Assembly: GCA_038057075.1 (NCBI GenBank)
Contig: JBBUDV010000010.1
Coordinates: 14,417-60,417 of the forward strand
Source: Patescibacteria group bacterium
GTDB taxonomy: Bacteria; Patescibacteriota; Minisyncoccia; UBA6257; UBA9933
Length of the DNA: 46,001 nt
Reading direction: 5' to 3'
Shown here: one piece after another, positions 1 to 46,001 of the stretch
How the letters are laid out: every line of letters begins with the position of its first letter
How positions within the stretch are numbered: the stretch's first letter is position 1
Program-made: the position numbers and the translations under genes
The notes under the pieces: generated by a model
The model's input: the letters and a program-made list of their open reading frames with translations, nothing else
Databases searched by the model: none
Told to the model about the DNA's origin: nothing

Positions 1-55
1 GCCTTTCGGCCAGCAGCACCTCAAGCTGCAACGTTTACCATTTCGCCACCCGCGC
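1..55 (-). tRNA. tRNA-Leu(GAG), 3' end truncated by the window edge
   Basis: Reverse complement GCGCGGGTGGCGAAATGGTAAACGTT-GCAGC-TTGAGGT-GCTGC-TGGCCGAAAGGC shows the D-arm, the anticodon arm with GAG and the start of a long variable arm. Confidence 0.9.
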
Positions 56-111
56 AAATTACTTTCAAATTATGCCGAATAAATATTGTTTTTTCAAGAA
101 TATATAAATAT

Positions 112-185
112 GGATCACCGCATGCGCGAGAATGACAGAAAAAAAATAATCCAAAATCAGATTCTTCACTGCGTTCAGAATGACA
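112..185. repeat. Two REP-like short palindromic elements ending in GAATGACA
   Basis: GGATCACCGCATGCGCGAGAATGACA (112-137) and AGATTCTTCACTGCGTTCAGAATGACA (159-185); a degenerate copy of the second lies inside ligA at 42985-43010. Confidence 0.6.
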
Positions 186-276
186 CATTAAAAACTATCT
201 TACTAAAAAACGGGCGAAAGCCCGCATTTTTAAATTTCTACGTAAGTCCGCGATTCAGTCCGCGTAGTTCCGCGTC

Positions 277-600
277 CTAGGCCGCAACGCCGATTTTTTC
301 GCGGGATTTTTTCTTGGAAAGTTTTCTCAAGAAATAAAGTTTGGCTCTCCTGACTTTTTTAGGAGCGGTCAAAATTTCAACTTTACTGATAATCGGGGAA
401 TAAAAAGGATAAACCTTTTCCATGCCTACTCCGGCGACAGTGGAGCGCACCGTAAAAGTGGCGCCTGTTTCTTTGCCGTGTTTTACGGCAAGAACTACGC
501 CTTGAAATTTACTGGTTCTTTCCTTGTCGCCTTCTTTTATTCTTTCCCAAACCCTGACGGTCGCGCCTGGTTTGATTTTTTCAATAATTTCTTTTTTCAT
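277..600 (-). CDS. rplS: 50S ribosomal protein L19
   Basis: Motifs KEGDKER..F.GVVLA, TFTVR..GVGMEK.P, KVRRAKLYFLR. Confidence 0.97.
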   Translation of the reverse strand: MKKEIIEKIKPGATVRVWERIKEGDKERTSKFQGVVLAVKHGKETGATFTVRSTVAGVGMEKVYPFYSPIISKVEILTAPKKVRRAKLYFLRKLSKKKSREKIGVAA

Positions 601-610
601 AACAGCTTCA

Positions 611-639
611 ATACTATTAAATATTCACTTTTCTGTCAA
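611..639 (-). promoter_or_regulatory. sigma70 promoter of rplS (very short leader)
   Basis: TTGACA (639-634)-N17-TAGTAT (616-611); the -10 box ends 10 nt before the ATG and there is no SD. Confidence 0.75.
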
Positions 640-643
640 TAAT

Positions 644-1408
644 TCAGGGCTCTAAATTTTTTAGTACGCTTTTTAAATCTTTCGGCTGTTCAGCTTCAAT
701 TCTCATCCGCTTGCCTTCTTCAGTTGCGAATTCCAATGACTCGGCGTGAAGAAACTGGCGTTTCAAACCGAGCGGGTTTTCTTTTGCTCCATAAAGAGAG
801 TCGCCGACGATTGAATGTCCGATTGAAGCCAGATGAATCCTGATTTGATGAGTTCTTCCTGTTTTAGGACTCACTTTGACTAAAGAAAAATACTTTACGT
901 TTCCTTTTTCATTCTCGCCTGCGCCGAGGCTTCGACGGGCAGGTATAAATTCAAATGTCTTTAAGACCTCGTATTCCGTGAGCGCTTCTTTTTCCATTTT
1001 CCCGCCGTGAACCGTTCTTTTTGTCGTGCCGGCTTTCAAACTGATAGGTTTTTCAATTATTCCTTTTTCATTTTTTAATTTTCCAAAAACCAGCGCTAAA
1101 TAATTTTTTTGAACCAGATGATTTTGGAAAAGTTTTTTCAAGTATTCAAAATATTTTTGATTTCTGGCGATTAAAATAACGCCTGAAGTGTCTCTATCCA
1201 AGCGATGGACAATGCCCGGCCGCAAATTAATTTGTCCTGAGCCTGCCGAAGGATCACCGACATTTTTTATTTCCGGATATTTTTCAACTAACCAATCAAC
1301 TAAGGTTTTTTCTTTTGAATTCACAGTGGGATGAACCAAAAGACCAGCCGGTTTGTTTACGGCAATAAAATTTTCATCTTCATAAATTATTTGAGGCGCT
1401 TTATCCAT
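644..1408 (-). CDS. RluA/RluD-family pseudouridine synthase
   Basis: NKPAGLLVHP, HRLDRDTSG (catalytic Asp), TGRTHQIR, GDSLYG, LHA motifs. Confidence 0.95.
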   Translation of the reverse strand: MDKAPQIIYEDENFIAVNKPAGLLVHPTVNSKEKTLVDWLVEKYPEIKNVGDPSAGSGQINLRPGIVHRLDRDTSGVILIARNQKYFEYLKKLFQNHLVQKNYLALVFGKLKNEKGIIEKPISLKAGTTKRTVHGGKMEKEALTEYEVLKTFEFIPARRSLGAGENEKGNVKYFSLVKVSPKTGRTHQIRIHLASIGHSIVGDSLYGAKENPLGLKRQFLHAESLEFATEEGKRMRIEAEQPKDLKSVLKNLEP

Positions 1409-1470
1409 TGATAAATTTTAACACGAAAAAAAGAGGCAGCTAAATAGCCGCCCAATCGTAAAATTGACAC

Positions 1471-1719
1471 TTATCTGATGGAAAGGGGTTTGTGAGGAAC
1501 GATCTCGGCGAAGCAGGCGAGGATCTGCATGGTAATGCCGCGCGCCGTCCGGAATTTGAGAGCCGGCCCTTTTTTTGTCGGCACAACATCATGCACCGTT
1601 ACCACTTTCCCGATGAGGGGCCTCATTTGGGCGTGGTCCTGAACCTTCGAATCATTCAGGATTTTCGCCATAAATGGTACCTCCACCTTTTTGCCCTGTA
1701 GTTCCTGTAGCGCTGTCAT
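1471..1719 (-). CDS. Hypothetical small protein (82 aa from the SD-preceded ATG)
   Basis: GAAAGGAG upstream of the ATG at 1719; own promoter at 1845-1873; hairpin at about 1428-1452 downstream. Confidence 0.6.
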   Translation of the reverse strand: MTALQELQGKKVEVPFMAKILNDSKVQDHAQMRPLIGKVVTVHDVVPTKKGPALKFRTARGITMQILACFAEIVPHKPLSIR

Positions 1720-1844
1720 ATTGCTCCTTTCTTGTTTTCCGAGATTAGAACCGCCTTTTTGAAGCCCCGAACCACTAAAGCTTAACAATATTCGGCTTGA
1801 TAACCACCCCCTCTCGTTTAACTTATTATAAAGAACTTATTTTT

Positions 1845-1873
1845 ATATTAACAAAAATTCCAAAAAAGGTCAA
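1845..1873 (-). promoter_or_regulatory. sigma70 promoter abutting a MITE end
   Basis: TTGACC-N17-TAATAT with a TG extension; the -35 box begins immediately at the MITE terminus. Confidence 0.65.
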
Positions 1874-2010
1874 TCCCTCACCCTTCAAATACGTCATTTT
1901 TATAAAACCTTTTACAAAATCTGCATTTTAAACCAAAAATTAACATTTATTTTAAAATCCTTGTTTTTTAAGCAAAATGTCTGGGTTTTCGGTATTTGAA
2001 GGGTGAGGGA
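1874..2010. mobile_element. MITE family A, copy 1 (137 bp)
   Basis: Terminal inverted repeats TCCCTCACCCTTCAAATAC...GTATTTGAAGGGTGAGGGA; homologous along its whole length to an inverted copy at 15803-15939. Confidence 0.85.
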
Positions 2011-3102
2011 TTACTTCTTCACCTTCAAAACAATCCTTTTATCCTCGGGTTTGAGAGAATCTATTACAAATTGATATTTTTCCCCGATTTCCAAATGTTT
2101 TTTTAATTCGTCTAAAGAGCCAAATTCGGAAACATGGATTGAACCGAATAAATTTTCTCCCAAATCAACGTAAGCGCCGAACGGGTTGGTTTTGTAAATT
2201 GAACCTTCCACCTCCTGCCCCTCTTTGAATTTTTCAGATACGGTTTCCCACGGGTTTGTCTTTAACGCTTTAAGCGATAGAAAAATTTTGTCGTCTTTTA
2301 TTTCGATTATTTTGGCTTTAACGGTCTCGTCAACTTTGACTATTTCTTTAGGATTTTCAATTAAACGCCAATCAAGCTCTGAAATATGGATAAGGCCTTC
2401 AACACTCGGATTGTCAACAAATCGGACAAAAGCGCCGAAATCGGCGATGCCGGAAATAATTCCGTCAATAATGTCGTTGACTTTGTATTTATTGATAAGC
2501 TCTTTAATGTTTTCCTCAACCGCCTCTTTTTCGGAAATTATCAGTTTATTGGTTCTGGAATTAACGTCAATGATTTTAACTTTCAATTCCTCGCCGACGA
2601 ATTTCTTAAGTTCGGCCAAAATTTTGTTTTGGTCGCCTTTTTCAATGCGAGGATAATGCTGGCTGGACAATTGAGAAACCGGCAAAAACGCTTTGATTTC
2701 ATTGATTTCGGAAATCAAGCCGCCAGTATTGGCGCCTTTAATTTTCACCGTTATCGCTTCGCCGCTTTCTTTTATATCTTTTAACGCCTGCCAATTCTTT
2801 TGAGATTGGGCATTAACTAAAGAAAGTTCTATAAAACCTTCTTCGTTTTCCAAGTCAATGACTTTGGCGCTGACGGAATCGCCGGCATTCATGCTTTTTA
2901 TAATATCCCTGGCATTGGATAGTTCCGCGCCGTAAACGACGCCTGTGCCGTACTTGCCCAAATCAAAGAAAACCGCTTTGGCGGTTTTTGCCAAAAGCTT
3001 AACTTCCAATAAATCGCCTTCCTTTAAAAAGGATATGAGGTTTGTTTCGGTCTTGGCCAATTGCCCCATCGGCGACGTGTTTTTTACTTCAGTTATTACC
3101 AT
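2011..3102 (-). CDS. rpsA: 30S ribosomal protein S1 (four S1 domains)
   Basis: Repeated S1 motifs AFLPVSQL, FGAFV..EGLIHISELDW, LSLKAL, FGAYV..IHVSE. Confidence 0.88.
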   Translation of the reverse strand: MVITEVKNTSPMGQLAKTETNLISFLKEGDLLEVKLLAKTAKAVFFDLGKYGTGVVYGAELSNARDIIKSMNAGDSVSAKVIDLENEEGFIELSLVNAQSQKNWQALKDIKESGEAITVKIKGANTGGLISEINEIKAFLPVSQLSSQHYPRIEKGDQNKILAELKKFVGEELKVKIIDVNSRTNKLIISEKEAVEENIKELINKYKVNDIIDGIISGIADFGAFVRFVDNPSVEGLIHISELDWRLIENPKEIVKVDETVKAKIIEIKDDKIFLSLKALKTNPWETVSEKFKEGQEVEGSIYKTNPFGAYVDLGENLFGSIHVSEFGSLDELKKHLEIGEKYQFVIDSLKPEDKRIVLKVKK

Positions 3103-3231
3103 ATTAAAAAACCAATTCTAACCGTTATTTAATTGAAAATCAAGTGGAAACCTGATAAAATAAATAAAGATAACAAATCAAGAATTAAATAAATAATCTC
3201 TGAAATAAGGGATTATATTTATTTTAAAACC

Positions 3232-3864
3232 ATGGTTATTTCCTTTTACGGAGAAGATTGCTTTAAAATCCAATCCGGAGACCTGACAATTTTAACGGAC
3301 CCGCTGGACCCTGAAATCGGATTGACGCCGACTCGCTTTAAATATGACGCGCTGATAAAAACAATTTCGCCTTTTCCGCCATCGGCAGAAACAGATTTTG
3401 ACAAACAAGAAACGTTAAATATCATCGGCCCGGGGGAATATAATTTTAAAGGGATGAATATTTACGGCTACGCGCTTGAAAACGAGTCAACCGATAAATT
3501 CCTCAAAACCGTTTATATTATAAATATTGAGGAAATAAAATTGGCTTTTTTGGGGCACATCTCCGAAATCCCCTCGCCGTCGGTTATGGAACATCTTGAA
3601 GAAATAGATATTTTGATATTGCCCGGAGGCGGAGAACCGTTTCTTGAACAGAAAAAAGCGATAAAACTGATTCGCCAGATACAACCAAAAATAGCGATAC
3701 CGGCTTTTTACAAAATTCCGGGACTTAAAAGAAAAACTGACGATTTAAAAACTTTTCTCAACGAATTTGGAAAAGAAAAAACGGAGACGCAGGAAAAATT
3801 AACCGTTAAGAAAAAAGATTTGAATAACATGAAGCCGACTCAAATCGTTGTGTTAAAAATCTAA
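3232..3864 (+). CDS. Metallo-beta-lactamase-fold protein with a degenerate metal site
   Basis: N-terminal ISFYGEDCFKI..ILTDP, GPGEY, IDILILPGGG, IRQIQPKIAIP; the HxHxDH motif is absent. Confidence 0.8.
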   Translation: MVISFYGEDCFKIQSGDLTILTDPLDPEIGLTPTRFKYDALIKTISPFPPSAETDFDKQETLNIIGPGEYNFKGMNIYGYALENESTDKFLKTVYIINIEEIKLAFLGHISEIPSPSVMEHLEEIDILILPGGGEPFLEQKKAIKLIRQIQPKIAIPAFYKIPGLKRKTDDLKTFLNEFGKEKTETQEKLTVKKKDLNNMKPTQIVVLKI

Positions 3865-3868
3865 ATAA

Positions 3869-4183
3869 ATGTTTCAAAATTTTTTGGAAAAAATAAGAAA
3901 TGACAATGAAAGACGGAAAAAACGGCTGTTAATAGTGCTAACCGGCGTTGTCATGCTCATTATAATAGCGTCATGGATGTATTATATGAATTCTTTTGTT
4001 TTAAACGCTCCGGGTGAAGAAACAACCAGTGAAATAAGAACTGATTTCTGGGCGGGTTTTAAAACCGGATTTGGCGTCACGCTCCGAAATATTAAATCAA
4101 AAATAGAAAATATTACATCAGAAACACTCTTAAAAATACCGAATTTTGGCAAAGAAAATAAAATTACGATAGAAAATAAATAA
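3869..4183 (+). CDS. Hypothetical single-pass membrane protein
   Basis: Basic stretch RRKKR followed by one hydrophobic helix; operonic spacing between the MBL gene and gyrA. Confidence 0.7.
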   Translation: MFQNFLEKIRNDNERRKKRLLIVLTGVVMLIIIASWMYYMNSFVLNAPGEETTSEIRTDFWAGFKTGFGVTLRNIKSKIENITSETLLKIPNFGKENKITIENK

Positions 4184-4207
4184 TCTACGAATAACGAATA
4201 AATACAA

Positions 4208-7200
4208 ATGGCAGAAAACCAAAATCAAAAAATTGAAAAGAGGGAAATTTCCGACGAACTTCAGGAGTCGTATCTTGATTACGCGATGTCGGTTATTGTT
4301 TCACGCGCTTTGCCGGATGTTCGAGACGGCCTAAAACCCGTTCAAAGAAGAATTTTGTGGGCGATGTGGGAATCAGGCCTCCGCGCGTCGGCAAAATACA
4401 GAAAATCCGCCTCCGTTATCGGCGATGTTTTAAAAAGTTACCATCCGCACGGAGATATTTCCGTTTATGACGCAATGGTAAGAATGGCGCAAAATTTTTC
4501 TTTGCGCTATCCGCTGGTTGACGGACAAGGAAATTTTGGATGTTTTACAAAAGATACGGAAGTTAAATTAACAGATGGACGCGATTTAAGTTTCGGCGAA
4601 CTCGTCAAAGAGTTTAAAAAAGGCAAAAAAAATTATACTTACACAATCAATTCTTCAGGGTCTATATCTATTGGAGAAATCAAATGTCCGCGATTAACAA
4701 AAAGAAATGCCGAGCTTATAAAAATTGTTTTAGATACGGGCAATGAAATAAAGTGTACGCCAAACCATTTATTCATGTTAAAAGACACCTCTTATAAAGA
4801 GGCGCGAAATTTGACTCCCAACGATTCTTTAATGCCTTTTTATCACCGATTATCCGAAACCGCCGATCGCCTAAACAGAAAGGGTTATGTATTAATTTAT
4901 CAGCCCAAAACCGATACATGGGTCCCTGCGCATCATTTGGCGGATAATTACAATCTCACCCATAAAATATATTTAAAGAACGCGGGAAGGGTAAGACACC
5001 ATGCGGATTTTAACAAATTAAACAACAGCCCTGAAAATATCGCGAGAAAACATTGGGGCGAACATTGGAAACTACATTATGTTCATGCGTCCGAACAGCA
5101 TAAAAACCCCGAGTACAGAGAGAAAATAGCGGCTGGTCGCAAAAAATACTGGGATAATCCGTCCACTAAAATTAAATACGCAAAATTACTCTCTAAAAGA
5201 AACGTTAAAAATTGGCAAAACCCGGAATACAGGGGAAAAATGCGCCAATTTTTAAGCGATGTAAATAAAAAATTCATTCAAGAACATCCGGAAAAAAGAC
5301 AAGAGTTTAGCGAAAGGGCCACTAAAACATTGAAGCGGCTTTGGCAAAATCCCGAATACCGCGCTTTTATGCATGAAAAAATAATAAAGGGAAATAAAAA
5401 CCATCAAACCAATACGACGGGTAAGTTGAAATTTATAAACATTTGCAAAGAAATTTTAAACCTGAATCAGGATCTGAACGAAAAAAATTATGAAATAACG
5501 AGAAAAAAAGTTTATCCTTACGGCGCCGCTACGATGTGGCAAACCGGATTAAACAAATACTTCCAAAACAATCCTGATCTAATCCGCCAAGAAATCAATC
5601 AGAACCACAGGATTATTAAAGTTGAAAATCTTCAAAAAACGGAAGATGTTTACGACCTCACTATTGATGAAACTCATAATTTCTGCTTAGGAAGCGGGAT
5701 TTTTGTCCATAATTCAATTGACGGAGACTCGGCCGCCGCTTACAGATACACCGAAGCGCGACTTTCAAAAATCGCCGAAGAATTTCTCACTGACATAGAA
5801 AAAGAAACAATTGACTGGATTCCCAATTATGACGGCTCAACCCAAGAACCCAAAGTCCTTCCGTCAAAATTGCCGGCTCTTCTTCTTAACGGCACATCGG
5901 GAATCGCGGTCGGGATGGCGACAAATATTCCTCCTCACAATTTAAAGGAGGTTATTGAGGCCGCTATGCACTTGATAGACGATCCAAAATTAAACACGGA
6001 CGACTTGCTGCAATTTGTAAAAGGCCCCGATTTTCCGACAGGCGGAACCATATATGATAAAAAGGCCATTGCCGAGGCCTATTCCACCGGAAGAGGAGGC
6101 GTTACTTGCCGAGCCGTTTCCGAAATACAAGAAAGAAAAAACGGGCAATTTAACATCGTCATCAGTGAAATCCCCTATCAAGTTAATAAATCAGAATTAA
6201 TTATTAAAATCGCGGAATTGGTTCAGGAAAAGAAAGTTGAGGGAATTAAAGATTTAAGAGACGAAAGCGGACGCGAAGAAAACGTAAGAATAGTAATTGA
6301 ATTAAAAAGCGACGCCTCTCCGCAGAAAATTTTAAACCAATTGTATAAACACACCGATCTCCAGAAAAATTTCAATTATAATATGATTGCTTTGACAACC
6401 AACGGGCTTCAGCCCCAACTTTTATCGCTAAAAGAAATTTTAGAGGCCTATATTGACCACAGAAAAGAAGTGGTAAGACGCAGAGCGGAATTTGATTTAA
6501 AAAAGGCCAAAGAAAGAGCCCATATTTTGGAAGGATTGGCAAAAGCGCTCGCCATTATTGATAAAATTATAGCGGCTATTAAAAAATCAAACGATAAAGA
6601 AGAAGCCCACAAAAATTTAATCGCTAAATTCAATCTTTCCGCTCTCCAAGCAACGGCTATTTTGGAAATGCGGCTGCAAACATTGGCGGCGCTTGAAGCT
6701 AAAAAAATAGACGAGGAATTAAAAGAAAAGAAAAAAATAATAGCGGAATTGGAATTGCTTTTAAAAAGCCCGGCGAAAATATTGAAAGTTATCAAGGACG
6801 AATTAACAGGGCTTAAAGAAAAATACGGAGACGAACGCAAAACCAAAGTTATCTCCGGCGGACTGAAAGAATTCAAAGAAGAGGACTTAGTGCCCGAAGA
6901 AGAGGTTGTTATAGCCCTTTCCCAGGGCGGCTACATAAAGCGCGTTGTTGAAGACACTTTCAAAAGCCAAAAAAGAGGCGGCAAGGGGCTGATCGGTTCA
7001 GAAGTCAACGAAGAAGATTTTTTGACTAATTTTATAACCGCCAACACGCACGACAATATTTTATTTTTCACGGACCAGGGCAGAGTTTTCCAGACCAAGG
7101 TTTATGAAATTCCGCAAGGCAGTAGAACCTCAAAAGGAAAGCTGGTACAAAATTTTCTTGAAATTCCTCCCGAGGAAAAAATCAGCGCCATCGTTGCTTA

Positions 7201-7840
7201 CCCGTCAAACGAAAAATCAGCCAAAGGAAAATTTTTGGTAATGATTACCAAGAACGGAACAATTAAAAAGACCGCAGTGGAAGATTTTAACAATATAAGG
7301 CGCTCGGGAATTATCGCCATCAATTTACAAAAAGACGACTCTCTTAAAAGCGTTAAATTATCATCGGGAAAAGACGAGATAATCATTACAACTGCCATGG
7401 GCCAAGCAATAAGATTTAAAGAATCTCAATTAAAATCTTTAGGCAGAAGCGCCGCGGGCGTACGCGCGATAAAACTTAAAAAGAACGATGGCATTTCCGG
7501 ATTTGACATAATAAGAGAAGAAGAAAAACAAAAAATCAAAGATCAAAAACTGTTAGTCGTCACCGAAACCGGCTTTGCAAAACAAACCGCTTTAAAAGAA
7601 TACAAAACCCAAAGCCGCGGAGGAAAAGGAATTAAAACCGCCAAAATAACGGCCAAAACCGGATTGATAGTTTCCAGCCAAATAATAAAAGCCGAAGAAG
7701 AACTTATCGCGATTTCCGCAAAAGGCCAAGTGCTCAGGACCAAACTTTCCAGCATCAGAAGCGCAGGCAGAGCGACCAGCGGCGTCAGAATAATGAAACT
7801 CAAAGAAAAAGACAGGATTGCCGGAATTGTAACGCTGTAA
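4208..7840 (+). CDS. gyrA: DNA gyrase subunit A containing an intein
   Basis: RALPDVRDGLKPV, YHPHGD, AAYRYTE (catalytic Tyr), GyrA-box QKRGGKG, C-terminal pinwheel repeats; 1210 aa because of the insert. Confidence 0.97.
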   Translation: MAENQNQKIEKREISDELQESYLDYAMSVIVSRALPDVRDGLKPVQRRILWAMWESGLRASAKYRKSASVIGDVLKSYHPHGDISVYDAMVRMAQNFSLRYPLVDGQGNFGCFTKDTEVKLTDGRDLSFGELVKEFKKGKKNYTYTINSSGSISIGEIKCPRLTKRNAELIKIVLDTGNEIKCTPNHLFMLKDTSYKEARNLTPNDSLMPFYHRLSETADRLNRKGYVLIYQPKTDTWVPAHHLADNYNLTHKIYLKNAGRVRHHADFNKLNNSPENIARKHWGEHWKLHYVHASEQHKNPEYREKIAAGRKKYWDNPSTKIKYAKLLSKRNVKNWQNPEYRGKMRQFLSDVNKKFIQEHPEKRQEFSERATKTLKRLWQNPEYRAFMHEKIIKGNKNHQTNTTGKLKFINICKEILNLNQDLNEKNYEITRKKVYPYGAATMWQTGLNKYFQNNPDLIRQEINQNHRIIKVENLQKTEDVYDLTIDETHNFCLGSGIFVHNSIDGDSAAAYRYTEARLSKIAEEFLTDIEKETIDWIPNYDGSTQEPKVLPSKLPALLLNGTSGIAVGMATNIPPHNLKEVIEAAMHLIDDPKLNTDDLLQFVKGPDFPTGGTIYDKKAIAEAYSTGRGGVTCRAVSEIQERKNGQFNIVISEIPYQVNKSELIIKIAELVQEKKVEGIKDLRDESGREENVRIVIELKSDASPQKILNQLYKHTDLQKNFNYNMIALTTNGLQPQLLSLKEILEAYIDHRKEVVRRRAEFDLKKAKERAHILEGLAKALAIIDKIIAAIKKSNDKEEAHKNLIAKFNLSALQATAILEMRLQTLAALEAKKIDEELKEKKKIIAELELLLKSPAKILKVIKDELTGLKEKYGDERKTKVISGGLKEFKEEDLVPEEEVVIALSQGGYIKRVVEDTFKSQKRGGKGLIGSEVNEEDFLTNFITANTHDNILFFTDQGRVFQTKVYEIPQGSRTSKGKLVQNFLEIPPEEKISAIVAYPSNEKSAKGKFLVMITKNGTIKKTAVEDFNNIRRSGIIAINLQKDDSLKSVKLSSGKDEIIITTAMGQAIRFKESQLKSLGRSAAGVRAIKLKKNDGISGFDIIREEEKQKIKDQKLLVVTETGFAKQTALKEYKTQSRGGKGIKTAKITAKTGLIVSSQIIKAEEELIAISAKGQVLRTKLSSIRSAGRATSGVRIMKLKEKDRIAGIVTL
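4541..5713 (+). mobile_element. Intein (391 aa) with HNH-type homing endonuclease in GyrA
   Basis: Junctions GNFG|CFT... and ...IFVHN|SIDGD; block B CTPNH; block F VYDLTI; internal HH..FNKLNN..N...H and repeated W.NPEYR motifs. Confidence 0.93.
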
Positions 7841-7866
7841 GTGGAATTTATGCTATTATTTATATT

Positions 7867-9153
7867 ATGACTCTTACGAGAAACCAACTTATAGTGCTCG
7901 GGGCCGCGGCGTTTATTGTTTTATTTTTGATTTTGGGTTTTTTGGGAGTAATACCGATATTTAAATCCGGCCAAGAAACTTCGCAAGGCGTTCCACAAGA
8001 AGCAACCCTAATCTTATGGGGGATTGACCCGAGTGAAAACTTTAAAGGAGTTTTGGAAAATTATCTTAACGCTTATAAAAACGTAAGAGTTGATTATCAA
8101 CAGATAGATGAAAAAACATACGAAAACACTTTGTTAAACGCATGGGCAACCGGAAAAGGACCTGATGTATTTATGTTTCACAGAAGCTGGATGTATCGGC
8201 AGGGAGATAAGGTGGTTCCAGTTCCGGACGCCAAACTTTCCCTTTATAATCTGCGGCAATTATTCCCGGACGTGATTGAAAATGATTTTACTTTTCAGGG
8301 AAAAATTTACGCTTTGCCTTTATATCTTGATTCTCTGGCGCTTTTTTACAATAAAGACATTTTTAACTCAAAGGGAATCGCTTTGACGCCGACCACTTGG
8401 AATGATTTCAAAAATCTGATTAAACCGCTCACGGAATTTGATTTCAGCCGTCAAATCAAAAAATCGGCCGCGGCCATCGGCGGTTCCGCAAAATCAATAA
8501 ATAAAGCCCCTGACCTTTTATCACTTTTAATGCTTCAATTCGGCTCCTATGTCGTTAATCCGGATAATTTAAAAGTTGAATTTGACCAAAAATCATTTGA
8601 GGCGCTCAATTTTTACCTTCAATTCGCGACTCCTTCAAATCCTTATTACACCTGGACCGATTCATTCGGCAACTCCATTGATTCATTCGCTTCCGGAGAC
8701 GCGGCGATGATTTTCAATTACGCCAAAGAAATTCCGCTCATAAAGCAAAAAAATCCTTTTTTGAATTTTAGCGTTACGGGCATGCCTCAGTTTAATTTAA
8801 ACCAGCCGATAAATTACGCCGATTATTGGGGATTGGCGGTTTCCCAACAAAGCGTCAAACAAAATTTGGCCTGGGATTTTATAATTTTTATGACAACAAA
8901 TCAGATAAACGCGGAAGTTTACGCTCGGGATTCGGGATTGCCGCCGGCTTTAAGAATTTTGATAAACAAATATTTAACAGATTCCAATCTCGGAACATTC
9001 GCGAAGCAGGCGCTCTCAAGCAAGTCGTTCCATCAAAAAGATTATCGTATTTTTGGTCAGACGTTTTCCAATATGATAGAATCCGTATTAAGCGGAAAAC
9101 AAACGGCTCTGGACGCCTTGGATTCCGTATCTAACGCCATTAATTCTTTATGA
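7867..9153 (+). CDS. Membrane-anchored extracellular solute-binding protein (family 1, sugar-type)
   Basis: N-terminal TM helix; GKGPDVF, GKIYALP, LFYNKDIF, PTTW, FASGDAAM, AWDFI motifs. Confidence 0.88.
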   Translation: MTLTRNQLIVLGAAAFIVLFLILGFLGVIPIFKSGQETSQGVPQEATLILWGIDPSENFKGVLENYLNAYKNVRVDYQQIDEKTYENTLLNAWATGKGPDVFMFHRSWMYRQGDKVVPVPDAKLSLYNLRQLFPDVIENDFTFQGKIYALPLYLDSLALFYNKDIFNSKGIALTPTTWNDFKNLIKPLTEFDFSRQIKKSAAAIGGSAKSINKAPDLLSLLMLQFGSYVVNPDNLKVEFDQKSFEALNFYLQFATPSNPYYTWTDSFGNSIDSFASGDAAMIFNYAKEIPLIKQKNPFLNFSVTGMPQFNLNQPINYADYWGLAVSQQSVKQNLAWDFIIFMTTNQINAEVYARDSGLPPALRILINKYLTDSNLGTFAKQALSSKSFHQKDYRIFGQTFSNMIESVLSGKQTALDALDSVSNAINSL

Positions 9154-9548
9154 CGATTATTTTAAATAAAATAAAATTCATATTTTTGTTGTTTTTGTTC
9201 GGGTTCTTTCCGCTTTTTGCTTCGGCCGCCCTGGTGCCTTGCGGTCCCGGAGTCGGCAAAGAATGCACTTTATGCGATTTTGGCCAACTAATCCAAAACA
9301 TTATTAATTTCGGCATCGGCATCGCCATGGTTTTAGGCACGGCGTTTATTATTTACGGCGGGTTTTTAATTATTACCGCCGGAGGAAGTCCTGAACGCGT
9401 TCAAAGCGGCAGAAAAGCGATTATCTCCGCAATCGCGGGCATTGCCATTGTTCTTGGCGCCTGGCTTATAGTTGACACTATTTTAAAACTTTTAACGGGA
9501 AGCGGCTCTATAAAAGGATGGGGGCCGTGGAATCAGATACCCTGCTGA
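9150..9548 (+). CDS. CPR-type pilin (VirB2/TrbC-like) with Cys motif
   Basis: Signal peptide, LVPCG...ECTLCD, two TM helices around ITAGGSPERVQSGRKAI. Confidence 0.82.
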   Translation: MTIILNKIKFIFLLFLFGFFPLFASAALVPCGPGVGKECTLCDFGQLIQNIINFGIGIAMVLGTAFIIYGGFLIITAGGSPERVQSGRKAIISAIAGIAIVLGAWLIVDTILKLLTGSGSIKGWGPWNQIPC

Positions 9549-9582
9549 TTTGTTTATTTTATTTTTTTAAAATATAATTTAA

Positions 9583-9948
9583 ATGATGGATAAAATTTTG
9601 TTAAAATTTCTAACTTTAATTAATATCCGCAAGGCACAGGCCTTAGATATAGGCGGCGATACCAGTAGCAATGGCAAAAGCGGATTAACTTTTAAAAACC
9701 CTTTGGGCGAAGGAACCACTATTTTTAGCTTACTTGATAGAATAGTAGATTACTTAATTTATATAGCCGTTCCGATAACGACAATAATGATTTTTTACGG
9801 AGCTTTTCAGATTCTGACCGCGGCCGGAAATCCCGAGAAAGCAAAGGCGGGAAGAGCTACGGTTTTATACGCGGCGATGGGATTGGGAATCGTGATAATA
9901 AGCAAAGGCGTCAGTTATATTATTAAAGAAATTTTGGGAGCGAAATAA
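9583..9948 (+). CDS. CPR-type pilin (VirB2/TrbC-like)
   Basis: NPL motif, IFYGAFQILTAAGNPEKAKAGR between two TM helices. Confidence 0.82.
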   Translation: MMDKILLKFLTLINIRKAQALDIGGDTSSNGKSGLTFKNPLGEGTTIFSLLDRIVDYLIYIAVPITTIMIFYGAFQILTAAGNPEKAKAGRATVLYAAMGLGIVIISKGVSYIIKEILGAK

Positions 9949-9983
9949 AAGATAAAAAGGTCGAGTAAAACAAATAAAAATTC

Positions 9984-10337
9984 ATGAAGAAAAAAATTTT
10001 AGCTAGCGCAGTATCAATATTAATACCTTTCTTAGCAATGGCGCAGCAAAACCCGCCAACGGGAAACACGGTAGTAACTAGCTTTAGCGACGTTAAAAAT
10101 ATAATTACTACTGTTGGTGATTGGATGTTTGGTATACTTATTGCCTTAGCGGCAGTATTCATTATGTATGCCGCTTTTCTTTATCTGACTGCGGCTGGAG
10201 ATGAAGAGAAACTAAAACAAGCAAAAAACATTATTGTATACGCTATTGTTGCGATTGTTGTCGGGGTTTTAGCGAGAGGTATGGTTGTAATCGTTCAAAA
10301 TTTGATCCCGGGAGCTAATGTGCAACAACCGACATAA
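9984..10337 (+). CDS. CPR-type pilin (VirB2/TrbC-like)
   Basis: Signal peptide ending AMA, YLTAAGDEEKLKQAKNIIVYAIVAIVV. Confidence 0.85.
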   Translation: MKKKILASAVSILIPFLAMAQQNPPTGNTVVTSFSDVKNIITTVGDWMFGILIALAAVFIMYAAFLYLTAAGDEEKLKQAKNIIVYAIVAIVVGVLARGMVVIVQNLIPGANVQQPT

Positions 10338-10422
10338 AATAAGTATTATAGTTGTTGTCCAATCATTATTAGGAACAACGCCTATACAGCAATAAATTAG
10401 CAATTTACCGAATTTAAAGAAA

Positions 10423-10452
10423 AAAACCCGTTACGATTTCGTAACGGGTTTT
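10423..10452. terminator. Bidirectional intrinsic terminator
   Basis: AAAACCCGTTACG-ATTT-CGTAACGGGTTTT between convergent genes. Confidence 0.75.
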
Positions 10453-10458
10453 GAGTTT

Positions 10459-10818
10459 TTACTTCTCCCGAAGAACCAGAGTGACTTTTGCCACTTCGCT
10501 GCCTTTGTTAACAACAACGAAATTGGCATTTTCAATGTCGTCTCCGAGCCACTTGGGGTCCTTTCCGTATTCGCGCCCTCTCCAATCAACTGCTTCCACA
10601 GTAAGACTTGCACTGTAAATACGAAAATTGTACCCGGGTGGAATTTGAATCTTTTTACTTGCCCCAGAAGTCAAAATGTATTCCTGACTCATTTGACCCG
10701 GAGTGGCTTGAAAAAATCCACCCTTTGTCATCATACTAGGGACCGCAATCGCCATAGACACGATAATCAGCAGCCACCAAGCCCAAGAAGGAACTTTTTG
10801 TTTTTGGTTATCTGCCAT
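10459..10818 (-). CDS. Hypothetical membrane-anchored protein
   Basis: One N-terminal TM helix; starts 1 nt after the SPFH gene stop, with GGAGG inside the upstream gene end. Confidence 0.72.
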   Translation of the reverse strand: MADNQKQKVPSWAWWLLIIVSMAIAVPSMMTKGGFFQATPGQMSQEYILTSGASKKIQIPPGYNFRIYSASLTVEAVDWRGREYGKDPKWLGDDIENANFVVVNKGSEVAKVTLVLREK

Positions 10819-10819
10819 T

Positions 10820-11932
10820 TTATTTCCCTCCTTTGCTCAAAAATGTTTTTGCCAAATCGGCCAAAGCGGGAGCAATTCCAGGGATAGTAAATCCCCTTCC
10901 TTCACGAGTTGTTTTCCACTCCATTATTATTCGGAAGGCCTCTTCAAGAGTAATTTCTTTACCAGCACCCCTAAAGCGCTCCTCCAACTTCTTGGCTTTC
11001 AGAAGGTCGGTTTCAACCTCGTAAACCTCCGCTGCCCGTTCCCGTTCTTTCTTGACTTCAAACTCAGCGACTTCGGCAAGTTTACCCTTAATCTTGATTT
11101 CACCGATGTTTAATCGGTTAATCACTATGCCAAGTTGCGGCAAATGGAAATGACCGTCCGCTTGGCGCGCTTTAATAACAACTTCGCGCCTCTGTTTTAC
11201 CGCTTCACGCACTTCTTTTAGATGTTGTTCCGGCTCTTTGCCTTTTTGTAAAGCTTCTTCGTTAATTTTTTGGAGAACCATGTTCCAATTCTCGCCCCAC
11301 ACTTTTTTCTGAGAATCAGTGAGGGGTATCTGCGGCTCATTAAAATATCTCATCAGAATCGATGTCGGAATAGCCGAAGGGATAGGTTCTAACGCTTCTC
11401 CTAAAATCGCCTTAAGAAGAACCGCAACAGCTTCCTCTTGGGCAGCCATTGCCTCCTGCCAGTTTTGAGGACCTTCCAAGGAAGAAAAAGCCCATTCTCG
11501 AAGACGCTCTCGAACTATGTCTTCAAGAATATTCTTCACGCCACTTTCACCTTTGTTGTTCAAAAAAGTTATGAGTTGCCGCGCTCCTGGCATCCATTTA
11601 TCCTTTCCTGTAGGATCTTTTTGATTATATCCTTCATAATCCGGGGTCCAGGTAAGAGATAGAGGAATGCCAAGTTCTGCCTTGTCGGGCGTCCTTACAA
11701 TTTGTTCAAGTAAATCATGGTCAACTTTTGAAATATTGATCTCAATAAACCCGAACACATAAGGATAAAAAGGAAAAAACCTCCAGCCCTCTTTTTTAAT
11801 TTTTTCTATCCTCTCTCCAAAAAACGTAAGAAGAGTAACATGCGGCGGATCGGCCGTGATTCTGCGAAGTCCCTGCAGAAAAAACGCGCCAACCAAGAAA
11901 ACCAAAATTCCTATCACAAGTGAAGTTTCCAT
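10820..11932 (-). CDS. SPFH/band-7-like membrane protein
   Basis: N-terminal TM, LLTFFGE..KKEGWRF, LGIVINRLNIGEI followed by a coiled coil (KKERERAAE); SD AAGGAGG. Confidence 0.7.
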   Translation of the reverse strand: METSLVIGILVFLVGAFFLQGLRRITADPPHVTLLTFFGERIEKIKKEGWRFFPFYPYVFGFIEINISKVDHDLLEQIVRTPDKAELGIPLSLTWTPDYEGYNQKDPTGKDKWMPGARQLITFLNNKGESGVKNILEDIVRERLREWAFSSLEGPQNWQEAMAAQEEAVAVLLKAILGEALEPIPSAIPTSILMRYFNEPQIPLTDSQKKVWGENWNMVLQKINEEALQKGKEPEQHLKEVREAVKQRREVVIKARQADGHFHLPQLGIVINRLNIGEIKIKGKLAEVAEFEVKKERERAAEVYEVETDLLKAKKLEERFRGAGKEITLEEAFRIIMEWKTTREGRGFTIPGIAPALADLAKTFLSKGGK

Positions 11933-12034
11933 TTCAAATACCTCCTTTTTTGATTTTTCAGATTTTATTTTATTGTAAAAGGGCTATTCAAGCCCTGAAA
12001 AATAGAATTTTTATACAGCTTGAAATTTATTAAA

Positions 12035-12066
12035 AAATAGCATAAAATATAATAAAAGTCAAGCTT
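12035..12066 (-). promoter_or_regulatory. sigma70 promoter of the SPFH unit
   Basis: TTGACT-N17-TATTTT with TG extension; nearly identical to 12571-12602. Confidence 0.65.
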
Positions 12067-12138
12067 AAAAATTGAGTAAAAAAATAACCCCCAAAACAAA
12101 CCGTAACGGGGGTTTTTGAGTAATACGACTTTTAAAGT

Positions 12139-12495
12139 CTATTCCTCTTTTTTGCTTTCTACATTAATCATTTTTTGAAGAATTTTACATTCTTTAAGAA
12201 ATTTTTCCCTTATAAGTTTAAGTTCTTCATACTTGTCGTATGTCCCACATGAATCATGCTTAAGCTGTCCGGGAATAAAGGCCTTAACGCCGATAATTAC
12301 ATTATTTCCGTCAATCAGACATTCTTCCGAAACCACCTCTACAAAAATCAATCTTTTACTTCCGAGCAGAGAAACAACTGCACCTTCTATGTCCTCGTTC
12401 TTCTCAATTACCACATTTTCTATGCCACAATATTTTTTTATGGCATTGACCAAATCCTCGATTTTGCACCGAAATTTCAATCCTGCGGTTTCCAT
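12139..12495 (-). CDS. Hypothetical protein
   Basis: 118-aa ORF with SD AAGGAG, own promoter and a downstream hairpin at about 12086-12118. Confidence 0.68.
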   Translation of the reverse strand: METAGLKFRCKIEDLVNAIKKYCGIENVVIEKNEDIEGAVVSLLGSKRLIFVEVVSEECLIDGNNVIIGVKAFIPGQLKHDSCGTYDKYEELKLIREKFLKECKILQKMINVESKKEE

Positions 12496-12570
12496 AATAA
12501 TCTCCTTTTCAGATTTTTTAATTTTTAAAGTTCATTTTCAACAGCCCCATTGCCATTGAAATTACCAAAA

Positions 12571-12602
12571 ATATAGCATAAACTATAATAGAAGTCAAGC
12601 TA
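12571..12602 (-). promoter_or_regulatory. sigma70 promoter of the 12139-12495 gene
   Basis: TTGACT-N17-TATATT with TG extension. Confidence 0.65.
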
Positions 12603-12656
12603 AGTTTTTACTGCTTTTGTTGCGAAAAATACGCAAAAATACAATAATTATCTATC

Positions 12657-12742
12657 GCCCCAGTGGTGCAATTGGCTAGACACGCATGCCTTAGGAGCAT
12701 GTCCTGAAAAGGTTAGAGGTTCAAATCCTCTCTGGGGCACCA
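12657..12742 (+). tRNA. tRNA-Leu(TAG)
   Basis: GCCCCAG acceptor stem, anticodon arm CATGC-CTTAGGA-GCATG, long variable arm, GGTTCAAATCC, encoded CCA. Confidence 0.96.
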
Positions 12743-12765
12743 CAAATTTTTATAAATATAGAAAG

Positions 12766-12809
12766 TTTTGTTCGTAGAATTCTGCTATCGCTAAATTCTA
12801 CGAACAAAA
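12766..12809. repeat. Hairpin repeat, copy 1 (16-bp perfect arms, 12-nt loop)
   Basis: TTTTGTTCGTAGAATT-CTGCTATCGCTA-AATTCTACGAACAAAA. Confidence 0.9.
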
Positions 12810-12830
12810 TAAATACTGCACAAAATACCC

Positions 12831-13409
12831 CTACAACCCAAAATAACTTCTCAATGGCTTATCATCATCAATCCTGACAGTTAAAATTGTTATATACACA
12901 GCTATTTCAAAAACCTCAGAAATAAAGTCAATTTCATCCTGACATTGATACGGATAAACCCAAACACTTTTCTGAAACTGAAAAAATCCTAATTGTTTTA
13001 GTTTTTCCCTAAAGGCCTCGCGCGCGTTTTTCTTTGATTCCGGTATATCAAACATTAAAAATCTCCACTTCCCATCCCACTTTTCACTATTAGAAATTTT
13101 TATTTTATCCAAATCGTATTCAAGTTTTTTCTTTTTTCCTTTTTCCGTTAGTAAAATTCTTGTATTATTACCAGTATCCTTAATTTCAATAATCTTGCGT
13201 TTTTTAAGGTCGTGTAAAGCTTTTGATAATTGGCCGGGCTTTATTTGATAGTTATCAGAAAATTTATTATTTAAATACTTATTAAGTTCTTTTAAAAATG
13301 TCCTTGTTCCAGACGGACTAGAAAGCGCAACTCCAGTTGCCGCTATAAAAATCAGCCACTCTGTCGGCGTTTTTGGTTTATTAAAATTAAATATGTTTTT
13401 ACTGCCCAT
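12831..13409 (-). CDS. PaaX-like protein (winged HTH plus Cas2-like ferredoxin domain)
   Basis: LLTEKG wing; WDGKWRFLMFDIPE, REKLKQLGF..FQKSVW. Confidence 0.88.
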   Translation of the reverse strand: MGSKNIFNFNKPKTPTEWLIFIAATGVALSSPSGTRTFLKELNKYLNNKFSDNYQIKPGQLSKALHDLKKRKIIEIKDTGNNTRILLTEKGKKKKLEYDLDKIKISNSEKWDGKWRFLMFDIPESKKNAREAFREKLKQLGFFQFQKSVWVYPYQCQDEIDFISEVFEIAVYITILTVRIDDDKPLRSYFGL

Positions 13410-13427
13410 AAATAATATTATATCATC

Positions 13428-13469
13428 TATGTTCGTAAAAATCTGCTATCGCTAATTTTTACGAATATA
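13428..13469. repeat. Hairpin repeat, copy 2 (same loop, compensatory arm changes)
   Basis: TATGTTCGTAAAAAT-CTGCTATCGCTA-ATTTTTACGAATATA. Confidence 0.9.
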
Positions 13470-13492
13470 AAATAATAACCATTTATTTATTT

Positions 13493-14395
13493 TTACTTTC
13501 TGCGGCGGCCATGAAAGGCCCTGTGAATTTCTTTGAGTTCTTTGTTTGTTAAATGCGTATAAATTTGGGTGGTGGCGATATTGGCATGGCCGAGCATTTC
13601 TTGAACCGAACGCAAATCAGCGCCATTTATCAATAAGTCGGTTGCAAAAGAATGACGGAGTAAATGCGGATGGATTTTTTTGGAAATGCCGGCTTTTCTC
13701 GCGTACAAATCAACAATTCTCTGGATCGTACGCGGAATAATTCGGCCGACAATTTTTGGTTTATCCGCCTTGGTCAAACTGATAAACATCGCTTCCTCGG
13801 CGTCAATTCTTTTATCTAAATAATTCTTTATGGCTTTCTTGGCGCTGTCGGCCAAAAAAACAACCCTTAATTTATTGCCCTTGCCGCGAACCGTAAATTC
13901 CCCTCTTTTTAAATCAATATAACGACTTAAAGCGCAAAGTTCTGAAATCCGAAGTCCGGTTGAAAAAAGCACTTCCAAAATGGCTTTGTCTCGCAGACCT
14001 CTTAAATCGTTTCCTTTAGCCGCGGCCAGTAATCTTTCAAGTTCATCGTATTCTAAAATTTCAATCTGTCTGGTCGGAATTTTCGGCAATTCAATTTTGT
14101 CAGGAGATAAAACTTGATAATCATTTTTAGCCAAATACTTTAGAAAATTCCGCAAAGCGATAATATAATAACTTTGGGTGGTTTTTTTAAGCGCCCCGTC
14201 CATACCTGAAAGCCGCGCAAGATACAGCCGGAATTCTCGGACATTTTCCGGAATAATATCGCTCTCTTTTTTTATTTTGGCAAAATCAATAAATTTCCGA
14301 AGATATCGTTCATAATTCTGGCTGGTTTTAACAGACCTATTCTTCTCAATTTCCAGATAATCAAGATAATTTTTAAGAAGGGTATTTATATCCAT
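13493..14395 (-). CDS. xerC: XerC/XerD-family tyrosine recombinase
   Basis: TGLRISEL, GKGNK, HLLRHSFAT, VQEMLGH, TTQIYTH: full R-K-H-R-H-Y catalytic set plus N-terminal SAM-like domain. Confidence 0.9.
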   Translation of the reverse strand: MDINTLLKNYLDYLEIEKNRSVKTSQNYERYLRKFIDFAKIKKESDIIPENVREFRLYLARLSGMDGALKKTTQSYYIIALRNFLKYLAKNDYQVLSPDKIELPKIPTRQIEILEYDELERLLAAAKGNDLRGLRDKAILEVLFSTGLRISELCALSRYIDLKRGEFTVRGKGNKLRVVFLADSAKKAIKNYLDKRIDAEEAMFISLTKADKPKIVGRIIPRTIQRIVDLYARKAGISKKIHPHLLRHSFATDLLINGADLRSVQEMLGHANIATTQIYTHLTNKELKEIHRAFHGRRRK

Positions 14396-14467
14396 TTAGC
14401 TAAATTATACCAAAATCTGTCGCAAAAGAAATTTTTCATAACAGAAATTTCTGTCATAAAAAATTAC

Positions 14468-14853
14468 GGTTGTTTTGCAACATATTAAAATACATCGCAA
14501 AACAACCTATTCGGCAATTGCCGAACTCGCCGCAACGGATTGCCGAACTATTAATAAGTGGCTGTATTGCCGAATTTTGAATTTTTTGGCAAACATCTTG
14601 GTAAACACTTGGCAAACAATTTTTGTTTAACAAAATGTTTTACAACATTTTTGTATTTTTGTAAATAGCTACGGTGAGATAAAGTGTTTGCCGTAACGGT
14701 ATCGTTTTTAAAAAAAGCGTAAAACCGCCTGTTAAACATCTTGGCAAACACTTGGCAAACATTTTTTGTTTACCAAGTGTTTGCCAAGAGCCAAAAACTA
14801 AATCTTTTAAAAACTTTTGTGATTCAGCAAACATTCTGTCATAATTCGGCAAT
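14468..14853. repeat. Nested intergenic repeat and palindrome array
   Basis: TTGG(C/T)AAACA units at 11-12 bp period in two blocks 143 bp apart; TTCGGCAAT/ATTGCCGAA motifs; GGTTGTTTTGC...GCAAAACAACC inverted repeat. Confidence 0.8.
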
Positions 14854-14883
14854 AAATATACATATGTTATAATTATGATAAAT

Positions 14884-15288
14884 ATGACTCAAAAATCCGA
14901 GTTCGGCAAAGAAGGGGAAGATATTGCTGCCGAATACCTTATAAAGCAAGGTTTTAAAATTATTAACCGCAATTATAGGAAGCCGTGGGGAGAAATTGAC
15001 ATTATCTGCCAGGCGCCTGATAAAACCCTGGTTTTTGTGGAAGTAAAGACAGTTCGGCAATACGGCGATAGTTCGGCCATGCCTGACGACAGGCAGGCAA
15101 ATAACCCGCAACTTATGGCAGAGGACCAGCTGACAAAATCAAAACTTGCCAGATTAATAAGAACCGCGTCATTATATTCCGGTCAAAATGAAAAATTAAT
15201 CATAGAAAATAAAGGGTGGAGAATAGATTTAATCGCCTTGACGTTTAATAATGAACGTGTTGATATAAAACATTACGAAAATATTTGA
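14884..15288 (+). CDS. yraN: YraN/UPF0102-family PD-(D/E)XK protein
   Basis: GKEGEDIAAEYL..GFKII.RN..WGEIDII..LVFVEVK..RID; TATAAT at 14868-14873 favours the ATG at 14884. Confidence 0.9.
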   Translation: MTQKSEFGKEGEDIAAEYLIKQGFKIINRNYRKPWGEIDIICQAPDKTLVFVEVKTVRQYGDSSAMPDDRQANNPQLMAEDQLTKSKLARLIRTASLYSGQNEKLIIENKGWRIDLIALTFNNERVDIKHYENI

Positions 15289-15297
15289 ATAAAAAAT

Positions 15298-15327
15298 AAA
15301 AAGGGCTTGATAAAATCAAGTCCTTTT
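15298..15327. terminator. Bidirectional terminator
   Basis: AAAAGGGCTTGAT-AAA-ATCAAGTCCTTTT between convergent genes. Confidence 0.65.
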
Positions 15328-15712
15328 ATAGTTTTCTTACAAATTCAAGAAAACTTTTGACATCAATGGGCTTTTGAAGAAAAGCAACTATGCCTATTTC
15401 TTCCGCTTCTTTCACATCTTCCGGAGTTGCGTTGCCGCTGGCTATGATGATTTTTACATAAGGATATTTACTTTTGGCAAATCGAGCGACTTCCAAACCG
15501 TTTTTTCCCGGCATACGCAAATCAGTGAAAAGAAGGTTTAATTTTTCTCTTTTTTCCGCCAATTCAGATATTTTAACAAGAGCTTCCGAACCGTCATTTG
15601 CCATAACAACCTGATAATTCACTGTTTTCAATTCCAATAAAATTTTTGTTGATTCGCGAATCATCTCGTCATCATCAACAACTAAAGCTAAACCCTTTGA
15701 TTCTAATTCCAT
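15326..15712 (-). CDS. Single-domain response regulator (CheY-like receiver)
   Basis: VVDDD, FTDLRMPGKNGL (phospho-Asp), ASG, KP; SD AAGGAGG. Confidence 0.92.
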   Translation of the reverse strand: MELESKGLALVVDDDEMIRESTKILLELKTVNYQVVMANDGSEALVKISELAEKREKLNLLFTDLRMPGKNGLEVARFAKSKYPYVKIIIASGNATPEDVKEAEEIGIVAFLQKPIDVKSFLEFVRKL

Positions 15713-15802
15713 TTTCTTCCTCCTTTATCAAACTTATTCAAAATTTTAAAGTGCCGATATAATGCTTATTAAGATATTAAATCTATTTAATGATATTCGT
15801 CA

Positions 15803-15939
15803 ACCCCTCACCCTTCAAATACCGAAAACCCAGACATTTTACTTGGAAAACAAAGATTAAAACATGACGTTGGTTTTTATTTTGAAACGCAGAACTTGTA
15901 AAAGGTTTTATAAAATGCCGTATTTGAAGGGTGAGGGGT
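15803..15939. mobile_element. MITE family A, copy 2 (inverted relative to copy 1)
   Basis: ACCCCTCACCCTTCAAATAC...GTATTTGAAGGGTGAGGGGT; internal sequence aligns with the reverse complement of 1874-2010. Confidence 0.85.
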
Positions 15940-16022
15940 CACTTAATGACTACTAAACGCTCGTTTTCTTTTTCCCCGTGTTTGAAATTTATTTTAACAA
16001 AGATAGTTTTGAAACCAGACAT
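15939..16022 (-). pseudogene. Orphan duplicate of the tsaE 3' end
   Basis: Translates MSGFKTIFVKINFKHGEKENERLVVIK* versus the TsaE end KIQINFKHGKKEHERTIEIES*; 20 identical nt (15975-15994 = 16628-16647). Confidence 0.75.
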
Positions 16023-16044
16023 TATAAAAATATCTGAATATAAT

Positions 16045-16080
16045 AAAAAAGGCCGGTTCTTTGAACCGGGCCTTGTTTTT
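16045..16080 (-). terminator. Intrinsic terminator of the pseudo-receiver gene
   Basis: AAAAAGGCCGGTTC-TTT-GAACCGGGCCTT. Confidence 0.65.
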
Positions 16081-16085
16081 GCAAA

Positions 16086-16472
16086 TTACGAATTCTTAAC
16101 TTCTTTGATAGTTTCAAGAAAGTTTTTAATGTTAAAAGGTTTTTTTAAAAAACAGTCAGCCCCTGCTAATTTAGCAGCTTTAACATCTTTATGATCAGCC
16201 GCTCCGCTGGTCATAAAAATTTTTATTTTAGGAAACAATTTTCTTGCCTCATGAACCACCGCGAGGCCCTTTTTGTTCCAGCCAAGATTAACAATCAACA
16301 TGTCAATCGACTGGGAAGCGTTGGATATTTCTCTTATCATTTCTATTGCTTTGTTGTGATTTGAAATACTAATCACATTTTCAAAAGCAACGGAAGAAAG
16401 ACTAAGCATTGCTATTAACAATCTTCTTACTTCTTTGTTTGTTTCCGCTATAAAAACCGTATGCTTTCTCAT
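16086..16472 (-). CDS. Atypical (pseudo-)receiver domain protein
   Basis: Receiver-like pattern (KIFMTSG, GADCFLKKPF), but the acidic pocket reads IAETN and the phospho-Asp position is Asn (LIVNL). Confidence 0.8.
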   Translation of the reverse strand: MRKHTVFIAETNKEVRRLLIAMLSLSSVAFENVISISNHNKAIEMIREISNASQSIDMLIVNLGWNKKGLAVVHEARKLFPKIKIFMTSGAADHKDVKAAKLAGADCFLKKPFNIKNFLETIKEVKNS

Positions 16473-16588
16473 GAAAATCTCCTTTGTAAATGTTCTATTC
16501 GTTTTGTGTTTAAATCTACCACAAAAACGATTATCAATTTAGATTTTGATAATATTTAATATGACACAGGCAATAATAGAAGTCAATA

Positions 16589-17038
16589 CTAACTTTCTAT
16601 TTCAATGGTTCTTTCATGTTCTTTTTTCCCGTGTTTGAAATTTATTTGAATTTTTTGTTTCGGTAAAATTTTTGAAATTCTTTCCGGCCATTCTATTAAT
16701 ATGATGTTTTTGGGATCGGAAATTATTTCTTTGAAGCCCAATTCTGAAATTTCTTTCGCATTTCTTATCCTGTAACAATCAATATGGATTGCTTTGTTGT
16801 AGGTTGTAGTCCGTAGTTTGTAGTTTTTCTGTATCACAAAAGTCGGGGAGGTGATTTTTTTCCGCACGCCAAGTCCGCGCAAAAACCCCTGAACAAATGT
16901 GGTTTTACCCGCGCCGAGATTGCCTTTTAAAATTATTACTAAGGCGTTTTTAAATAATTTTTGTTTAATAATTTCCTGCGCCAAAAGTTTGGCGATTTTT
17001 TTGGTTTGAATTGAGGAGGTGATTTTAAATTTAATCAT
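16589..17038 (-). CDS. tsaE: tRNA t6A biosynthesis ATPase TsaE
   Basis: GNLGAGKTTF, SPTF, HIDCYR, LIEWP. Confidence 0.95.
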   Translation of the reverse strand: MIKFKITSSIQTKKIAKLLAQEIIKQKLFKNALVIILKGNLGAGKTTFVQGFLRGLGVRKKITSPTFVIQKNYKLRTTTYNKAIHIDCYRIRNAKEISELGFKEIISDPKNIILIEWPERISKILPKQKIQINFKHGKKEHERTIEIES

Positions 17039-17112
17039 GGGAAAATAATAGCAAATCTATGCTTTTTAGCAAAAGGATGCTTCGCGTATTGAAATTAATG
17101 TTGGTGCCTAAT

Positions 17113-17168
17113 ACCGAAAGTTAACCGAAAGTTATCCACAATTGGATTACTAACAGTTTTGTTATAAT
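17113..17168 (+). promoter_or_regulatory. lexA promoter: 11-bp direct repeat (candidate SOS box), DnaA box, extended -10
   Basis: ACCGAAAGTTA twice (17113-17134), TTATCCACA (17132-17140), TGT-TATAAT (17160-17168) 6 nt before the ATG. Confidence 0.6.
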
Positions 17169-17174
17169 TATTAC

Positions 17175-18623
17175 ATGCTCACAAAACGTCAAAAGCAAGT
17201 GCTGGATTTTATAATAAAATCCACGCAGAAAAAAGGTTTTGCGCCATCACAAGAAGAGATGGCAAAACATTTTCGTCTTTCTATTAGCACTATTAACCAA
17301 CACATTACATCTCTTAAAACCAAGGGTTATTTAGAGGGTGGTAAAAACAAAAAACGCGCCATTAAGGTGGTTGAAAATTCAAAAATGGTGCAAATTCCTC
17401 TATTAGGAACAATCGCAGCAGGGAAGCCGATTAGTTTATTTGAAGTACCGAGTGAAACCATTGCCATTCCAAAAAATAAAGTGCCTGCAGGTTCAGAAAT
17501 TTATGCGCTTCGCGTGATTGGAAACAGCATGATTGAAGAAAAAATAAACGATGGCGATTTGGTATTAGTAAACCAACAACAAACAGCCGAGAATGGACAA
17601 AAAGTAGTTGCACTTATAAATAATAGCGAAGCAACTTTAAAAAAATTCTACAAAGAAAGGGGTCAAATTCGTTTACAGCCGGCAAATAGAAATATGGCAC
17701 CTATTATCATAAAAAATGGGACGGATTTTGCCATCCAAGGAGTAGTTCTTGATGTAATAAAAGGATCTGGTCCAATTGTAATAAATAAAGAACAAGTTTT
17801 GCCAAGTAGAGAAATTAAAAAACAAAACAAAATCGATCCCCCGTATTTCGAAAAAAATGGATTTAAACTTTATAAAGCAAACTGTTTAGATATTTTAAAT
17901 TCACTCCCAGAAAATTCAGTTGATATGGTTTTTGCCGATCCTCCGTATAATCTTTCAAATGGCGGAATCTCAGTTCATTCCGGGCGAATGGTTAGCGTTA
18001 ATAAGGGCGACTGGGATAAAAGCAAAGGATTTAAAGATGATTACGATTTTCATTATAAATGGCTCGAGGCATGCCGGAGAGTTTTAAAACCAAATGGAAC
18101 TCTCTGGGTTAGCGGCACTTACCATTCAATTTATCAATGTGGTCACGCTTTGCAATCGCTTGGTTATCATATTTTAAATGATGTGGCGTGGTTTAAACCA
18201 AACGCATCGCCAAATTTAAGCTGCCGATTTTTTACGGCCAGCCATGAATCGCTTATTTGGGCGCGAAAAGAAAAAAAAGCAAAACACATGTTTAACTATT
18301 CCTTGATGAAAAATGGAAATTGGCCAGAAGATGTTTTAAAAAAACCAGGCCTTCAAATGCGATCTGTTTGGTCAATGGGGACTCCGAAACCAATAGAAAA
18401 AAAGTTCGGAAAACACCCAACTCAGAAACCCGAGGATTTACTCCGGCGAATTGTTTTGGCCAGTACAAATAAGGGTGACTTGGTTATTGACCCATTTACC
18501 GGCAGCTCAACAACAGGCATTGCGGCTTATCTTTATGGTAGAAAATTTATTGGCATTGATACCGAAAAAAAATTTTTAGATCTATCTATTAAAAGATTTG
18601 AAGATTTAGATTATAATTTGTAA
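17175..18623 (+). CDS. lexA: LexA repressor fused to a beta-class DNA adenine methyltransferase (DpnA-like)
   Basis: N-terminal part: LTKRQKQVLDFI wHTH, IAAG cleavage site, GNSM Ser, TLKK Lys. C-terminal part: DMVFADPPY, NKGDWD, PNLSCRFFT, KHPTQKP, DPFTGS. One uninterrupted 482-aa ORF. Confidence 0.92.
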   Translation: MLTKRQKQVLDFIIKSTQKKGFAPSQEEMAKHFRLSISTINQHITSLKTKGYLEGGKNKKRAIKVVENSKMVQIPLLGTIAAGKPISLFEVPSETIAIPKNKVPAGSEIYALRVIGNSMIEEKINDGDLVLVNQQQTAENGQKVVALINNSEATLKKFYKERGQIRLQPANRNMAPIIIKNGTDFAIQGVVLDVIKGSGPIVINKEQVLPSREIKKQNKIDPPYFEKNGFKLYKANCLDILNSLPENSVDMVFADPPYNLSNGGISVHSGRMVSVNKGDWDKSKGFKDDYDFHYKWLEACRRVLKPNGTLWVSGTYHSIYQCGHALQSLGYHILNDVAWFKPNASPNLSCRFFTASHESLIWARKEKKAKHMFNYSLMKNGNWPEDVLKKPGLQMRSVWSMGTPKPIEKKFGKHPTQKPEDLLRRIVLASTNKGDLVIDPFTGSSTTGIAAYLYGRKFIGIDTEKKFLDLSIKRFEDLDYNL

Positions 18624-18645
18624 ACCATAAGAAAATAATATAACT

Positions 18646-19167
18646 ATGAAAACAAAAGGTATTGGTGGAGGAAATACAATAACCGGACTTAATTTTGAAA
18701 AAAGACGAGATATTTTAGACATTCTAAAAAAAGCAAAGGATTATTCCGTAAAAAACGGCTTTATTTACTATCAAGGAAAAGAGGTAGCAAGAAGTTTTAG
18801 AAAACAAGGACTGTATAAAATGCTTTCCGAAAAAGGCATTGATTGGAGGAAATCTATATCAAAACGCCTATTTCCAGATGAGGCTATTTATGTAATCAAA
18901 AATAATACTCTTTTTATTATAGAAATGAAGTTTCAAAAAGTTGCCGGCTCGGTTGATGAAAAACTGCAAACCTGCGACTTTAAAAAGAAACAATACCACA
19001 AGCTCATGGCTCCGCTAAATATTGAGGTTAAATATATTTATATTTTAAGTGATTGGTTTAAAAACCCATCATATAAAGATACGCTTGATTATATTATTTC
19101 GGTTGGATGTCATTATTATTTCAATTATTTACCGTTGCAAAAACTTGGATTGCCAGTGCCAAAATAA
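18646..19167 (+). CDS. PD-(D/E)XK nuclease, probable restriction endonuclease
   Basis: GLNFE...FPDEA...IIEMKFQ..GSVDEK; directly downstream of the MTase. Confidence 0.8.
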   Translation: MKTKGIGGGNTITGLNFEKRRDILDILKKAKDYSVKNGFIYYQGKEVARSFRKQGLYKMLSEKGIDWRKSISKRLFPDEAIYVIKNNTLFIIEMKFQKVAGSVDEKLQTCDFKKKQYHKLMAPLNIEVKYIYILSDWFKNPSYKDTLDYIISVGCHYYFNYLPLQKLGLPVPK

Positions 19168-19256
19168 TACTTCTGTAAATTCAGGGTGGCCAACATAATC
19201 AAAAAAGAGGAGTGAAAAATACATTATTTGTAGAGTAGACAGCCCAACTTAAAGAC

Positions 19257-19763
19257 TTACTTAATATTTTCTTTTTCTAATTTACCAAAGATTACTCGAA
19301 AATAATCACGCGATTGCACGAATAGATTGAAAATCTCTGAATAAATATTTTTAACCTCCTTAACAGTTTTCCTTATTTCAGTTAAATTTTTTTGTTGAGT
19401 TATTTTGTGAACACCTAAAATTCTTATTCTATTTAGCTTAGTGCAATTAACATATAATTTTTGTTTCTGTGGAAAATTAACACAAGCTGCTAAATCTTGC
19501 AACAACTGTCCAAACATTTTTTCATCATGCTTCTTGAAATTGATTTGAAAAGGATAAACGCGACATTCAATTAAAAACTCGGAATTCCGAATTAACATTC
19601 GTACGATTTCTTCAACTAATTGTTGATATATTAATAGAGCCGCTAAATATCCTTCTGTTGTCTTTTTTTTGTATGACCGTGCTGCTACCTTATCTAAAAC
19701 ATCCAAAAAGCTTGCATTTTTAAAACTTGGCCAATTACTACGTTCTAAAATTTTATTAGACAT
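19257..19763 (-). CDS. Hypothetical helical protein
   Basis: 168-aa AT-rich ORF with no confident motif (weak HEPN-like R...H: RILGVH). Confidence 0.65.
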   Translation of the reverse strand: MSNKILERSNWPSFKNASFLDVLDKVAARSYKKKTTEGYLAALLIYQQLVEEIVRMLIRNSEFLIECRVYPFQINFKKHDEKMFGQLLQDLAACVNFPQKQKLYVNCTKLNRIRILGVHKITQQKNLTEIRKTVKEVKNIYSEIFNLFVQSRDYFRVIFGKLEKENIK

Positions 19764-19812
19764 TATTTAGTCCTAAAAGAATCGTAAGATATCAAACCGA
19801 TCGTAATCCAAG

Positions 19813-20424
19813 CTAATTACTAACAGCTTTTGACTTTTTCGTTAATTTCTTCCTTCTCCTCTTGGGTCTATTTTCCATAATAAGCCTTTTCACTTCGTCT
19901 TGATTTGGTAAGACACTGACTATTTCTTCACCAAGTATACTAAGCTGGTGAGTTGCGGGTGAGATACCCCGTGTCAAAAATTTATGACGATTTTGAGCTT
20001 TGGCAATGACATCTGCTATATTTCCTATTTTAGGTTGTCTTGCTTGAACAGTATTTATTTTATCAATTTCTGAATTTTTAAATTCATCCTTACCTTCTTT
20101 AAACTTCAAATAAAAAGCAATGACCGCGATACGTTGATAAAGATCTGTGGGTTTTTTTCTGCTCACAAATTTATCCATTGTATCATTAATCGTTGTGTCA
20201 CTTCCTACGCTAGGTAAATTTGATTCAATTAAACCAGAATTGTCTATATTTATCATAGAACCATCAAGCTTTAATTGTTTTAAAACAAAAGAAAGAATAT
20301 CTAAACGATCGTCTTCTTTGAGCCCCTCAAGTTCCTCTGTAATAATCTTAATTGCTTTAAGCTTTGATTCAAGATTTGATTCGCTACTATTTTTTATTTT
20401 TACCATATGTATATTTAACTTCAT
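19813..20424 (-). CDS. Hypothetical protein, possible C-terminal wHTH with basic tail
   Basis: 203-aa ORF; IAVIAFYL..HQLSILGE pattern; RPKRRRKK tail. Confidence 0.65.
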   Translation of the reverse strand: MKLNIHMVKIKNSSESNLESKLKAIKIITEELEGLKEDDRLDILSFVLKQLKLDGSMINIDNSGLIESNLPSVGSDTTINDTMDKFVSRKKPTDLYQRIAVIAFYLKFKEGKDEFKNSEIDKINTVQARQPKIGNIADVIAKAQNRHKFLTRGISPATHQLSILGEEIVSVLPNQDEVKRLIMENRPKRRRKKLTKKSKAVSN

Positions 20425-20474
20425 AGTATCAAATTAGTCAACTCAGCAACGTCTATCCCAAACCTAAGGTCACT

Positions 20475-20502
20475 AAAAAAGCCCGAGTAAATCGGGCTTT
20501 TT
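20475..20502. terminator. Terminator downstream of rpsI
   Basis: AAAAAAGCCCGA-GTAAA-TCGGGCTTTTT. Confidence 0.75.
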
Positions 20503-20528
20503 CTTATTATCTGTATCAAAAGACTTGT

Positions 20529-20984
20529 TTAACGTTTCTTCCATTGCGGGGCGCGCCTTGCTTTTTTCAAGCCCGGTTTCTTTCTTTCCACAACTCTGGC
20601 GTCGCGGGTCAGAAGTCCCAGTTTTCTTAATCTCTTTCTAAAAATCGGATTAAATTCAATTAAAGCTCTTGAAATGCCCAATTTAATCGCCTCCGCCTGC
20701 GCGCTGATACCTCCGCCGTTTACTTTAACCGTGGCGCCGAGCTTGTCGGTAATTTTCATTTTTTCCAAAGGACTGACAACTTCTTTTTGAAGCCGCAAAA
20801 TCGTGAAATAATTTTCCATCGGCTTTTCGTTAACAATAAATCTTTTATCTTTGGTGAAAAGCCGCACTCTGGCGGTGGCTTCTTTCCTGCGGCCAACCGC
20901 TTCGTAATATTTTTCCTTTTTTGCCGGTAATTTTTTTATCGCTTCTTTTTTCTCTTCTTTAATTGTTTCTGTTTTAGTAACCAT
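20529..20984 (-). CDS. rpsI: 30S ribosomal protein S9
   Basis: GRRKEATARVRL, GGG..QAEA, LLTRD.R.VERKKPGLKKARRAPQW.KR. Confidence 0.97.
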   Translation of the reverse strand: MVTKTETIKEEKKEAIKKLPAKKEKYYEAVGRRKEATARVRLFTKDKRFIVNEKPMENYFTILRLQKEVVSPLEKMKITDKLGATVKVNGGGISAQAEAIKLGISRALIEFNPIFRKRLRKLGLLTRDARVVERKKPGLKKARRAPQWKKR

Positions 20985-21328
20985 TATTTCTCAATAATTA
21001 ATTTTTTTATTCTTTTTATCTGTAAACGGTTTTTTGGAAGCATTCTCATCACCGCTCTTCTTAACACTTCTCTTTTTCCTTTTTTGGCGATAACCTCTTC
21101 CATTCTTTCTTCTTTCAAATGACCCATATAACCTGTATGGCGATAATAAATTTTATCCGTTTCTTTTTTGCCGCTCACCGTCATGTCGTTAATATTTTTA
21201 ACGATAACTTTATCTTCGCCTTCAAGTCGCGGATCGTAATTGGGATTTTTTTTTCCTTGTAAAATAACCGCTATTTCAGAAGCTAATCTCCCCAAATTTT
21301 TATTTTTCGCGTCAATGGTATAGTCCAT
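20984..21328 (-). CDS. rplM: 50S ribosomal protein L13
   Basis: IDA..LGRLASEIA..LQGK, KIYYRHTGY.G, AV.RMLPKN. Confidence 0.97.
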   Translation of the reverse strand: MDYTIDAKNKNLGRLASEIAVILQGKKNPNYDPRLEGEDKVIVKNINDMTVSGKKETDKIYYRHTGYMGHLKEERMEEVIAKKGKREVLRRAVMRMLPKNRLQIKRIKKLIIEK

Positions 21329-21521
21329 GGTGTCAATTTAATATGTTATTTAATACTAAGTGATACTAATAGATAATTCAGCGTTTGGCAAGCCCTTCAA
21401 ACTAAATTTATAATTATCAATTTACAATTTTCACTGAATTTTCAATGATTTAATTTTTAAATTATCCTATGTTTTAAAATTGGATAATTGATTCATTTAT
21501 TGAAAATTAAAAATTAAAAAT

Positions 21522-23666
21522 TTACTTTTTCCTTCCCTCAATAATCTGCTGAGTTATATTGTTGGGAACTTCTTCATAGTGGTCAAATTCCATAGTGGAA
21601 CTTGCGCGGCCTTGGGTGATTGAACGAAGTTTTGTGGCATAACCGAACATTTCAGACAAAGGAACTTTCGCGTCAACGACTTTGGTATTGCCGCGGTCAT
21701 TCATAGCGTCAATCCTTCCGCGTTTTGAATTCAAATCGCCGGTAACGTCTCCCAAAAAATTAACGGGGGTGATAACCTGAACTTTCATAATCGGCTCCAT
21801 AAGAATCGGTTTTGCTTTTTTGGCGCCTTCCTGCAAAGCCATTGAGCCGGCGATTTTAAAAGCCATTTCAGAAGAATCAACTTCATGGAATGAACCGTCA
21901 TAAAGCGCGACTTCAATGTCAGTCATCGGAAAACCGGCGACAACGCCTTTATCCAGGGCCTCGCGAATGCCTTTTTCAATCGGAGAAATAAATTCCTGCG
22001 GAATCGAGCCACCTTTTATCTGATTAACAAACACAAATCCTTTTCCTTTTTCCAGCGGTTTGACTTTGATTTTCGCATGACCGTATTGTCCGCGTCCTCC
22101 GGACTGCCTGATATATTTTCCTTCACCCTCGGCTTCATCTTTAATTGTCTCCCTGTAAGCGACTTGCGGCCTGCCTGTATTGGCTCCAACGCCAAATTCC
22201 CTCTTCATTCGGTCAATAAGAATTTCCAAATGAAGTTCGCCCATTCCCGAGATAATAGTTTCACCGGTTTCCTGGTCAGTTGAAATGCGGAATGTCGGGT
22301 CTTCTTCCGCCAATCTATGCATAGCAATGCCCATTTTTTCCTGGTCCGCTTTTGTTTTAGGTTCAATTTTAACGGAAATAACCGGCTCGGGAAAAGTAAT
22401 TTTTTCCAAAAGAATCGGTTTTTCCGGATCGCAAAGAGTGTCGCCGGTTGAAGTGTTTTTCAAACCGACAATAGCGCCCAAGTCGCCGGCATACATTTCG
22501 TCAACTTCCTCGCGCTTGTTCGCGTGCATACGGACGATACGGCTGACTCTTTCCTGATTTCCTTTTACGGAATTCAAAATGTAAGAGCCTTTTTTCATAA
22601 CTCCTGAATAAATTCTGAAAAACGTAAGGCTGCCGACAAAAGGATCAGTGGCAATCTTAAAAGCCAAAGCGGTGAGCGGTTCGGAGTCGCTTGTGGTTCT
22701 AATAATTTCTTCTCCGGTTTTAAGATTGACGCCTTTAATCGGTTTAAGTTCCATAACGTCAACAGGGGACGGCAAGTAATCCAAAACCGCGTCAAGCATA
22801 AGCTGAACGCCCTTGTTTTTCAAAGCTGAACCGCACAATACCGGAACCAATTTATTGTTGATTGTCGCTTTTCTCAAAGCGCTTCTTATTTCATCAACGG
22901 TAATTTCTTCTCCATTTAAATATTTTTCCGTTAATTTTTCGTCTTGTTCCGAAACTTTTTCAACAAGTTCGGCTCTTCTTTTTTCAGCTTCCGCTTTTAA
23001 ATGCGCGGGGATTTCTTTTTCAATAATTTTTTCGCCGTGTTCTCCTTCGGAACCGTAGGCTTTCATTTCAATAATATCTATAACGCCTTCAAAATTACCC
23101 TCTAAACCAATCGGAATCTGAATGGCAACGGCGTCCGGAGTCAGGCGGTCTTTAATTGATTGAAATGAATTGTCAAAACTCGCGCCCATCCTGTCCAATT
23201 TATTTATAAAACACATTCTCGGAACTTTATATTTATCCGCCTGATGCCAAACGGTTTCGGACTGCGGTTCAACTCCGGCAACCCCGTCAAAAACAACAAC
23301 GCCGCCGTCAAGAACTCTTAAAGACCTTTCAACCTCCACGGTAAAATCCACGTGTCCCGGCGTATCAATGATATTAATCCTGTGTTCGTATTTCTGCTTT
23401 AGCTCCTGTCTTTCTTTGTCGTCTTTGGCTTTATGGGTCAATCTTATCGGCGTCCAAAAACAAGTCGTGGCCGCGGCGGTAATGGTTATGCCGCGTTCCT
23501 GTTCTTGCTCCATCCAGTCCATAATGGCCTGACCCTCGTGAACTTCGCCGATTTTGTGCGAAATTCCGGTGTAAAAAAGAACCCGCTCGGAAACGGTTGT
23601 TTTACCGGCATCAATATGAGCAATGATGCCGATGTCTCTATATTTTTCAATCGGGTACTGTCTCAA
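21522..23666 (-). CDS. fusA: Elongation factor G (TTG start)
   Basis: [42 protein letters not shown]. Confidence 0.98.
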
Positions 23667-23738
23667 TTTGACTTACAACTTACAACTTACAACTTACAAC
23701 TTTTGTCGTTAGTCGTTGGTCGTTAGTCGTTGGTTAAT
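23667..23738 (-). repeat. Heptamer-repeat hairpin element, copy 1
   Basis: On the minus strand: (C/T)AACGAC x4, AAAA, GTTGTAA x4, GTCAAA; fills the entire rpsG-fusA spacer. Confidence 0.88.
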
Positions 23739-24206
23739 TTATCGTGCAAAATGCGCGAAAGCTCTGTTAGCTTCGGCCATACGATGCACATTCTGTTTCT
23801 TTTTTATGGCAGAACCCTCGTTTTTAAAAGCTAAAATCAATTCTTCCGCCAATTTGTCCGCCATTGGTTTTCCTTTTTTCGCCCTTGCGGCTTCAATAAT
23901 CCACTTGCATGCCAAGAAAAATTTTCTTTCCGGCCTGACTTCCCTGGGCACCTGGTAGTTGGCGCCCCCGACTCTTTTTGAAACCACTTCCAAAAGAGGC
24001 GTTGCGTTTTCCAAGGCCTTTTCAAAAACAGTTGCCGGGTTATCTTTTGTTTCTTTTTGAATTTTGTCGAAAGCGTTGTAAAAAACTTTCTCGGCCGTGG
24101 ATTTCTTGCCGTCTTTCATTAAATAATTAATAAAACGGCCGATTGCGACAGAATCAAATTTAATGTCGGGATTTCGTTCTTTTTTATAATTTCGTTTTCT
24201 TCTCAT
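23739..24206 (-). CDS. rpsG: 30S ribosomal protein S7
   Basis: FINYLMKDGKKSTAEK, RVGGANYQVP, HRMAEANRAFAHF. Confidence 0.98.
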   Translation of the reverse strand: MRRKRNYKKERNPDIKFDSVAIGRFINYLMKDGKKSTAEKVFYNAFDKIQKETKDNPATVFEKALENATPLLEVVSKRVGGANYQVPREVRPERKFFLACKWIIEAARAKKGKPMADKLAEELILAFKNEGSAIKKKQNVHRMAEANRAFAHFAR

Positions 24207-24215
24207 AGTTTCAAA

Positions 24216-24626
24216 TTATTTGGGTTTTTTGGCCCCATATTTACTCCTTTGCTGTTTTCTGTTTTCAACCCCCGTAGTATCCAAAATACCCCTAATTATG
24301 TGGTATCTCACGCCCGGAAGGTCTTTGACTCTGCCGCCTCTTATCACAACAACGGAGTGCTCCTGCAAGGCGTGGCCTTCGCCCGGAATGTAAGCGGTAA
24401 CCTCGGTGCCGTTTGTAAGGCGGACCCTGGCCACTTTTCTTAAAGCCGAGTTCGGTTTTTTCGGAGTCGTGGTAAAGACCTTCAAACACACTCCTCTCTT
24501 AAACGGAGAGACCGAATTAACCGGCTTGTTTTGAATGGTATTAAAATAAAAGCCCATTGCCGGGGATTTTGATTTTTTGGAATTTGGCGTTCTTCCTTTT
24601 TTAATTAATTGGTGGATTGTAGGCAC
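24216..24626 (-). CDS. rpsL: 30S ribosomal protein S12 (GTG start)
   Basis: [38 protein letters not shown]. Confidence 0.98.
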
Positions 24627-24726
24627 GTTTCAAATTAAAAAGTAAAAATGAAAAACTAAAAAACTTTAAATTTCTCGCCTTTTACCCTTATAAAATAAAT
24701 AAAAATCCTTTAACAGGACTGCAAAG

Positions 24727-24756
24727 ATAATAGCAGAATTATTGAGCAGGTGTCAA
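24727..24756 (-). promoter_or_regulatory. Promoter of rpsL-rpsG-fusA
   Basis: TTGACA-N18-TATTAT with TG extension; the -35 box overlaps the 5-bp flank of the adjacent MITE. Confidence 0.6.
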
Positions 24757-24757
24757 A

Positions 24758-24893
24758 CCCCGTCACTAAAAGAAAGACCGCGAAGCTTTTGTATTCCGTG
24801 ATATACCTAAGCAACGTTATTTACCTATTAGATAAGCTGATTAGGTTATAATATGGCTTCTGTTGGGAATATCTGTCTTTCTTTAGTACGGGG
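24758..24893. mobile_element. MITE family B (136 bp) with 5-bp target duplication TCAAA
   Basis: CCCCGTCACTAAAAGAAAGAC...GTCTTTCTTTAGTACGGGG, flanked by TCAAA at 24753-24757 and 24894-24898. Confidence 0.75.
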
Positions 24894-24905
24894 TCAAATA
24901 ATTAT

Positions 24906-24980
24906 TGGTGCGCGCTGAGGGGATTGAACCCCCGGCCTTCTCGGTGTAAACGAGACGCTCTACCACTGAGCTAAGCGCGC
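24906..24980 (-). tRNA. tRNA-Val(TAC)
   Basis: GCGCGCTTAGCTCAGTGGTAGAGC...CTCG-TTTACAC-CGAG...GGTTCAATCCC...GCGCGCACCA. Confidence 0.96.
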
Positions 24981-24984
24981 ATAA

Positions 24985-25581
24985 TTAAAAGCCGTTGTTA
25001 ATTTTCGATTGTTTTTTGATTATCTTTTGAATCCAATTTTCAACAAATATTACAACCACCAGAAAGATTGTTACAAATACGGCGAATATCTTCAAGTCCA
25101 TTTTTAAAATCGCGGTTCCTTCGGCAAACATATAACCAAGAGAAACAAAAAAAACTGTCCAGACAAAGTCGGCGGGAATGGTATATTTGACGAGTTTTTT
25201 AAACGGCATTTTAAAATATCCGCTGGCAATCAAAACAAATCGATTGATTGAAAATCCGAATTTGGAAACAAAAACGTGAAAATAATTTATTTTATTAATT
25301 TTATCTAAAACTGATTTAATTTTTTCCAAATTGAAAAATAAAAATTTTTTCTTTTCAGTTTGTAAAAGTTTCATGCCTATAAACCAAAACAGAACGTCAT
25401 GAATTATCACCCCCGCTAACGCGATAAAAACGGAATCTAAAAAATCTATTGTTCCACTCCTAACCAAAATGCCGGCAAAAATCAAAATAAGTTCGCCTTC
25501 AATAAACATACCCAAAAATATCGCGACATAAGTCAAAATTCTGTGAACCTCGGAAAAATTCATCAAAAAATTCTCAACCAT
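24985..25581 (-). CDS. DedA-family membrane protein
   Basis: FIEGELILIFAG, D..WF.IG, SKF..R..ASG..MPFKK, W..FVSLGY; TACAAT 6 nt before the ATG at 25581 (the longer ORF start runs through a terminator). Confidence 0.85.
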   Translation of the reverse strand: MVENFLMNFSEVHRILTYVAIFLGMFIEGELILIFAGILVRSGTIDFLDSVFIALAGVIIHDVLFWFIGMKLLQTEKKKFLFFNLEKIKSVLDKINKINYFHVFVSKFGFSINRFVLIASGYFKMPFKKLVKYTIPADFVWTVFFVSLGYMFAEGTAILKMDLKIFAVFVTIFLVVVIFVENWIQKIIKKQSKINNGF

Positions 25582-25637
25582 TGTTTTATTGTAACAATTT
25601 AAAAACAAAAATTTCAACAAAATGAATTGTATAAATA

Positions 25638-25668
25638 AAAAAACCGTCCCAATGTACATCGGGACGGC
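25638..25668 (-). terminator. Terminator of the lipoprotein gene
   Basis: GCCGTCCCGATG-TA-CATTGGGACGGT followed by a T-tract on the minus strand. Confidence 0.65.
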
Positions 25669-25685
25669 AATAATAATCTTCAAAC

Positions 25686-26147
25686 CTAATAATGAGCGAC
25701 GTTTTTGAAATCACGGTCGCGCACTATCCAGGTTTCGGTCTGGCGCCGCGAGCTGTCGGCGTAAAAATCTTTCGCAAAACTGCCCGCGACATTGTGCTGT
25801 TTTCCACACTGCTTGACGACCAGAATGGAAACTTTTTTGTACCCTCTGTTTTCGTAGGGGAAATTTTTAACTTTTACTATCTGGCTTTCCCCCTGCCTTA
25901 TATCCCCGATGTGAAGCCCATCCGCCAAAACCGCGAGTTCGCAGTTCCCTGAAATCATATTCTGGACGGTTAAAATGGACTCCGCGTAAAACTTTTCATG
26001 ATAGGGAACGGCATTGGGATAATAAGGGTAGGGCCGAAACAGATACCCGTCAAGACGGATGTCCGGAGTAAAGAAAATTTTCTCTCCGCAAGAACAACCT
26101 GAAAAAAACAGCGCTCCCAGCGATAAAACAATCAGGATTTTCTTCAC
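25686..26147 (-). CDS. Hypothetical lipoprotein-like protein
   Basis: KK, hydrophobic stretch and FFSGC lipobox; SD-like AAGGGGG; consensus promoter upstream. Confidence 0.72.
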   Translation of the reverse strand: MKKILIVLSLGALFFSGCSCGEKIFFTPDIRLDGYLFRPYPYYPNAVPYHEKFYAESILTVQNMISGNCELAVLADGLHIGDIRQGESQIVKVKNFPYENRGYKKVSILVVKQCGKQHNVAGSFAKDFYADSSRRQTETWIVRDRDFKNVAHY

Positions 26148-26192
26148 AATATACCCCCTTTAAAATTTAATTTATGTTAATTTACTGATAAA

Positions 26193-26221
26193 ATTATATG
26201 ACATTAAAATAGTTTTGTCAA
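26193..26221 (-). promoter_or_regulatory. Perfect consensus sigma70 promoter
   Basis: TTGACA-aaactattttaatgtca (17)-TATAAT. Confidence 0.85.
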
Positions 26222-26240
26222 CCCCGCACCTTTCAAATAA
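26221..26240. mobile_element. Solo terminal repeat of MITE family A
   Basis: ACCCCGCACCTTTCAAATA resembles ACCCCTCACCCTTCAAATA; abuts the -35 box. Confidence 0.6.
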
Positions 26241-26277
26241 AAAGCCCTAAATAAATAGGGCTTTAAAATAAACATGC

Positions 26278-27531
26278 TCAGCGCGCAAAAGAATTTATTG
26301 ATTTCAGAGGAAGAGAGATTTCAAACTTAGTCACAAAACGAGATTTGTTATTATTTTCTCCAGTGTCGGCGCTTCGCGCTTCTATGTGGCCGCCGTGCGA
26401 CGTCATTACCGCGTAAACATTCGCCAATCCTAAGCCAGTGCCGTTGTATTTGGTGGTGAAAAACGGGGAAAAAATGTCTTTTAAGTCGTCTGGTTTTATT
26501 TTTTCTCCATTATTTGAAATTATAACTTGAAACAAATTCCGTTCCGGATAAAACTCTGTTTTTACCAAAATTTTTGACGCCTTGGCTTCAACCGCGTTTT
26601 TGATTATATCTTGGACAGACGCGCCGAAGTATCTTTTATCAAGATAAACAACGGCTTTATCAAGATGTTTTTCAAGCTCAAATGAAAATTCAATGTTTTT
26701 TTCTTTCATATTAAGCATTCCGATTGTTTCTTTCAAAAATCTATTGATGTTGTTTTTCTCGAGAACAATGCAATTTGGAATTCTACAAAATGTCATTATC
26801 TCGCTGATGAACTTTTCAAGTTCTAACGACTCTTTGAAAATTATTTTTATTTTCTCTTTGATTTTCTGACGATTGTTTTGATCGGGGATTATATTGAGGT
26901 CTTTGTCTATTTTTTCAAATATGTTTTGAGTAAAACCCCCAATTATTCCCAGTTTATTGCGGAATGTATGCGAAATCCCGGCAGTATGCTTTCCTAAGAC
27001 CGACATATTTTCCATATCTTTAATCCTTCCCAGTGTCTCCTCGTACTTAACCCGTCTCTCAAATTCCTTTCCTATAACCATGGCGCAAAATTTGGTGAGT
27101 TCCTTGATTTTTTTAAAGCAAAGATCGCCGTGTTTTTCAATCGTGTCAATAATCAAAATCCCAATATTAATGTCTTTGTAATACAGCGGCGCGTACAAAA
27201 TTGAATTTATTTTATAAACATCAATCAATCCTTTCATGTACGCGACGCGCAGGTCTTGGGCGGGATGAACGATTATCATCATTTTCTTATTGTTCATCAC
27301 CTGTTCCAAAAATCCTTTACCATACTCATAGGTAATTTCCGTTCCGATGCTGTGGCCTGTTTTGGGAACGCCGGCTCTGATGTAAAAATTTTCTTTTTCT
27401 CTGGCGATAAAACAAACCCGTTCGCATCCGGAAACTCCGGCAGCCAACTCCGCGGCAACATTCATCATCTCGCAAATATCATCGCTTAAAATCAACCTAA
27501 TCAATGCCTCAAAATCCAAATCATTTCCCAT
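26278..27531 (-). CDS. Cytoplasmic GAF-domain sensor histidine kinase
   Basis: GAF-like (SILYAPL..IGIL), H-box ISHTFRNKL, N-box IIKNAVEA, FFTTK..GTGLGL; SD AAGGAG before the ATG at 27531. Confidence 0.88.
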   Translation of the reverse strand: MGNDLDFEALIRLILSDDICEMMNVAAELAAGVSGCERVCFIAREKENFYIRAGVPKTGHSIGTEITYEYGKGFLEQVMNNKKMMIIVHPAQDLRVAYMKGLIDVYKINSILYAPLYYKDINIGILIIDTIEKHGDLCFKKIKELTKFCAMVIGKEFERRVKYEETLGRIKDMENMSVLGKHTAGISHTFRNKLGIIGGFTQNIFEKIDKDLNIIPDQNNRQKIKEKIKIIFKESLELEKFISEIMTFCRIPNCIVLEKNNINRFLKETIGMLNMKEKNIEFSFELEKHLDKAVVYLDKRYFGASVQDIIKNAVEAKASKILVKTEFYPERNLFQVIISNNGEKIKPDDLKDIFSPFFTTKYNGTGLGLANVYAVMTSHGGHIEARSADTGENNNKSRFVTKFEISLPLKSINSFAR

Positions 27532-27633
27532 GATTTTCTCCTTTTTTACTCCCACACCTATACATATTTAATTTTAAAGTGTTCTAATATAAAAAAAGCA
27601 CCTTTTCAGGCGCTTGTCAACCCCGTCATCTTT

Positions 27634-27675
27634 GGTCTCCGCGAGGCGTTAGATATCTAACGCCTCGCGGAGACC
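27634..27675. repeat. Perfect 42-bp loopless palindrome
   Basis: GGTCTCCGCGAGGCGTTAGAT|ATCTAACGCCTCGCGGAGACC. Confidence 0.92.
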
Positions 27676-27694
27676 TTAATTATTCCAATGTCGC

Positions 27695-29446
27695 TTATTC
27701 CTTTTCTTCTATTTCTTTTTTTATTTTTCCAACCAACTCTTCCAAAGAAATTTCTCCTTTTTGTCCTTCTTTATAATGACGGACGTTGACGGTTTTATTT
27801 TTAACCTCTTTGTCGCCGACAACCAATATGTATGGAATTTTTTGAATCTCCGCTTCGCGGATTCTTTTTCCAACCGTATCTTCGTTTAAAAACTCGGCGC
27901 GGATTCCCTCGGCTTTTAACAAATTAAAAATTTCTTCGGCGTATTTTTTATGCGTCTCTCCGACATTTATAATTGTCGTTTGAACAGGCGACAGCCATAA
28001 TAGAAGATGGCCGGCCGTTTTTTCCAAAAGAAGGGCAAAAAATCTTTCAAACGAGCCAAATATCGCGCGATGAATTATCACCGGCGGTTTTTCTTTGCCG
28101 TCCTTGTCAATATAGCTGAGATTGAATTTATCGGCCGAATAATAATCAACCTGAATTGTCGCAATAGTGTCTTCTTTACCATGGACGTTTTTAATTTGAA
28201 TGTCTATCTTAGGTCCATAGAACGTCGCTTCGCCGACCGCCTCGACAAATTTGAGATTTAATTTTTCCAAAACTTTCCTCAAAATATCCGCGCCGTCATC
28301 CCACATTTTTTTATTTTTAATGTCGCCGAATTTTTCCTTATTTTTGAAATCCGGAAGTGAAAGCCGATACCAATAATCGGAAATTTTAAAATCTTTAAAA
28401 ACTTTGTTATGTAAATTAAGAATGCTTTCAATTTCTTTCTCAAGGTGTTTCTGGCTCGCGTAGATGTGAGCGTCATTCTGAGTAAATCCTCGCGCCCTTA
28501 TCATGCCGCTCAAAACGCCTGACCTTTCAAAACGAAACACGTTTCCGAATTCGGCGATTCTCAAAGGCAAATCGCGATAACTCCTGATTTTATGGCTGTA
28601 AATAGAATGGTGGTGCGGACAATTCATCGGCCTCAAATAAAATTTCTCGCCCTCAATTTCTATCGGCGAATACATATCATCTTTGTAATGCGCCAAATGG
28701 CCGGACGTCTTATATAAATTTTCTTTTGCCAGAATCGGCGTTAAAACATGCTGATAGCCGTTCTCTTTTTCCAAATTATATATGTAATCTTCAAGCTGAC
28801 GGCGGATAAAATACCCTTTTGGCAGCCACAACGGCAAACCCTTGCCGATTTTTTCGTCAATCATAAACAAGTCCAATTTTTCTCCCAAAATTCTATGATC
28901 TCTTTTTTCAATTTCCTCTTGAAGTTTTAAATAATCGTCCAATTCTTGTTTGGTTTCAAAGGCGACGCCGTAAATTCTGGTAAGCATCGGATTTTTTTCG
29001 CTGCCGCGCCAATAAGCTCCCGCAATTCTTATTAGTTTAAAAGCGTCCGGGTTGATTTCTTTTGTTGACTTGACGTGCGGCCCCGCGCAAAGGTCGGTAA
29101 AGTCGCCGGATTTATAAATAGTAATGGGGTTTTTTGAAGTATTGAGTTCTTCAATAAGTTCCAGCTTATACGGCTGTTCGGAAAAAAATTTTTTGGCTTC
29201 CTCATACTTAATTTTCTCTTTCTTAAAAACCAAGCCCTCTTTAATAAATTCTTTAATTATTTTCTCAAGCTCCGGCAAATCCTTATCGGAAAAAATTTCC
29301 TTGCCAAAATTAAAATCGTAATAAAACCCGTTTTCAATAATCGGGCCGATGCCCAATTTCGCATAAGGATGCTTTTTCAAAACCGCCATTGCCAAAAGAT
29401 GAGCAAGTGAATGGCGAATCTTTTCAATTTGATTCCTTTTATCCAT
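27695..29446 (-). CDS. thrS: Threonine--tRNA ligase
   Basis: RHSLAHLLA, DLCAGPH, RDHR, RPMNCPHH, FTQNDAH, FYGPKID, IHRAIFGSFERF. Confidence 0.98.
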   Translation of the reverse strand: MDKRNQIEKIRHSLAHLLAMAVLKKHPYAKLGIGPIIENGFYYDFNFGKEIFSDKDLPELEKIIKEFIKEGLVFKKEKIKYEEAKKFFSEQPYKLELIEELNTSKNPITIYKSGDFTDLCAGPHVKSTKEINPDAFKLIRIAGAYWRGSEKNPMLTRIYGVAFETKQELDDYLKLQEEIEKRDHRILGEKLDLFMIDEKIGKGLPLWLPKGYFIRRQLEDYIYNLEKENGYQHVLTPILAKENLYKTSGHLAHYKDDMYSPIEIEGEKFYLRPMNCPHHHSIYSHKIRSYRDLPLRIAEFGNVFRFERSGVLSGMIRARGFTQNDAHIYASQKHLEKEIESILNLHNKVFKDFKISDYWYRLSLPDFKNKEKFGDIKNKKMWDDGADILRKVLEKLNLKFVEAVGEATFYGPKIDIQIKNVHGKEDTIATIQVDYYSADKFNLSYIDKDGKEKPPVIIHRAIFGSFERFFALLLEKTAGHLLLWLSPVQTTIINVGETHKKYAEEIFNLLKAEGIRAEFLNEDTVGKRIREAEIQKIPYILVVGDKEVKNKTVNVRHYKEGQKGEISLEELVGKIKKEIEEKE

Positions 29447-29507
29447 ATTACATTAAGATTAAACCAATAATCGCCCAGTTTCAAGAAAAATTAAATATAT
29501 AAATACT

Positions 29508-29549
29508 ATTTGTATACATTTCATACGATCGTAGAAAGTGTATACAAAT
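29508..29549. repeat. GTATACA-N7-CGATCG-N7-TGTATAC palindrome, copy 1
   Basis: ATTTGTATACA-TTTCATA-CGATCG-TAGAAAG-TGTATACAAAT; same architecture as 45561-45608. Confidence 0.8.
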
Positions 29550-29622
29550 TTAATCCATTACAAACAACAAACAAAAAGAAGTTTTTTACCTGTGACCAGC
29601 GGCTAATCGCCGGCGGCTGTAT

Positions 29623-32600
29623 TTAAATTAACTCTATAGCCCCCTGGCAAATAAATTTCGGTTCGCTGTCGCGCCAAGACAAGCGGCCTTCGGCGATTAA
29701 AATACTGTTCTCATGCCATAGCGCGGGATTGCGGGAAAGCGTATCCGTGAACACAATCATTTCCAATGTATCGTTAAAATCCTCAAGCCGAGCAAAAATC
29801 ATGGGCTGGCCGTTTTTAGTGACGATTTTTTGTATTTTAGTTATGACTCCCGCTATGCGGCAATTGCCGTTTCCATTTCCATTTTTATTGTTTGAATCGC
29901 TGTTCCCCAACAATTCTTTTATGGGTTTAACTCCGTTTGCGGTTAATTTATGGACATGCTCATTTAGCGGGTGGTCGGAAACGTAAATCCCCAACAATTC
30001 TTTTTCCCACAACAACTTGTCTTTTTTGGAAGCGGGAGAGGATGTTTTAAGATTCAAATGGTCAATGGCGAAACCGGCGCCGAACAAATTATTTTGCGAA
30101 ACCGCTTTGTCTTTTTTCGCGTTTTGGCTGAAACGCAAAATTTCATCTATGTTCGCCAAAAGTTTCCCGCGTTCAACGCTTAATGAATCGAAAGCTCCGC
30201 CTTTAATCAAACTCTCCATAGATTTTTTATTGACGTCTTTGTGGCGGACACGATTCAAAAAATCCTCAACAGATTGGAACGGGCCGCCGCGCTGGCGTTC
30301 ATCAATGACGGCGTTCACGACGTTTTCCCCGACGTTTTTTATCGCCAATAATCCAAAGCGAATATTGTTGTTTTCAGGAGTAAAACTAACGAAGCTTTGG
30401 TTTATGTCTGGCGCCAAAACGTTTATTTTCATTTTTTTGGCTTCGCTTATCAAAAATGACGCTCTCTCGGTGTCTCCGCTGTCGGCGTTAAAAAGCGAAG
30501 TTGTAAATTCAATCGGATAATGTGCTTTCAAATAAGCGGTTTGATAAGCGATTAAAGCGTAACAAGCCGCGTGCGAGCGATTAAAACCGTATTTGGCAAA
30601 CGGCGGGAATAATTCCCAAATTTCTTTGGCAATTTTTTCGTCAATTCCGTTTTTAATCATTCCCAATATCAATCTTTCTTTCTGGGCATCAAGAAGCTCT
30701 TTGATTTTTTTGCCGATAGCTTTGCGAAGAGTGTCGGCTTCGGCCAAAGTAAAGCCGCCCAAGTCGCGGGCGATTCTCATCATCTGCTCTTGATAAACGC
30801 CGATGCCGTAAGTCGATTTTAAAATCGGCTCAAGCTTCGAATGAATGTAAGAGACCTCTTCCAAACCGTGTTTCCTTTTAATGTAATGGGGAATAAGTTC
30901 CATTGGGCCCGGCCTATACAAAGAAACCATAACAATAATATCTTCAAATTCGTTCGGTTTTAATTCTTTTAGATAACGGCGCATTCCCGACGACTCCAAC
31001 TGGAATACGCCCGTTGTATCGCCTTTTTTTAAAAGTTCAAAAGTTTTTTTATCTTCAAGAGGAAGTTCGGAAATTTTAATGTCTTCGTTCCCGTTGTCTT
31101 TAATAAGTTTTAACGTCTCTTCTATAATCGTAAGGTTTTTAAGCCCCAAAAAATCCATTTTTAATAATCCCAAGTCCTCAATGCCGTGCATTTCTATCTG
31201 AGTAATCAAAGTATTGTCCCCTTGCGGAGCCCATTGCAAAGGAACGTAATTTATTAAGGGCTCCGGCGCGATAACGACGCCGCAGGCATGAACTGAAGCG
31301 TGTCTTGCGACTCCTTCCAGATGTTTTGCGGCGTCTATCAGTTTTTTAGCGTCGGGATTGGCATCGTATATTTGTTTCAATTCAGCGACTCCTTCCAATG
31401 ATTCGTTCAAATCCATATGGAAAGGAATCAGTTTGGCGATCTGGTCGCAAAGTCCATAAGTCAAACCCAGGGCCCTCCCCGCGTCGCGAATCGCGGCCCG
31501 CGCCGCCATTGTCCCAAAGGTGATGATTTGAGCGACTTTATCTTCGCCGTATTTTTGTTTTACATAACTAAAGACCTCGTCACGCCTGATGTCGGTAAAA
31601 TCTATGTCAATATCGGGCATCTGAATGCGGTCCGGATTTAAAAACCTTTCAAAAAGCAAATCGTATTTCAACGGGTCAATGTCCGTAATGCCCAAAATGT
31701 AAGAAACCAAACTGCCCGCGGCCGAACCCCGGCCCGGACCCACAACAATGCCGTGATTTTTCGCCCAACCGATTAAATCCTGAACAATCAAAAAATAATC
31801 GGCGAAGCCGGTTTTTTGGATAACTCCCATTTCGTAATCAAGCCGGTCTTTGATTTGTTGAGTGATTTCAGAAAATCTTTGCGGCAGTCGTTCGCTGACG
31901 ATTTTTTCAAGAAAGGAATTCGGGGTTTCGTTTTCGGGCAACGCGAATTTCGGCAAACGGTTTTTGCCGAGGTCTAATTTCACATTGCAGCGCTCCGCGA
32001 TTTTTACGGTATTTTCCACGGCTTCCGGTAAATCCTTAAACGCTTCCGCCATTTCTTCCCCGGGCTTTAAAGAAAAATCATCCACCTTCATGCTAAGCCG
32101 GCTGGCATCGTTAATCGTATTGCCGGTTTGAACAGCCAACAAAATATCATGATAGTCCGCGTCTTCCGGGCGGGCATAATGAATATCCTGGGTCGCCACC
32201 AACGGTATGTTTAATTTTTTTGCGAACGCGATAATCCCCTCATTGGCTTTCCCCACTACGTCAATTTTCGGATGAAAACCTATTTCCAAAAAGAAATTTT
32301 CTTTGCCGAAAATATCCTGGTATTCTTTTATCGTTTCTTCCGCTTTTTTTATTTGATTATTTAAAATCAACTGCGGAATTTCCGCGCCCACGCAGCCGGA
32401 AAGCGCGATTAATCCTTCGTGATGCTGTTTTAAAAGTTCCTTGTCCACTCTCGGCTTGTAATAAAATCCTTCAAGATGCGCCTTTGAAGAAAGCTGGATT
32501 AAATTTTTCCAGCCAATTTCGTTTTCACAAAGCAAAGTAAGGTGATGATAATTTTCTTTTTGTTTTCCGTTACTGTTGATATTTTCATCGTCGGAATGGT

Positions 32601-32856
32601 TTTGATTTTGCGTTTTGACAAGCTGCTTGTTATGCCTGCTGCCCAAAGCGACATACGCCTCCATGCCCAAAATCGGCTTGATGCCGGCCTTGATCGCTTT
32701 TTTATAAAATTCGATTGAGCCGTAAAGATTGCCGTGGTCGGTCAAAGCCAACGCATCCATCCCGAGTTCCTTGGCGCGGGTTATCAAATCGTCAATTTTA
32801 GCCAAACCGTCCAAAAGCGAATAATGAGAATGGGTGTGAAGGTGGACAAATTTCAT
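29623..32856 (-). CDS. dnaE: DNA polymerase III subunit alpha
   Basis: HLHTHSHYSLLDG, LTDHG, GRGSAAGS, FERFLNP.R..MPDIDIDF, YGFNRSH, C-terminal OB fold. Confidence 0.98.
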   Translation of the reverse strand: MKFVHLHTHSHYSLLDGLAKIDDLITRAKELGMDALALTDHGNLYGSIEFYKKAIKAGIKPILGMEAYVALGSRHNKQLVKTQNQNHSDDENINSNGKQKENYHHLTLLCENEIGWKNLIQLSSKAHLEGFYYKPRVDKELLKQHHEGLIALSGCVGAEIPQLILNNQIKKAEETIKEYQDIFGKENFFLEIGFHPKIDVVGKANEGIIAFAKKLNIPLVATQDIHYARPEDADYHDILLAVQTGNTINDASRLSMKVDDFSLKPGEEMAEAFKDLPEAVENTVKIAERCNVKLDLGKNRLPKFALPENETPNSFLEKIVSERLPQRFSEITQQIKDRLDYEMGVIQKTGFADYFLIVQDLIGWAKNHGIVVGPGRGSAAGSLVSYILGITDIDPLKYDLLFERFLNPDRIQMPDIDIDFTDIRRDEVFSYVKQKYGEDKVAQIITFGTMAARAAIRDAGRALGLTYGLCDQIAKLIPFHMDLNESLEGVAELKQIYDANPDAKKLIDAAKHLEGVARHASVHACGVVIAPEPLINYVPLQWAPQGDNTLITQIEMHGIEDLGLLKMDFLGLKNLTIIEETLKLIKDNGNEDIKISELPLEDKKTFELLKKGDTTGVFQLESSGMRRYLKELKPNEFEDIIVMVSLYRPGPMELIPHYIKRKHGLEEVSYIHSKLEPILKSTYGIGVYQEQMMRIARDLGGFTLAEADTLRKAIGKKIKELLDAQKERLILGMIKNGIDEKIAKEIWELFPPFAKYGFNRSHAACYALIAYQTAYLKAHYPIEFTTSLFNADSGDTERASFLISEAKKMKINVLAPDINQSFVSFTPENNNIRFGLLAIKNVGENVVNAVIDERQRGGPFQSVEDFLNRVRHKDVNKKSMESLIKGGAFDSLSVERGKLLANIDEILRFSQNAKKDKAVSQNNLFGAGFAIDHLNLKTSSPASKKDKLLWEKELLGIYVSDHPLNEHVHKLTANGVKPIKELLGNSDSNNKNGNGNGNCRIAGVITKIQKIVTKNGQPMIFARLEDFNDTLEMIVFTDTLSRNPALWHENSILIAEGRLSWRDSEPKFICQGAIELI

Positions 32857-32979
32857 AAAAATTTAATTTTTCATTCCCAGTATAAAATAAATTTTTCCAA
32901 ATGTCTCTATTGACAAACCGGGATAATCACTTATTATTTACCAAAACATTAAAAAGGTCGCTTTTTTAATTAAAAGTTT

Positions 32980-33165
32980 ATGAGTAAAACTTTGAAAATT
33001 TCAAATAAGAAAAGTTGGGGAGAGGGCTTTGATACCGAAGAAATAGCTGAAGGCGGGGACTCAAAAAAGGGGGTTGACGATTTCGGCGAAGAAAGCGATT
33101 CCCCGAGCAAAGACAAGGACAAGGAATTGGACGCTGAATGGAGCGAGGAAGACAATATAAGTTAA
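32980..33165 (+). CDS. Small highly acidic protein
   Basis: 61 aa, D/E-rich; TTGACA-N16-TATTAT upstream (32910-32937) and a GC hairpin downstream. Confidence 0.55.
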   Translation: MSKTLKISNKKSWGEGFDTEEIAEGGDSKKGVDDFGEESDSPSKDKDKELDAEWSEEDNIS

Positions 33166-33186
33166 AAAATGAAAGGTTGATTCTTC

Positions 33187-33220
33187 CCCCGCATAATTTA
33201 TTTATGCGGGGGATTTATTT
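33187..33220 (+). terminator. Intrinsic terminator
   Basis: CCCCGCATAA-TTTAT-TTATGCGGGG followed by a T-rich tail. Confidence 0.7.
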
Positions 33221-33257
33221 ATTGGTGATTTTTAACGCAAAAAGGTAAAATTAAAAA

Positions 33258-35384
33258 ATGGCAAAAAACAAAAAAATTTCTTTCTGGGCAAAATTAGGCG
33301 TTTCCACATTCTTGTTTTTAATCGGGCTTGGAGTTTTCGCTTTTTACAATTTGGCCAATCTCGCCAAAAATTTGCCCGACCCCCAGCAATCAATCAGCTG
33401 GCAGATGTCGCAGTCAACAAAAATTTACGACCGCACCGGGCAAGTCCTTCTTTATGAAATGAATAATCAGGGCAAAAGAACTGTTGTTTCTTTGAGCCAA
33501 ATACCCGATTATGCCAAAACAGCGACAATCGCGGTTGAAGACAAAGATTTTTATACACATTCGGCGCTTGATTGGCGCGGCATCGCGCGTTCAATAATTA
33601 AAAATTTAATAAGAGGCGGTTTTGCGCAGGGCGGTTCCACAATAACCCAACAACTTGCCAGAAACGCTTTTCTCACTCCGGAAAAAACAATCAGCAGAAA
33701 ATTGAAAGAAATTATTCTTTCGTATTGGATTGAAAAATATTATTCCAAAGACAAAATTCTGGAATTATATCTCAACCAAATCAGTTATGGAGCCGGCTCT
33801 TACGGGATTGAAGCGGCCAGCCAAGTTTATTTCGGAAAATCGGCCAAGGATTTGACGCTTCTTGAAGCCGCGATATTGGCCTCGATGCCGCAATCGCCGT
33901 CGTATTATTCCCCGTGGGGTCCGCACTTGGACGAATTACTAAAAAGAAAGGATTACGCTTTGGAACAAATGCGCAATCTCGGATTTATTGACGCCGAAGA
34001 ACGCGACAGAAACACGAAAGAGAAACCGCAGTTTGTTGAAAAAAATATCGGCAATATAAAAGCTCCGCATTTCGTGATGATGGTTAAGGACTACTTAATC
34101 AACAAATACGGCGAGGATTTGGTCAATAAAGGCGGTTTGAAGGCAATCACGACTCTTGACCTGAATCTTCAAAAAATCGCGGAAATGGCGGTTGTAAACG
34201 GCGCAAAAAGAAACAGCGAACTTTATAAAGGCAATAACGCGGCTTTGGTTGCCCAGGACCCTAAAACCGGCCAAATTCTGGCTTTGGTCGGGTCCGCGGA
34301 TTATTTTGACACGGCCAACGAGGGGAACTTCAACGTCGCGGTCCAGGGATTAAGACAGCCGGGGTCAGCCATAAAACCGCTTATTTACGTGACTGCTTTT
34401 AAAAAGGGCTATTCACCGGACACAGTTGTTTTTGACGCGCCTACTGAATTCTCCACAGACAGCCAAAAATGCCCTCTTATAAATATTAATTATTCAAAAG
34501 ATATGGAGAAAGAGTGCTACCATCCGCAGAATTTTGACCAGCAATTCCGCGGTCCGGTGAATTTAAGGAGCGCTTTGGCGCAGTCAATAAACATTCCGGC
34601 GGTGAAAATGCTTTATCTGGCCGGATTAAACGACGTGCTCCAAACCGCTCAGGACTTCGGAATCACCACATTAATTGACCCGAGCCGCTACGGACTTTCT
34701 CTGACTTTGGGCGGCGGAGAAATTAAACTTATTGAGTTAGTAGGGGCCTATTCGGTTTTCAGTCAAGAAGGCGTCAAACACCAGCAGAATTTTATTTTAG
34801 AAGTAAGCGATTATAACAACAACGTTTTGGAAAAATATCTGGACCGCGCGACTCAGGTGATTGAACCGCAATACACGCGACTCATAAACGACATTCTTTC
34901 CGACGCGGAAGCCAGAAAGCCGCTTTATCAGGCAAGTTTTAATCTGACTGTTTTTGACGGCAGAGACGTGGCTATGAAAACGGGGACCACAAACGACCAT
35001 AAAGACGCCTGGACAATCGGCTATTCTCCTTATCTTATCGCCGGGGTTTGGGCCGGAAACAACCATCAGGAGTCAATGCAAAAAAACGCCGGCAGTATTT
35101 TGGCGGCGTTGCCGATTTGGAACGAATTTATGAGTCAAGCCTTAAATAATTTCTCAAATGAAAGCTTTAATAAACCCGAACCCTTTTCAGAAATAAAACC
35201 CATGTTAAACGGCCAATACTTAATAGACAATCAAGTTCACGATATTTTGTATTTTGTTGATAAAAACGACCCATTGGGAGCGGCTCCTCAAAACCCTCAA
35301 AACGACCCGCAATTCAACAATTGGGATTTTCCGGTTCAGGTATGGGTGAAACAAAATTTACCTTTTATTAATCAAATACAATAA
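33258..35384 (+). CDS. Class A penicillin-binding protein (PBP1A family)
   Basis: EDKDFYTH, GGSTITQQL, RKLKE, YLN; transpeptidase SAIK, SIN, KTGT. Confidence 0.95.
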   Translation: MAKNKKISFWAKLGVSTFLFLIGLGVFAFYNLANLAKNLPDPQQSISWQMSQSTKIYDRTGQVLLYEMNNQGKRTVVSLSQIPDYAKTATIAVEDKDFYTHSALDWRGIARSIIKNLIRGGFAQGGSTITQQLARNAFLTPEKTISRKLKEIILSYWIEKYYSKDKILELYLNQISYGAGSYGIEAASQVYFGKSAKDLTLLEAAILASMPQSPSYYSPWGPHLDELLKRKDYALEQMRNLGFIDAEERDRNTKEKPQFVEKNIGNIKAPHFVMMVKDYLINKYGEDLVNKGGLKAITTLDLNLQKIAEMAVVNGAKRNSELYKGNNAALVAQDPKTGQILALVGSADYFDTANEGNFNVAVQGLRQPGSAIKPLIYVTAFKKGYSPDTVVFDAPTEFSTDSQKCPLININYSKDMEKECYHPQNFDQQFRGPVNLRSALAQSINIPAVKMLYLAGLNDVLQTAQDFGITTLIDPSRYGLSLTLGGGEIKLIELVGAYSVFSQEGVKHQQNFILEVSDYNNNVLEKYLDRATQVIEPQYTRLINDILSDAEARKPLYQASFNLTVFDGRDVAMKTGTTNDHKDAWTIGYSPYLIAGVWAGNNHQESMQKNAGSILAALPIWNEFMSQALNNFSNESFNKPEPFSEIKPMLNGQYLIDNQVHDILYFVDKNDPLGAAPQNPQNDPQFNNWDFPVQVWVKQNLPFINQIQ

Positions 35385-35390
35385 AAAGAG

Positions 35391-36509
35391 TTAAGTGGCC
35401 TTAATGGGCATTAAAATATAAAAGTAATTGGGATTATTGGAGGATTTTATAACAGCCGGTTTATTATCGTTGTTTAAACCGATAAAAACATTCTCTTCTT
35501 TTATATTTTTTATCCCGTCAAAAAGAAATTTCCAATTAAAGACGATTTCCACGGGATCGCCTTTGATTTTAGCGGGAATTAAGTATTGATTTTCACCCAA
35601 AGCCGCCGATGATGAATAAATTTCAAGATTTTTTGCGTCTTTTTTAATGCTTATTTTAATTTCATTAAGCCGGTCGGAAAAAGAACTGGTTAATTTTAAA
35701 GCGCTGATTAATTCGTTTTTATTTATATTTATTTCAGTTGAAGTGGAGTTTGGAATAATTGGTTGGTAGTCGGGGAATTCTCCGTTAATAAGCCGAGAAA
35801 CCAACTCAAATTTTTCCGATTTGAATAAAATTTGGTTGGAATCAAAAAAGATGGCGATTTTCTCATTGGTTTTATCCGGAATAATTCTGATTAATTCGTA
35901 GATTGTTTTTAATGGAATAATGGTTTTAAATTTTTTATTTATATTTGTTTTAAAATCGCTTTCATTGATTAATTTTTCCGCCAATCTAAAACTATCGGTA
36001 GCCGCCAATTTAATAAATCCATTTTGAAAATCAAATAAAATTCCGTTTAGTTCCGGCCGGAGCGCGGAAATTTGGGCGGCGTTTATAACTAATAAAAAAG
36101 CCTCTTTTAAAAGCGCGGATTCTATTTCTATAAATTCGTTAATATTTTCAAGTTTTGGAATAATTGGAAATTCTTCTTTTTTAATTCCTTGGATTTTCGC
36201 GTTGTAATTTTCAGTTTTAATTATTAAATTATTATCTTTAATTTCTAGATTAATTCTTTCATTTTGAAGATTATTAATAATAGTTGAAATAATATTTATT
36301 GGGATGGTTAATTCTCCGTCTTTAATTATTTTAGCGGGTATAAAACTTACAGCCGCGATTTCCAGATTAGTCGCTGAAATTTTTATTTTATTATCAAACG
36401 TCTCTAAAAGAAAATTTCTTAAAATCGGCAAGGTTAAATTTTCAGAACCGATTTTTCCTAAAATATTCAAACCTTCCTTTAAATTAGATTTTAAAACCAC
36501 TAATTCCAT
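35391..36509 (-). CDS. dnaN: DNA polymerase III beta clamp
   Basis: LPIL, ATNLE, RPELNG, ATDSFRL, SRLINGEFPDY, ILMPI. Confidence 0.96.
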   Translation of the reverse strand: MELVVLKSNLKEGLNILGKIGSENLTLPILRNFLLETFDNKIKISATNLEIAAVSFIPAKIIKDGELTIPINIISTIINNLQNERINLEIKDNNLIIKTENYNAKIQGIKKEEFPIIPKLENINEFIEIESALLKEAFLLVINAAQISALRPELNGILFDFQNGFIKLAATDSFRLAEKLINESDFKTNINKKFKTIIPLKTIYELIRIIPDKTNEKIAIFFDSNQILFKSEKFELVSRLINGEFPDYQPIIPNSTSTEININKNELISALKLTSSFSDRLNEIKISIKKDAKNLEIYSSSAALGENQYLIPAKIKGDPVEIVFNWKFLFDGIKNIKEENVFIGLNNDNKPAVIKSSNNPNYFYILMPIKAT

Positions 36510-36521
36510 ATATTTATTTTT

Positions 36522-36661
36522 TTATCCCCATTCCTACTATTACTATTATATATATATTAGTAGTAGTGGTAGTAGAGAGGTTGATTTTTGTTGATAAGTT
36601 AAAAAATTATAACAAACAACTTAATATTTTTTAATAAAACTTGTTAAAAAGTTGTTGATAA
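36522..36661. other. Replication origin oriC (DnaA boxes, DnaA-trios, AT core)
   Basis: Lies between dnaA and dnaN; boxes TTATCCCCA (36522-36530) and TGTTGATAA (36589-36597, 36653-36661); TAG-type trios 36558-36575; TATATATAT core. Confidence 0.85.
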
Positions 36662-36662
36662 A

Positions 36663-38021
36663 TTACTTATTATTAATTATTTCTTTTATTAAAATTATTT
36701 TATTATTTAATTTTTGGTCGGAATTAAGTTGTTTATTTATTTTTCCCCACGCGTGAATCACGGTTGTGTGGTCTCTTTTCCCCAACTTATAACCAATATC
36801 AGTGTAAGACATACCTAATAAATCTTTAAGTAGAAACATCGCGATTTGGCGCGGCTCAACAACCTCTTTTCTTCTTGAATGGTCTATAATATCTTTTTCC
36901 GTCAATTCAAAAAAATTAGCGATTACCTGGATTATTTGGCTTGGAGTGATGTTTTTAAAGGATTGTTCGGTGGTTTTATTGATAATTTCCTCAATTAATT
37001 TTTGACTTAATTCAATATTTTTAACTTCTTGATAAAAAAGAATTTTATTCAACACCCCTTCCAACTCGCGGATATTTCTTTGAATTTTAGTGGCGATAGT
37101 TTGAGTGATGTTGTCCGGCAGAAACGAATTTTTTTCTTGAAGTTTTGTTTTAATAATCGCCAAGCGCATTTCAAAATCCGGATACCCGATGTCGGCTATC
37201 ATGCCGCCGGAAAAGCGCGACCGAAGGCGCTCTTGTAAAACCGGAGTGGCTTGGGGCGAGCGGTCGGAAGAAATTATTATTTGTTTATTGGCTTCATAAA
37301 GCGAGTTGAAGGTGTGAAAAAATTCTTCTTCGCTTCTTTCTTTTCCCGCGACAAATTGAATGTCATCAATAATCAACACGTCAATATTTCGGTACCTTTC
37401 TTTTACATCTTCCATTCTTTTGTTTCTTATCGCGGAAACGACGTCATTGACGAATTTTTCCGAAGGAACGTATCTGACTTTAATTTTATTTTTATAATCG
37501 CTTTTTATTTCATTGCCGATTGCCTGAAGAAGATGGGTTTTTCCCAAACCGGTGCCGCCGTAGATAAAAAACGGATTGTATTTTTTACCGACTTCTTTGA
37601 TGATGGCCTGGGCCGCGGCATAACAAAGTTCATTTGAAGAACCGACAATGAACGATTTCAAAGTATATTTCGGATGAAGATTGGTTTCGGGGTCAATTTT
37701 AAATTCTTCAAAAGAATTTTGCGGCTGTTTTTTGTCGGACACGTTATGTATGGTTATTTTTTGTTCAACAACTGCGGGAATAACCATATAATGGACTCGT
37801 CTTACCGAATTATCCAAGGAGCACAGCGCGTCATAAATATTTTTATGGTATTTGTTTTGAACCCATTCTTTCGCGAAGTTGTTTCCAAGCGCGATTATAA
37901 CTTCACCGTCGGGGTTTTTTTCAATAAGCCGGCTGTTTTTGAACCAGGTTAAAAAATTCGGCCGGGAAATCTGAATTTCCAATTCCGCCAAAACCGATTG
38001 CCAAAGTTTTTCAGGTTCCAT
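36663..38021 (-). CDS. dnaA: Chromosomal replication initiator DnaA
   Basis: YNPFFIYGGTGLGKTHL, IDDIQF, EEFFHTFN, RLRSRF, NIRELEG, RDHTTV. Confidence 0.98.
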   Translation of the reverse strand: MEPEKLWQSVLAELEIQISRPNFLTWFKNSRLIEKNPDGEVIIALGNNFAKEWVQNKYHKNIYDALCSLDNSVRRVHYMVIPAVVEQKITIHNVSDKKQPQNSFEEFKIDPETNLHPKYTLKSFIVGSSNELCYAAAQAIIKEVGKKYNPFFIYGGTGLGKTHLLQAIGNEIKSDYKNKIKVRYVPSEKFVNDVVSAIRNKRMEDVKERYRNIDVLIIDDIQFVAGKERSEEEFFHTFNSLYEANKQIIISSDRSPQATPVLQERLRSRFSGGMIADIGYPDFEMRLAIIKTKLQEKNSFLPDNITQTIATKIQRNIRELEGVLNKILFYQEVKNIELSQKLIEEIINKTTEQSFKNITPSQIIQVIANFFELTEKDIIDHSRRKEVVEPRQIAMFLLKDLLGMSYTDIGYKLGKRDHTTVIHAWGKINKQLNSDQKLNNKIILIKEIINNK

Positions 38022-38149
38022 GGTTTGATTTAATAATTTATAACTAAATAATAACTGACTAACAAAGTGTAACTATTATACTTGGTTTTTATTTTTATAA
38101 AAGCCAGCGGAAAAAGAAAAATTTTCGAATAACCTGGGGATAACTCCGT

Positions 38150-38425
38150 TCAAGCATTTTTTCGCAAATACGCCTACGCTGAATGAAAAATAATTTCGCT
38201 CATAACGATAAAATGCCGCCCTGCTACACGGGCACCCGGAATTTTATCTACTCGCTTCAAAATTTTTCTATTCAGCTACGGCAATATTTGCTGCTAAAAA
38301 TGCTCTCACTTCTGGAAAACAAAAACTTTAACGTATCCGGGAGAATTTTCTACTCGTTCATTAAATTTTAAACATTTTACGGCTGTATTCGCTATGAAAA
38401 TATGCTCACTCTTTGGAAATAAAGT
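38150..38425. repeat. Degenerate repeats (two direct copies of about 90 bp, one shorter inverted copy) upstream of dnaA
   Basis: CCGG..ATTTT.TCTACTCG..TACGGC..TATT.GCT..AAAAT..CTCACT..TGGAAA at about 38236 and 38337; about 38150-38220 matches the reverse complement. Confidence 0.6.
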
Positions 38426-38480
38426 AATAGGGTTGTGTTTTAGTGATTACTTTATTACAATCAACATTAAAGTCAATATA

Positions 38481-38562
38481 TAAATTAACCAACGACCAAC
38501 AACTAACGACCAACGACGAAATTTAAAAGTCGTAAGTCGTAAGTCGTAAGTCGTAAGTCAAA
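38481..38562 (+). repeat. Heptamer-repeat hairpin element, copy 2
   Basis: TAAATTAAC, (C/T)AAC(G/A)AC x4, spacer, GTCGTAA x4, GTCAAA, then the TTG of rpmH. Confidence 0.88.
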
Positions 38563-38697
38563 TTGTCCACAACTTATCAACCCAGCAAAAGAAAAAGAAA
38601 AAGAACCCACGGCTTCTTAAAAAGAAAAAGAACCACAGGAGGCCGCGCAACCGTCCAAAGAAGGCGGCAAAAAGGCAGGAAAAAGGTGGTAGTGTAA
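38563..38697 (+). CDS. rpmH: 50S ribosomal protein L34 (absent from the ORF track; TTG start)
   Basis: Translates [44 protein letters not shown]; divergent from dnaA. Confidence 0.95.
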
Positions 38698-38815
38698 GAA
38701 ACTACCTCTTATTTGTCAGGGTTGACAAAAAGCGGCATATTTTGTTAAATTAAAGCAGTTATACAAACCAAAAGCTAAAAGGTTTGATTTTAAAAATCAA
38801 ATAAGGAGGCATGAG

Positions 38816-39505
38816 ATGAGAAAGGTTTTAATGGCATTTACAATGATTTTTGCAATGGCGGCGTTTTTGATGAGCAGCGGATGCGCCGTGCATATGCTGG
38901 CAAACGCTCCCGACAGGATTGAAGTTGATTCGGTGAAGCCCGGCATATACCGCGCCGAGGTCATCGCGCAGTTCGGTCAGCCGGTCGCATCGGGCAAGGA
39001 CGACAACAACAACGACTTTGAAACTTTCGCTTTCAAAACCGGTTCCAGCGGTTTCGCCAAATTGACAAGGGGTTTGTGGTACGGCTTAACCGACCTCGCC
39101 AGCTTGGGGGCTGCGGAGATTTTATGGACCTTTATAGAAAGTTCGGTTCAGTCGGGAAGAATAATAGCGAAAGTGACTTATGATTCGCGCGGCAAGGTTA
39201 TTGACGTTAAAATAGAAAAAGCGCCCGATATTAGCTATTTAAGAATGAATTACGCAAAGGCGGGTATGTATCGCGCCGATATCGTCGCTTATTATGGAAG
39301 TCCGTTGGGTTCGGGGAAAGATGAATCCGGCCGGGATTTTGATGTGTTTTCGTTTTTGGAAACATTTTCAATTCAATCTTCAACGGAGGTTGAATGGATT
39401 AATATAAAAGTGACTTACGATACAAGCAATAAAGTATCGGACATTAAAGAGTTAAAAGACAAGGCGTTGCTGAAAAAAATCCAAAAGGAAAAGGAGAGAG
39501 AGTAA
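38816..39505 (+). CDS. Lipoprotein-like protein with two SmpA/BamE-like repeats
   Basis: Lipobox MSSGC; repeats VKPGIYRAEVIAQFGQP and AKAGMYRADIVAYYGSP; SD AAGGAGG; promoter TTGACA (38722)-N18-TAAATT. Confidence 0.78.
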   Translation: MRKVLMAFTMIFAMAAFLMSSGCAVHMLANAPDRIEVDSVKPGIYRAEVIAQFGQPVASGKDDNNNDFETFAFKTGSSGFAKLTRGLWYGLTDLASLGAAEILWTFIESSVQSGRIIAKVTYDSRGKVIDVKIEKAPDISYLRMNYAKAGMYRADIVAYYGSPLGSGKDESGRDFDVFSFLETFSIQSSTEVEWINIKVTYDTSNKVSDIKELKDKALLKKIQKEKERE

Positions 39506-39906
39506 TGAAAAGAATGATGGCGACAATAATTTTAGTTGTAGCGATTGCTTTTACGGCAAGCGGATGCGGCGGTTTCAAAATGGTGGTGGACGCCCCCGAC
39601 AGGATTGAAGTTGATTCGGTGAAACCCGGCATATACCGCGCCGAGGTTATCACGCAGTTCGGCCAGCCGGTCGCATCGGGCAAGGACGACAACAACAACG
39701 ACTTTGACACCTTTGCTTTCAAAACCGGTTCCAGCGGTTTCGGCAGAGTAACAAGGGGGTTGTTATATGGGATAACCGACCTTCTCAGCTTGGGGCTCAT
39801 GGAATTTTTGTGGACTCCGATAGAAAGCGGCATTCAAGCGGGTAAGACGAAAATGAAAGTGACTTATGATATAAACGGAAAAGTCATAGATGTTAAAGAG
39901 TTATAA
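39505..39906 (+). CDS. Paralogous lipoprotein-like protein with one repeat
   Basis: Lipobox TASGC; 148-nt segment nearly identical to the upstream gene; TAATG stop/start overlap. Confidence 0.78.
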   Translation: MKRMMATIILVVAIAFTASGCGGFKMVVDAPDRIEVDSVKPGIYRAEVITQFGQPVASGKDDNNNDFDTFAFKTGSSGFGRVTRGLLYGITDLLSLGLMEFLWTPIESGIQAGKTKMKVTYDINGKVIDVKEL

Positions 39907-39922
39907 AAATATTTACCAAGGC

Positions 39923-39952
39923 AGCGCGGGAAATTTCCCGCGCTCTTTTTTT
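39923..39952 (+). terminator. Intrinsic terminator
   Basis: AGCGCGGGAAA-TTTCCCGCGCT followed by C and a T-tract. Confidence 0.75.
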
Positions 39953-39968
39953 ATGTTAAAGTTAATTA

Positions 39969-40292
39969 ATGATTGCCAAAAAATACAAGCTCCCGATAAA
40001 AGAATTTTTAACAAAAAGATCCAAATTTTTCTTGAAATCGGAATTTTTTGGCATTCGGGCCAATCCGAATGATTTGAAATTCAGCCGTTTCGGAGTCGTG
40101 ATAAGCAAAAAAGTTTCTCCAAAAGCGGTGCAAAGAAATAAAATTAAAAGAATTATTTTTGATTTTATTCGGCTGGAAAAATTACATCTTCTGGCGGGCA
40201 AAGACATTTTGCTCACTGTTCTGCCTCCCGCGGCTAAATTAAATAAAAAAGAATTGGAGAAAAATCTGGGAGAAATTTTAAGAAGTGGTTAA
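39969..40292 (+). CDS. rnpA: Ribonuclease P protein component
   Basis: RFGVVISKKV..KAVQRNKIKR motif; downstream of rpmH. Confidence 0.92.
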   Translation: MIAKKYKLPIKEFLTKRSKFFLKSEFFGIRANPNDLKFSRFGVVISKKVSPKAVQRNKIKRIIFDFIRLEKLHLLAGKDILLTVLPPAAKLNKKELEKNLGEILRSG

Positions 40293-42046
40293 ACCAACCT
40301 ATAATTTATTTCTTTCACTCCCCCAACATTTTTCAATTTTAAAATCAATTTTTCAACTTTTTCTTTGTCGCTTGTGTCGCAGATAATTTTAATGGCCGGG
40401 AAATGAGCGGTTTTTGGGACGTTCATTTCGGCGATATTGATGTGGGATCGTGAAATAACAGCCGCGATGTCTTTAAAAAGTCCGATTCTGTCGGATGCCG
40501 TGATTTTTAATTCGGTTCGGTGTTTGATTTTCGCCAGACCGGATTCTTTGTGAATTAATGATTTAATTTTTCTTTTAGCGCTTTCGGTTTTGACGAAACC
40601 AAGCCACGACTCCGACGGCTTTTTGTTTTTTTGGACTAAAATTTCTATCATATCGCCGGATTGAATTTGATAATCAAGCGGAACGATTTTATTGTTTATT
40701 TTGGCGCCGGCGCATTGATCGCCGATGGATGAATGGATTTGATACGCGAAATCAACAGGCGTGGAGCCGGCCGGCAAGTCAACAACCTCTCCTTTCGGGG
40801 TGATGGCAAAAACCCTGTCTTTGAAAAAATCAACCTTCAATGAACTTAAAAATTCTTTTGAATCCGCGATTTCTTTTTGCCAATTTTTTAATTGTTGGAC
40901 CCATTTCAATTCTTTTTTCTCGGCAAAAATAGGTTTGCTTTCTTTGTAGTCCTTTGTTGTTTTAGCCTGGGTGTACGCCCAGTGGGCGGCGATGCCGTTT
41001 TCCGCCTCCTCATGCATTTGGACGGTTCTGATTTGGAATTCCATTGGTTTATTGTCCAGACAAAAGACCGTGGTGTGCAAACTTTTGTAGCCGTTAGGTT
41101 TAGGTAACGCGATGTAGTCCTTAATTTTACCGGGAAGCGGCGGCCAAAGCTGGTGTATCGCGCCGAACGCGGCGTAGCATTCTTCAATTGTGTTAACGAT
41201 TATTCTCATCGCCACCAGATCGTAAACCTGGTCCAAGTTCATGTCTAAGCGAAGCAGTTTTTTGTACAAACTGGAAATTCTTTTGGCGCGGGAGTCAATT
41301 TTAACGGGGTTAACATTGTTTTTATTGAGTGTTTCTTCAACCACGGGCTTTACTTTTTTTAAATAATTTTCCAAATCATCGTAATGGCTTTTTAAATTTT
41401 CTTTTACCCATTTGTATTCTTCGGGATAAAGATATGGGAACGATAAATCTTCCAACTCGCCCGCCAAATTTTGCATTCCCAGCCGGTATGCGAGCGATGC
41501 GTAAATTTCCGAAGTTTCCAGTGAAATTCTTTTTTGTTTTTGCGGAGACAAGGCGGCAAGCGTTTTCATGTTGTGCAAACGGTCGGCGAGCTTTATAAAA
41601 ATAACGCGCAAGTCCTCGCTGGTCGCTAAAATCATTTTACGCACGTTTTCAGCGCGGTGTTTTGTTTTTTCTTCTTCAGCGCGTTCACCTCGATATTTTA
41701 ATTTTCCCAGTTTTGTGACACCGTTGACTAAAAAGGCGGTTTCTTCGCCGAATCTTTGTTTTATTTGTTCCAGAGTTGTTTTGGTGTCTTCAGCGACATC
41801 GTGCAAGAGTCCAGCCGCGATTATTTGCGCGTCCAGTCCCCATTTGGCAAGCTGCAGGGCGGTTTGGTATGGGTGATTAAAATACGGCTCGCCGGATATT
41901 CTTTTTTGGCCGGCATGAGCTTTTTGACTGAATTCGTAAGCTTCTTTAATTATTTTTTTGTCAGCATCTGTCAGCCGGTTTTCTTCGCTAGCGGCGTAAA
42001 TGCCGTTTAGAGAAGGATTTGACGAAAAATTATTAGTATTATTCAT
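40289..42046 (-). CDS. rel: Bifunctional (p)ppGpp synthetase/hydrolase (HD-SYNTH-TGS-ACT)
   Basis: H.GQKR.SGEPY..HP, LLHDV.ED, KLADRLHNM, PKPNGYKSLHT, EFQIRT, TPVDFAY.IH, DRIGL; start codon uncertain. Confidence 0.93.
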   Translation of the reverse strand: MNNTNNFSSNPSLNGIYAASEENRLTDADKKIIKEAYEFSQKAHAGQKRISGEPYFNHPYQTALQLAKWGLDAQIIAAGLLHDVAEDTKTTLEQIKQRFGEETAFLVNGVTKLGKLKYRGERAEEEKTKHRAENVRKMILATSEDLRVIFIKLADRLHNMKTLAALSPQKQKRISLETSEIYASLAYRLGMQNLAGELEDLSFPYLYPEEYKWVKENLKSHYDDLENYLKKVKPVVEETLNKNNVNPVKIDSRAKRISSLYKKLLRLDMNLDQVYDLVAMRIIVNTIEECYAAFGAIHQLWPPLPGKIKDYIALPKPNGYKSLHTTVFCLDNKPMEFQIRTVQMHEEAENGIAAHWAYTQAKTTKDYKESKPIFAEKKELKWVQQLKNWQKEIADSKEFLSSLKVDFFKDRVFAITPKGEVVDLPAGSTPVDFAYQIHSSIGDQCAGAKINNKIVPLDYQIQSGDMIEILVQKNKKPSESWLGFVKTESAKRKIKSLIHKESGLAKIKHRTELKITASDRIGLFKDIAAVISRSHINIAEMNVPKTAHFPAIKIICDTSDKEKVEKLILKLKNVGGVKEINYRLV

Positions 42047-42133
42047 GGTTGTGATATCATCTATTCCACCACAAATTATATTGACAATCAAGGGTTAAAC
42101 TGGCAGAATTGCGTTAGCGCATTACAAAGGAGG

Positions 42134-42421
42134 ATGGTTATGGCTGATAAAGTGATTGAATTAATAAGCGGAGTATTAATTGTTGTAGCAATTACATTTT
42201 TGATTATCGCGATTATTTTGATGTCCAAAGAAGAGAAAGAGCCAGAGAAAAAATCAGATCAAGAAAAATTAGTACTTTCCTTTTTGTTTTTAACATCAAC
42301 CATTTTTGACATTTTTTGTTTTTTTCAAAAAGAATGGATAATGGTTTGGTCAATATCAATCATCTCGATTGTTATTTTCTGCTCGATTTTAGTAGTTAAA
42401 ACTCAAAGTAAAAACGCTTAA
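42134..42421 (+). CDS. Small 3-TM membrane protein
   Basis: Three hydrophobic segments; TTGACA (42081)-N17-CAGAAT and AAGGAGG upstream. Confidence 0.65.
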   Translation: MVMADKVIELISGVLIVVAITFLIIAIILMSKEEKEPEKKSDQEKLVLSFLFLTSTIFDIFCFFQKEWIMVWSISIISIVIFCSILVVKTQSKNA

Positions 42422-42431
42422 GGAGGCGATT

Positions 42432-42707
42432 ATGGACGCGATAGATATTGCTTTTGAATTGATCAGCATAATGTTTTTTTTAGAAGCCATTGCTTTGATA
42501 ATTATTGATATTTTCAAAAGAAAAATATCTCAGAATTTTGCAAAAGCGTTTTTATGCGCAGCATTGGCAAATTTTTTTGCACTTGCTATTAATACGGCGA
42601 ATGGAAAAACGTTTTCAGCGATAGGTTTTGGATTATTCATGATTGTGTTCATATTTATATATTTTATATTAAAAAAGGAATACAAAAAAAATTTAACGGC
42701 TGGATAA
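42432..42707 (+). CDS. Small 3-TM membrane protein
   Basis: Three hydrophobic segments; SD AAGGAGG; terminator at 42727-42753. Confidence 0.68.
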   Translation: MDAIDIAFELISIMFFLEAIALIIIDIFKRKISQNFAKAFLCAALANFFALAINTANGKTFSAIGFGLFMIVFIFIYFILKKEYKKNLTAG

Positions 42708-42726
42708 TCAGCTAAAAAAAACATCA

Positions 42727-42753
42727 AGGGGCGAATGTAATTCGCCCTTTTTT
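42727..42753. terminator. Terminator between convergent genes
   Basis: GGGCGAAT-GTA-ATTCGCCC followed by a T-tract. Confidence 0.7.
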
Positions 42754-42755
42754 AA

Positions 42756-44855
42756 TTATTTTCCCAAAAGCTTGAGGAATTCTGTTTCGTTTAAAATTTT
42801 TACTCCGAGTTTTTTCGCTTTTTCATACTTTGAACCGGGTTGGGCGCCGGCTATGACATAGTCGGTTTGTTTGGAAACTGATTCGGAAATTTCGCCGCCG
42901 AGTTCTCGGATTTTTTCTTTGGCTTGGTCGCGAGGCATAGATTTCATTGTTCCTGTTAAAACAAAAGTTTTGTTTTTAAATTTAAGATTTTTCGCCCCGC
43001 TTAGAATAACCGGTTTTTCTATCTCTATGCCGGTATTTTCCAATTTTTTTAAAAACCCGATATTTTTTTGGTCGTGAAACCAGTTATAAATACTTTTACT
43101 TACTTGCGGGCCGATATCGGGAATTTCTTGCAAGGTTTCTAAGGATAAATTTTGAAAATATTTTAAAACCGCCGTTATTTTTGTTATTTGTTGTTGGTTG
43201 TTGATTATTTGTTTCGCTAGCGCGCGCGCGGTTTCTTCACCGACATGGATTATTCCCAAGCCATAAATAAATCGCGGAAGCGAGACTTTTTTACGAGATG
43301 TGATTTCTTTGATAATATTTTCAGCGGATTTTTCGCCGAATCTTTCGAGCGTCGCAATGTCGCCTTTTTTCAAATCAAATATGTCAGCGGCATCGGAAAT
43401 CAGCCCTTCGTCCAAAAATCGGTCTATAATTTTCGGGCCCATTCCCTCAATATTAAAAGCTGATTTTGAAACAAAGTGTCTTAATGATTCGCGGTTTCTG
43501 GCGCCGCAATTCGGATTGGAACAACGATACGCAACGCCATCTTGAATAACTTTTGAGCCGTCAAAAGGGCAGATTTTCGGCATGTGGAATTCTTTTTCTT
43601 TTCCTGTTCTAAATTCTTTTAAAACTTGTGTGATTTGCGGAATAACGTCGCCGGCGCGGCTTACAATAATGGTGTCGCCTATTTTAAGGCCCAGGCGTTT
43701 TATTTGGTCTAAGTTATGGAGAGTCGCGTGCGTGATTGTGATTCCGCCGACATTAACCGGTTTTAAAATCGCGACCGGAGTGAGAGTCCCGGTTCTTCCA
43801 ATCTGAATTTTGATGCCTTCAATAATTGTTGTCGCTTCTCTTGGAGAAAATTTGTAAGCGATGATTCCGCGCGGAGCTTTCCCGACAACGCCAAGCGCTT
43901 TAAAAGTTTTATTGTTATTGGCTATTATGACAACGCCGTCAATTTCATAATTAAGTTTTTCGCGGTGTTTTTCCCAATAATTTCTGAAGTTAAAAACCTC
44001 TTTTAAGGAATTCGCGGGCTTGTTGTTGGGATTGGTTTTGAAGCCAAATGCTTTAAGAAGCAAATGTTCTTCTAAATGGCGTGTTTGTCCGATATTTGTG
44101 GCAATGGCATATTGGAAAGAATCAAGTTTTCTGGAAGAGGTAATTTTAGGATTAAGTTGACGGACGGAACCCGCCGCCATGTTGCGGGGGTTGGCAAAAA
44201 TTTTCTCGCCGCGTTTTTCATTTTCTTTGTTGATGCGATTAAATTCTTTTTTTGTTAAGAATACTTCGCCTCTGATAACTAAATGGTCAGGTTTTAGGTT
44301 ATAGGTGTTAGGTTTTAGGCCGAGGGACTTTAGATTTTTAGCGACTTCGTCCGGTTCCAAAATTTTTAACGGAATCGCATCAACAGTTTTTAAATTTTGA
44401 GTGATGTCTTCTCCTGTTTGTCCGTCGCCGCGAGTGGAACCCTGAACAAAAACCCCGTTTTCATAAACCAGTTCAATGGCCAATCCGTCGATTTTTAATT
44501 CGCAATAAAAGTCTGCAGTTTGTAGCCTGTAGTCCGTAGTTTTTAAATAATTTTCATTGCGCTTTATCCAATCTTTCATGTCCTGTTCCGAAAAAGCGTC
44601 ATTAAAAGAAAGCATGGGAGCTTCGTGGCGGACTTTTTTGAATTGTTTTAAGGGCTCTCCGCCGATTCTTTGGGTTGGCGAGTCCGGGGTTATAAATTCC
44701 GGAAATTGCTGTTCCAAGTCAAAAAGTTCCTTTTTTAAGGAGTCCAAAGCCGCGTCGGAAATTAATGATTTGTCCAAAACATGGTACGCGTAGCGATATT
44801 TGTTGATCTCGGTTTTAAGTTTTTCAATCCGGGTTTTGGCTTGTGATTTGTCCAT
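42756..44855 (-). CDS. ligA: NAD-dependent DNA ligase
   Basis: ELKIDG (adenylated Lys), TRGDG..GEDIT, RGEV, ANPRN.AAGS, HATLHN, RAGDVIP, C-terminal BRCT. Confidence 0.98.
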   Translation of the reverse strand: MDKSQAKTRIEKLKTEINKYRYAYHVLDKSLISDAALDSLKKELFDLEQQFPEFITPDSPTQRIGGEPLKQFKKVRHEAPMLSFNDAFSEQDMKDWIKRNENYLKTTDYRLQTADFYCELKIDGLAIELVYENGVFVQGSTRGDGQTGEDITQNLKTVDAIPLKILEPDEVAKNLKSLGLKPNTYNLKPDHLVIRGEVFLTKKEFNRINKENEKRGEKIFANPRNMAAGSVRQLNPKITSSRKLDSFQYAIATNIGQTRHLEEHLLLKAFGFKTNPNNKPANSLKEVFNFRNYWEKHREKLNYEIDGVVIIANNNKTFKALGVVGKAPRGIIAYKFSPREATTIIEGIKIQIGRTGTLTPVAILKPVNVGGITITHATLHNLDQIKRLGLKIGDTIIVSRAGDVIPQITQVLKEFRTGKEKEFHMPKICPFDGSKVIQDGVAYRCSNPNCGARNRESLRHFVSKSAFNIEGMGPKIIDRFLDEGLISDAADIFDLKKGDIATLERFGEKSAENIIKEITSRKKVSLPRFIYGLGIIHVGEETARALAKQIINNQQQITKITAVLKYFQNLSLETLQEIPDIGPQVSKSIYNWFHDQKNIGFLKKLENTGIEIEKPVILSGAKNLKFKNKTFVLTGTMKSMPRDQAKEKIRELGGEISESVSKQTDYVIAGAQPGSKYEKAKKLGVKILNETEFLKLLGK

Positions 44856-44952
44856 AAGGTTTATTTATAGCTTTATTTTACTTAAAAATTGAGTAAACTT
44901 AAATAATAGATAATTATAGTGGCATAGAACATTAACAAAAAAGGAGAAATAT

Positions 44953-45471
44953 ATGGAAAAAGAAAAAGTTTTACTTAATGCCACACTTTGTTTCTTAGTA
45001 AGAAACAGACGCGTCATACTTGCGATAAAGGCCGATAAAATCGGCAAAGGCTGCTGGAACGGCTATGGCGGAGGCATTGAAGACGGCGAATTGATAAGAA
45101 AAGCGGCCGCCCGGGAATTGAATCAGGAATCCGAAGAAGTAGTTGTAGCTTTTGAGGACTTGATACCGGCGGCAATAGTGGATTTTCACAACACAAAAAG
45201 CGATGGGGAAACATTTGTTTGCCGGGTATATGTCTATCTCGCTTATAAGTGGTCGGGCGAGCCGAAAGAAACAAGGGAAATGCTAAACCCGACAGAGTTT
45301 GATATTGATAATTTGCCGTTTGAAAATATGATGCTGGCCGATAAGGAATGGTTGCCGCCTGTTTTAAACGGAGAAAAAATAATTGCCAGCGCGGAATACG
45401 GGCCGTGGCAAAAAGAATTATTGGGACCAGTGAAAATAAAAAGAGTTGAAGAGTTTTCGGAAAATTTTTAA
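44953..45471 (+). CDS. NUDIX hydrolase (MTH1/8-oxo-dGTPase-like)
   Basis: WNGYGG..E.GE...AAAREL.QES Nudix box, ETREM.P, LPFENM..AD..WLP. Confidence 0.85.
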   Translation: MEKEKVLLNATLCFLVRNRRVILAIKADKIGKGCWNGYGGGIEDGELIRKAAARELNQESEEVVVAFEDLIPAAIVDFHNTKSDGETFVCRVYVYLAYKWSGEPKETREMLNPTEFDIDNLPFENMMLADKEWLPPVLNGEKIIASAEYGPWQKELLGPVKIKRVEEFSENF

Positions 45472-45500
45472 AACTCGTTAGAATAACTAACGAGTTTTTT
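45469..45500. terminator. Terminator
   Basis: AAAACTCGTTAG-AATAA-CTAACGAGTTTT. Confidence 0.7.
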
Positions 45501-45560
45501 ATTTTTTAATAATAGCATCAGTTGAGAGATTTGTTTATCTTGTCGCTATATATAAAAAAG

Positions 45561-45608
45561 TAATCCAGTATACATTCTATGCGATCGCATAGAATGTATA
45601 CTGGATTA
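45561..45608. repeat. Perfect 48-bp palindrome (GTATAC/CGATCG family, copy 2)
   Basis: TAATCCAGTATACATTCTATGCGA|TCGCATAGAATGTATACTGGATTA. Confidence 0.92.
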
Positions 45609-45685
45609 AGAAGTTTAAACTAAAAATAAAAAAATAACCCGATGACTTGTGTAGCCACCGGGCACCTAATAATAGAAAGAGATGT

Positions 45686-45919
45686 TTATTTTGGATGTTG
45701 AAATCCATCCCAGATGTAAAAAATGGTAGTTCTTCCATTAACGAGAAGCTGTCCAAGTAGTACCAGAGGCCACAACAAGGATGCGGAAACGCATAGAAAA
45801 ACGTTGTTTTTTGCAAAATTCCCCTTATTCACTCTTGAAATAAATCCCATAACGAAAGACCCCATAGTAAACCAGGCAATTATTATTACTAGTGTTTTGA
45901 GACCGAGAACAATATTCAT
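45686..45919 (-). CDS. Small 2-TM membrane protein
   Basis: Two hydrophobic helices with LLWP; SD-like AAGGGGG before the ATG. Confidence 0.6.
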   Translation of the reverse strand: MNIVLGLKTLVIIIAWFTMGSFVMGFISRVNKGNFAKNNVFLCVSASLLWPLVLLGQLLVNGRTTIFYIWDGFQHPK

Positions 45920-46001
45920 GTGAACCCCCTTTGCCTTTTAGGCGTAATTTTTAGATTTAGTTACAGTTTTTAGAATACTTATGATATCGCTTGAACTCAT
46001 G

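Follow-up and report, generated by a model that had tools for sequence, protein, structure and literature searches.

A small PaaX/Cas2-like protein, here called mini-PaaX, is encoded between two copies of a long palindrome, and we consider it probable, at roughly 60%, that it is a dimeric PaaX-type autorepressor situated between its own operators. The anatomy of this locus is repeated across the family, bases of the palindromes co-vary with residues of the adjacent protein, and the gene with its two palindromes is present in some genomes and absent from others. From these observations we infer that mini-PaaX binds the palindromes, dimerises and represses its own gene, and that the downstream copy may have a role as well. 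The features are collected in Table 1, where coordinates refer to the window, i.e. the whole 46,001-nt stretch of DNA that was analysed.

Table 1. Features of the mini-PaaX locus and related palindromes in the window.
Feature	Position	Strand	Description
Downstream palindrome	12766..12809	.	16-bp stem, arm core TTCGTAGAATT, centre CTGCTATCGCTA; 21 nt past stop codon
Upstream palindrome	13428..13469	.	15-bp stem, arm core TTCGTAAAAAT, centre CTGCTATCGCTA; 18 nt before ATG
mini-PaaX gene	12831..13409	minus	192 aa; N-terminal winged helix and Cas2-like PaaX_M, no PaaX_C
tRNA-Leu (anticodon tag)	12657..12742	plus	ARAGORN; Rfam tRNA 52.4 bits; right-hand boundary of the spacer, outside the module
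Xer-type tyrosine recombinase	13493..14395	minus	300 aa, Phage_integrase 4.1e-43; left-hand boundary of the spacer, outside the module
TGnTATAAT extended -10-like box, putative promoter	13417..13425	minus	read from sequence, 7 nt upstream of ATG
Lone CGATCG-centred palindrome	29508..29549	.	GTATACA arms; dnaE/thrS intergenic; = G000:C10:43924-43965
Lone perfect 48-bp palindrome	45561..45608	.	centre GCGATCGC; related GTATACA arms; = G000:C10:59977-60024

Anatomy of the locus and its protein

The preliminary description of this DNA placed a PaaX/Cas2-like gene between a tRNA-Leu gene and a tyrosine recombinase, with an arm-12-mer-arm motif in the same orientation on both flanks and no CRISPR array. 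The gene assignments were borne out by matches to PF20803 and Phage_integrase and by ARAGORN, and the layout by a repeat search, which found no regularly spaced repeat array between 12000 and 14600. Within the window the 12-mer CTGCTATCGCTA is found twice, at 12782 and 13443, each time on the + strand, against a chance expectation of 0.05; a count of two was reached in none of 100 shuffles. The downstream arms (12766-12781 and 12794-12809) are 16 nt long and 100% complementary, the upstream arms (13428-13442 and 13455-13469) 15 nt long and 93% complementary, with a spacing of 12 nt in each case, and the two palindromes (~42 nt) form a 41-nt direct repeat of 85% identity, 661 nt apart. The 21-nt and 18-nt gaps to the stop and start codons agree with those first reported when measured from the 16- and 15-bp stems. 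So do the paired differences between the copies: there are two, A.T to T.A at position 8 and A.T to G.C at position 11 as counted from the dyad, and both are compensated.

The earlier view of the centre as an invariant asymmetric loop stands only in part. The same 12-mer is indeed found in both copies, but in the folded form its inner bases pair (GC...GC), so that a 4-nt TATC tip remains instead of a free loop. The centre is better read as CGATCG with one base changed; it is the quasi-palindromic GCTATCGC, a single base off GCGATCGC.

Folded as single strands, the two copies reach -15.6 and -10.1 kcal/mol (z of -9.0 and -7.3 relative to shuffles). Strong folding is what might be expected if the palindromes were RNA or transcription signals, such as terminators or processing or stability hairpins at gene ends, that flank the gene by chance. 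Each copy does follow closely on the end of a minus-strand gene (xer in one case, the PaaX-like gene in the other), and the genome is rich in hairpins, with 147 perfect inverted repeats with stems of at least 11. Nonetheless, we regard such an explanation as improbable. On both strands the stems are preceded by runs of T and followed by runs of A, which is the reverse of the order in an intrinsic terminator, and a terminator scan calls neither copy. At this locus only the tRNA lies above the Rfam threshold, and the hairpin gives only sub-threshold noise from miRNA models. Because the upstream copy precedes the putative -10 box, it would be absent from the gene's own mRNA. Furthermore, the arms are paralogue-specific and their bases change in step with residues of the neighbouring protein, as described below.

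Residues 109-181 of mini-PaaX match Pfam PF20803 (PaaX_M; 1.3e-24, 86.5 bits against a cut-off of 24), and the protein also scores above the cut-off of the NCBIfam cas2 model TIGR01573 (26.4 against 24.5 bits). A Pfam search gave no match to the PaaX_C effector domain, the protein ending at residue 192, and at the N-terminus it gave no PaaX N-domain at E<=0.01, only weak winged-helix families. In an AF2 model (pLDDT 84.7), residues 15-87 form an H-H-H-E-E unit and residues 124-140 a helix. A sequence search of the PDB returned nothing under E 0.35. By structure, Foldseek gave PaaX 8A39 as the best full-length match (E 2.6e-5, 197 aligned columns), followed by Rv0674 (3KFW) and Cas2 chains, several of the latter with a probability of 1.00. 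Asp121, which we take to be the catalytic, metal-binding Asp of Cas2, is invariant across 29 sequences.

Like the phenylacetyl-CoA-responsive PaaX of E. coli and Pseudomonas (8A39, 3L09), mini-PaaX thus has a wHTH followed by a Cas2-like PaaX_M domain. It differs in its length (192 aa without PaaX_C, against about 305 aa in PaaX), in scoring far under the cut-off of the PaaX model TIGR02277 (44.7 against 264.55 bits), in having sites on both sides of its own gene, and in having no paa catabolic genes beside it. Here the gene is surrounded by xer, tRNA-Leu and a 118-aa ORF that matches no family, and the neighbours at 31 homologous loci are housekeeping genes. With Cas2 it shares the fold and the beta1-alpha1 motif (FDIPE...R...LQKSVW), in addition to the TIGR01573 score, and the arrangement is reminiscent of CRISPR in that an insert is enclosed by two palindromic repeats that have the length of CRISPR repeats. 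In contrast to CRISPR, however, there is no array, no Cas1 (PF01867) match was found in the 92%-complete assembly, the "spacer" is the gene itself, and the Cas2-like domain is fused to a wHTH. Public annotations call such proteins "PaaX", "phenylacetic acid degradation regulator", "Cas2" or "hypothetical"; these names are misleading as functional labels.

The host is an ultra-small groundwater bacterium of the Patescibacteria with a genome of 0.58 Mb (582 kb; assembly 92% complete). This genome is depleted of GATC. A GATC-specific restriction-modification system was considered as the cause and rejected, since the 92%-complete assembly gave no match to PF02086 (Dam-type methylase), PF04556 (DpnII) or PF02976 (MutH/Sau3AI).

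Conservation of the layout and co-variation of protein and DNA

All three PaaX_M genes of the genome have a palindrome on either side, with arms that are specific to each paralogue and a common C(G/T)ATCG centre. The preliminary description had proposed that PaaX-like homologues would prove to have flanking hairpin pairs, and this is the case for the majority: a palindromic segment common to both flanks was found at 60 of 93 homologous loci, the other 33 having none at threshold, and at 22 of 29 testable same-order loci (300-nt flanks, E<=1e-4). In this genome 16 of 513 genes pass the same flank test, including the three PaaX-like ones, which leaves 13 of 510 as the control. The recurrence of the bracket at three of three genes, and at 60/93 loci against 13/510 control genes, argues for the autorepressor. 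Against it stand the 33 loci without a shared segment and the phylum scale, where just 14 of 28 loci share one (L069, for which the ORF call failed, was left out of this count). At L022 and L031 one flank is missing. The module itself is present in 24 of 40 close relatives and in 32 of 150 genomes sampled phylum-wide (about 1 in 5), with 1-7 copies in each. Searches of the openly accessible literature found no description of a palindrome-bracketed PaaX-like module.

Across loci the palindromes span 34-48 bp, with arms of 15-24 bp around a palindromic centre, and their symmetry is kept. Within 16 nt of the dyad, 50 loci show 19 compensated double changes where 2.55 are expected, a number reached in none of 2000 simulations. 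(L012, whose centre had been mis-set, was not used in the first compensation count; the co-variation and simulation sets omit L012, L071, L090, L114, L115 and L122, in which the centres were mis-registered.)

The bases near the dyad vary together with the protein. Among 54 loci, the strongest four column-by-position pairs in the Cas2-like domain are residue/base 147/1, 124/2, 131/5 and 127/4. Glu124 accompanies C at base 2 in 40 of 40 loci, and the eight loci without Glu124 all have a different base. G at base 5 and Asp131 each show 13 changes on the tree, which give eight independent pairs for residue 131 and base 5, about six of them concordant and none opposite (sign test, median p 0.031). 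Independent changes are few for residues 124 and 147, with one and two pairs on supported branches, respectively. The modelled helix 124-140 begins with or contains residues 124, 127 and 131. In this comparison of sequences, the bases beside the dyad vary in step with residues of a single helix of the Cas2-like domain.

We suggest that mini-PaaX binds the palindromes flanking its own gene as a two-fold symmetric dimer, in which the winged helices would read the outer arms and helix alpha-1 of the Cas2-like domain would read the C(G/T)ATCG centre. Co-variation and the paralogue-specific arms lend support to the earlier proposal that the protein may bind its own hairpins or palindromes through its wHTH and Cas2-like domains. 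Unlike in PaaX, the Cas2-like domain would then appear to read bases at the dyad, and not just to form the dimer interface. Maintained arm symmetry and residue/base co-variation are consistent with an autorepressor, but they fit a hairpin ligand (ssDNA or RNA) equally to duplex DNA, and the co-variation of residues 124 and 147 comes from few independent changes. The invariant Asp121 would also be superfluous in a pure scaffold. On the other side, two TrpR-like HTH genes in the same genome are likewise bracketed by palindromes of their own, so the bracket layout seems to go with DNA binding and not with nuclease activity.

Few regulators can be recognised in the tiny genomes of Patescibacteria. 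If our reading is correct, mini-PaaX provides a co-evolving residue-to-base recognition code for a Cas2-like fold that has so far been regarded as a dimerisation scaffold in PaaX and as a non-specific DNA clamp in Cas2. It would also account for a class of long palindromes scattered throughout these genomes, and would make it practicable to study how a regulator and its sites move together as one unit of gain or loss.

Gain, loss and lone palindromes

A convergent arrangement of xer and tRNA-Leu(tag) is found at 14 of 30 xer loci. The 14 spacers (those of relatives and our own) occur in three states: occupied, with a lone palindrome (two) or empty (three), and relatives with a single hairpin or an empty site at this position, as anticipated in the preliminary description, therefore do exist. 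Five of 30 genomes carry a cassette immediately downstream of xer. The one described here belongs to a different major clade from the four other xer-adjacent cassettes, including that of the sister species G001 at the same site, and the trxB- and grpE-adjacent sites likewise host cassettes of different clades. Fragments of tRNA-Leu 3' ends are present in the xer/tRNA-Leu spacers of 3 of 11 relatives; duplication of the adjacent tRNA was rejected as their source, as they match the tRNA-Leu of other genomes. The xer/tRNA-Leu spacer is insertion-prone. Gain and loss of the unit is a further respect in which mini-PaaX differs from PaaX.

The lone-palindrome and empty states at one spot are what two-site excision would leave, and one might consider a minimal cassette that is moved by the adjacent Xer, with the palindromes as recombination sites like those of dif, pdif modules or attC. 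Those systems also place a gene between similar inverted-repeat sites by a tyrosine recombinase, with occupied and empty states at one locus, and the location directly downstream of xer in five genomes, in a spacer that collects insertions and tRNA-Leu fragments, is in keeping with such movement. We find this the least probable of the explanations weighed here, and a role for the adjacent recombinase was not upheld. Xer is the only Phage_integrase gene in the genome, and a single conserved xer occurs in each of the 41 genomes sampled, including those that lack a cassette (55-83% identity in 40 relatives); because it is the single housekeeping recombinase, its adjacency appears incidental. Most mini-PaaX cassettes are not beside any recombinase, a Phage_integrase neighbour being present at 2 of the 31 homologous loci scanned, and the other two cassettes of this genome adjoin uvrD/rsmA and smpB/HD genes. 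At least three arm families beside PaaX-like genes, plus others, coexist with one recombinase, and the arms track the cassette protein, not Xer: in G001 Xer is 83% identical, whereas the cassette protein is ~30-35% identical and the palindrome arms are unrelated. In the core sites of Xer or integrases, an asymmetric spacer of 6-8 bp separates arms of 9-13 bp, unlike the 15-24-bp arms and palindromic centre seen here.

Of 12 sequencing runs listed, none of them recorded as RNA, 10 contain the stretch, all as Logan contigs, and four of the 12 (X4, X8, X9 and X10) were compared. Their assembled contigs, which cannot show rare forms, contain no joint that skips or circularises the ~661-bp unit. 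Contigs break at the upstream palindrome, and the loose ends match other genomic copies.

The TTCGTA arm family to which this locus belongs has six copies in 582 kb, four of them lone, and the C11 arm family has one extra lone copy. A decayed cassette lies 14 nt before the lone palindrome G000:C28:7143-7180, in the form of a 31-aa C-terminal remnant that is 71% identical to the C1 paralogue (tblastn E 4e-7; HMM E 0.003). Lone copies sit in DNA that is absent from a relative, the polA/jag spacer being 350 nt here and 108 nt in G009. A second candidate for a decayed cassette, beside the lone copy G000:C19:3065, was rejected: the ruvA/rpsT spacer, 640 nt long, has no PaaX-like remnant but two small ORFs and a terminator. 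For the lone palindrome in the dnaE/thrS spacer, which belongs to another arm family, no cognate gene was found in the assembly; the perfect 48-bp palindrome is 393 nt from the contig end.

Lone copies and a mobile unit bring to mind a REP/RAYT-like or IS200/IS605-like selfish system, in which a Cas2-fold protein would recognise hairpins, cut or mobilise them, spread lone palindromes and move the unit, with DNA binding as no more than its initial step. [quoted passage not shown] The layout found here matches this account, and, as in REP/RAYT and REPIN systems (PMC2817692, PMC3116915, PMC3337134), a single-copy gene lies between two cognate palindromes, with lone copies elsewhere, with co-evolution of protein and repeat and with compensated palindromy. 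The decayed cassette, the extra lone copies in DNA missing from a relative, the three states of the xer/tRNA-Leu spacer, the exchange of clades at the xer, trxB and grpE sites and the invariant Asp121 in the Cas2 motif all point in the same direction. We nevertheless think it unlikely, while giving it some weight. Mini-PaaX is not an HUH/Y1 transposase, and the genome gave no match to one (PF01797); a conserved Tyr is not apparent, and integrase activity is not a property of Cas2 itself. Each family has 2-6 copies, against the more than 100 per genome stated for REPs (PMC2817692), and the palindromes are without the GTAG/CGTC head. No target duplication or precise junction is definable, and the TrpR-like proteins have the same bracket without a nuclease fold. 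Protein-driven mobility is only a proposal in the present case.

Somewhat more doubtful still, in our estimate, is a self-propagating replicator of protein plus palindrome, built on the Cas2 fold, that would recognise its cognate palindrome one base at a time by means of the Cas2-like domain, process it, seed lone copies and move the unit between hot spots such as xer/tRNA-Leu. Were it real, it would be a functional analogue of REP/RAYT in Patescibacteria, and a candidate relative of the stage when a Cas2-type protein was first tied to palindromic repeats.

Promoter geometry and the proposed autorepression

The TGnTATAAT box directly abuts the upstream palindrome, which covers roughly -12 to -53 of this promoter. 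In published work, E. coli PaaX has the operator TGATTC(N27)GAATCA and represses its own Px promoter (PMC9493321). The site geometry at mini-PaaX, with its widely spaced inverted half-sites, fits that of PaaX, and repression of the own promoter, described for PaaX (PMC9493321), is putative here. Since the upstream palindrome overlies the putative promoter of its own gene, mini-PaaX would be autorepressive in the manner of E. coli PaaX at Px, and the upstream palindrome would serve as an auto-operator.

The downstream palindrome could be a second operator or binding site that works through looping or, at the end of the gene, as a roadblock or insulator. Gene and sites together would form a single unit that genomes acquire, lose or have replaced, and the lone palindromes elsewhere would be further binding sites or leftovers. 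A repressor needs the upstream site alone, however, which does not account for the downstream copy; in this locus that copy lies between convergent genes, with nothing there to regulate. Several lone copies (on C7, C5 and C28) are also between convergent genes, unlike a regulon.

With the box 7 nt before the ATG, the mRNA would be leaderless or near-leaderless. A -10-like hexamer stands 6-8 nt before the ATG at L008, L020, L021, L022 and L034 as well. In favour of the autorepressor, the upstream palindrome (13430-13465) has no differences in the strain of run X10, whose flanking genes have diverged by 8-12%. On the strand of the TGnTATAAT box, a scan for consensus promoters picked out TTTACG and TATTAT as a pair (13439-13412).

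Palindrome pairs around mini-PaaX genes

The mini-PaaX gene of the window encodes a probable winged helix and a Cas2-like PaaX_M domain without PaaX_C, and is bracketed by two long palindromes (Table), an arrangement that we call a cassette. The preliminary description placed both elements correctly, including their distances from stop and start. Of the 12-nt loop that it assigned to them, the 12 nt between the arms stand, but inner GC/GC pairs form there as well, leaving a quasi-palindromic centre, GCTATCGC, with a 4-nt tip. The two palindromes form a direct repeat with copies 661 nt apart, differ in their arms by two compensated pairs, and form much more stable folds than their shuffled counterparts (z -9.0 and -7.3). 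Their 12-mer centre has two occurrences in the 46-kb window and no more; 0.05 are expected by chance, and none of 100 shuffles reached two. No Rfam family matched the palindromes. A role as terminators was rejected, as the T-runs lie on the wrong side and the terminator scan makes no call.

The encoded protein scores above the NCBIfam Cas2 cut-off (residues 116-153) and far under the PaaX equivalog cut-off. An AF2 model (29 homologues, pLDDT 84.7) has full-length matches to E. coli PaaX (8A39) and Rv0674, and its C-terminal half matches Cas2 chains.

Table. Features of the window and of the remainder of its genome (C1, C2 and so on are contigs, the window lying on C10; positions without a prefix are window positions).
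Feature	Position	Strand	Description
Downstream palindrome	12766-12809		TTCGTA-type arms; 16-bp perfect stem, 12 nt between arms; 21 nt from stop
Mini-PaaX gene	12831-13409	minus	192 aa; PaaX_M 1.3e-24
TGnTATAAT box	13425-13417	minus (gene's strand)	7 nt before ATG, 2 nt past upstream palindrome stem
Upstream palindrome	13428-13469		TTCGTA-type arms; 15-bp stem, one mismatch, 12 nt between arms; 18 nt from start
C1 cassette palindromes	C1:18380-18417, C1:19026-19069		TATAGCACTT-type arms
C11 cassette palindromes	C11:12648-12695, C11:13374-13419		AATTRCGGTTATTCC-type arms
Lone TTCGTA-family palindromes (4)	C2:72885, C7:3181, C19:3065, C26:2330
Lone C11-family palindrome (1)	C2:9394
Lone GTATACA-arm palindromes (3)	29508, 45561		positions are of the two inside the window
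Other lone palindromes (2)	C5:2613, C28:7143		C28:7143 has a CGATCG centre
PaaX-like remnant with its lone palindrome	C28:6994-7180		remnant 31 aa, C-terminal; 14 nt before the palindrome C28:7143
Trp_repressor-like HTH genes (2)	C19:7132-7836, C23:1835-2430		136 and 129 aa; PF01371 2.9e-10 and 2e-12; outside the window

The same layout recurs throughout the window's own genome (G000; 582 kb in 29 contigs, 92% complete), which holds three PaaX_M genes, every one with a long palindrome on both sides and a C(G/T)ATCG centre in those palindromes. From lists of centre-motif hits and of perfect inverted repeats, of which 147 have stems of at least 11, 16 palindromes of this centre type were chosen by eye; six bracket the three genes and ten are solitary. 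One solitary copy follows a PaaX-like remnant with 71% identity to the C1 paralogue (tblastn E 4e-7; HMM E 0.003), a locus that is a decayed cassette, one that has lost its 5' part and upstream palindrome. Other recurrent families among the 147 inverted repeats (e.g. C8:6092, C28:19598, C6:15497 and C29:10175) have terminator-like A-run/T-run flanks and the conserved tips GCTATCTTT/AAAGATAGC and ACCGCTCGGGTT/AACCCGAGCGGT.

An order sample of 41 genomes yielded PF20803 in 25 of them, at 41 places, and an even phylum sample of 151 genomes in 33, with up to seven per genome; both counts include G000. For each gene, the two 300-nt flanks, upstream and downstream, were compared by blastn-short. In the order set, 31 loci were fetched and 29 had both flanks; a segment common to both was present in 26 at E<=0.05 and in 22 at E<=1e-4, and absent from three. 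Half of the valid phylum-set loci, 14 of 28, had one at E<=1e-5. With all 95 loci pooled (two without a flank), 60 of 93 were positive at E<=1e-4, against 13 of 510 control genes (16 of the 513 genes of G000 pass, three of them PaaX-like). The common segments are palindromic and 30-50 bp long; their arms vary between loci and their centres are mostly CGATCG, with CGGCCG, CCATGG, CTCGAG, CTATAG and CATATG also used, as well as half-changed forms such as CTATCG, CGACCG and CGGTCG. At one locus in a relative (L014, G008:C16), the upstream neighbour of the cassette is an IS200-like Y1_Tnp ORF (PF01797, 4.3e-13), the sole such neighbour among 58 neighbour ORFs scanned.

Probable palindrome recognition by the cassette protein

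The arm co-variation noted between the window copies proved real and general. Comparison of copies at 50 loci gave 19 compensated double changes within 16 nt of the dyad, against 2.55 expected, and none of 2000 simulations with the same number of changes placed at random reached 19; one-sided changes numbered 87. Arm symmetry alone fits either a hairpin or a duplex site recognised by a dimer with the same symmetry, and does not tell the two apart.

We considered how the protein varies with the site, using 54 proteins on one profile and their consensus half-sites, with six loci with mis-set centres left out. Among the residue-base pairs that lie in the Cas2-like domain, the strongest are residue 147 with base 1, 124 with base 2, 131 with base 5 and 127 with base 4. 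A comparably strong pair in the same domain, residue 153 with base 15, is probably a clade signal. Where base 2 is C, residue 124 is Glu in 40 of 40 loci; the eight loci with another residue all have a base other than C, and Glu accompanies A in two. Most of these associations rest on few independent events, with one independent pair on starred branches for base 2 and two for base 1. The association of G at base 5 with Asp131 is stronger: on a tree built without those columns each changes 13 times, and of eight independent pairs about six are concordant and none opposed (median p 0.031). Residues 124, 127 and 131 fall on successive turns at the start of a modelled helix (124-140), which would suit a helix that follows the groove away from the dyad. 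The preliminary description had offered, as an alternative, a protein that binds its own DNA or RNA hairpins; with paralogue-specific arms and residue-base co-variation, direct, paralogue-specific recognition is well supported for an in silico study.

The centre of the window palindromes, CTATCG, is one substitution off CGATCG and midway to the CTATAG used at other loci, and is shared with two unrelated phylum-sample genomes (loci L068, L071 and L116). Because Glu124, which accompanies C, is retained in proteins with this centre, one of its half-sites looks sub-optimal. GATC is strongly depleted in G000 (390 observed, 1592 expected under a Markov model, ratio 0.24), with TCGA also at 0.24 and CTAG at 0.41. 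Because GATC is scarce in the genome and gone from 10 of the 16 chosen palindromes, we interpret the asymmetry as the tolerated decay of a GATC, and not as a directional core; the centre is CGATCG with one substitution, and its orientation is not fixed, being direct at the window cassette and inverted at the C1 cassette. Homologues of Dam, DpnII and MutH/Sau3AI were not found in the G000 assembly (92% complete).

Overlap with a putative promoter and the case for regulation

Because the TGnTATAAT box lies between the upstream stem and the ATG, the upstream palindrome would span roughly -12 to -53 relative to a leaderless transcript. A simple promoter scan places a -35-like TTTACG inside the palindrome arm, and a -10-like hexamer lies 6-8 nt before the ATG, beside the palindrome, in five homologues (L008, L020, L021, L022 and L034). 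E. coli PaaX reportedly binds TGATTC-N27-GAATCA and represses its own Px promoter, excluding RNA polymerase (PMC9493321); both this operator geometry and the autorepression logic match the window cassette. Autorepression by the mini-PaaX protein may reasonably be inferred.

Simple regulation does not account for the second, downstream palindrome, for the lone copies where convergent genes end or for the turnover of cassettes, and these leave some probability for a REP/RAYT-like system (PMC2817692). Against that reading, G000 has no HUH transposase, copy numbers are low, and two TrpR-like HTH genes without a nuclease fold are bracketed alike by palindrome families of their own (CTCTAAT-gt-ATTAGAG and TTCAATA/TATTGAA), which also have solitary copies on further contigs. 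These loci share the layout of a regulator between its own sites with an unrelated fold. We class the module as a probable repressor-operator pair of the PaaX family, new in its architecture and in the role that its Cas2-like domain would have. It appears undescribed in print, as no description was found in the open-access literature; 357 homologous clusters, of 454 candidates, are labelled PaaX, Cas2 or hypothetical by their sources.

Gain, loss and replacement at xer/tRNA-Leu and other sites

G000 has a single Phage_integrase gene, the Xer-type gene next to the cassette, and a homologue of it is present in 41 of 41 genomes. In the sister species (G001) Xer is 83% identical, whereas identity of the cassette protein is only about 30-35% and the arms are unrelated. 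Movement of the cassette by the adjacent Xer is not supported.

A convergent tRNA-Leu(tag) lies within 1.5 kb downstream of xer in 14 of 30 fetched loci, and the spacers show the single and empty sites sought in relatives. Five hold palindrome-gene-palindrome (G000, G001, G019, G008 and G004, the upstream copy of the last degenerate), two a lone CGATCG palindrome (G024, 153 nt; G038, 208 nt) and four other DNA without a PaaX-like match; three are empty, with spacers of only 18, 24 or 33 nt (G016, G040, G010). The lone palindrome of G024 has its cognate cassette at another place in the same genome (L107), one compensated pair apart. A tree of 32 proteins puts the other four xer-adjacent cassettes within one clade, and the window protein lies across the deepest, fully supported split from them, its neighbour being a G004 gene between groEL and lemA. 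Other contexts recur, and cassettes of different clades occupy them: trxB-like (five loci), grpE (three) and uvrD/rsmA (two). Lone copies in G000 sit in DNA absent from relatives; the polA/jag spacer is 350 nt in G000 and 108 nt in its relative G009, and the ruvA/rpsT spacer 638 and 66 nt. In a strain ~88-92% identical, the cassette is still beside xer and the palindrome unchanged.

Besides a terminator, the ruvA/rpsT spacer (C19:2640-3060) contains two short ORFs of about 48 and 55 aa on the minus strand; the lone TTCGTA palindrome is upstream of both these ORFs and rpsT, at distances of about 90 nt and 112 nt, respectively. Three xer/tRNA-Leu spacers (L039 in G001, L056 in G020, L051 in G015) carry, a few tens of nt from the intact tRNA, 21-33-nt fragments that match the tRNA-Leu 3' end of other genomes at 96-100%. 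They may be traces of integrase-type insertions at tRNA-Leu; this window has no such fragment.

Within the window, a 46-nt direct repeat (85% identical; 12020-12065 and 12556-12601) brackets a 118-aa ORF with no Pfam family (12139-12495). The repeat also has inverted symmetry of its own (AGCTTGA...TCAAGCT) and contains TTGAAA/TAAAAT-like boxes, and since one copy lies between the ORF and tRNA-Leu it may be a duplicated promoter. A 128-aa response-regulator-like gene (16086-16472; C10:30502-30888) has a 29-nt segment, 97% identical, in both of its 300-nt flanks.

What the first reader, a model, noticed from the sequence alone, without database searches (positions are those of the whole stretch)
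17175..19167. LexA fused to a DpnA-like adenine methyltransferase, plus nuclease: candidate SOS/RecA*-coupled restriction-modification system
Seen: one 482-aa ORF joins a complete LexA (wHTH, Ala-Gly cleavage site IAAG, Ser/Lys dyad GNSM/TLKK) by a linker of about 25 aa to a complete beta-class MTase. A PD-(D/E)XK nuclease starts 22 nt downstream. No separate Dam/DpnM-type MTase or C-protein is in the locus. Established: LexA autocleaves on RecA-ssDNA filaments, and pneumococcal DpnA methylates GATC in single-stranded DNA. By my recall, motifs such as DPPY.LSNGGIS...V.KGDWDK, PNLSCR.FT and GKHPTQKP match DpnA closely. Inference: the MTase may be tethered to operators until damage and then released, or delivered to RecA-coated ssDNA, and the R-M operon may be SOS-autoregulated.
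Basis: partly seen in the sequence, partly recalled or inferred. Interest (0 to 1): 0.85.

Follow-up and report, generated by a model that had tools for sequence, protein, structure and literature searches.

The report
LexA repressor fused to DNA methyltransferase
An ultra-small bacterium makes one protein that joins a self-cleaving, DNA-damage-sensing repressor (LexA) to the protective methylase of a restriction system, a conserved design that may link damage sensing to the marking of the cell's own DNA.

Summary
ORF 17175-18623 encodes 482 aa: a LexA wHTH, an S24 autoprotease (Ala82-Gly83, Ser118, Lys156), a disordered linker of about 25 aa, and a beta-class N6-adenine MTase. A 173-aa PD-(D/E)xK nuclease gene starts 22 nt downstream. 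The fusion is not an assembly artefact. All 120 best database relatives share the architecture, and the cleavage residues are at least 98% conserved.

The MTase is DpnA-like. It is 51% identical to the second MTase of the DpnII-type system on pSRQ700. In 32 of 80 related loci a MutH-family nuclease takes the place of the 173-aa gene, so GATC is the likely target.

Three findings are new:
- The LexA part belongs to a separate LexA lineage. In a sample of 401 Patescibacteria genomes, 23 of 23 checked long LexA proteins carry DNA MTases, from three Pfam families.
- These genes carry an 11-bp direct-repeat operator upstream, and its half-site co-varies with the recognition helix (32 of 32 scorable loci).
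- Partner genes include recognised restriction enzymes.

Most likely this is a self-repressing R-M module with a LexA-type, probably RecA*-cleavable, controller built into the MTase. Cleavage, DNA binding and target specificity are untested. In this window the operator lies inverted, upstream of the core promoter.

The parts
17114..17130 (-). Direct-repeat operator candidate. The minus strand reads TTTCGG-ttaac-TTTCGG (11-bp period). Here it is inverted relative to the fusion gene.
   Evidence: Sequence. The same repeat lies next to the -10 box in related fused loci. Its half-site co-varies with the LexA recognition helix. Canonical Patescibacteria lexA genes carry TTCGG-N6-TTCGG between the -35 and -10 boxes.
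17131..17140 (-). The minus strand reads TGTGGATAAC, the complement of a DnaA-box-like TTATCCACA. It abuts the operator.
   Evidence: Found within 170 nt upstream of 19 of 24 fused LexA genes and 0 of 23 canonical lexA genes. There are 9 copies in the 582-kb genome, against about 1.4 expected from base composition (my estimate).
17160..17168 (+). Extended -10-like TGTTATAAT, 6 nt before the ATG, which suggests a leaderless or near-leaderless start.
   Evidence: Read from the sequence. L012 has the same geometry: box, 22 nt, TATAAT, 6 nt, ATG. The consensus scan did not list it, so it is not validated.
17175..18623 (+). LexA-MTase fusion gene, 482 aa.
17178..17360 (+). LexA winged-HTH DNA-binding domain (residues 2-62). 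The recognition helix reads STINQHITSL.
   Evidence: Pfam PF01726, 54 bits. Helix sequence.
17397..17747 (+). S24 autoprotease and dimerisation domain (residues 75-191). Ala82-Gly83 lie at 17418-17423, Ser118 at 17526-17528 and Lys156 at 17640-17642.
   Evidence: Pfam PF00717, 102.5 bits. Residue conservation. Best LexA structure hit is 3k2z, E 4.7e-34.
17766..17840 (+). Disordered, poorly conserved linker (residues about 198-222).
   Evidence: pLDDT below 50 at residues 198-218. Mean column conservation is 0.43 here, against 0.79 for S24 and 0.87 for the MTase.
17844..18620 (+). DpnA-like beta-class N6-adenine DNA MTase domain (residues 224-482). DPPY lies at 17937-17948.
   Evidence: PF01555, 191.5 bits. 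51% identity to the DpnA-position MTase of pSRQ700. CcrM structure 6pbd, E 1.5e-58.
18646..19167 (+). 173-aa PD-(D/E)xK nuclease, the presumed restriction partner. D78 lies at 18877-18879, E93 at 18922-18924 and K95 at 18928-18930.
   Evidence: invariant PD...ExK. AF2 pLDDT 83.8. Only weak Foldseek hits, the best BstEII, most of the better-ranked ones PD-(D/E)XK nucleases. 6580 database relatives; the names given among the 120 listed are all 'hypothetical protein'. Adjacent to the MTase in 22 of 80 related loci.

Best explanation
This is a two-gene type II restriction-modification module. Its methyltransferase carries a complete LexA-type repressor at its N-terminus as a built-in controller.

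Shown here:
- The protein has a wHTH, an S24 autoprotease with an intact Ala-Gly site and Ser/Lys dyad, a flexible linker, and a DpnA-like (probably GATC) N6-adenine MTase. A PD-(D/E)xK nuclease gene follows 22 nt downstream.
- The LexA part belongs to a distinct LexA lineage of Patescibacteria. In that lineage it is fused to DNA MTases of three unrelated families, and several partners are recognised restriction enzymes.
- Members carry an 11-bp-spaced direct repeat upstream, and its half-site changes together with the recognition helix.

Inferred:
- The wHTH binds that repeat, so the MTase represses transcription of its own module. SsoII-type MTases do this with their N-terminal HTH, and C proteins do it in other R-M systems.
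- RecA-ssDNA filaments stimulate self-cleavage at Ala82-Gly83. Such filaments could arise from DNA damage, self-restriction breaks or incoming ssDNA.
- Cleavage removes the DNA-binding domain, derepresses the module and leaves a free, S24-dimerised MTase. The result would be a burst of methylation, and perhaps of restriction, when ssDNA or breaks appear.
For: 1. Architecture and catalytic residues.

2. Conservation. Of the 120 best hits, 119 have LexA_DNA_bind, S24 and N6_N4_Mtase at 62-100% identity. 14 of 80 GTDB loci are fused.

3. A separate lineage. In a tree of 49 LexA domains, 23 of 24 fused domains plus one unfused fall in one clade (SH-aLRT 98), apart from the other 22 canonical lexA. 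MTase types are mixed inside the clade.

4. Only MTases as partners. 23 of 23 real long-frame LexA proteins taken from the listed rows of a 401-genome sample are LexA plus a DNA MTase: 14 N6_N4, 4 D12 and 5 C5.

5. R-M context. Partner genes match RE_AlwI (274 bits), RE_NgoFVII_C, RE_BsaWI, Endonuclease_7/His-Me (two loci) and MutH. Around the DpnA-like MTase, a MutH-family gene follows in 32 of 80 loci and the 173-aa nuclease in 22 of 80.

6. Operator, across 35 fused loci.
- Helix Q/E, 19 loci: 15 have TTCGG twice, 2 have TTCGG with TTCGn, 2 have none found, and none has TTCTA.
- Helix F/Y, 13 loci: 11 have TTCTA twice, 1 has TTCTA with TTCGA, and 1 has both types.
- Helix H, 3 loci: 2 have TTCTA and 1 has TTCGA.
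In most loci the repeat abuts the -10 box. Canonical lexA genes carry the TTCGG repeat between the -35 and -10 boxes.

7. Precedent. MTases that repress their own promoter through an N-terminal HTH are described in PMC3874152 (passages seen).

8. recA is present in the genome.

9. A second, unfused S24-HTH gene sits directly upstream of a Dcm MTase in the same genome. It has the same box, repeat and TATAAT promoter layout.
Against: - In this window, and in L012, the repeat and box are inverted. They lie 35-61 nt upstream of the ATG and do not overlap the putative -10. Self-repression is therefore less clear here than in relatives. The element could act on the divergent tsaE gene instead.
- No binding, cleavage or expression data exist. 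No RNA run was available.
- 65 of 80 loci with this MTase are unfused, and some of them have the same nucleases. Fused and unfused forms interleave on the MTase tree, with at least 5 changes. The LexA part is therefore dispensable for R-M function.
- The nuclease has no characterised family.
- GATC is depleted in this genome (O/E 0.24) but not consistently in related loci that carry the nuclease (0.37-1.16).
- The co-variation rests on related sequences. Only 3 independent switches lie on well-supported branches. All 3 agree, but the sign test gives p 0.25.
- With M and R in one operon, derepression would raise the nuclease as well, so the benefit is not obvious.
Confidence: 0.55

Rival explanations
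1. RecA-filament targeting. The LexA part serves mainly to dock a DpnA-like, ssDNA-active MTase onto RecA-coated ssDNA, such as incoming transforming DNA or recombination intermediates. That DNA would then be methylated before it becomes a restriction target. Regulation would be secondary. This can coexist with the main explanation.
For: - The MTase is closest to the DpnA-position enzyme of DpnII-type systems.
- Pneumococcal DpnA methylates ssDNA and protects transforming DNA (recalled, not checked here).
- Class beta MTases such as CcrM act on ssDNA (PMC7544214, passages seen).
- No Dam-type partner MTase was found in the genome.
- The whole S24 domain, which is the RecA*-interacting part of LexA, is conserved (0.79 mean column conservation).
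- recA is present.
Against: - The same LexA lineage is fused to C5 and D12 MTases, which are not known for ssDNA activity.
- The conserved wHTH with a co-varying operator argues that sequence-specific DNA binding is selected.
- Docking on RecA* leads to cleavage between the wHTH and S24 domains, and cleavage would not hold the enzyme on the filament.
Confidence: 0.15
2. Housekeeping LexA with a passenger. The fusion is simply this organism's SOS repressor, and an R-M MTase gene became joined to it in frame. The MTase gains SOS-linked expression but nothing else.
For: - It is the only protein in the 92%-complete genome that passes the lexA equivalog cut-off.
- In G044 and G111 the long-frame LexA was the only LexA match listed.
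- The operator type (TTCGG repeat) is shared with canonical lexA genes.
Against: - Fused LexA domains form their own clade, apart from canonical ones.
- At least 6 of 22 other genomes with a fusion also have a canonical lexA.
- recA has no such operator here. Only two good operator copies were found in the genome.
- Eight of 19 listed genomes in the same class have no LexA match at all.
- Repeated pairing with MTases only (23 of 23) is not expected from accidental fusion.
Confidence: 0.1
3. Damage-triggered loss of protection. Cleavage marks the S24-MTase fragment for proteolysis, methylation lapses and the stable nuclease kills the cell. This would be an abortive-infection or addiction-type switch.
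For: - The cleavage machinery is strictly conserved.
- In E. coli both LexA cleavage fragments are degraded by ClpXP and Lon (recalled).
- R-M systems behave as toxin-antitoxin-like addiction modules (PMC3874152, passages seen).
Against: - There is no evidence on fragment stability.
- Many fused genes have no nuclease gene beside them within the fetched loci (for example L014).
- Cleavage also derepresses synthesis of new full-length MTase.
Confidence: 0.07
4. A static DNA-binding and dimerising module. The LexA part only provides operator binding and dimerisation, which is useful to class beta MTases that work as dimers. RecA*-stimulated cleavage plays no physiological role.
For: - Class beta MTases act as dimers (PMC7544214, passages seen), and the LexA C-terminal domain dimerises.
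- SsoII-type control needs no cleavage.
Against: - Ala-Gly, Ser and Lys are at least 98% conserved over 121 sequences at 62-100% identity. That is hard to explain without selection for cleavage.
- D12 and C5 MTases, which usually act as monomers, are fused too.
Confidence: 0.1
5. Assembly or frame artefact. Two separate genes, lexA and an MTase gene, have been read as one.
For: None found.
Against: - The frame is open with no stop.
- The 120 listed relatives come from many independent assemblies and have the same single ORF.
- Contigs of runs X1 and X5 match across 17000-19300 with no differences or gaps, although these may be source runs.
- An X9 contig matches 17404-17782 exactly.
Confidence: 0.01

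Closest known systems
SsoII / Ecl18kI / EcoRII / ScrFI-type MTases with an N-terminal HTH that repress their own promoter (review PMC3874152, passages seen)
   Same: The MTase itself carries an N-terminal DNA-binding domain. An operator lies at its own promoter, overlapping the -10 region in most relatives. It is part of a type II R-M module.
   Different: Here the N-terminal module is a whole LexA, meaning a wHTH plus an S24 autoprotease with an intact cleavage site. The repressor could therefore be cut off by RecA*. The operator is an 11-bp direct repeat. The same module serves MTases of three Pfam families. In this window the operator is inverted and lies upstream of the core promoter.
C (controller) proteins of type II R-M systems
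   Same: A small HTH regulator dedicated to an R-M module. An unfused version also exists here: an S24-HTH gene directly upstream of a Dcm MTase in the same genome, and one upstream of the DpnA-like MTase in L024.
   Different: C proteins are separate proteins of the Xre type (class recalled) without a protease domain. They typically activate and repress R and C genes rather than being part of M.
LexA, the SOS repressor (TIGR00498), and cI/UmuD-type S24 autoproteases
   Same: Full-length match above the equivalog cut-off (178 against 111 bits). The Ala-Gly site and Ser/Lys dyad sit at nearly the E. coli positions (E. coli numbering recalled). The operator type is shared with canonical Patescibacteria lexA.
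   Different: It carries a 260-aa MTase at the C-terminus. It belongs to a separate clade. No operator is seen at recA. It often coexists with a canonical lexA.
DpnA / LlaDCHI-B: the second, class beta MTase of DpnII-type GATC systems (L. lactis pSRQ700 NC_002798.1)
   Same: 51% identity over 253 residues, with shared motifs. The pSRQ700 enzyme lies between a D12 MTase and a DpnII-family nuclease.
   Different: There is no Dam-type partner MTase here. The nuclease is not of the DpnII family; it is a 173-aa uncharacterised PD-(D/E)xK protein, or MutH-family in relatives. The LexA fusion is absent from the Firmicutes systems seen. GATC specificity of the pSRQ700 system is recalled, not tested.
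CcrM (Caulobacter cell-cycle MTase, GANTC)
   Same: It is the best solved-structure match (6pbd, E 1.5e-58, residues 234-471) and belongs to the same class beta fold.
   Different: The NCBIfam CcrM equivalog scores 248 bits against a cut-off of 830, and only model positions 6-249 of 350 match, so the C-terminal part is missing. GANTC is not depleted (O/E 0.90). Identity is lower than to the DpnA-type enzymes (46% against 51%).
DNA-damage-responsive regulators of defence systems (CapW/BrxR, CapH-CapP; recalled, not checked here)
   Same: The idea is the same: a defence operon is derepressed by a DNA-damage or ssDNA signal, in one case through proteolysis of the repressor.
   Different: Those are separate regulator proteins of other families. 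Here the cleavable repressor is LexA-type and is covalently part of the MTase.

Membership tests
LexA (TIGR00498) | N-terminal winged-HTH LexA DNA-binding domain | tested here: met
   PF01726, 54 bits against a cut-off of 23.7, residues 2-62.
LexA (TIGR00498) | S24 domain with a Ser/Lys dyad and an Ala-Gly cleavage site | tested here: met
   PF00717, 102.5 bits. A82-G83, S118 and K156 are at least 98% conserved in 121 sequences and invariant in 46.
LexA (TIGR00498) | Score above the curated equivalog cut-off | tested here: met
   178 bits against 110.95.
LexA (TIGR00498) | RecA*-stimulated autocleavage | not testable with these tools
   recA is present in the genome. No biochemical data exist.
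LexA (TIGR00498) | Represses a DNA-repair regulon, including recA and itself | tested here: inconclusive
   A candidate operator lies beside its own gene but is inverted. None is seen in the 16-bp recA upstream region. One further good copy lies upstream of a 126-aa ORF of unknown function.
LexA (TIGR00498) | Orthology with the canonical lexA of the phylum | tested here: not met
   Fused LexA domains form a separate clade (SH-aLRT 98). At least 6 of 22 other genomes with a fusion also hold a canonical lexA.
Class beta N6/N4 DNA MTase (PF01555) | Pfam match above cut-off, with the catalytic DPPY and the FxGxG SAM-binding motif in beta order | tested here: met
   191.5 bits against 26.7. D255-P-P-Y258 comes before F441-T-G-S-S. 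Both are invariant or nearly so.
DpnA-type MTase of DpnII-like systems | Closest annotated relatives are the second MTase of systems made of a D12 MTase, a beta MTase and a DpnII nuclease | tested here: met
   Best plasmid hits are pSRQ700 (51.4%) and staphylococcal plasmids (49.8%). Gene order. PF04556 and PF02086 confirmed.
DpnA-type MTase of DpnII-like systems | GATC specificity | tested here: inconclusive
   For: MutH-family partner in 32 of 80 loci, and GATC O/E 0.24 in this genome. Against: TCGA and AGNCT are equally depleted, and GATC is not consistently depleted in relatives that carry the nuclease.
DpnA-type MTase of DpnII-like systems | Activity on single-stranded DNA | not testable with these tools
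CcrM | Score above the CcrM equivalog cut-off, and presence of the C-terminal domain | tested here: not met
   248 bits against 830. Only model positions 6-249 of 350 match.
Type II R-M system | MTase gene next to a nuclease gene with a catalytic PD-(D/E)xK motif | tested here: met
   The gap is 22 nt on the same strand. PD...ExK is invariant. The pairing recurs in 22 of 80 loci.
Type II R-M system | The nuclease belongs to a characterised restriction-enzyme family | tested here: not met
   No Pfam or NCBIfam family above cut-off. The best fold match, BstEII, has E 3.6e-3. The names given among the 120 listed relatives are all 'hypothetical protein'.
Self-repressing MTase (SsoII type) | N-terminal DNA-binding domain on the MTase | tested here: met
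Self-repressing MTase (SsoII type) | Operator overlapping its own promoter | tested here: inconclusive
   Met in most relatives, where the repeat abuts TATAAT. In this window and in L012 the repeat is inverted and lies about 33 nt or more upstream of the -10. No binding data exist.

The most novel reading that the evidence does not exclude
Patescibacteria may hold a whole class of R-M systems whose controller is a RecA*-cleavable LexA paralogue built into the MTase, or encoded just upstream of it. This module is exchanged among N6/N4, Dam-type and C5 MTases.

The module would work as a restriction alarm. ssDNA or breaks from damage, from self-restriction or from DNA uptake would cut the DNA-binding domain off, derepress the system and release a dimeric MTase. 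Methylation would then keep pace with repair synthesis or incoming DNA. In genomes such as this one, which show no canonical lexA, mutS or mutL in the assembly, it may be the only SOS-type circuit left.
Probability: 0.35. Interest if true: 0.85.

Novelty: new variant of a known kind. Interest (0 to 1): 0.75.

Why it matters
Control of R-M systems is known to work through C proteins, methylation-sensitive promoters, antisense RNA, and MTases with a plain N-terminal HTH. A controller that is a complete, apparently cleavable LexA would add a direct input from RecA and ssDNA to restriction-modification. That bears on how cells avoid self-restriction during repair and DNA uptake.

It would also be a natural example of LexA reused as a portable regulatory cassette. 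The operator/recognition-helix pairs (Q/E with TTCGG, F/Y with TTCTA) give a ready-made specificity code to test.

For candidate-phyla-radiation bacteria, which cannot be grown alone, it points to a simple module that can be expressed in E. coli, with clear read-outs: cleavage, gel shift, and DpnI/MboI sensitivity.

Six literature searches of the held library found no description of LexA-MTase fusions. The one paper on the Patescibacteria SOS network (Sanchez-Osuna et al. 2017) is not held and may mention them.

Tried and rejected
1. Site avoidance as a read-out of specificity. In this genome GATC, TCGA and AGNCT each have O/E 0.24, and GANTC has 0.90. Pooled and per-locus values in 80 related loci do not separate loci with and without a nuclease, so specificity stays unproven.

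2. Fold search of the nuclease. Foldseek against the PDB gave no hit at E <= 1e-3. The pdb_via_wide library was not on the machine.

3. Methyl-directed mismatch repair as an alternative role for the MTase plus MutH-like pairs. No MutS_V or MutL (DNA_mis_repair) match was found in this 92%-complete genome. This genome also has the 173-aa nuclease, not the MutH-like one. I set the idea aside for this window. It remains open for relatives.

4. LexA operator at recA. The intergenic region is only 16 bp and holds no repeat.

5. A Gram-positive-type GAAC-N4-GTTC box. Eight hits on both strands (four palindromic sites) were found in the genome, none near this locus.

6. L017 as a decayed fusion. tblastn with the LexA part found nothing, so I treat it as unfused.

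7. Statistical test of the helix/operator co-variation. There are only 3 independent pairs on well-supported branches. All 3 agree, but p is 0.25, so the test is under-powered.

8. RNA evidence. No RNA holder was listed. All four runs laid were contigs.

9. Frames not examined. LexA matches in frames of about 260-345 aa were not examined. Only the 150 listed rows of each call could be examined (331 and 47 further matches were not listed). The count of 23 of 401 genomes is therefore a lower bound.

10. Supplements of papers were not consulted (closed). The Sanchez-Osuna 2017 paper could not be read. Its operator motif, and any mention of fusions, may bear on points 3 and 6 of the evidence.

11. 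One of 401 genomes in the tallies (G154) is unpublished. It enters only the overall totals (337, 275 and 171 of 401), and no specific claim rests on it.

Full report
**What is in the window.**
- ORF 17175..18623 (+) encodes 482 aa without interruption. ORF 18646..19167 (+) encodes 173 aa and starts 22 nt after its stop codon.
- Pfam finds LexA_DNA_bind (residues 2-62), Peptidase_S24 (75-191) and N6_N4_Mtase (249-472), all far above their cut-offs.
- The NCBIfam lexA equivalog scores 178 bits against a cut-off of 111.
- The best solved relatives are CcrM for residues 234-471 (E 1.5e-58) and Thermotoga LexA for residues 2-180 (E 4.7e-34).
- The cleavage site Ala82-Gly83, Ser118 and Lys156 are present.
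- An AlphaFold model built on 46 sequences shows three folded parts. Residues 198-218 have pLDDT below 50, so they form a flexible linker of about 25 aa.

**Is the fusion real?**
- A search of 5.8 billion proteins returned 120 listed best hits. Of these, 119 carry all three Pfam domains and one (422 aa) carries S24 plus the MTase. They show 62-100% identity and 87-100% coverage, and come from many assemblies labelled Parcubacteria, Woesebacteria and similar.
- In the alignment of the query with these 120 proteins (121 sequences), the Ala-Gly site, the Ser and the Lys are at least 98% conserved. So are DPPY and the SAM-binding motif. The linker is the least conserved part (0.43, against 0.79 for S24 and 0.87 for the MTase).
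- Contigs from runs of two studies (X1, X5) match 17000-19300 without any difference. These may be the source samples. A third study's contig (X9) matches 17404-17782 exactly.
- I found nothing to suggest a frameshift.

**What kind of MTase, and what kind of module?**
- Against plasmid records, the best matches are the second MTase of three-gene systems made of a D12 MTase, a beta MTase and a nuclease. These lie on Lactococcus lactis pSRQ700 (51% identity, E 1e-95) and on staphylococcal plasmids (49.8%). CcrM-type genes of Sinorhizobium follow at 46%.
- The nucleases of those plasmid systems are DpnII family (PF04556) and the first MTases are D12 class. This is the DpnM-DpnA-DpnII layout.
I did not compare with the pneumococcal protein itself.
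- It is not a CcrM orthologue. It scores 248 bits against a cut-off of 830, and the C-terminal third of the model is unmatched.
- Among 80 loci from GTDB species genomes that encode a close relative of this MTase, the 173-aa gene lies beside it in 22.
- A gene of about 210 aa follows directly downstream in 32 of the 80 loci. The one copy scanned, in L004, is MutH-family by Pfam (36.5 bits against a cut-off of 23).
- A third conserved ORF of about 195 aa, with no family, lies convergent in 12 of the 80 loci.
- MutH and Sau3AI act at GATC (recalled). GATC is strongly depleted in this genome (390 observed against 1596 expected, O/E 0.24), while GANTC is not (0.90).
- TCGA and AGNCT are equally depleted, and related loci show no consistent pattern. 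GATC is therefore likely but unproven.
- The 173-aa protein has an invariant PD...ExK motif and a confident model (pLDDT 83.8). Its fold matches are weak (best BstEII; most of the better-ranked ones are PD-(D/E)XK nucleases).
- It has 6580 database relatives; the names given among the 120 listed are all 'hypothetical protein'.
- No MutS or MutL was found in the genome, which speaks against a mismatch-repair role here.

**The LexA part is a special lineage.**
- In the window's own 582-kb, 92%-complete assembly, the fusion is the only protein that passes the lexA cut-off.
- A second S24-HTH protein (210 aa, 91.6 bits, below the cut-off) lies directly upstream of a Dcm-type C5 MTase. A third S24/S26 hit is signal peptidase.
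- In an even sample of 401 genomes of the phylum, 275 have a LexA above the cut-off.
- From the listed rows, I collected 24 LexA matches lying in open frames of 447 aa or more. One (G282) was a frame artefact.
- The other 23, in 22 genomes, are all LexA plus a DNA MTase by Pfam: 14 N6_N4_Mtase, 4 MethyltransfD12 and 5 C5 DNA_methylase.
- No other kind of partner domain was seen.
- At least six of those genomes also list a canonical lexA of normal length (G352, G171, G153, G325, G292, G176).
- In a maximum-likelihood tree of 49 LexA domains, 23 of 24 fused ones and one unfused one (L050) form a clade with SH-aLRT 98. This clade is separate from the other 22 canonical lexA (3 of them form its sister group). 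The exception among the fused ones is the long-branched L018.
- Inside the clade the MTase types are mixed. For example, a DpnA-type fusion is sister to one with a different N6_N4 MTase, at support 97.
- On the MTase side, fused and unfused genes interleave. Well-supported branches force at least 5 changes.
- In the 401-genome sample, all 24 other genomes with the close DpnA-like MTase have it unfused.
- The LexA module and the MTases have therefore been recombined repeatedly.

**Partners of the other fusions.** Genes next to other LexA-MTase fusions match RE_AlwI (274 bits), RE_NgoFVII_C, RE_BsaWI and Endonuclease_7/His-Me finger (two loci). Three of the adjacent genes tested had no family. 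These are R-M systems, not solitary housekeeping MTases.

**A candidate operator.**
- Upstream of the fused genes there is a conserved layout: TGTGGATAAC, then an 11-bp-period direct repeat, then TATAAT.
- Canonical lexA genes of the phylum have TTGACA, then TTCGG-N6-TTCGG, then a -10 box. The repeat is therefore the likely LexA box of this phylum.
- The half-site tracks the recognition helix across 35 fused loci:
  - Helix S-T-x-H-(Q/E)-H, 19 loci: 15 have TTCGG twice, 2 have TTCGG with TTCGn, 2 have none found, and none has TTCTA.
  - Helix with F or Y at that position, 13 loci: 11 have TTCTA twice, 1 has a mixed repeat, and 1 has both kinds.
  - Helix with H at that position, 3 loci: 2 have TTCTA and 1 has TTCGA.
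- All 32 loci that can be scored for both traits agree.
- On a tree built without the wHTH columns, only three switches lie on well-supported branches. All three agree, but the sign test cannot reach significance (p 0.25).
- This is good indirect evidence that the wHTH binds the repeat, and so that these MTases regulate their own promoters. That mode is known for SsoII-, EcoRII- and ScrFI-type MTases with an N-terminal HTH (PMC3874152, passages seen).

**The situation in this window.**
- Here the element is inverted. On the plus strand, 17114-17130 reads CCGAAA-gttaa-CCGAAA and 17131-17140 reads GTTATCCACA. Then come 22 nt, TATAAT (17163-17168, preceded by TGT), 6 nt and the ATG.
- L012 has exactly this geometry. 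A genome of the same class (L109) has a nearly identical element in the usual orientation.
- Read on the minus strand, the element points to tsaE (16589-17038).
- Whether the protein represses its own promoter, the divergent one, or both cannot be decided from sequence.
- One more near-identical operator lies upstream of a 126-aa ORF of unknown function on another contig, next to Fic/DOC and HTH_17 genes.
- recA is present but has only a 16-bp upstream gap without the repeat.

**Mechanism.**
- *Shown:* the architecture, its conservation, the separate LexA lineage, MTases as the only partners, the restriction-enzyme neighbours, and the helix/operator co-variation.
- *Inferred:* the fusion binds the repeat and represses the module. 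RecA-ssDNA filaments trigger cleavage at Ala82-Gly83. Cleavage frees the S24-MTase dimer from the DNA-binding domain and derepresses the module.
- The strict conservation of the cleavage machinery argues that cleavage matters. Its trigger and its outcome are open. The outcome could be more methylation during repair or DNA uptake, or loss of protection and death.
It fits less well the C5 and Dam-type fusions of the same lineage.

**Comparison and novelty.** The nearest known kinds are:
- self-repressing MTases with an N-terminal HTH;
- C-protein control;
- LexA/cI-type cleavable repressors;
- DpnII-type systems.

The combination appears not to be described: a complete LexA used as a portable controller cassette for MTases of three families. 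Six searches of the held library found nothing. The one paper on the Patescibacteria SOS network is not held, and I saw it only as a reference in PMC8565304 and PMC7739468. The proteins themselves are in public databases under names such as 'modification methylase'. I file this as a new variant of a known kind, of high interest.

**Limits.**
- There are no expression, binding, cleavage or methylation data.
- Counts from the 401-genome sample rest on the 150 listed rows per call, so they are lower bounds.
- One unpublished genome (G154) is among the 401 and affects only the totals.

Noticed in passing
own genome contig C2, locus L002 1276-1908 and 1935-3080: A second LexA-like S24-HTH protein (210 aa; lexA model 91.6 bits, below the cut-off) lies directly upstream of a Dcm-type C5 MTase (381 aa). 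Its promoter has the same layout, TGTGGATAAC then a direct repeat then TATAAT, but a different repeat (TTTTGCATATC / TTTGACATATC). It looks like an unfused version of the same theme.
   Followed up: partly
window 17131-17140; own genome, 9 sites: TGTGGATAAC is the complement of a perfect DnaA-box-like TTATCCACA. It occurs 9 times in 582 kb, against about 1.4 expected from base composition, mostly between genes. It lies upstream of 19 of 24 fused LexA genes and 0 of 23 canonical lexA genes. Whether it binds DnaA, binds another factor, or is a promoter element is unknown.
   Followed up: partly
own genome contig C6 about 26620-26665 (locus L116): A near-identical operator copy (GATAAC TTTCGG ttaat TTTCGG TATTGA..TATAAT) lies upstream of a 126-aa ORF with no Pfam family and a hydrophobic C-terminus. 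Fic/DOC and HTH_17 genes are nearby.
   Followed up: partly
whole own genome: GATC, TCGA and AGNCT are each at O/E 0.24, and CTAG at 0.41. This suggests several past or present restriction pressures. AGNCT is an unusual avoided word.
   Followed up: no
related loci, e.g. L005 7447-8019 (-), L012 2649-3224 (-): A conserved ORF of about 195 aa (it begins MPQSSL.YN..YYDG) lies convergent behind the MTase-nuclease pair in 12 of 80 loci. It occurs with either nuclease type and has no Pfam family. It is absent from the window's genome.
   Followed up: partly
related loci, e.g. L004 6491-7108 (+): A MutH-family protein of about 210 aa follows the DpnA-like MTase in 32 of 80 loci, both fused and unfused. 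It could be a small GATC restriction enzyme or nickase. A mismatch-repair-like role in those genomes was not examined.
   Followed up: partly
own genome: No canonical lexA, MutS_V or MutL domain was found in the 92%-complete assembly. Eight of the 19 listed genomes of the same class also lack any LexA match.
   Followed up: partly
window 19257-19763 (-) and 19813-20424 (-): Two ORFs (168 and 203 aa) lie convergent behind the nuclease gene, between it and rpsI/rplM. Neither has a family. One has a very weak RE_MamI hint (E 0.047). They may belong to the same inserted island.
   Followed up: partly
window 18589-18617 (+): A promoter-like site (TTAAAA, 17 nt, TATAAT; 10 of 12 matches) lies inside the 3' end of the fusion gene, just upstream of the nuclease start. 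The nuclease may therefore also have its own promoter. The scan as a whole was not above shuffled controls.
   Followed up: no
window 17558-17736, run X5: One contig joins 17558 to 17736 and skips 177 nt, an in-frame 59 codons inside the S24 domain. The flank is only 27 nt, at a 90% likeness threshold. It is probably a relative or a repeat artefact. It was not seen in the other runs.
   Followed up: no
loci L023 and L024: Here a separate, more distant S24 gene (44-51 bits to the LexA part) lies directly upstream of an unfused DpnA-like MTase. In L024 the 173-aa nuclease follows. This is a split arrangement of regulator, M and R.
   Followed up: no
genome G350 (loci L109 and L127): One genome of the same class carries two different LexA-MTase fusions (505 and 620 aa). 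Their recognition helices differ (Q type and Y type) and so do their repeats (TTTCGG and TTCTA). This fits orthogonal controller and operator pairs.
   Followed up: partly

What the first reader, a model, noticed from the sequence alone, without database searches (positions are those of the whole stretch)
23664..38565. Same heptamer-repeat hairpin directly precedes the TTG start of both fusA and rpmH
Seen: in transcript orientation both 23741-23664 and 38481-38565 read TAAATTAAC-(YAACRAC)x4-spacer-AAAA-(GTYGTAA)x4-GTCAAA-TTG. The final TTG is the start codon of EF-G and of L34, and in copy 1 the leading TAA is the rpsG stop. The two arrays can pair (ACGAC/GTYGT) with a periodic internal mismatch. 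The non-repetitive flanks are shared, so this is a dispersed element and not independent slippage. Inference: a mobile or regulatory RNA module at translation-gene starts in an SD-poor genome, or the empty form of an element that elsewhere carries a gene. I recall short tandem repeats flanking four-helix-bundle/IVS-type genes, which needs verification.
Basis: partly seen in the sequence, partly recalled or inferred. Interest (0 to 1): 0.75.

Follow-up and report, generated by a model that had tools for sequence, protein, structure and literature searches.

The report
Mobile heptamer-repeat hairpins abutting start codons
The two look-alike hairpins in front of the EF-G and L34 genes are gene-less copies of a small palindromic insertion element built from 7-base repeats; this tiny groundwater bacterium also carries the element between other genes, inside genes and in its 23S rRNA gene, and at these sites the downstream gene now starts with TTG at the element's edge.

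Summary
Both sites read TAA-ATTAAC-(YAACRAC)x4-loop-(GTYGTAA)x4-GTCAAA-TTG. The TTGs are the only possible starts of fusA and rpmH, and the first TAA is the rpsG stop.

The two are not a special pair.
- A third copy precedes the signal peptidase gene on another contig.
- About 140 heptamer arrays and 33 compact inverted pairs lie in this 582-kb, Shine-Dalgarno-poor genome.
- Sister copies sit in its own 23S rRNA gene, between tRNA genes and in frame inside coding sequences.
- They flank all four four-helix-bundle (TIGR02436) genes.

In relatives the rpsG-fusA spacer is usually 3-9 nt followed by ATG. Some relatives carry other heptamer hairpins there, and one carries a heptamer-armed GxxExxY gene. 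A 96% identical copy sits before rplM in another genus.

Best reading: these are empty copies of an IVS-like mobile hairpin cassette, tolerated because the fold keeps stop and start adjacent. At conserved junctions, TTG starts occur only beside long spacers.

A regulatory or RNase III-processing role is not excluded. No RNA data exist.

Heptamer repeats abutting start codons (fusA included) are published for Beggiatoaceae. This scan has also noted such hairpins in other genomes. I class it as a new variant of a known kind.

The parts
23664..23741 (-). Copy 1 of the hairpin element, from the rpsG stop codon to the fusA start codon
   Evidence: fills the whole 72-nt rpsG-fusA spacer
23739..23741 (-). 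TAA: stop codon of rpsG and outermost 5' bases of the conserved flank TAAATTAAC
   Evidence: same stop position in relatives
23705..23732 (-). 5' arm, four units CAACGAC TAACGAC CAACGAC TAACGAC
23701..23704 (-). Loop AAAA
23673..23700 (-). 3' arm, four identical units GTTGTAA; pairs with the 5' arm through G-U at unit position 3; TAA in all three frames
23664..23666 (-). TTG start codon of fusA, last bases of the conserved flank GTCAAATTG
21522..23666 (-). fusA (EF-G)
23739..24206 (-). rpsG (S7)
38481..38565 (+). Copy 2 of the hairpin element in the leader of rpmH; the TAA here ends no gene
38490..38517 (+). 5' arm, CAACGAC CAACAAC TAACGAC CAACGAC
38518..38528 (+). Loop GAAATTTAAAA; a variant 3 nt shorter is seen in contigs of two other runs
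38529..38556 (+). 3' arm, four identical units GTCGTAA
38563..38565 (+). TTG start codon of rpmH; pairs with TAA 38481-38483 in the predicted fold
38563..38697 (+). rpmH (L34)
38433..38461 (+). Promoter-like block (TTGTGT, 17 nt, TACAAT). It matches the conserved CTTGTTTTT..-10 block that lies 6-8 nt before the rpmH ATG in relatives. Inferred only; not called by the consensus scan
   Evidence: not listed

Best explanation
Both sites are gene-less ('empty') copies of one sub-family of a genome-wide class of 60-110-nt palindromic insertion elements. Each arm of such an element is a roughly four-unit array of a 7-nt repeat.

The class behaves like the intervening sequences (IVS) of 23S rRNA genes. 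In this genome it occurs in the 23S rRNA gene, between tRNA genes, in operon junctions, in leaders and, in the stop-free orientation, in frame inside coding sequences. In its full form the loop carries a small gene: TIGR02436 four-helix-bundle here, GxxExxY in a relative.

At rpsG-fusA the element went into an ancestral spacer of only 3-9 nt (for example TAA-ATT-ATG). That is why it now reaches from the stop codon to the start codon. The downstream gene now starts with a TTG that lies at the element's 3' edge (..AAA-TTG).

At rpmH it went between a conserved promoter and a formerly almost leaderless ATG.

Inferred mechanism of tolerance: the insert folds on itself, so the stop and start codons remain side by side at the stem base, and UAA can pair with UUG. 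A ribosome terminating on rpsG would melt the outer turns and expose the start. Termination-reinitiation coupling in this SD-poor genome would therefore survive the insertion.

Shown here: the anatomy, the copy family, presence and absence at orthologous sites, the gene-bearing relatives and the rRNA copies.

Inferred only: the way of moving, the RNA behaviour and the coupling.
For: Family size
- Period 7 dominates the tandem repeats.
- There are 140 non-AT-only arrays: 65 inside ORFs with the frame kept open, 44 intergenic and 31 at gene boundaries.
- Of 33 compact inverted pairs, 15 touch both neighbouring genes within 16 nt and 5 lie in CDS.
- Of 46 GTYGTWR regex hits, 20 are exactly 28 nt (4 units) and none is longer.

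Dispersal
- A third identical-ended copy lies before the Peptidase_S26 gene and also has a TTG start.
- Copies occur before rplM in G006 (75/78 identical to the fusA copy), before fusA in G009, and before other genes in G044, G245 and G208.
- G000 and G009 differ at more than half of third codon positions in the flanking genes (46-48 of 100 identical), yet 74 of 78 hairpin positions are identical.

Insertion polymorphism
- rpsG-fusA: of 28 junctions in relatives, 17 have spacers under 60 nt, all with ATG. Three have clear 7-periodic hairpins of two unit types. One has a 456-nt heptamer-armed GxxExxY cassette.
- infA-rpmJ: three relatives keep an ATGA overlap, whereas G000 has a hairpin flanked by the direct duplication TTATGAAG.
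- rpmH: a GTYGTAA-type hairpin was seen only in G000 among 30 loci.

Link to IVS
- 4 of 4 TIGR02436 genes are flanked by arrays.
- Two heptamer-hairpin inserts lie in G000's own 23S rRNA gene, and one lies in that of G006.

Fold
- 87% of cells pair across 8 copies, against 11-46% in slid controls. Some GC/AU exchanges occur.

TTG starts
- 5 of 20 junction spacers of 60 nt or more have a TTG start, against 0 of 37 shorter ones (Fisher p 0.004, relatives are not independent).
Against: - No transposase, recombinase or other mover is identified, and no general target-site duplication is seen. The mean flank match is 5.15 nt against 4.88 in controls over 33 hairpins.
- The single 8-nt duplication could be chance (about 3% per pair in the control).
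- High conservation of the G000 and G009 copies could equally mean purifying selection, that is, function.
- The GTYGTAA arm faces the downstream gene in all 7 intergenic cases that can be read (6 protein genes, 1 tRNA gene; one further intergenic array had no called gene within 60 nt downstream), with no reversed copy. A purely neutral insertion should be unoriented.
- In the transcribed orientation the fold energy lies in a narrow band (-21 to -29 kcal/mol in 7 mRNA copies). The opposite strand ranges from -13 to -37. This hints at RNA-level constraint.
- The coupling idea cannot apply to rpmH, which has no upstream ORF.
- No RNA data are available.
Confidence: 0.6

Rival explanations
1. Dedicated translation-initiation or control element. 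The array next to the start codon (GTYGTAA repeats: SD-free and carrying TAA in all three frames) would be a leader or standby or protein-binding site for SD-independent initiation. The distal arm would mask it until the upstream cistron is translated. This is the role proposed for TAACTGA heptamer repeats in Beggiatoaceae.
For: MacGregor 2015 (PMC4679880; abstract and sections 7, 9, 13, 16 read) reports that most of 169 repeat sets lie within a few nt upstream of start codons in forward orientation. Few of those regions have an RBS, and the list includes fusA and ribosomal-protein operons. The repeats are reversed when inside ORFs.

The same pattern is seen here. Seven of 7 readable intergenic GTYGTAR arrays face the downstream gene (6 a protein start, 1 a tRNA gene), and 6 of 7 in-CDS arrays are antisense. 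The genome is SD-poor. Sense-strand fold energy is narrow. The G000 and G009 copies are conserved beyond neutral sites.
Against: - The same polarity holds in front of a tRNA gene, where there is no start codon.
- Presence at orthologous junctions is patchy, and most relatives manage with a 3-9-nt spacer.
- Sister copies lie in rRNA and inside CDS.
- Downstream genes share no function.
- Sense versus antisense stability over 19 start-adjacent hairpins is not significantly different: 14 weaker, 5 stronger, p 0.09.
Confidence: 0.15
2. An IVS in messenger RNA. The hairpin would be an RNase III substrate. Cleavage in the stem would separate rpsG from fusA mRNA (or trim the rpmH leader), leaving a short unstructured or nearly leaderless 5' end at the TTG.
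For: - The same hairpin type sits in 23S rRNA genes of this genome and of G006.
- IVS excision by RNase III is established for Coxiella (PMC4990558, abstract).
- A heptamer-repeat 5'-UTR hairpin of H. influenzae hmw1A is processed by RNase III, which raises expression (PMC12721329, abstract).
- G000 encodes RNase III.
- rpmH of relatives looks nearly leaderless.
Against: - The stems carry a mismatch or 2x2 loop every 7 nt. Whether RNase III accepts them is unknown.
- The three rRNA copies are in the opposite orientation to all the mRNA copies.
- A leaderless message starting with UUG would be unusual (my recall of E. coli work).
- No RNA ends are available.
Confidence: 0.15
3. Independent local microsatellites made by replication slippage at each site, as in phase-variable simple sequence repeats.
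For: Heptanucleotide repeats are the commonest long SSR class in many bacteria (as cited in the Introduction of PMC4679880). Each 3' arm is internally homogeneous.
Against: - Non-repetitive 9-nt flanks are shared by copies at 5 loci in 3 genomes.
- Arms come as inverted pairs.
- Array length is capped at 4 units.
- No unit-number variants were listed at either site in contigs of 4 runs (contigs drop rare variants).
Confidence: 0.03
4. Intrinsic transcription terminator or attenuator between rpsG and fusA and upstream of rpmH.
For: A long hairpin lies in an intergenic position.
Against: No U-tract follows either stem: GTCAAATTG follows directly. The terminator scan lists nothing at either element. 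The stems are A/U-rich with periodic mismatches. fusA and rpmH are essential genes directly downstream.
Confidence: 0.02

Closest known systems
TAACTGA heptamer direct repeats upstream of start codons in Beggiatoaceae, Cyanobacteria and Bacteroidetes (MacGregor 2015, PMC4679880)
   Same: - 7-nt units in 2-6 copies that end one to a few nt before start codons, in one fixed orientation.
- The regions lack SD sequences.
- They occur inside ribosomal-protein operons, including upstream of fusA.
- They are reversed when inside ORFs because the forward strand has stops in all frames.
- They are patchy between relatives.
   Different: - Those are direct repeats, with only one inverted set among 170 and no predicted structure. 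Here each array has an inverted partner, giving a 28-bp-class hairpin from stop to start.
- The units differ.
- Non-repetitive termini are shared between copies here.
- The link to gene-bearing cassettes and to rRNA copies was not reported there.
Intervening sequences (IVS) of 23S rRNA genes carrying an S23p / four-helix-bundle ORF (e.g. Coxiella burnetii, PMC4990558)
   Same: Both have a stem formed by inverted ends with an optional small ORF of the TIGR02436/PF05635 family in the loop, and both are horizontally spread and selfish-looking. Sister copies of the present element lie in 23S rRNA genes of G000 and G006.
   Different: The two copies in question lie in mRNA (an operon junction and a leader), have no ORF, and are in the opposite orientation to the rRNA copies. 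Excision by RNase III is not shown here.
hmw1A/hmw2A 5'-UTR heptamer-repeat hairpin of Haemophilus influenzae (PMC12721329)
   Same: Heptamer repeats are transcribed in a 5' leader and form a long hairpin that affects downstream expression through RNase III.
   Different: There, one arm is a variable SSR (11 or more units, phase-variable) and the other is a G-rich non-repeat. Here both arms are fixed four-unit arrays and no length variation is seen.
   Same: Small non-coding palindromic multi-copy insertions that sit in operons and, for RPE, in frame inside protein-coding genes.
   Different: Those elements have defined unique sequences, and REPINs have a known RAYT transposase. Here the arms are heptamer arrays of many unit types and no transposase is identified.

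Membership tests
Start-codon-abutting heptamer repeats (MacGregor 2015 class) | Tandem 7-nt units, 2-6 copies | tested here: met
   Four units per arm
Start-codon-abutting heptamer repeats (MacGregor 2015 class) | End within a few nt of a start codon, in forward orientation; reversed inside ORFs | tested here: met
   6 nt before TTG at both sites. Seven of 7 readable intergenic GTYGTAR arrays face the downstream gene, and 6 of 7 in CDS are antisense
Start-codon-abutting heptamer repeats (MacGregor 2015 class) | No Shine-Dalgarno sequence in the repeat-bearing spacer | tested here: met
   No GGAG/GAGG/AGGA between array and TTG. Genome-wide, 8.5% of starts have one against 5.6% background
Start-codon-abutting heptamer repeats (MacGregor 2015 class) | Direct repeats without secondary structure; unit TAACTGA | tested here: not met
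   Inverted partner arrays fold at -24 kcal/mol, z -4.6 and -5.4. The units are YAACRAC/GTYGTAA
23S rRNA intervening sequence (IVS) with S23p ORF | Located inside a 23S rRNA gene | tested here: not met
   These two copies are in mRNA contexts. Sister copies are in 23S genes
23S rRNA intervening sequence (IVS) with S23p ORF | Inverted ends forming a stem | tested here: met
23S rRNA intervening sequence (IVS) with S23p ORF | Loop carries a PF05635/TIGR02436 ORF | tested here: not met
   Loops are 4 and 11 nt. The ORF-bearing form is present elsewhere in the genome, with 4 of 4 TIGR02436 genes array-flanked
23S rRNA intervening sequence (IVS) with S23p ORF | Excised from the transcript by RNase III | not testable with these tools
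   The RNase III gene is present. No RNA run is listed
MITE-like non-autonomous mobile element | Multiple dispersed near-identical copies with shared termini | tested here: met
   3 copies in G000 and copies at other loci in G006, G009, G044, G245 and G208
MITE-like non-autonomous mobile element | Presence or absence at orthologous sites | tested here: met
MITE-like non-autonomous mobile element | Target-site duplication | tested here: inconclusive
   One 8-nt duplication at infA-rpmJ fits the ancestral ATGA overlap. There is no signal over 33 hairpins
MITE-like non-autonomous mobile element | Autonomous partner encoding a transposase | tested here: not met
   Cassette genes found are TIGR02436 and GxxExxY, and small GIY-YIG genes exist in the genome. 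None is a known transposase. No systematic transposase search was done
Intrinsic terminator | G+C-rich stem followed by a U-tract | tested here: not met
Phase-variable simple sequence repeat | Unit number varies between cells or strains | tested here: inconclusive
   No 7-nt indels were listed at either site in contigs of 4 runs, but contigs hide rare variants. Arrays are capped at 4 units

The most novel reading that the evidence does not exclude
The element is a portable 'stop-hairpin-start' junction. Its outermost bases act as a UAA stop and a UUG start that pair with each other at the base of the stem. A ribosome finishing the upstream gene would then be handed directly across a 72-nt folded insert to the next start codon, a shunt-like form of translational coupling.

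One and the same hairpin family would serve as an RNase III-cut IVS in rRNA and as a coupling or processing module in mRNA of SD-poor, ultra-small bacteria. The recurrent ATG-to-TTG change would then be selected and would not be an accident of insertion.
Probability: 0.15. Interest if true: 0.8.

Novelty: new variant of a known kind. Interest (0 to 1): 0.6.

Why it matters
Heptamer repeats are the commonest long simple repeats of bacterial genomes, and their role has been open since the cyanobacterial STRR sequences (recalled) and the Beggiatoaceae TAACTGA repeats.

Here one tiny genome shows the same hairpin family in five settings:
- in 23S rRNA,
- between tRNA genes,
- at stop-start junctions of essential operons,
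- in frame inside enzymes,
- around four-helix-bundle 'IVS protein' genes.

It also shows near-identical copies at different loci in different genera. That ties rRNA intervening sequences, start-codon-abutting heptamer repeats and a very large family of proteins of unknown function into one mobile system.

It gives concrete test objects as well: rpsG-fusA with and without the insert, and ATG against TTG. These would show how SD-less, tightly coupled operons tolerate or use an 80-nt structured insert directly at a start codon. For annotation, it warns that TTG starts and odd peptide inserts in Patescibacteria genes can be products of these elements.

Tried and rejected
- RNA evidence: no RNA holder is listed among 14 runs.
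- Laying contigs of 4 DNA runs:
  - The X2 and X9 contigs carry the fusA hairpin unchanged.
  - One X10 contig (a relative with about 7% differences) aligns on both sides but not across about 74 letters at the hairpin. I could not read those letters.
  - No 7-nt indel is listed at either site.
  - A loop variant 3 nt shorter occurs at rpmH.
- General target-site duplication: no signal.
A 20-mer with the degenerate end matched 5 of 301 genomes of the order, G000 included. This sub-family is therefore narrow.
- Rfam: no family at either site.
- Terminator and promoter scans: nothing at the hairpins. No consensus promoter is listed on the plus strand between 38083 and copy 2, so my promoter reading rests only on likeness to relatives.
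- Strand preference of folding: copy 1 folds better as sense RNA and copy 2 better as antisense. Over 19 start-adjacent hairpins the sense strand is weaker in 14, p 0.09. This is not decisive.
- TTG enrichment within G000 alone: 5 of 24 array-adjacent starts against 70 of 587 genome-wide, using my crude gene caller. This is not convincing. The cleaner signal is at conserved junctions across relatives.
- Specificity for translation genes: rejected.
- An SD-plus-ATG reading of AGGAGGTTATGA upstream of the rpmJ hairpin: rejected. It is the end of infA.
- Literature searches: none of the listed titles or abstracts describes heptamer-array hairpins around TIGR02436 genes or at stop-start junctions of Patescibacteria. 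Subscription journals are not covered, and supplements of PMC4679880 were not opened.
- One search failed on a word limit and was re-sent shorter.


Full report
**Observation**

On the minus strand, 23741-23664 reads TAA-ATTAAC, then four units CAACGAC/TAACGAC, AAAA, four GTTGTAA, GTCAAA and TTG. On the plus strand, 38481-38565 reads TAA-ATTAAC, four units (one of them CAACAAC), GAAATTTAAAA, four GTCGTAA, GTCAAA and TTG.

Pfam names the flanking ORFs as S7 (23739-24206, minus), EF-G (21522-23666, minus) and L34 (38563-38697, plus). dnaA lies divergent from rpmH.

In both downstream genes the frame is closed two codons before the TTG (TAA GTC AAA TTG). The TTG also lines up with the first residue of the orthologues of 28 and 30 related loci. 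The TTGs are therefore the start codons.

The copies are identical at 70 of 78 aligned positions and in both 9-nt flanks. As RNA they fold at -24.9 and -23.6 kcal/mol (z -4.6 and -5.4; 0 of 200 shuffles as stable), with a mismatch every seventh position. In the fold of copy 2 the leading UAA pairs with the UUG start.

**The genome-wide family**

The window lies in a 582-kb, 29-contig, 38% G+C genome. Earlier notes of this scan call it a Parcubacteria/Patescibacteria groundwater bacterium (not checked by me beyond genome size and relatives).

- Tandem Repeats Finder gives 253 period-7 rows of 832 in all. At score 40 or more there are 127 for period 7, against 2 for period 6 and 15 for period 8.
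- After merging rows and dropping A/T-only units, 140 arrays remain, with many different units.
- With a crude gene caller of my own (604 genes, 88.5% coding), 65 arrays lie inside ORFs whose frame stays open, 44 are intergenic and 31 overlap a gene boundary.
- Thirty-three compact inverted pairs (gap of 60 nt or less) were found. Fifteen touch both neighbouring genes within 16 nt, and five lie inside a CDS.
- For the unit class of the finding, 20 of 46 regular-expression hits are exactly four units long and none is longer.
- A third copy with the same ends (AAGTTAAC ... GTCAAA-TTG) lies on contig C11 at 7413-7493. It sits directly before a Peptidase_S26 gene that also starts with TTG. Its variable unit positions are compensated: CAACAAC lies opposite GTTGTAA, and CAACGAC opposite GTCGTAA.

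**Where else the family sits**

- All four TIGR02436 four-helix-bundle genes of the genome lie between heptamer arrays. The one at C1 28469-28828 uses the same unit class and ends ..GTCGTAAGTCATTTATC-ATG before the next gene.
- The genome's own 23S rRNA gene (C1 40237 to the contig end) has two heptamer-hairpin inserts. They lie at Rfam model positions of about 283-288 and about 312, and the second runs from TTAAC to GTTAA.
- A relative (G006) has a hairpin with the same ends inside its 23S gene near model position 695.
- All three rRNA copies are in the orientation opposite to that of the mRNA copies.
- One array faces a tRNA gene.

**Orthologous sites in relatives**

*rpsG-fusA* (28 junctions read of 30 loci).
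- Seventeen spacers are shorter than 60 nt, eleven of them 3-9 nt (for example TAA-ATT-ATG). All seventeen have ATG.
- Eleven are 60 nt or longer.
- Three of the eleven are clear 7-periodic hairpins (G000, G009, G004), and all three have TTG.
- G009 has the same element as G000.
- G001, of the same genus as G000, has an unrelated palindrome with ATG.
- G024 has a 456-nt spacer in which heptamer arms enclose a GxxExxY gene (TIGR04256, 98 bits against a cut-off of 35).

*rpmH* (30 loci).
- Relatives have a conserved CTTGTTTTT..-10 block 6-8 nt before the start, so the message is probably almost leaderless.
- The start is ATG in 27, GTG in 1 and TTG in 2.
- Only G000 has the GTYGTAA-type hairpin.

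*infA-rpmJ* (29 junctions).
- Three relatives keep an ATGA stop/start overlap.
- G000 has a hairpin of the same unit class, flanked by the direct duplication TTATGAAG. This keeps both the infA stop and the rpmJ start, as an insertion with target duplication would.
- G001 has a different-unit hairpin followed by ..CCAAA-TTG.

Over the two junction sets, TTG starts occur in 5 of 20 spacers of 60 nt or more and in 0 of 37 shorter ones (Fisher p 0.004). Relatives are not independent, and G000 and G009 share one element.

**Mobility**

- The fusA copy of G000 matches the rplM copy of G006, at a different locus in a different genus, at 75 of 78 positions. It matches the fusA copy of G009 at 74 of 78.
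- Between G000 and G009 only 46-48 of 100 third codon positions agree in the flanking genes.
- Copies with the same 3' end also precede a 2-hydroxyacid-dehydrogenase-like ORF (named from its N-terminal translation, by recall) in G044 with TTG, lysS in G245 with TTG one base further on, and tuf in G208 with ATG five bases further on.
- The exact sub-family is narrow: 5 of 301 genomes of the order including G000, and 2 further loci in all GTDB species genomes.
- No general target-site duplication is seen, and no transposase is identified.
- The genome has small GIY-YIG genes and RNase III. It has no GxxExxY gene.

**Polarity and structure**

Sixteen GTYGTA(A/G) arrays of two or more units were found.
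- Seven are in a CDS, six of them antisense. The sense strand has TAA in all frames.
- Six face a protein start within 25 nt. rpmH and rpmJ were added by eye, because my caller missed these small genes.
- One faces a tRNA gene, one is in the 23S gene and one is unresolved. None faces a gene end.

Across eight copies, 87% of cells of the proposed helix pair, against 11-46% when the partner is slid. Four pairs have changes on both sides, and 14 of 500 shuffles reach the covariation score.

In the transcribed orientation the seven mRNA copies fold at -21 to -29 kcal/mol, while their complements range from -13 to -37. The rRNA copy of G006 folds at -37 in its own orientation.

Over 19 start-adjacent hairpins of all unit types, the sense strand is weaker in 14. 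This is not significant (p 0.09).

**Interpretation**

The data fit best with gene-less copies of an IVS-like palindromic cassette. The element lands in transcribed DNA of every kind and survives only where it does no harm. In ancestral 3-9-nt stop-start gaps it therefore appears to 'fill' the junction.

The stem keeps stop and start together. By established knowledge of ribosome footprints (recalled), a ribosome terminating at the stop codon would open the outer part of the stem and free the start. That is my inference for why essential operons tolerate the insert.

The origin of the TTG is unresolved. Either the T is the element's last base, or ATG to TTG is selected because UUG pairs with UAA/UAG.

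Two functional rivals remain open:
- a translation-initiation or control role, as proposed for TAACTGA repeats;
- RNase III processing, as in IVS and in the hmw leader.

The polarity of the arrays and the narrow range of sense-strand stability speak for some constraint at RNA level.

**Comparison with what is known**

MacGregor 2015 (PMC4679880; abstract and sections 7, 9, 13 and 16 read) described heptamer direct repeats ending 1 nt before start codons. They lack an RBS, occur upstream of fusA among other genes, and are reversed inside ORFs. The present elements share all of this, but they are inverted pairs with shared termini and a link to cassettes and rRNA.

The other two comparisons are Coxiella IVS excision by RNase III (PMC4990558, abstract) and the H. 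influenzae hmw heptamer hairpin (PMC12721329, abstract).

My five literature searches listed no paper whose title or abstract describes the hairpin form or its link with TIGR02436 genes.

This scan has noted the same kind of element in other genomes. I tested the shared claims only in this genome and its relatives.

Noticed in passing
G000 contig C1 40237-41001 (locus L109 938-1702), outside the window: The genome's own 23S rRNA gene carries two heptamer-hairpin inserts, of 108 nt and 87 nt, at Rfam LSU model positions of about 283-288 and about 312. They are in the orientation opposite to the mRNA copies.
   Followed up: partly
G000 C29 10252-11265, C6 61928-63076, C27 59-823; window 16797-16826 and 44289-44319: Heptamer arrays lie in frame inside coding sequences, for example peptides like IMNYELRIKN...IIHNSKFII in ORFs that look like a phosphomannomutase, TsaD and MnmA (names from reading the translations, by recall). 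In MnmA the array replaces a native segment of about equal length. G208 has a different-unit array at the same protein position (L078).
   Followed up: partly
G000 contig C12 about 3850-4120, minus strand: A tRNA-like gene has a roughly 130-nt insert in its anticodon-loop region. The insert holds a second complete tRNA-like sequence bracketed by the inverted repeat CCCTCACCTTT / AAAGGTGAGGG. A heptamer hairpin lies just 5' of it.
   Followed up: no
G000 contig C11 21900-22030 (infA-rpmJ junction): A hairpin of the same unit class is flanked by the 8-nt direct duplication TTATGAAG. Three relatives have the undisturbed ATGA stop/start overlap at this junction, which looks like a target-site duplication.
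   Followed up: yes
G000 contig C7 6969-7063 and 7068-7769: The RNase III gene is itself directly preceded by a heptamer hairpin.
   Followed up: no
Loci L033-L060 (rpmH of relatives): A conserved CTTGTTTTT..-10-like block ends 6-8 nt before the rpmH ATG in many relatives. This suggests a nearly leaderless rpmH message in this family.
   Followed up: partly
window 24632-24662 and 21499-21522: A/T-only heptamer arrays (AAATTAA x4.4, ATTAAAA x3.4) lie 5 nt upstream of the GTG start of ORF 24216-24626 (probably rpsL) and directly after the fusA stop.
   Followed up: no
window 23660-23733, run X10: A contig of a relative with about 7% differences aligns on both sides of the fusA hairpin but not across about 74 letters in its place. 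This suggests a replaced hairpin of similar length in that strain. The letters could not be read.
   Followed up: no
Locus L098 1723-1977 (G004 infA-rpmJ spacer): An 84-aa ORF with heptad-like charged/hydrophobic spacing (my reading of the translation), without an NCBIfam match, fills a 270-nt infA-rpmJ spacer.
   Followed up: no
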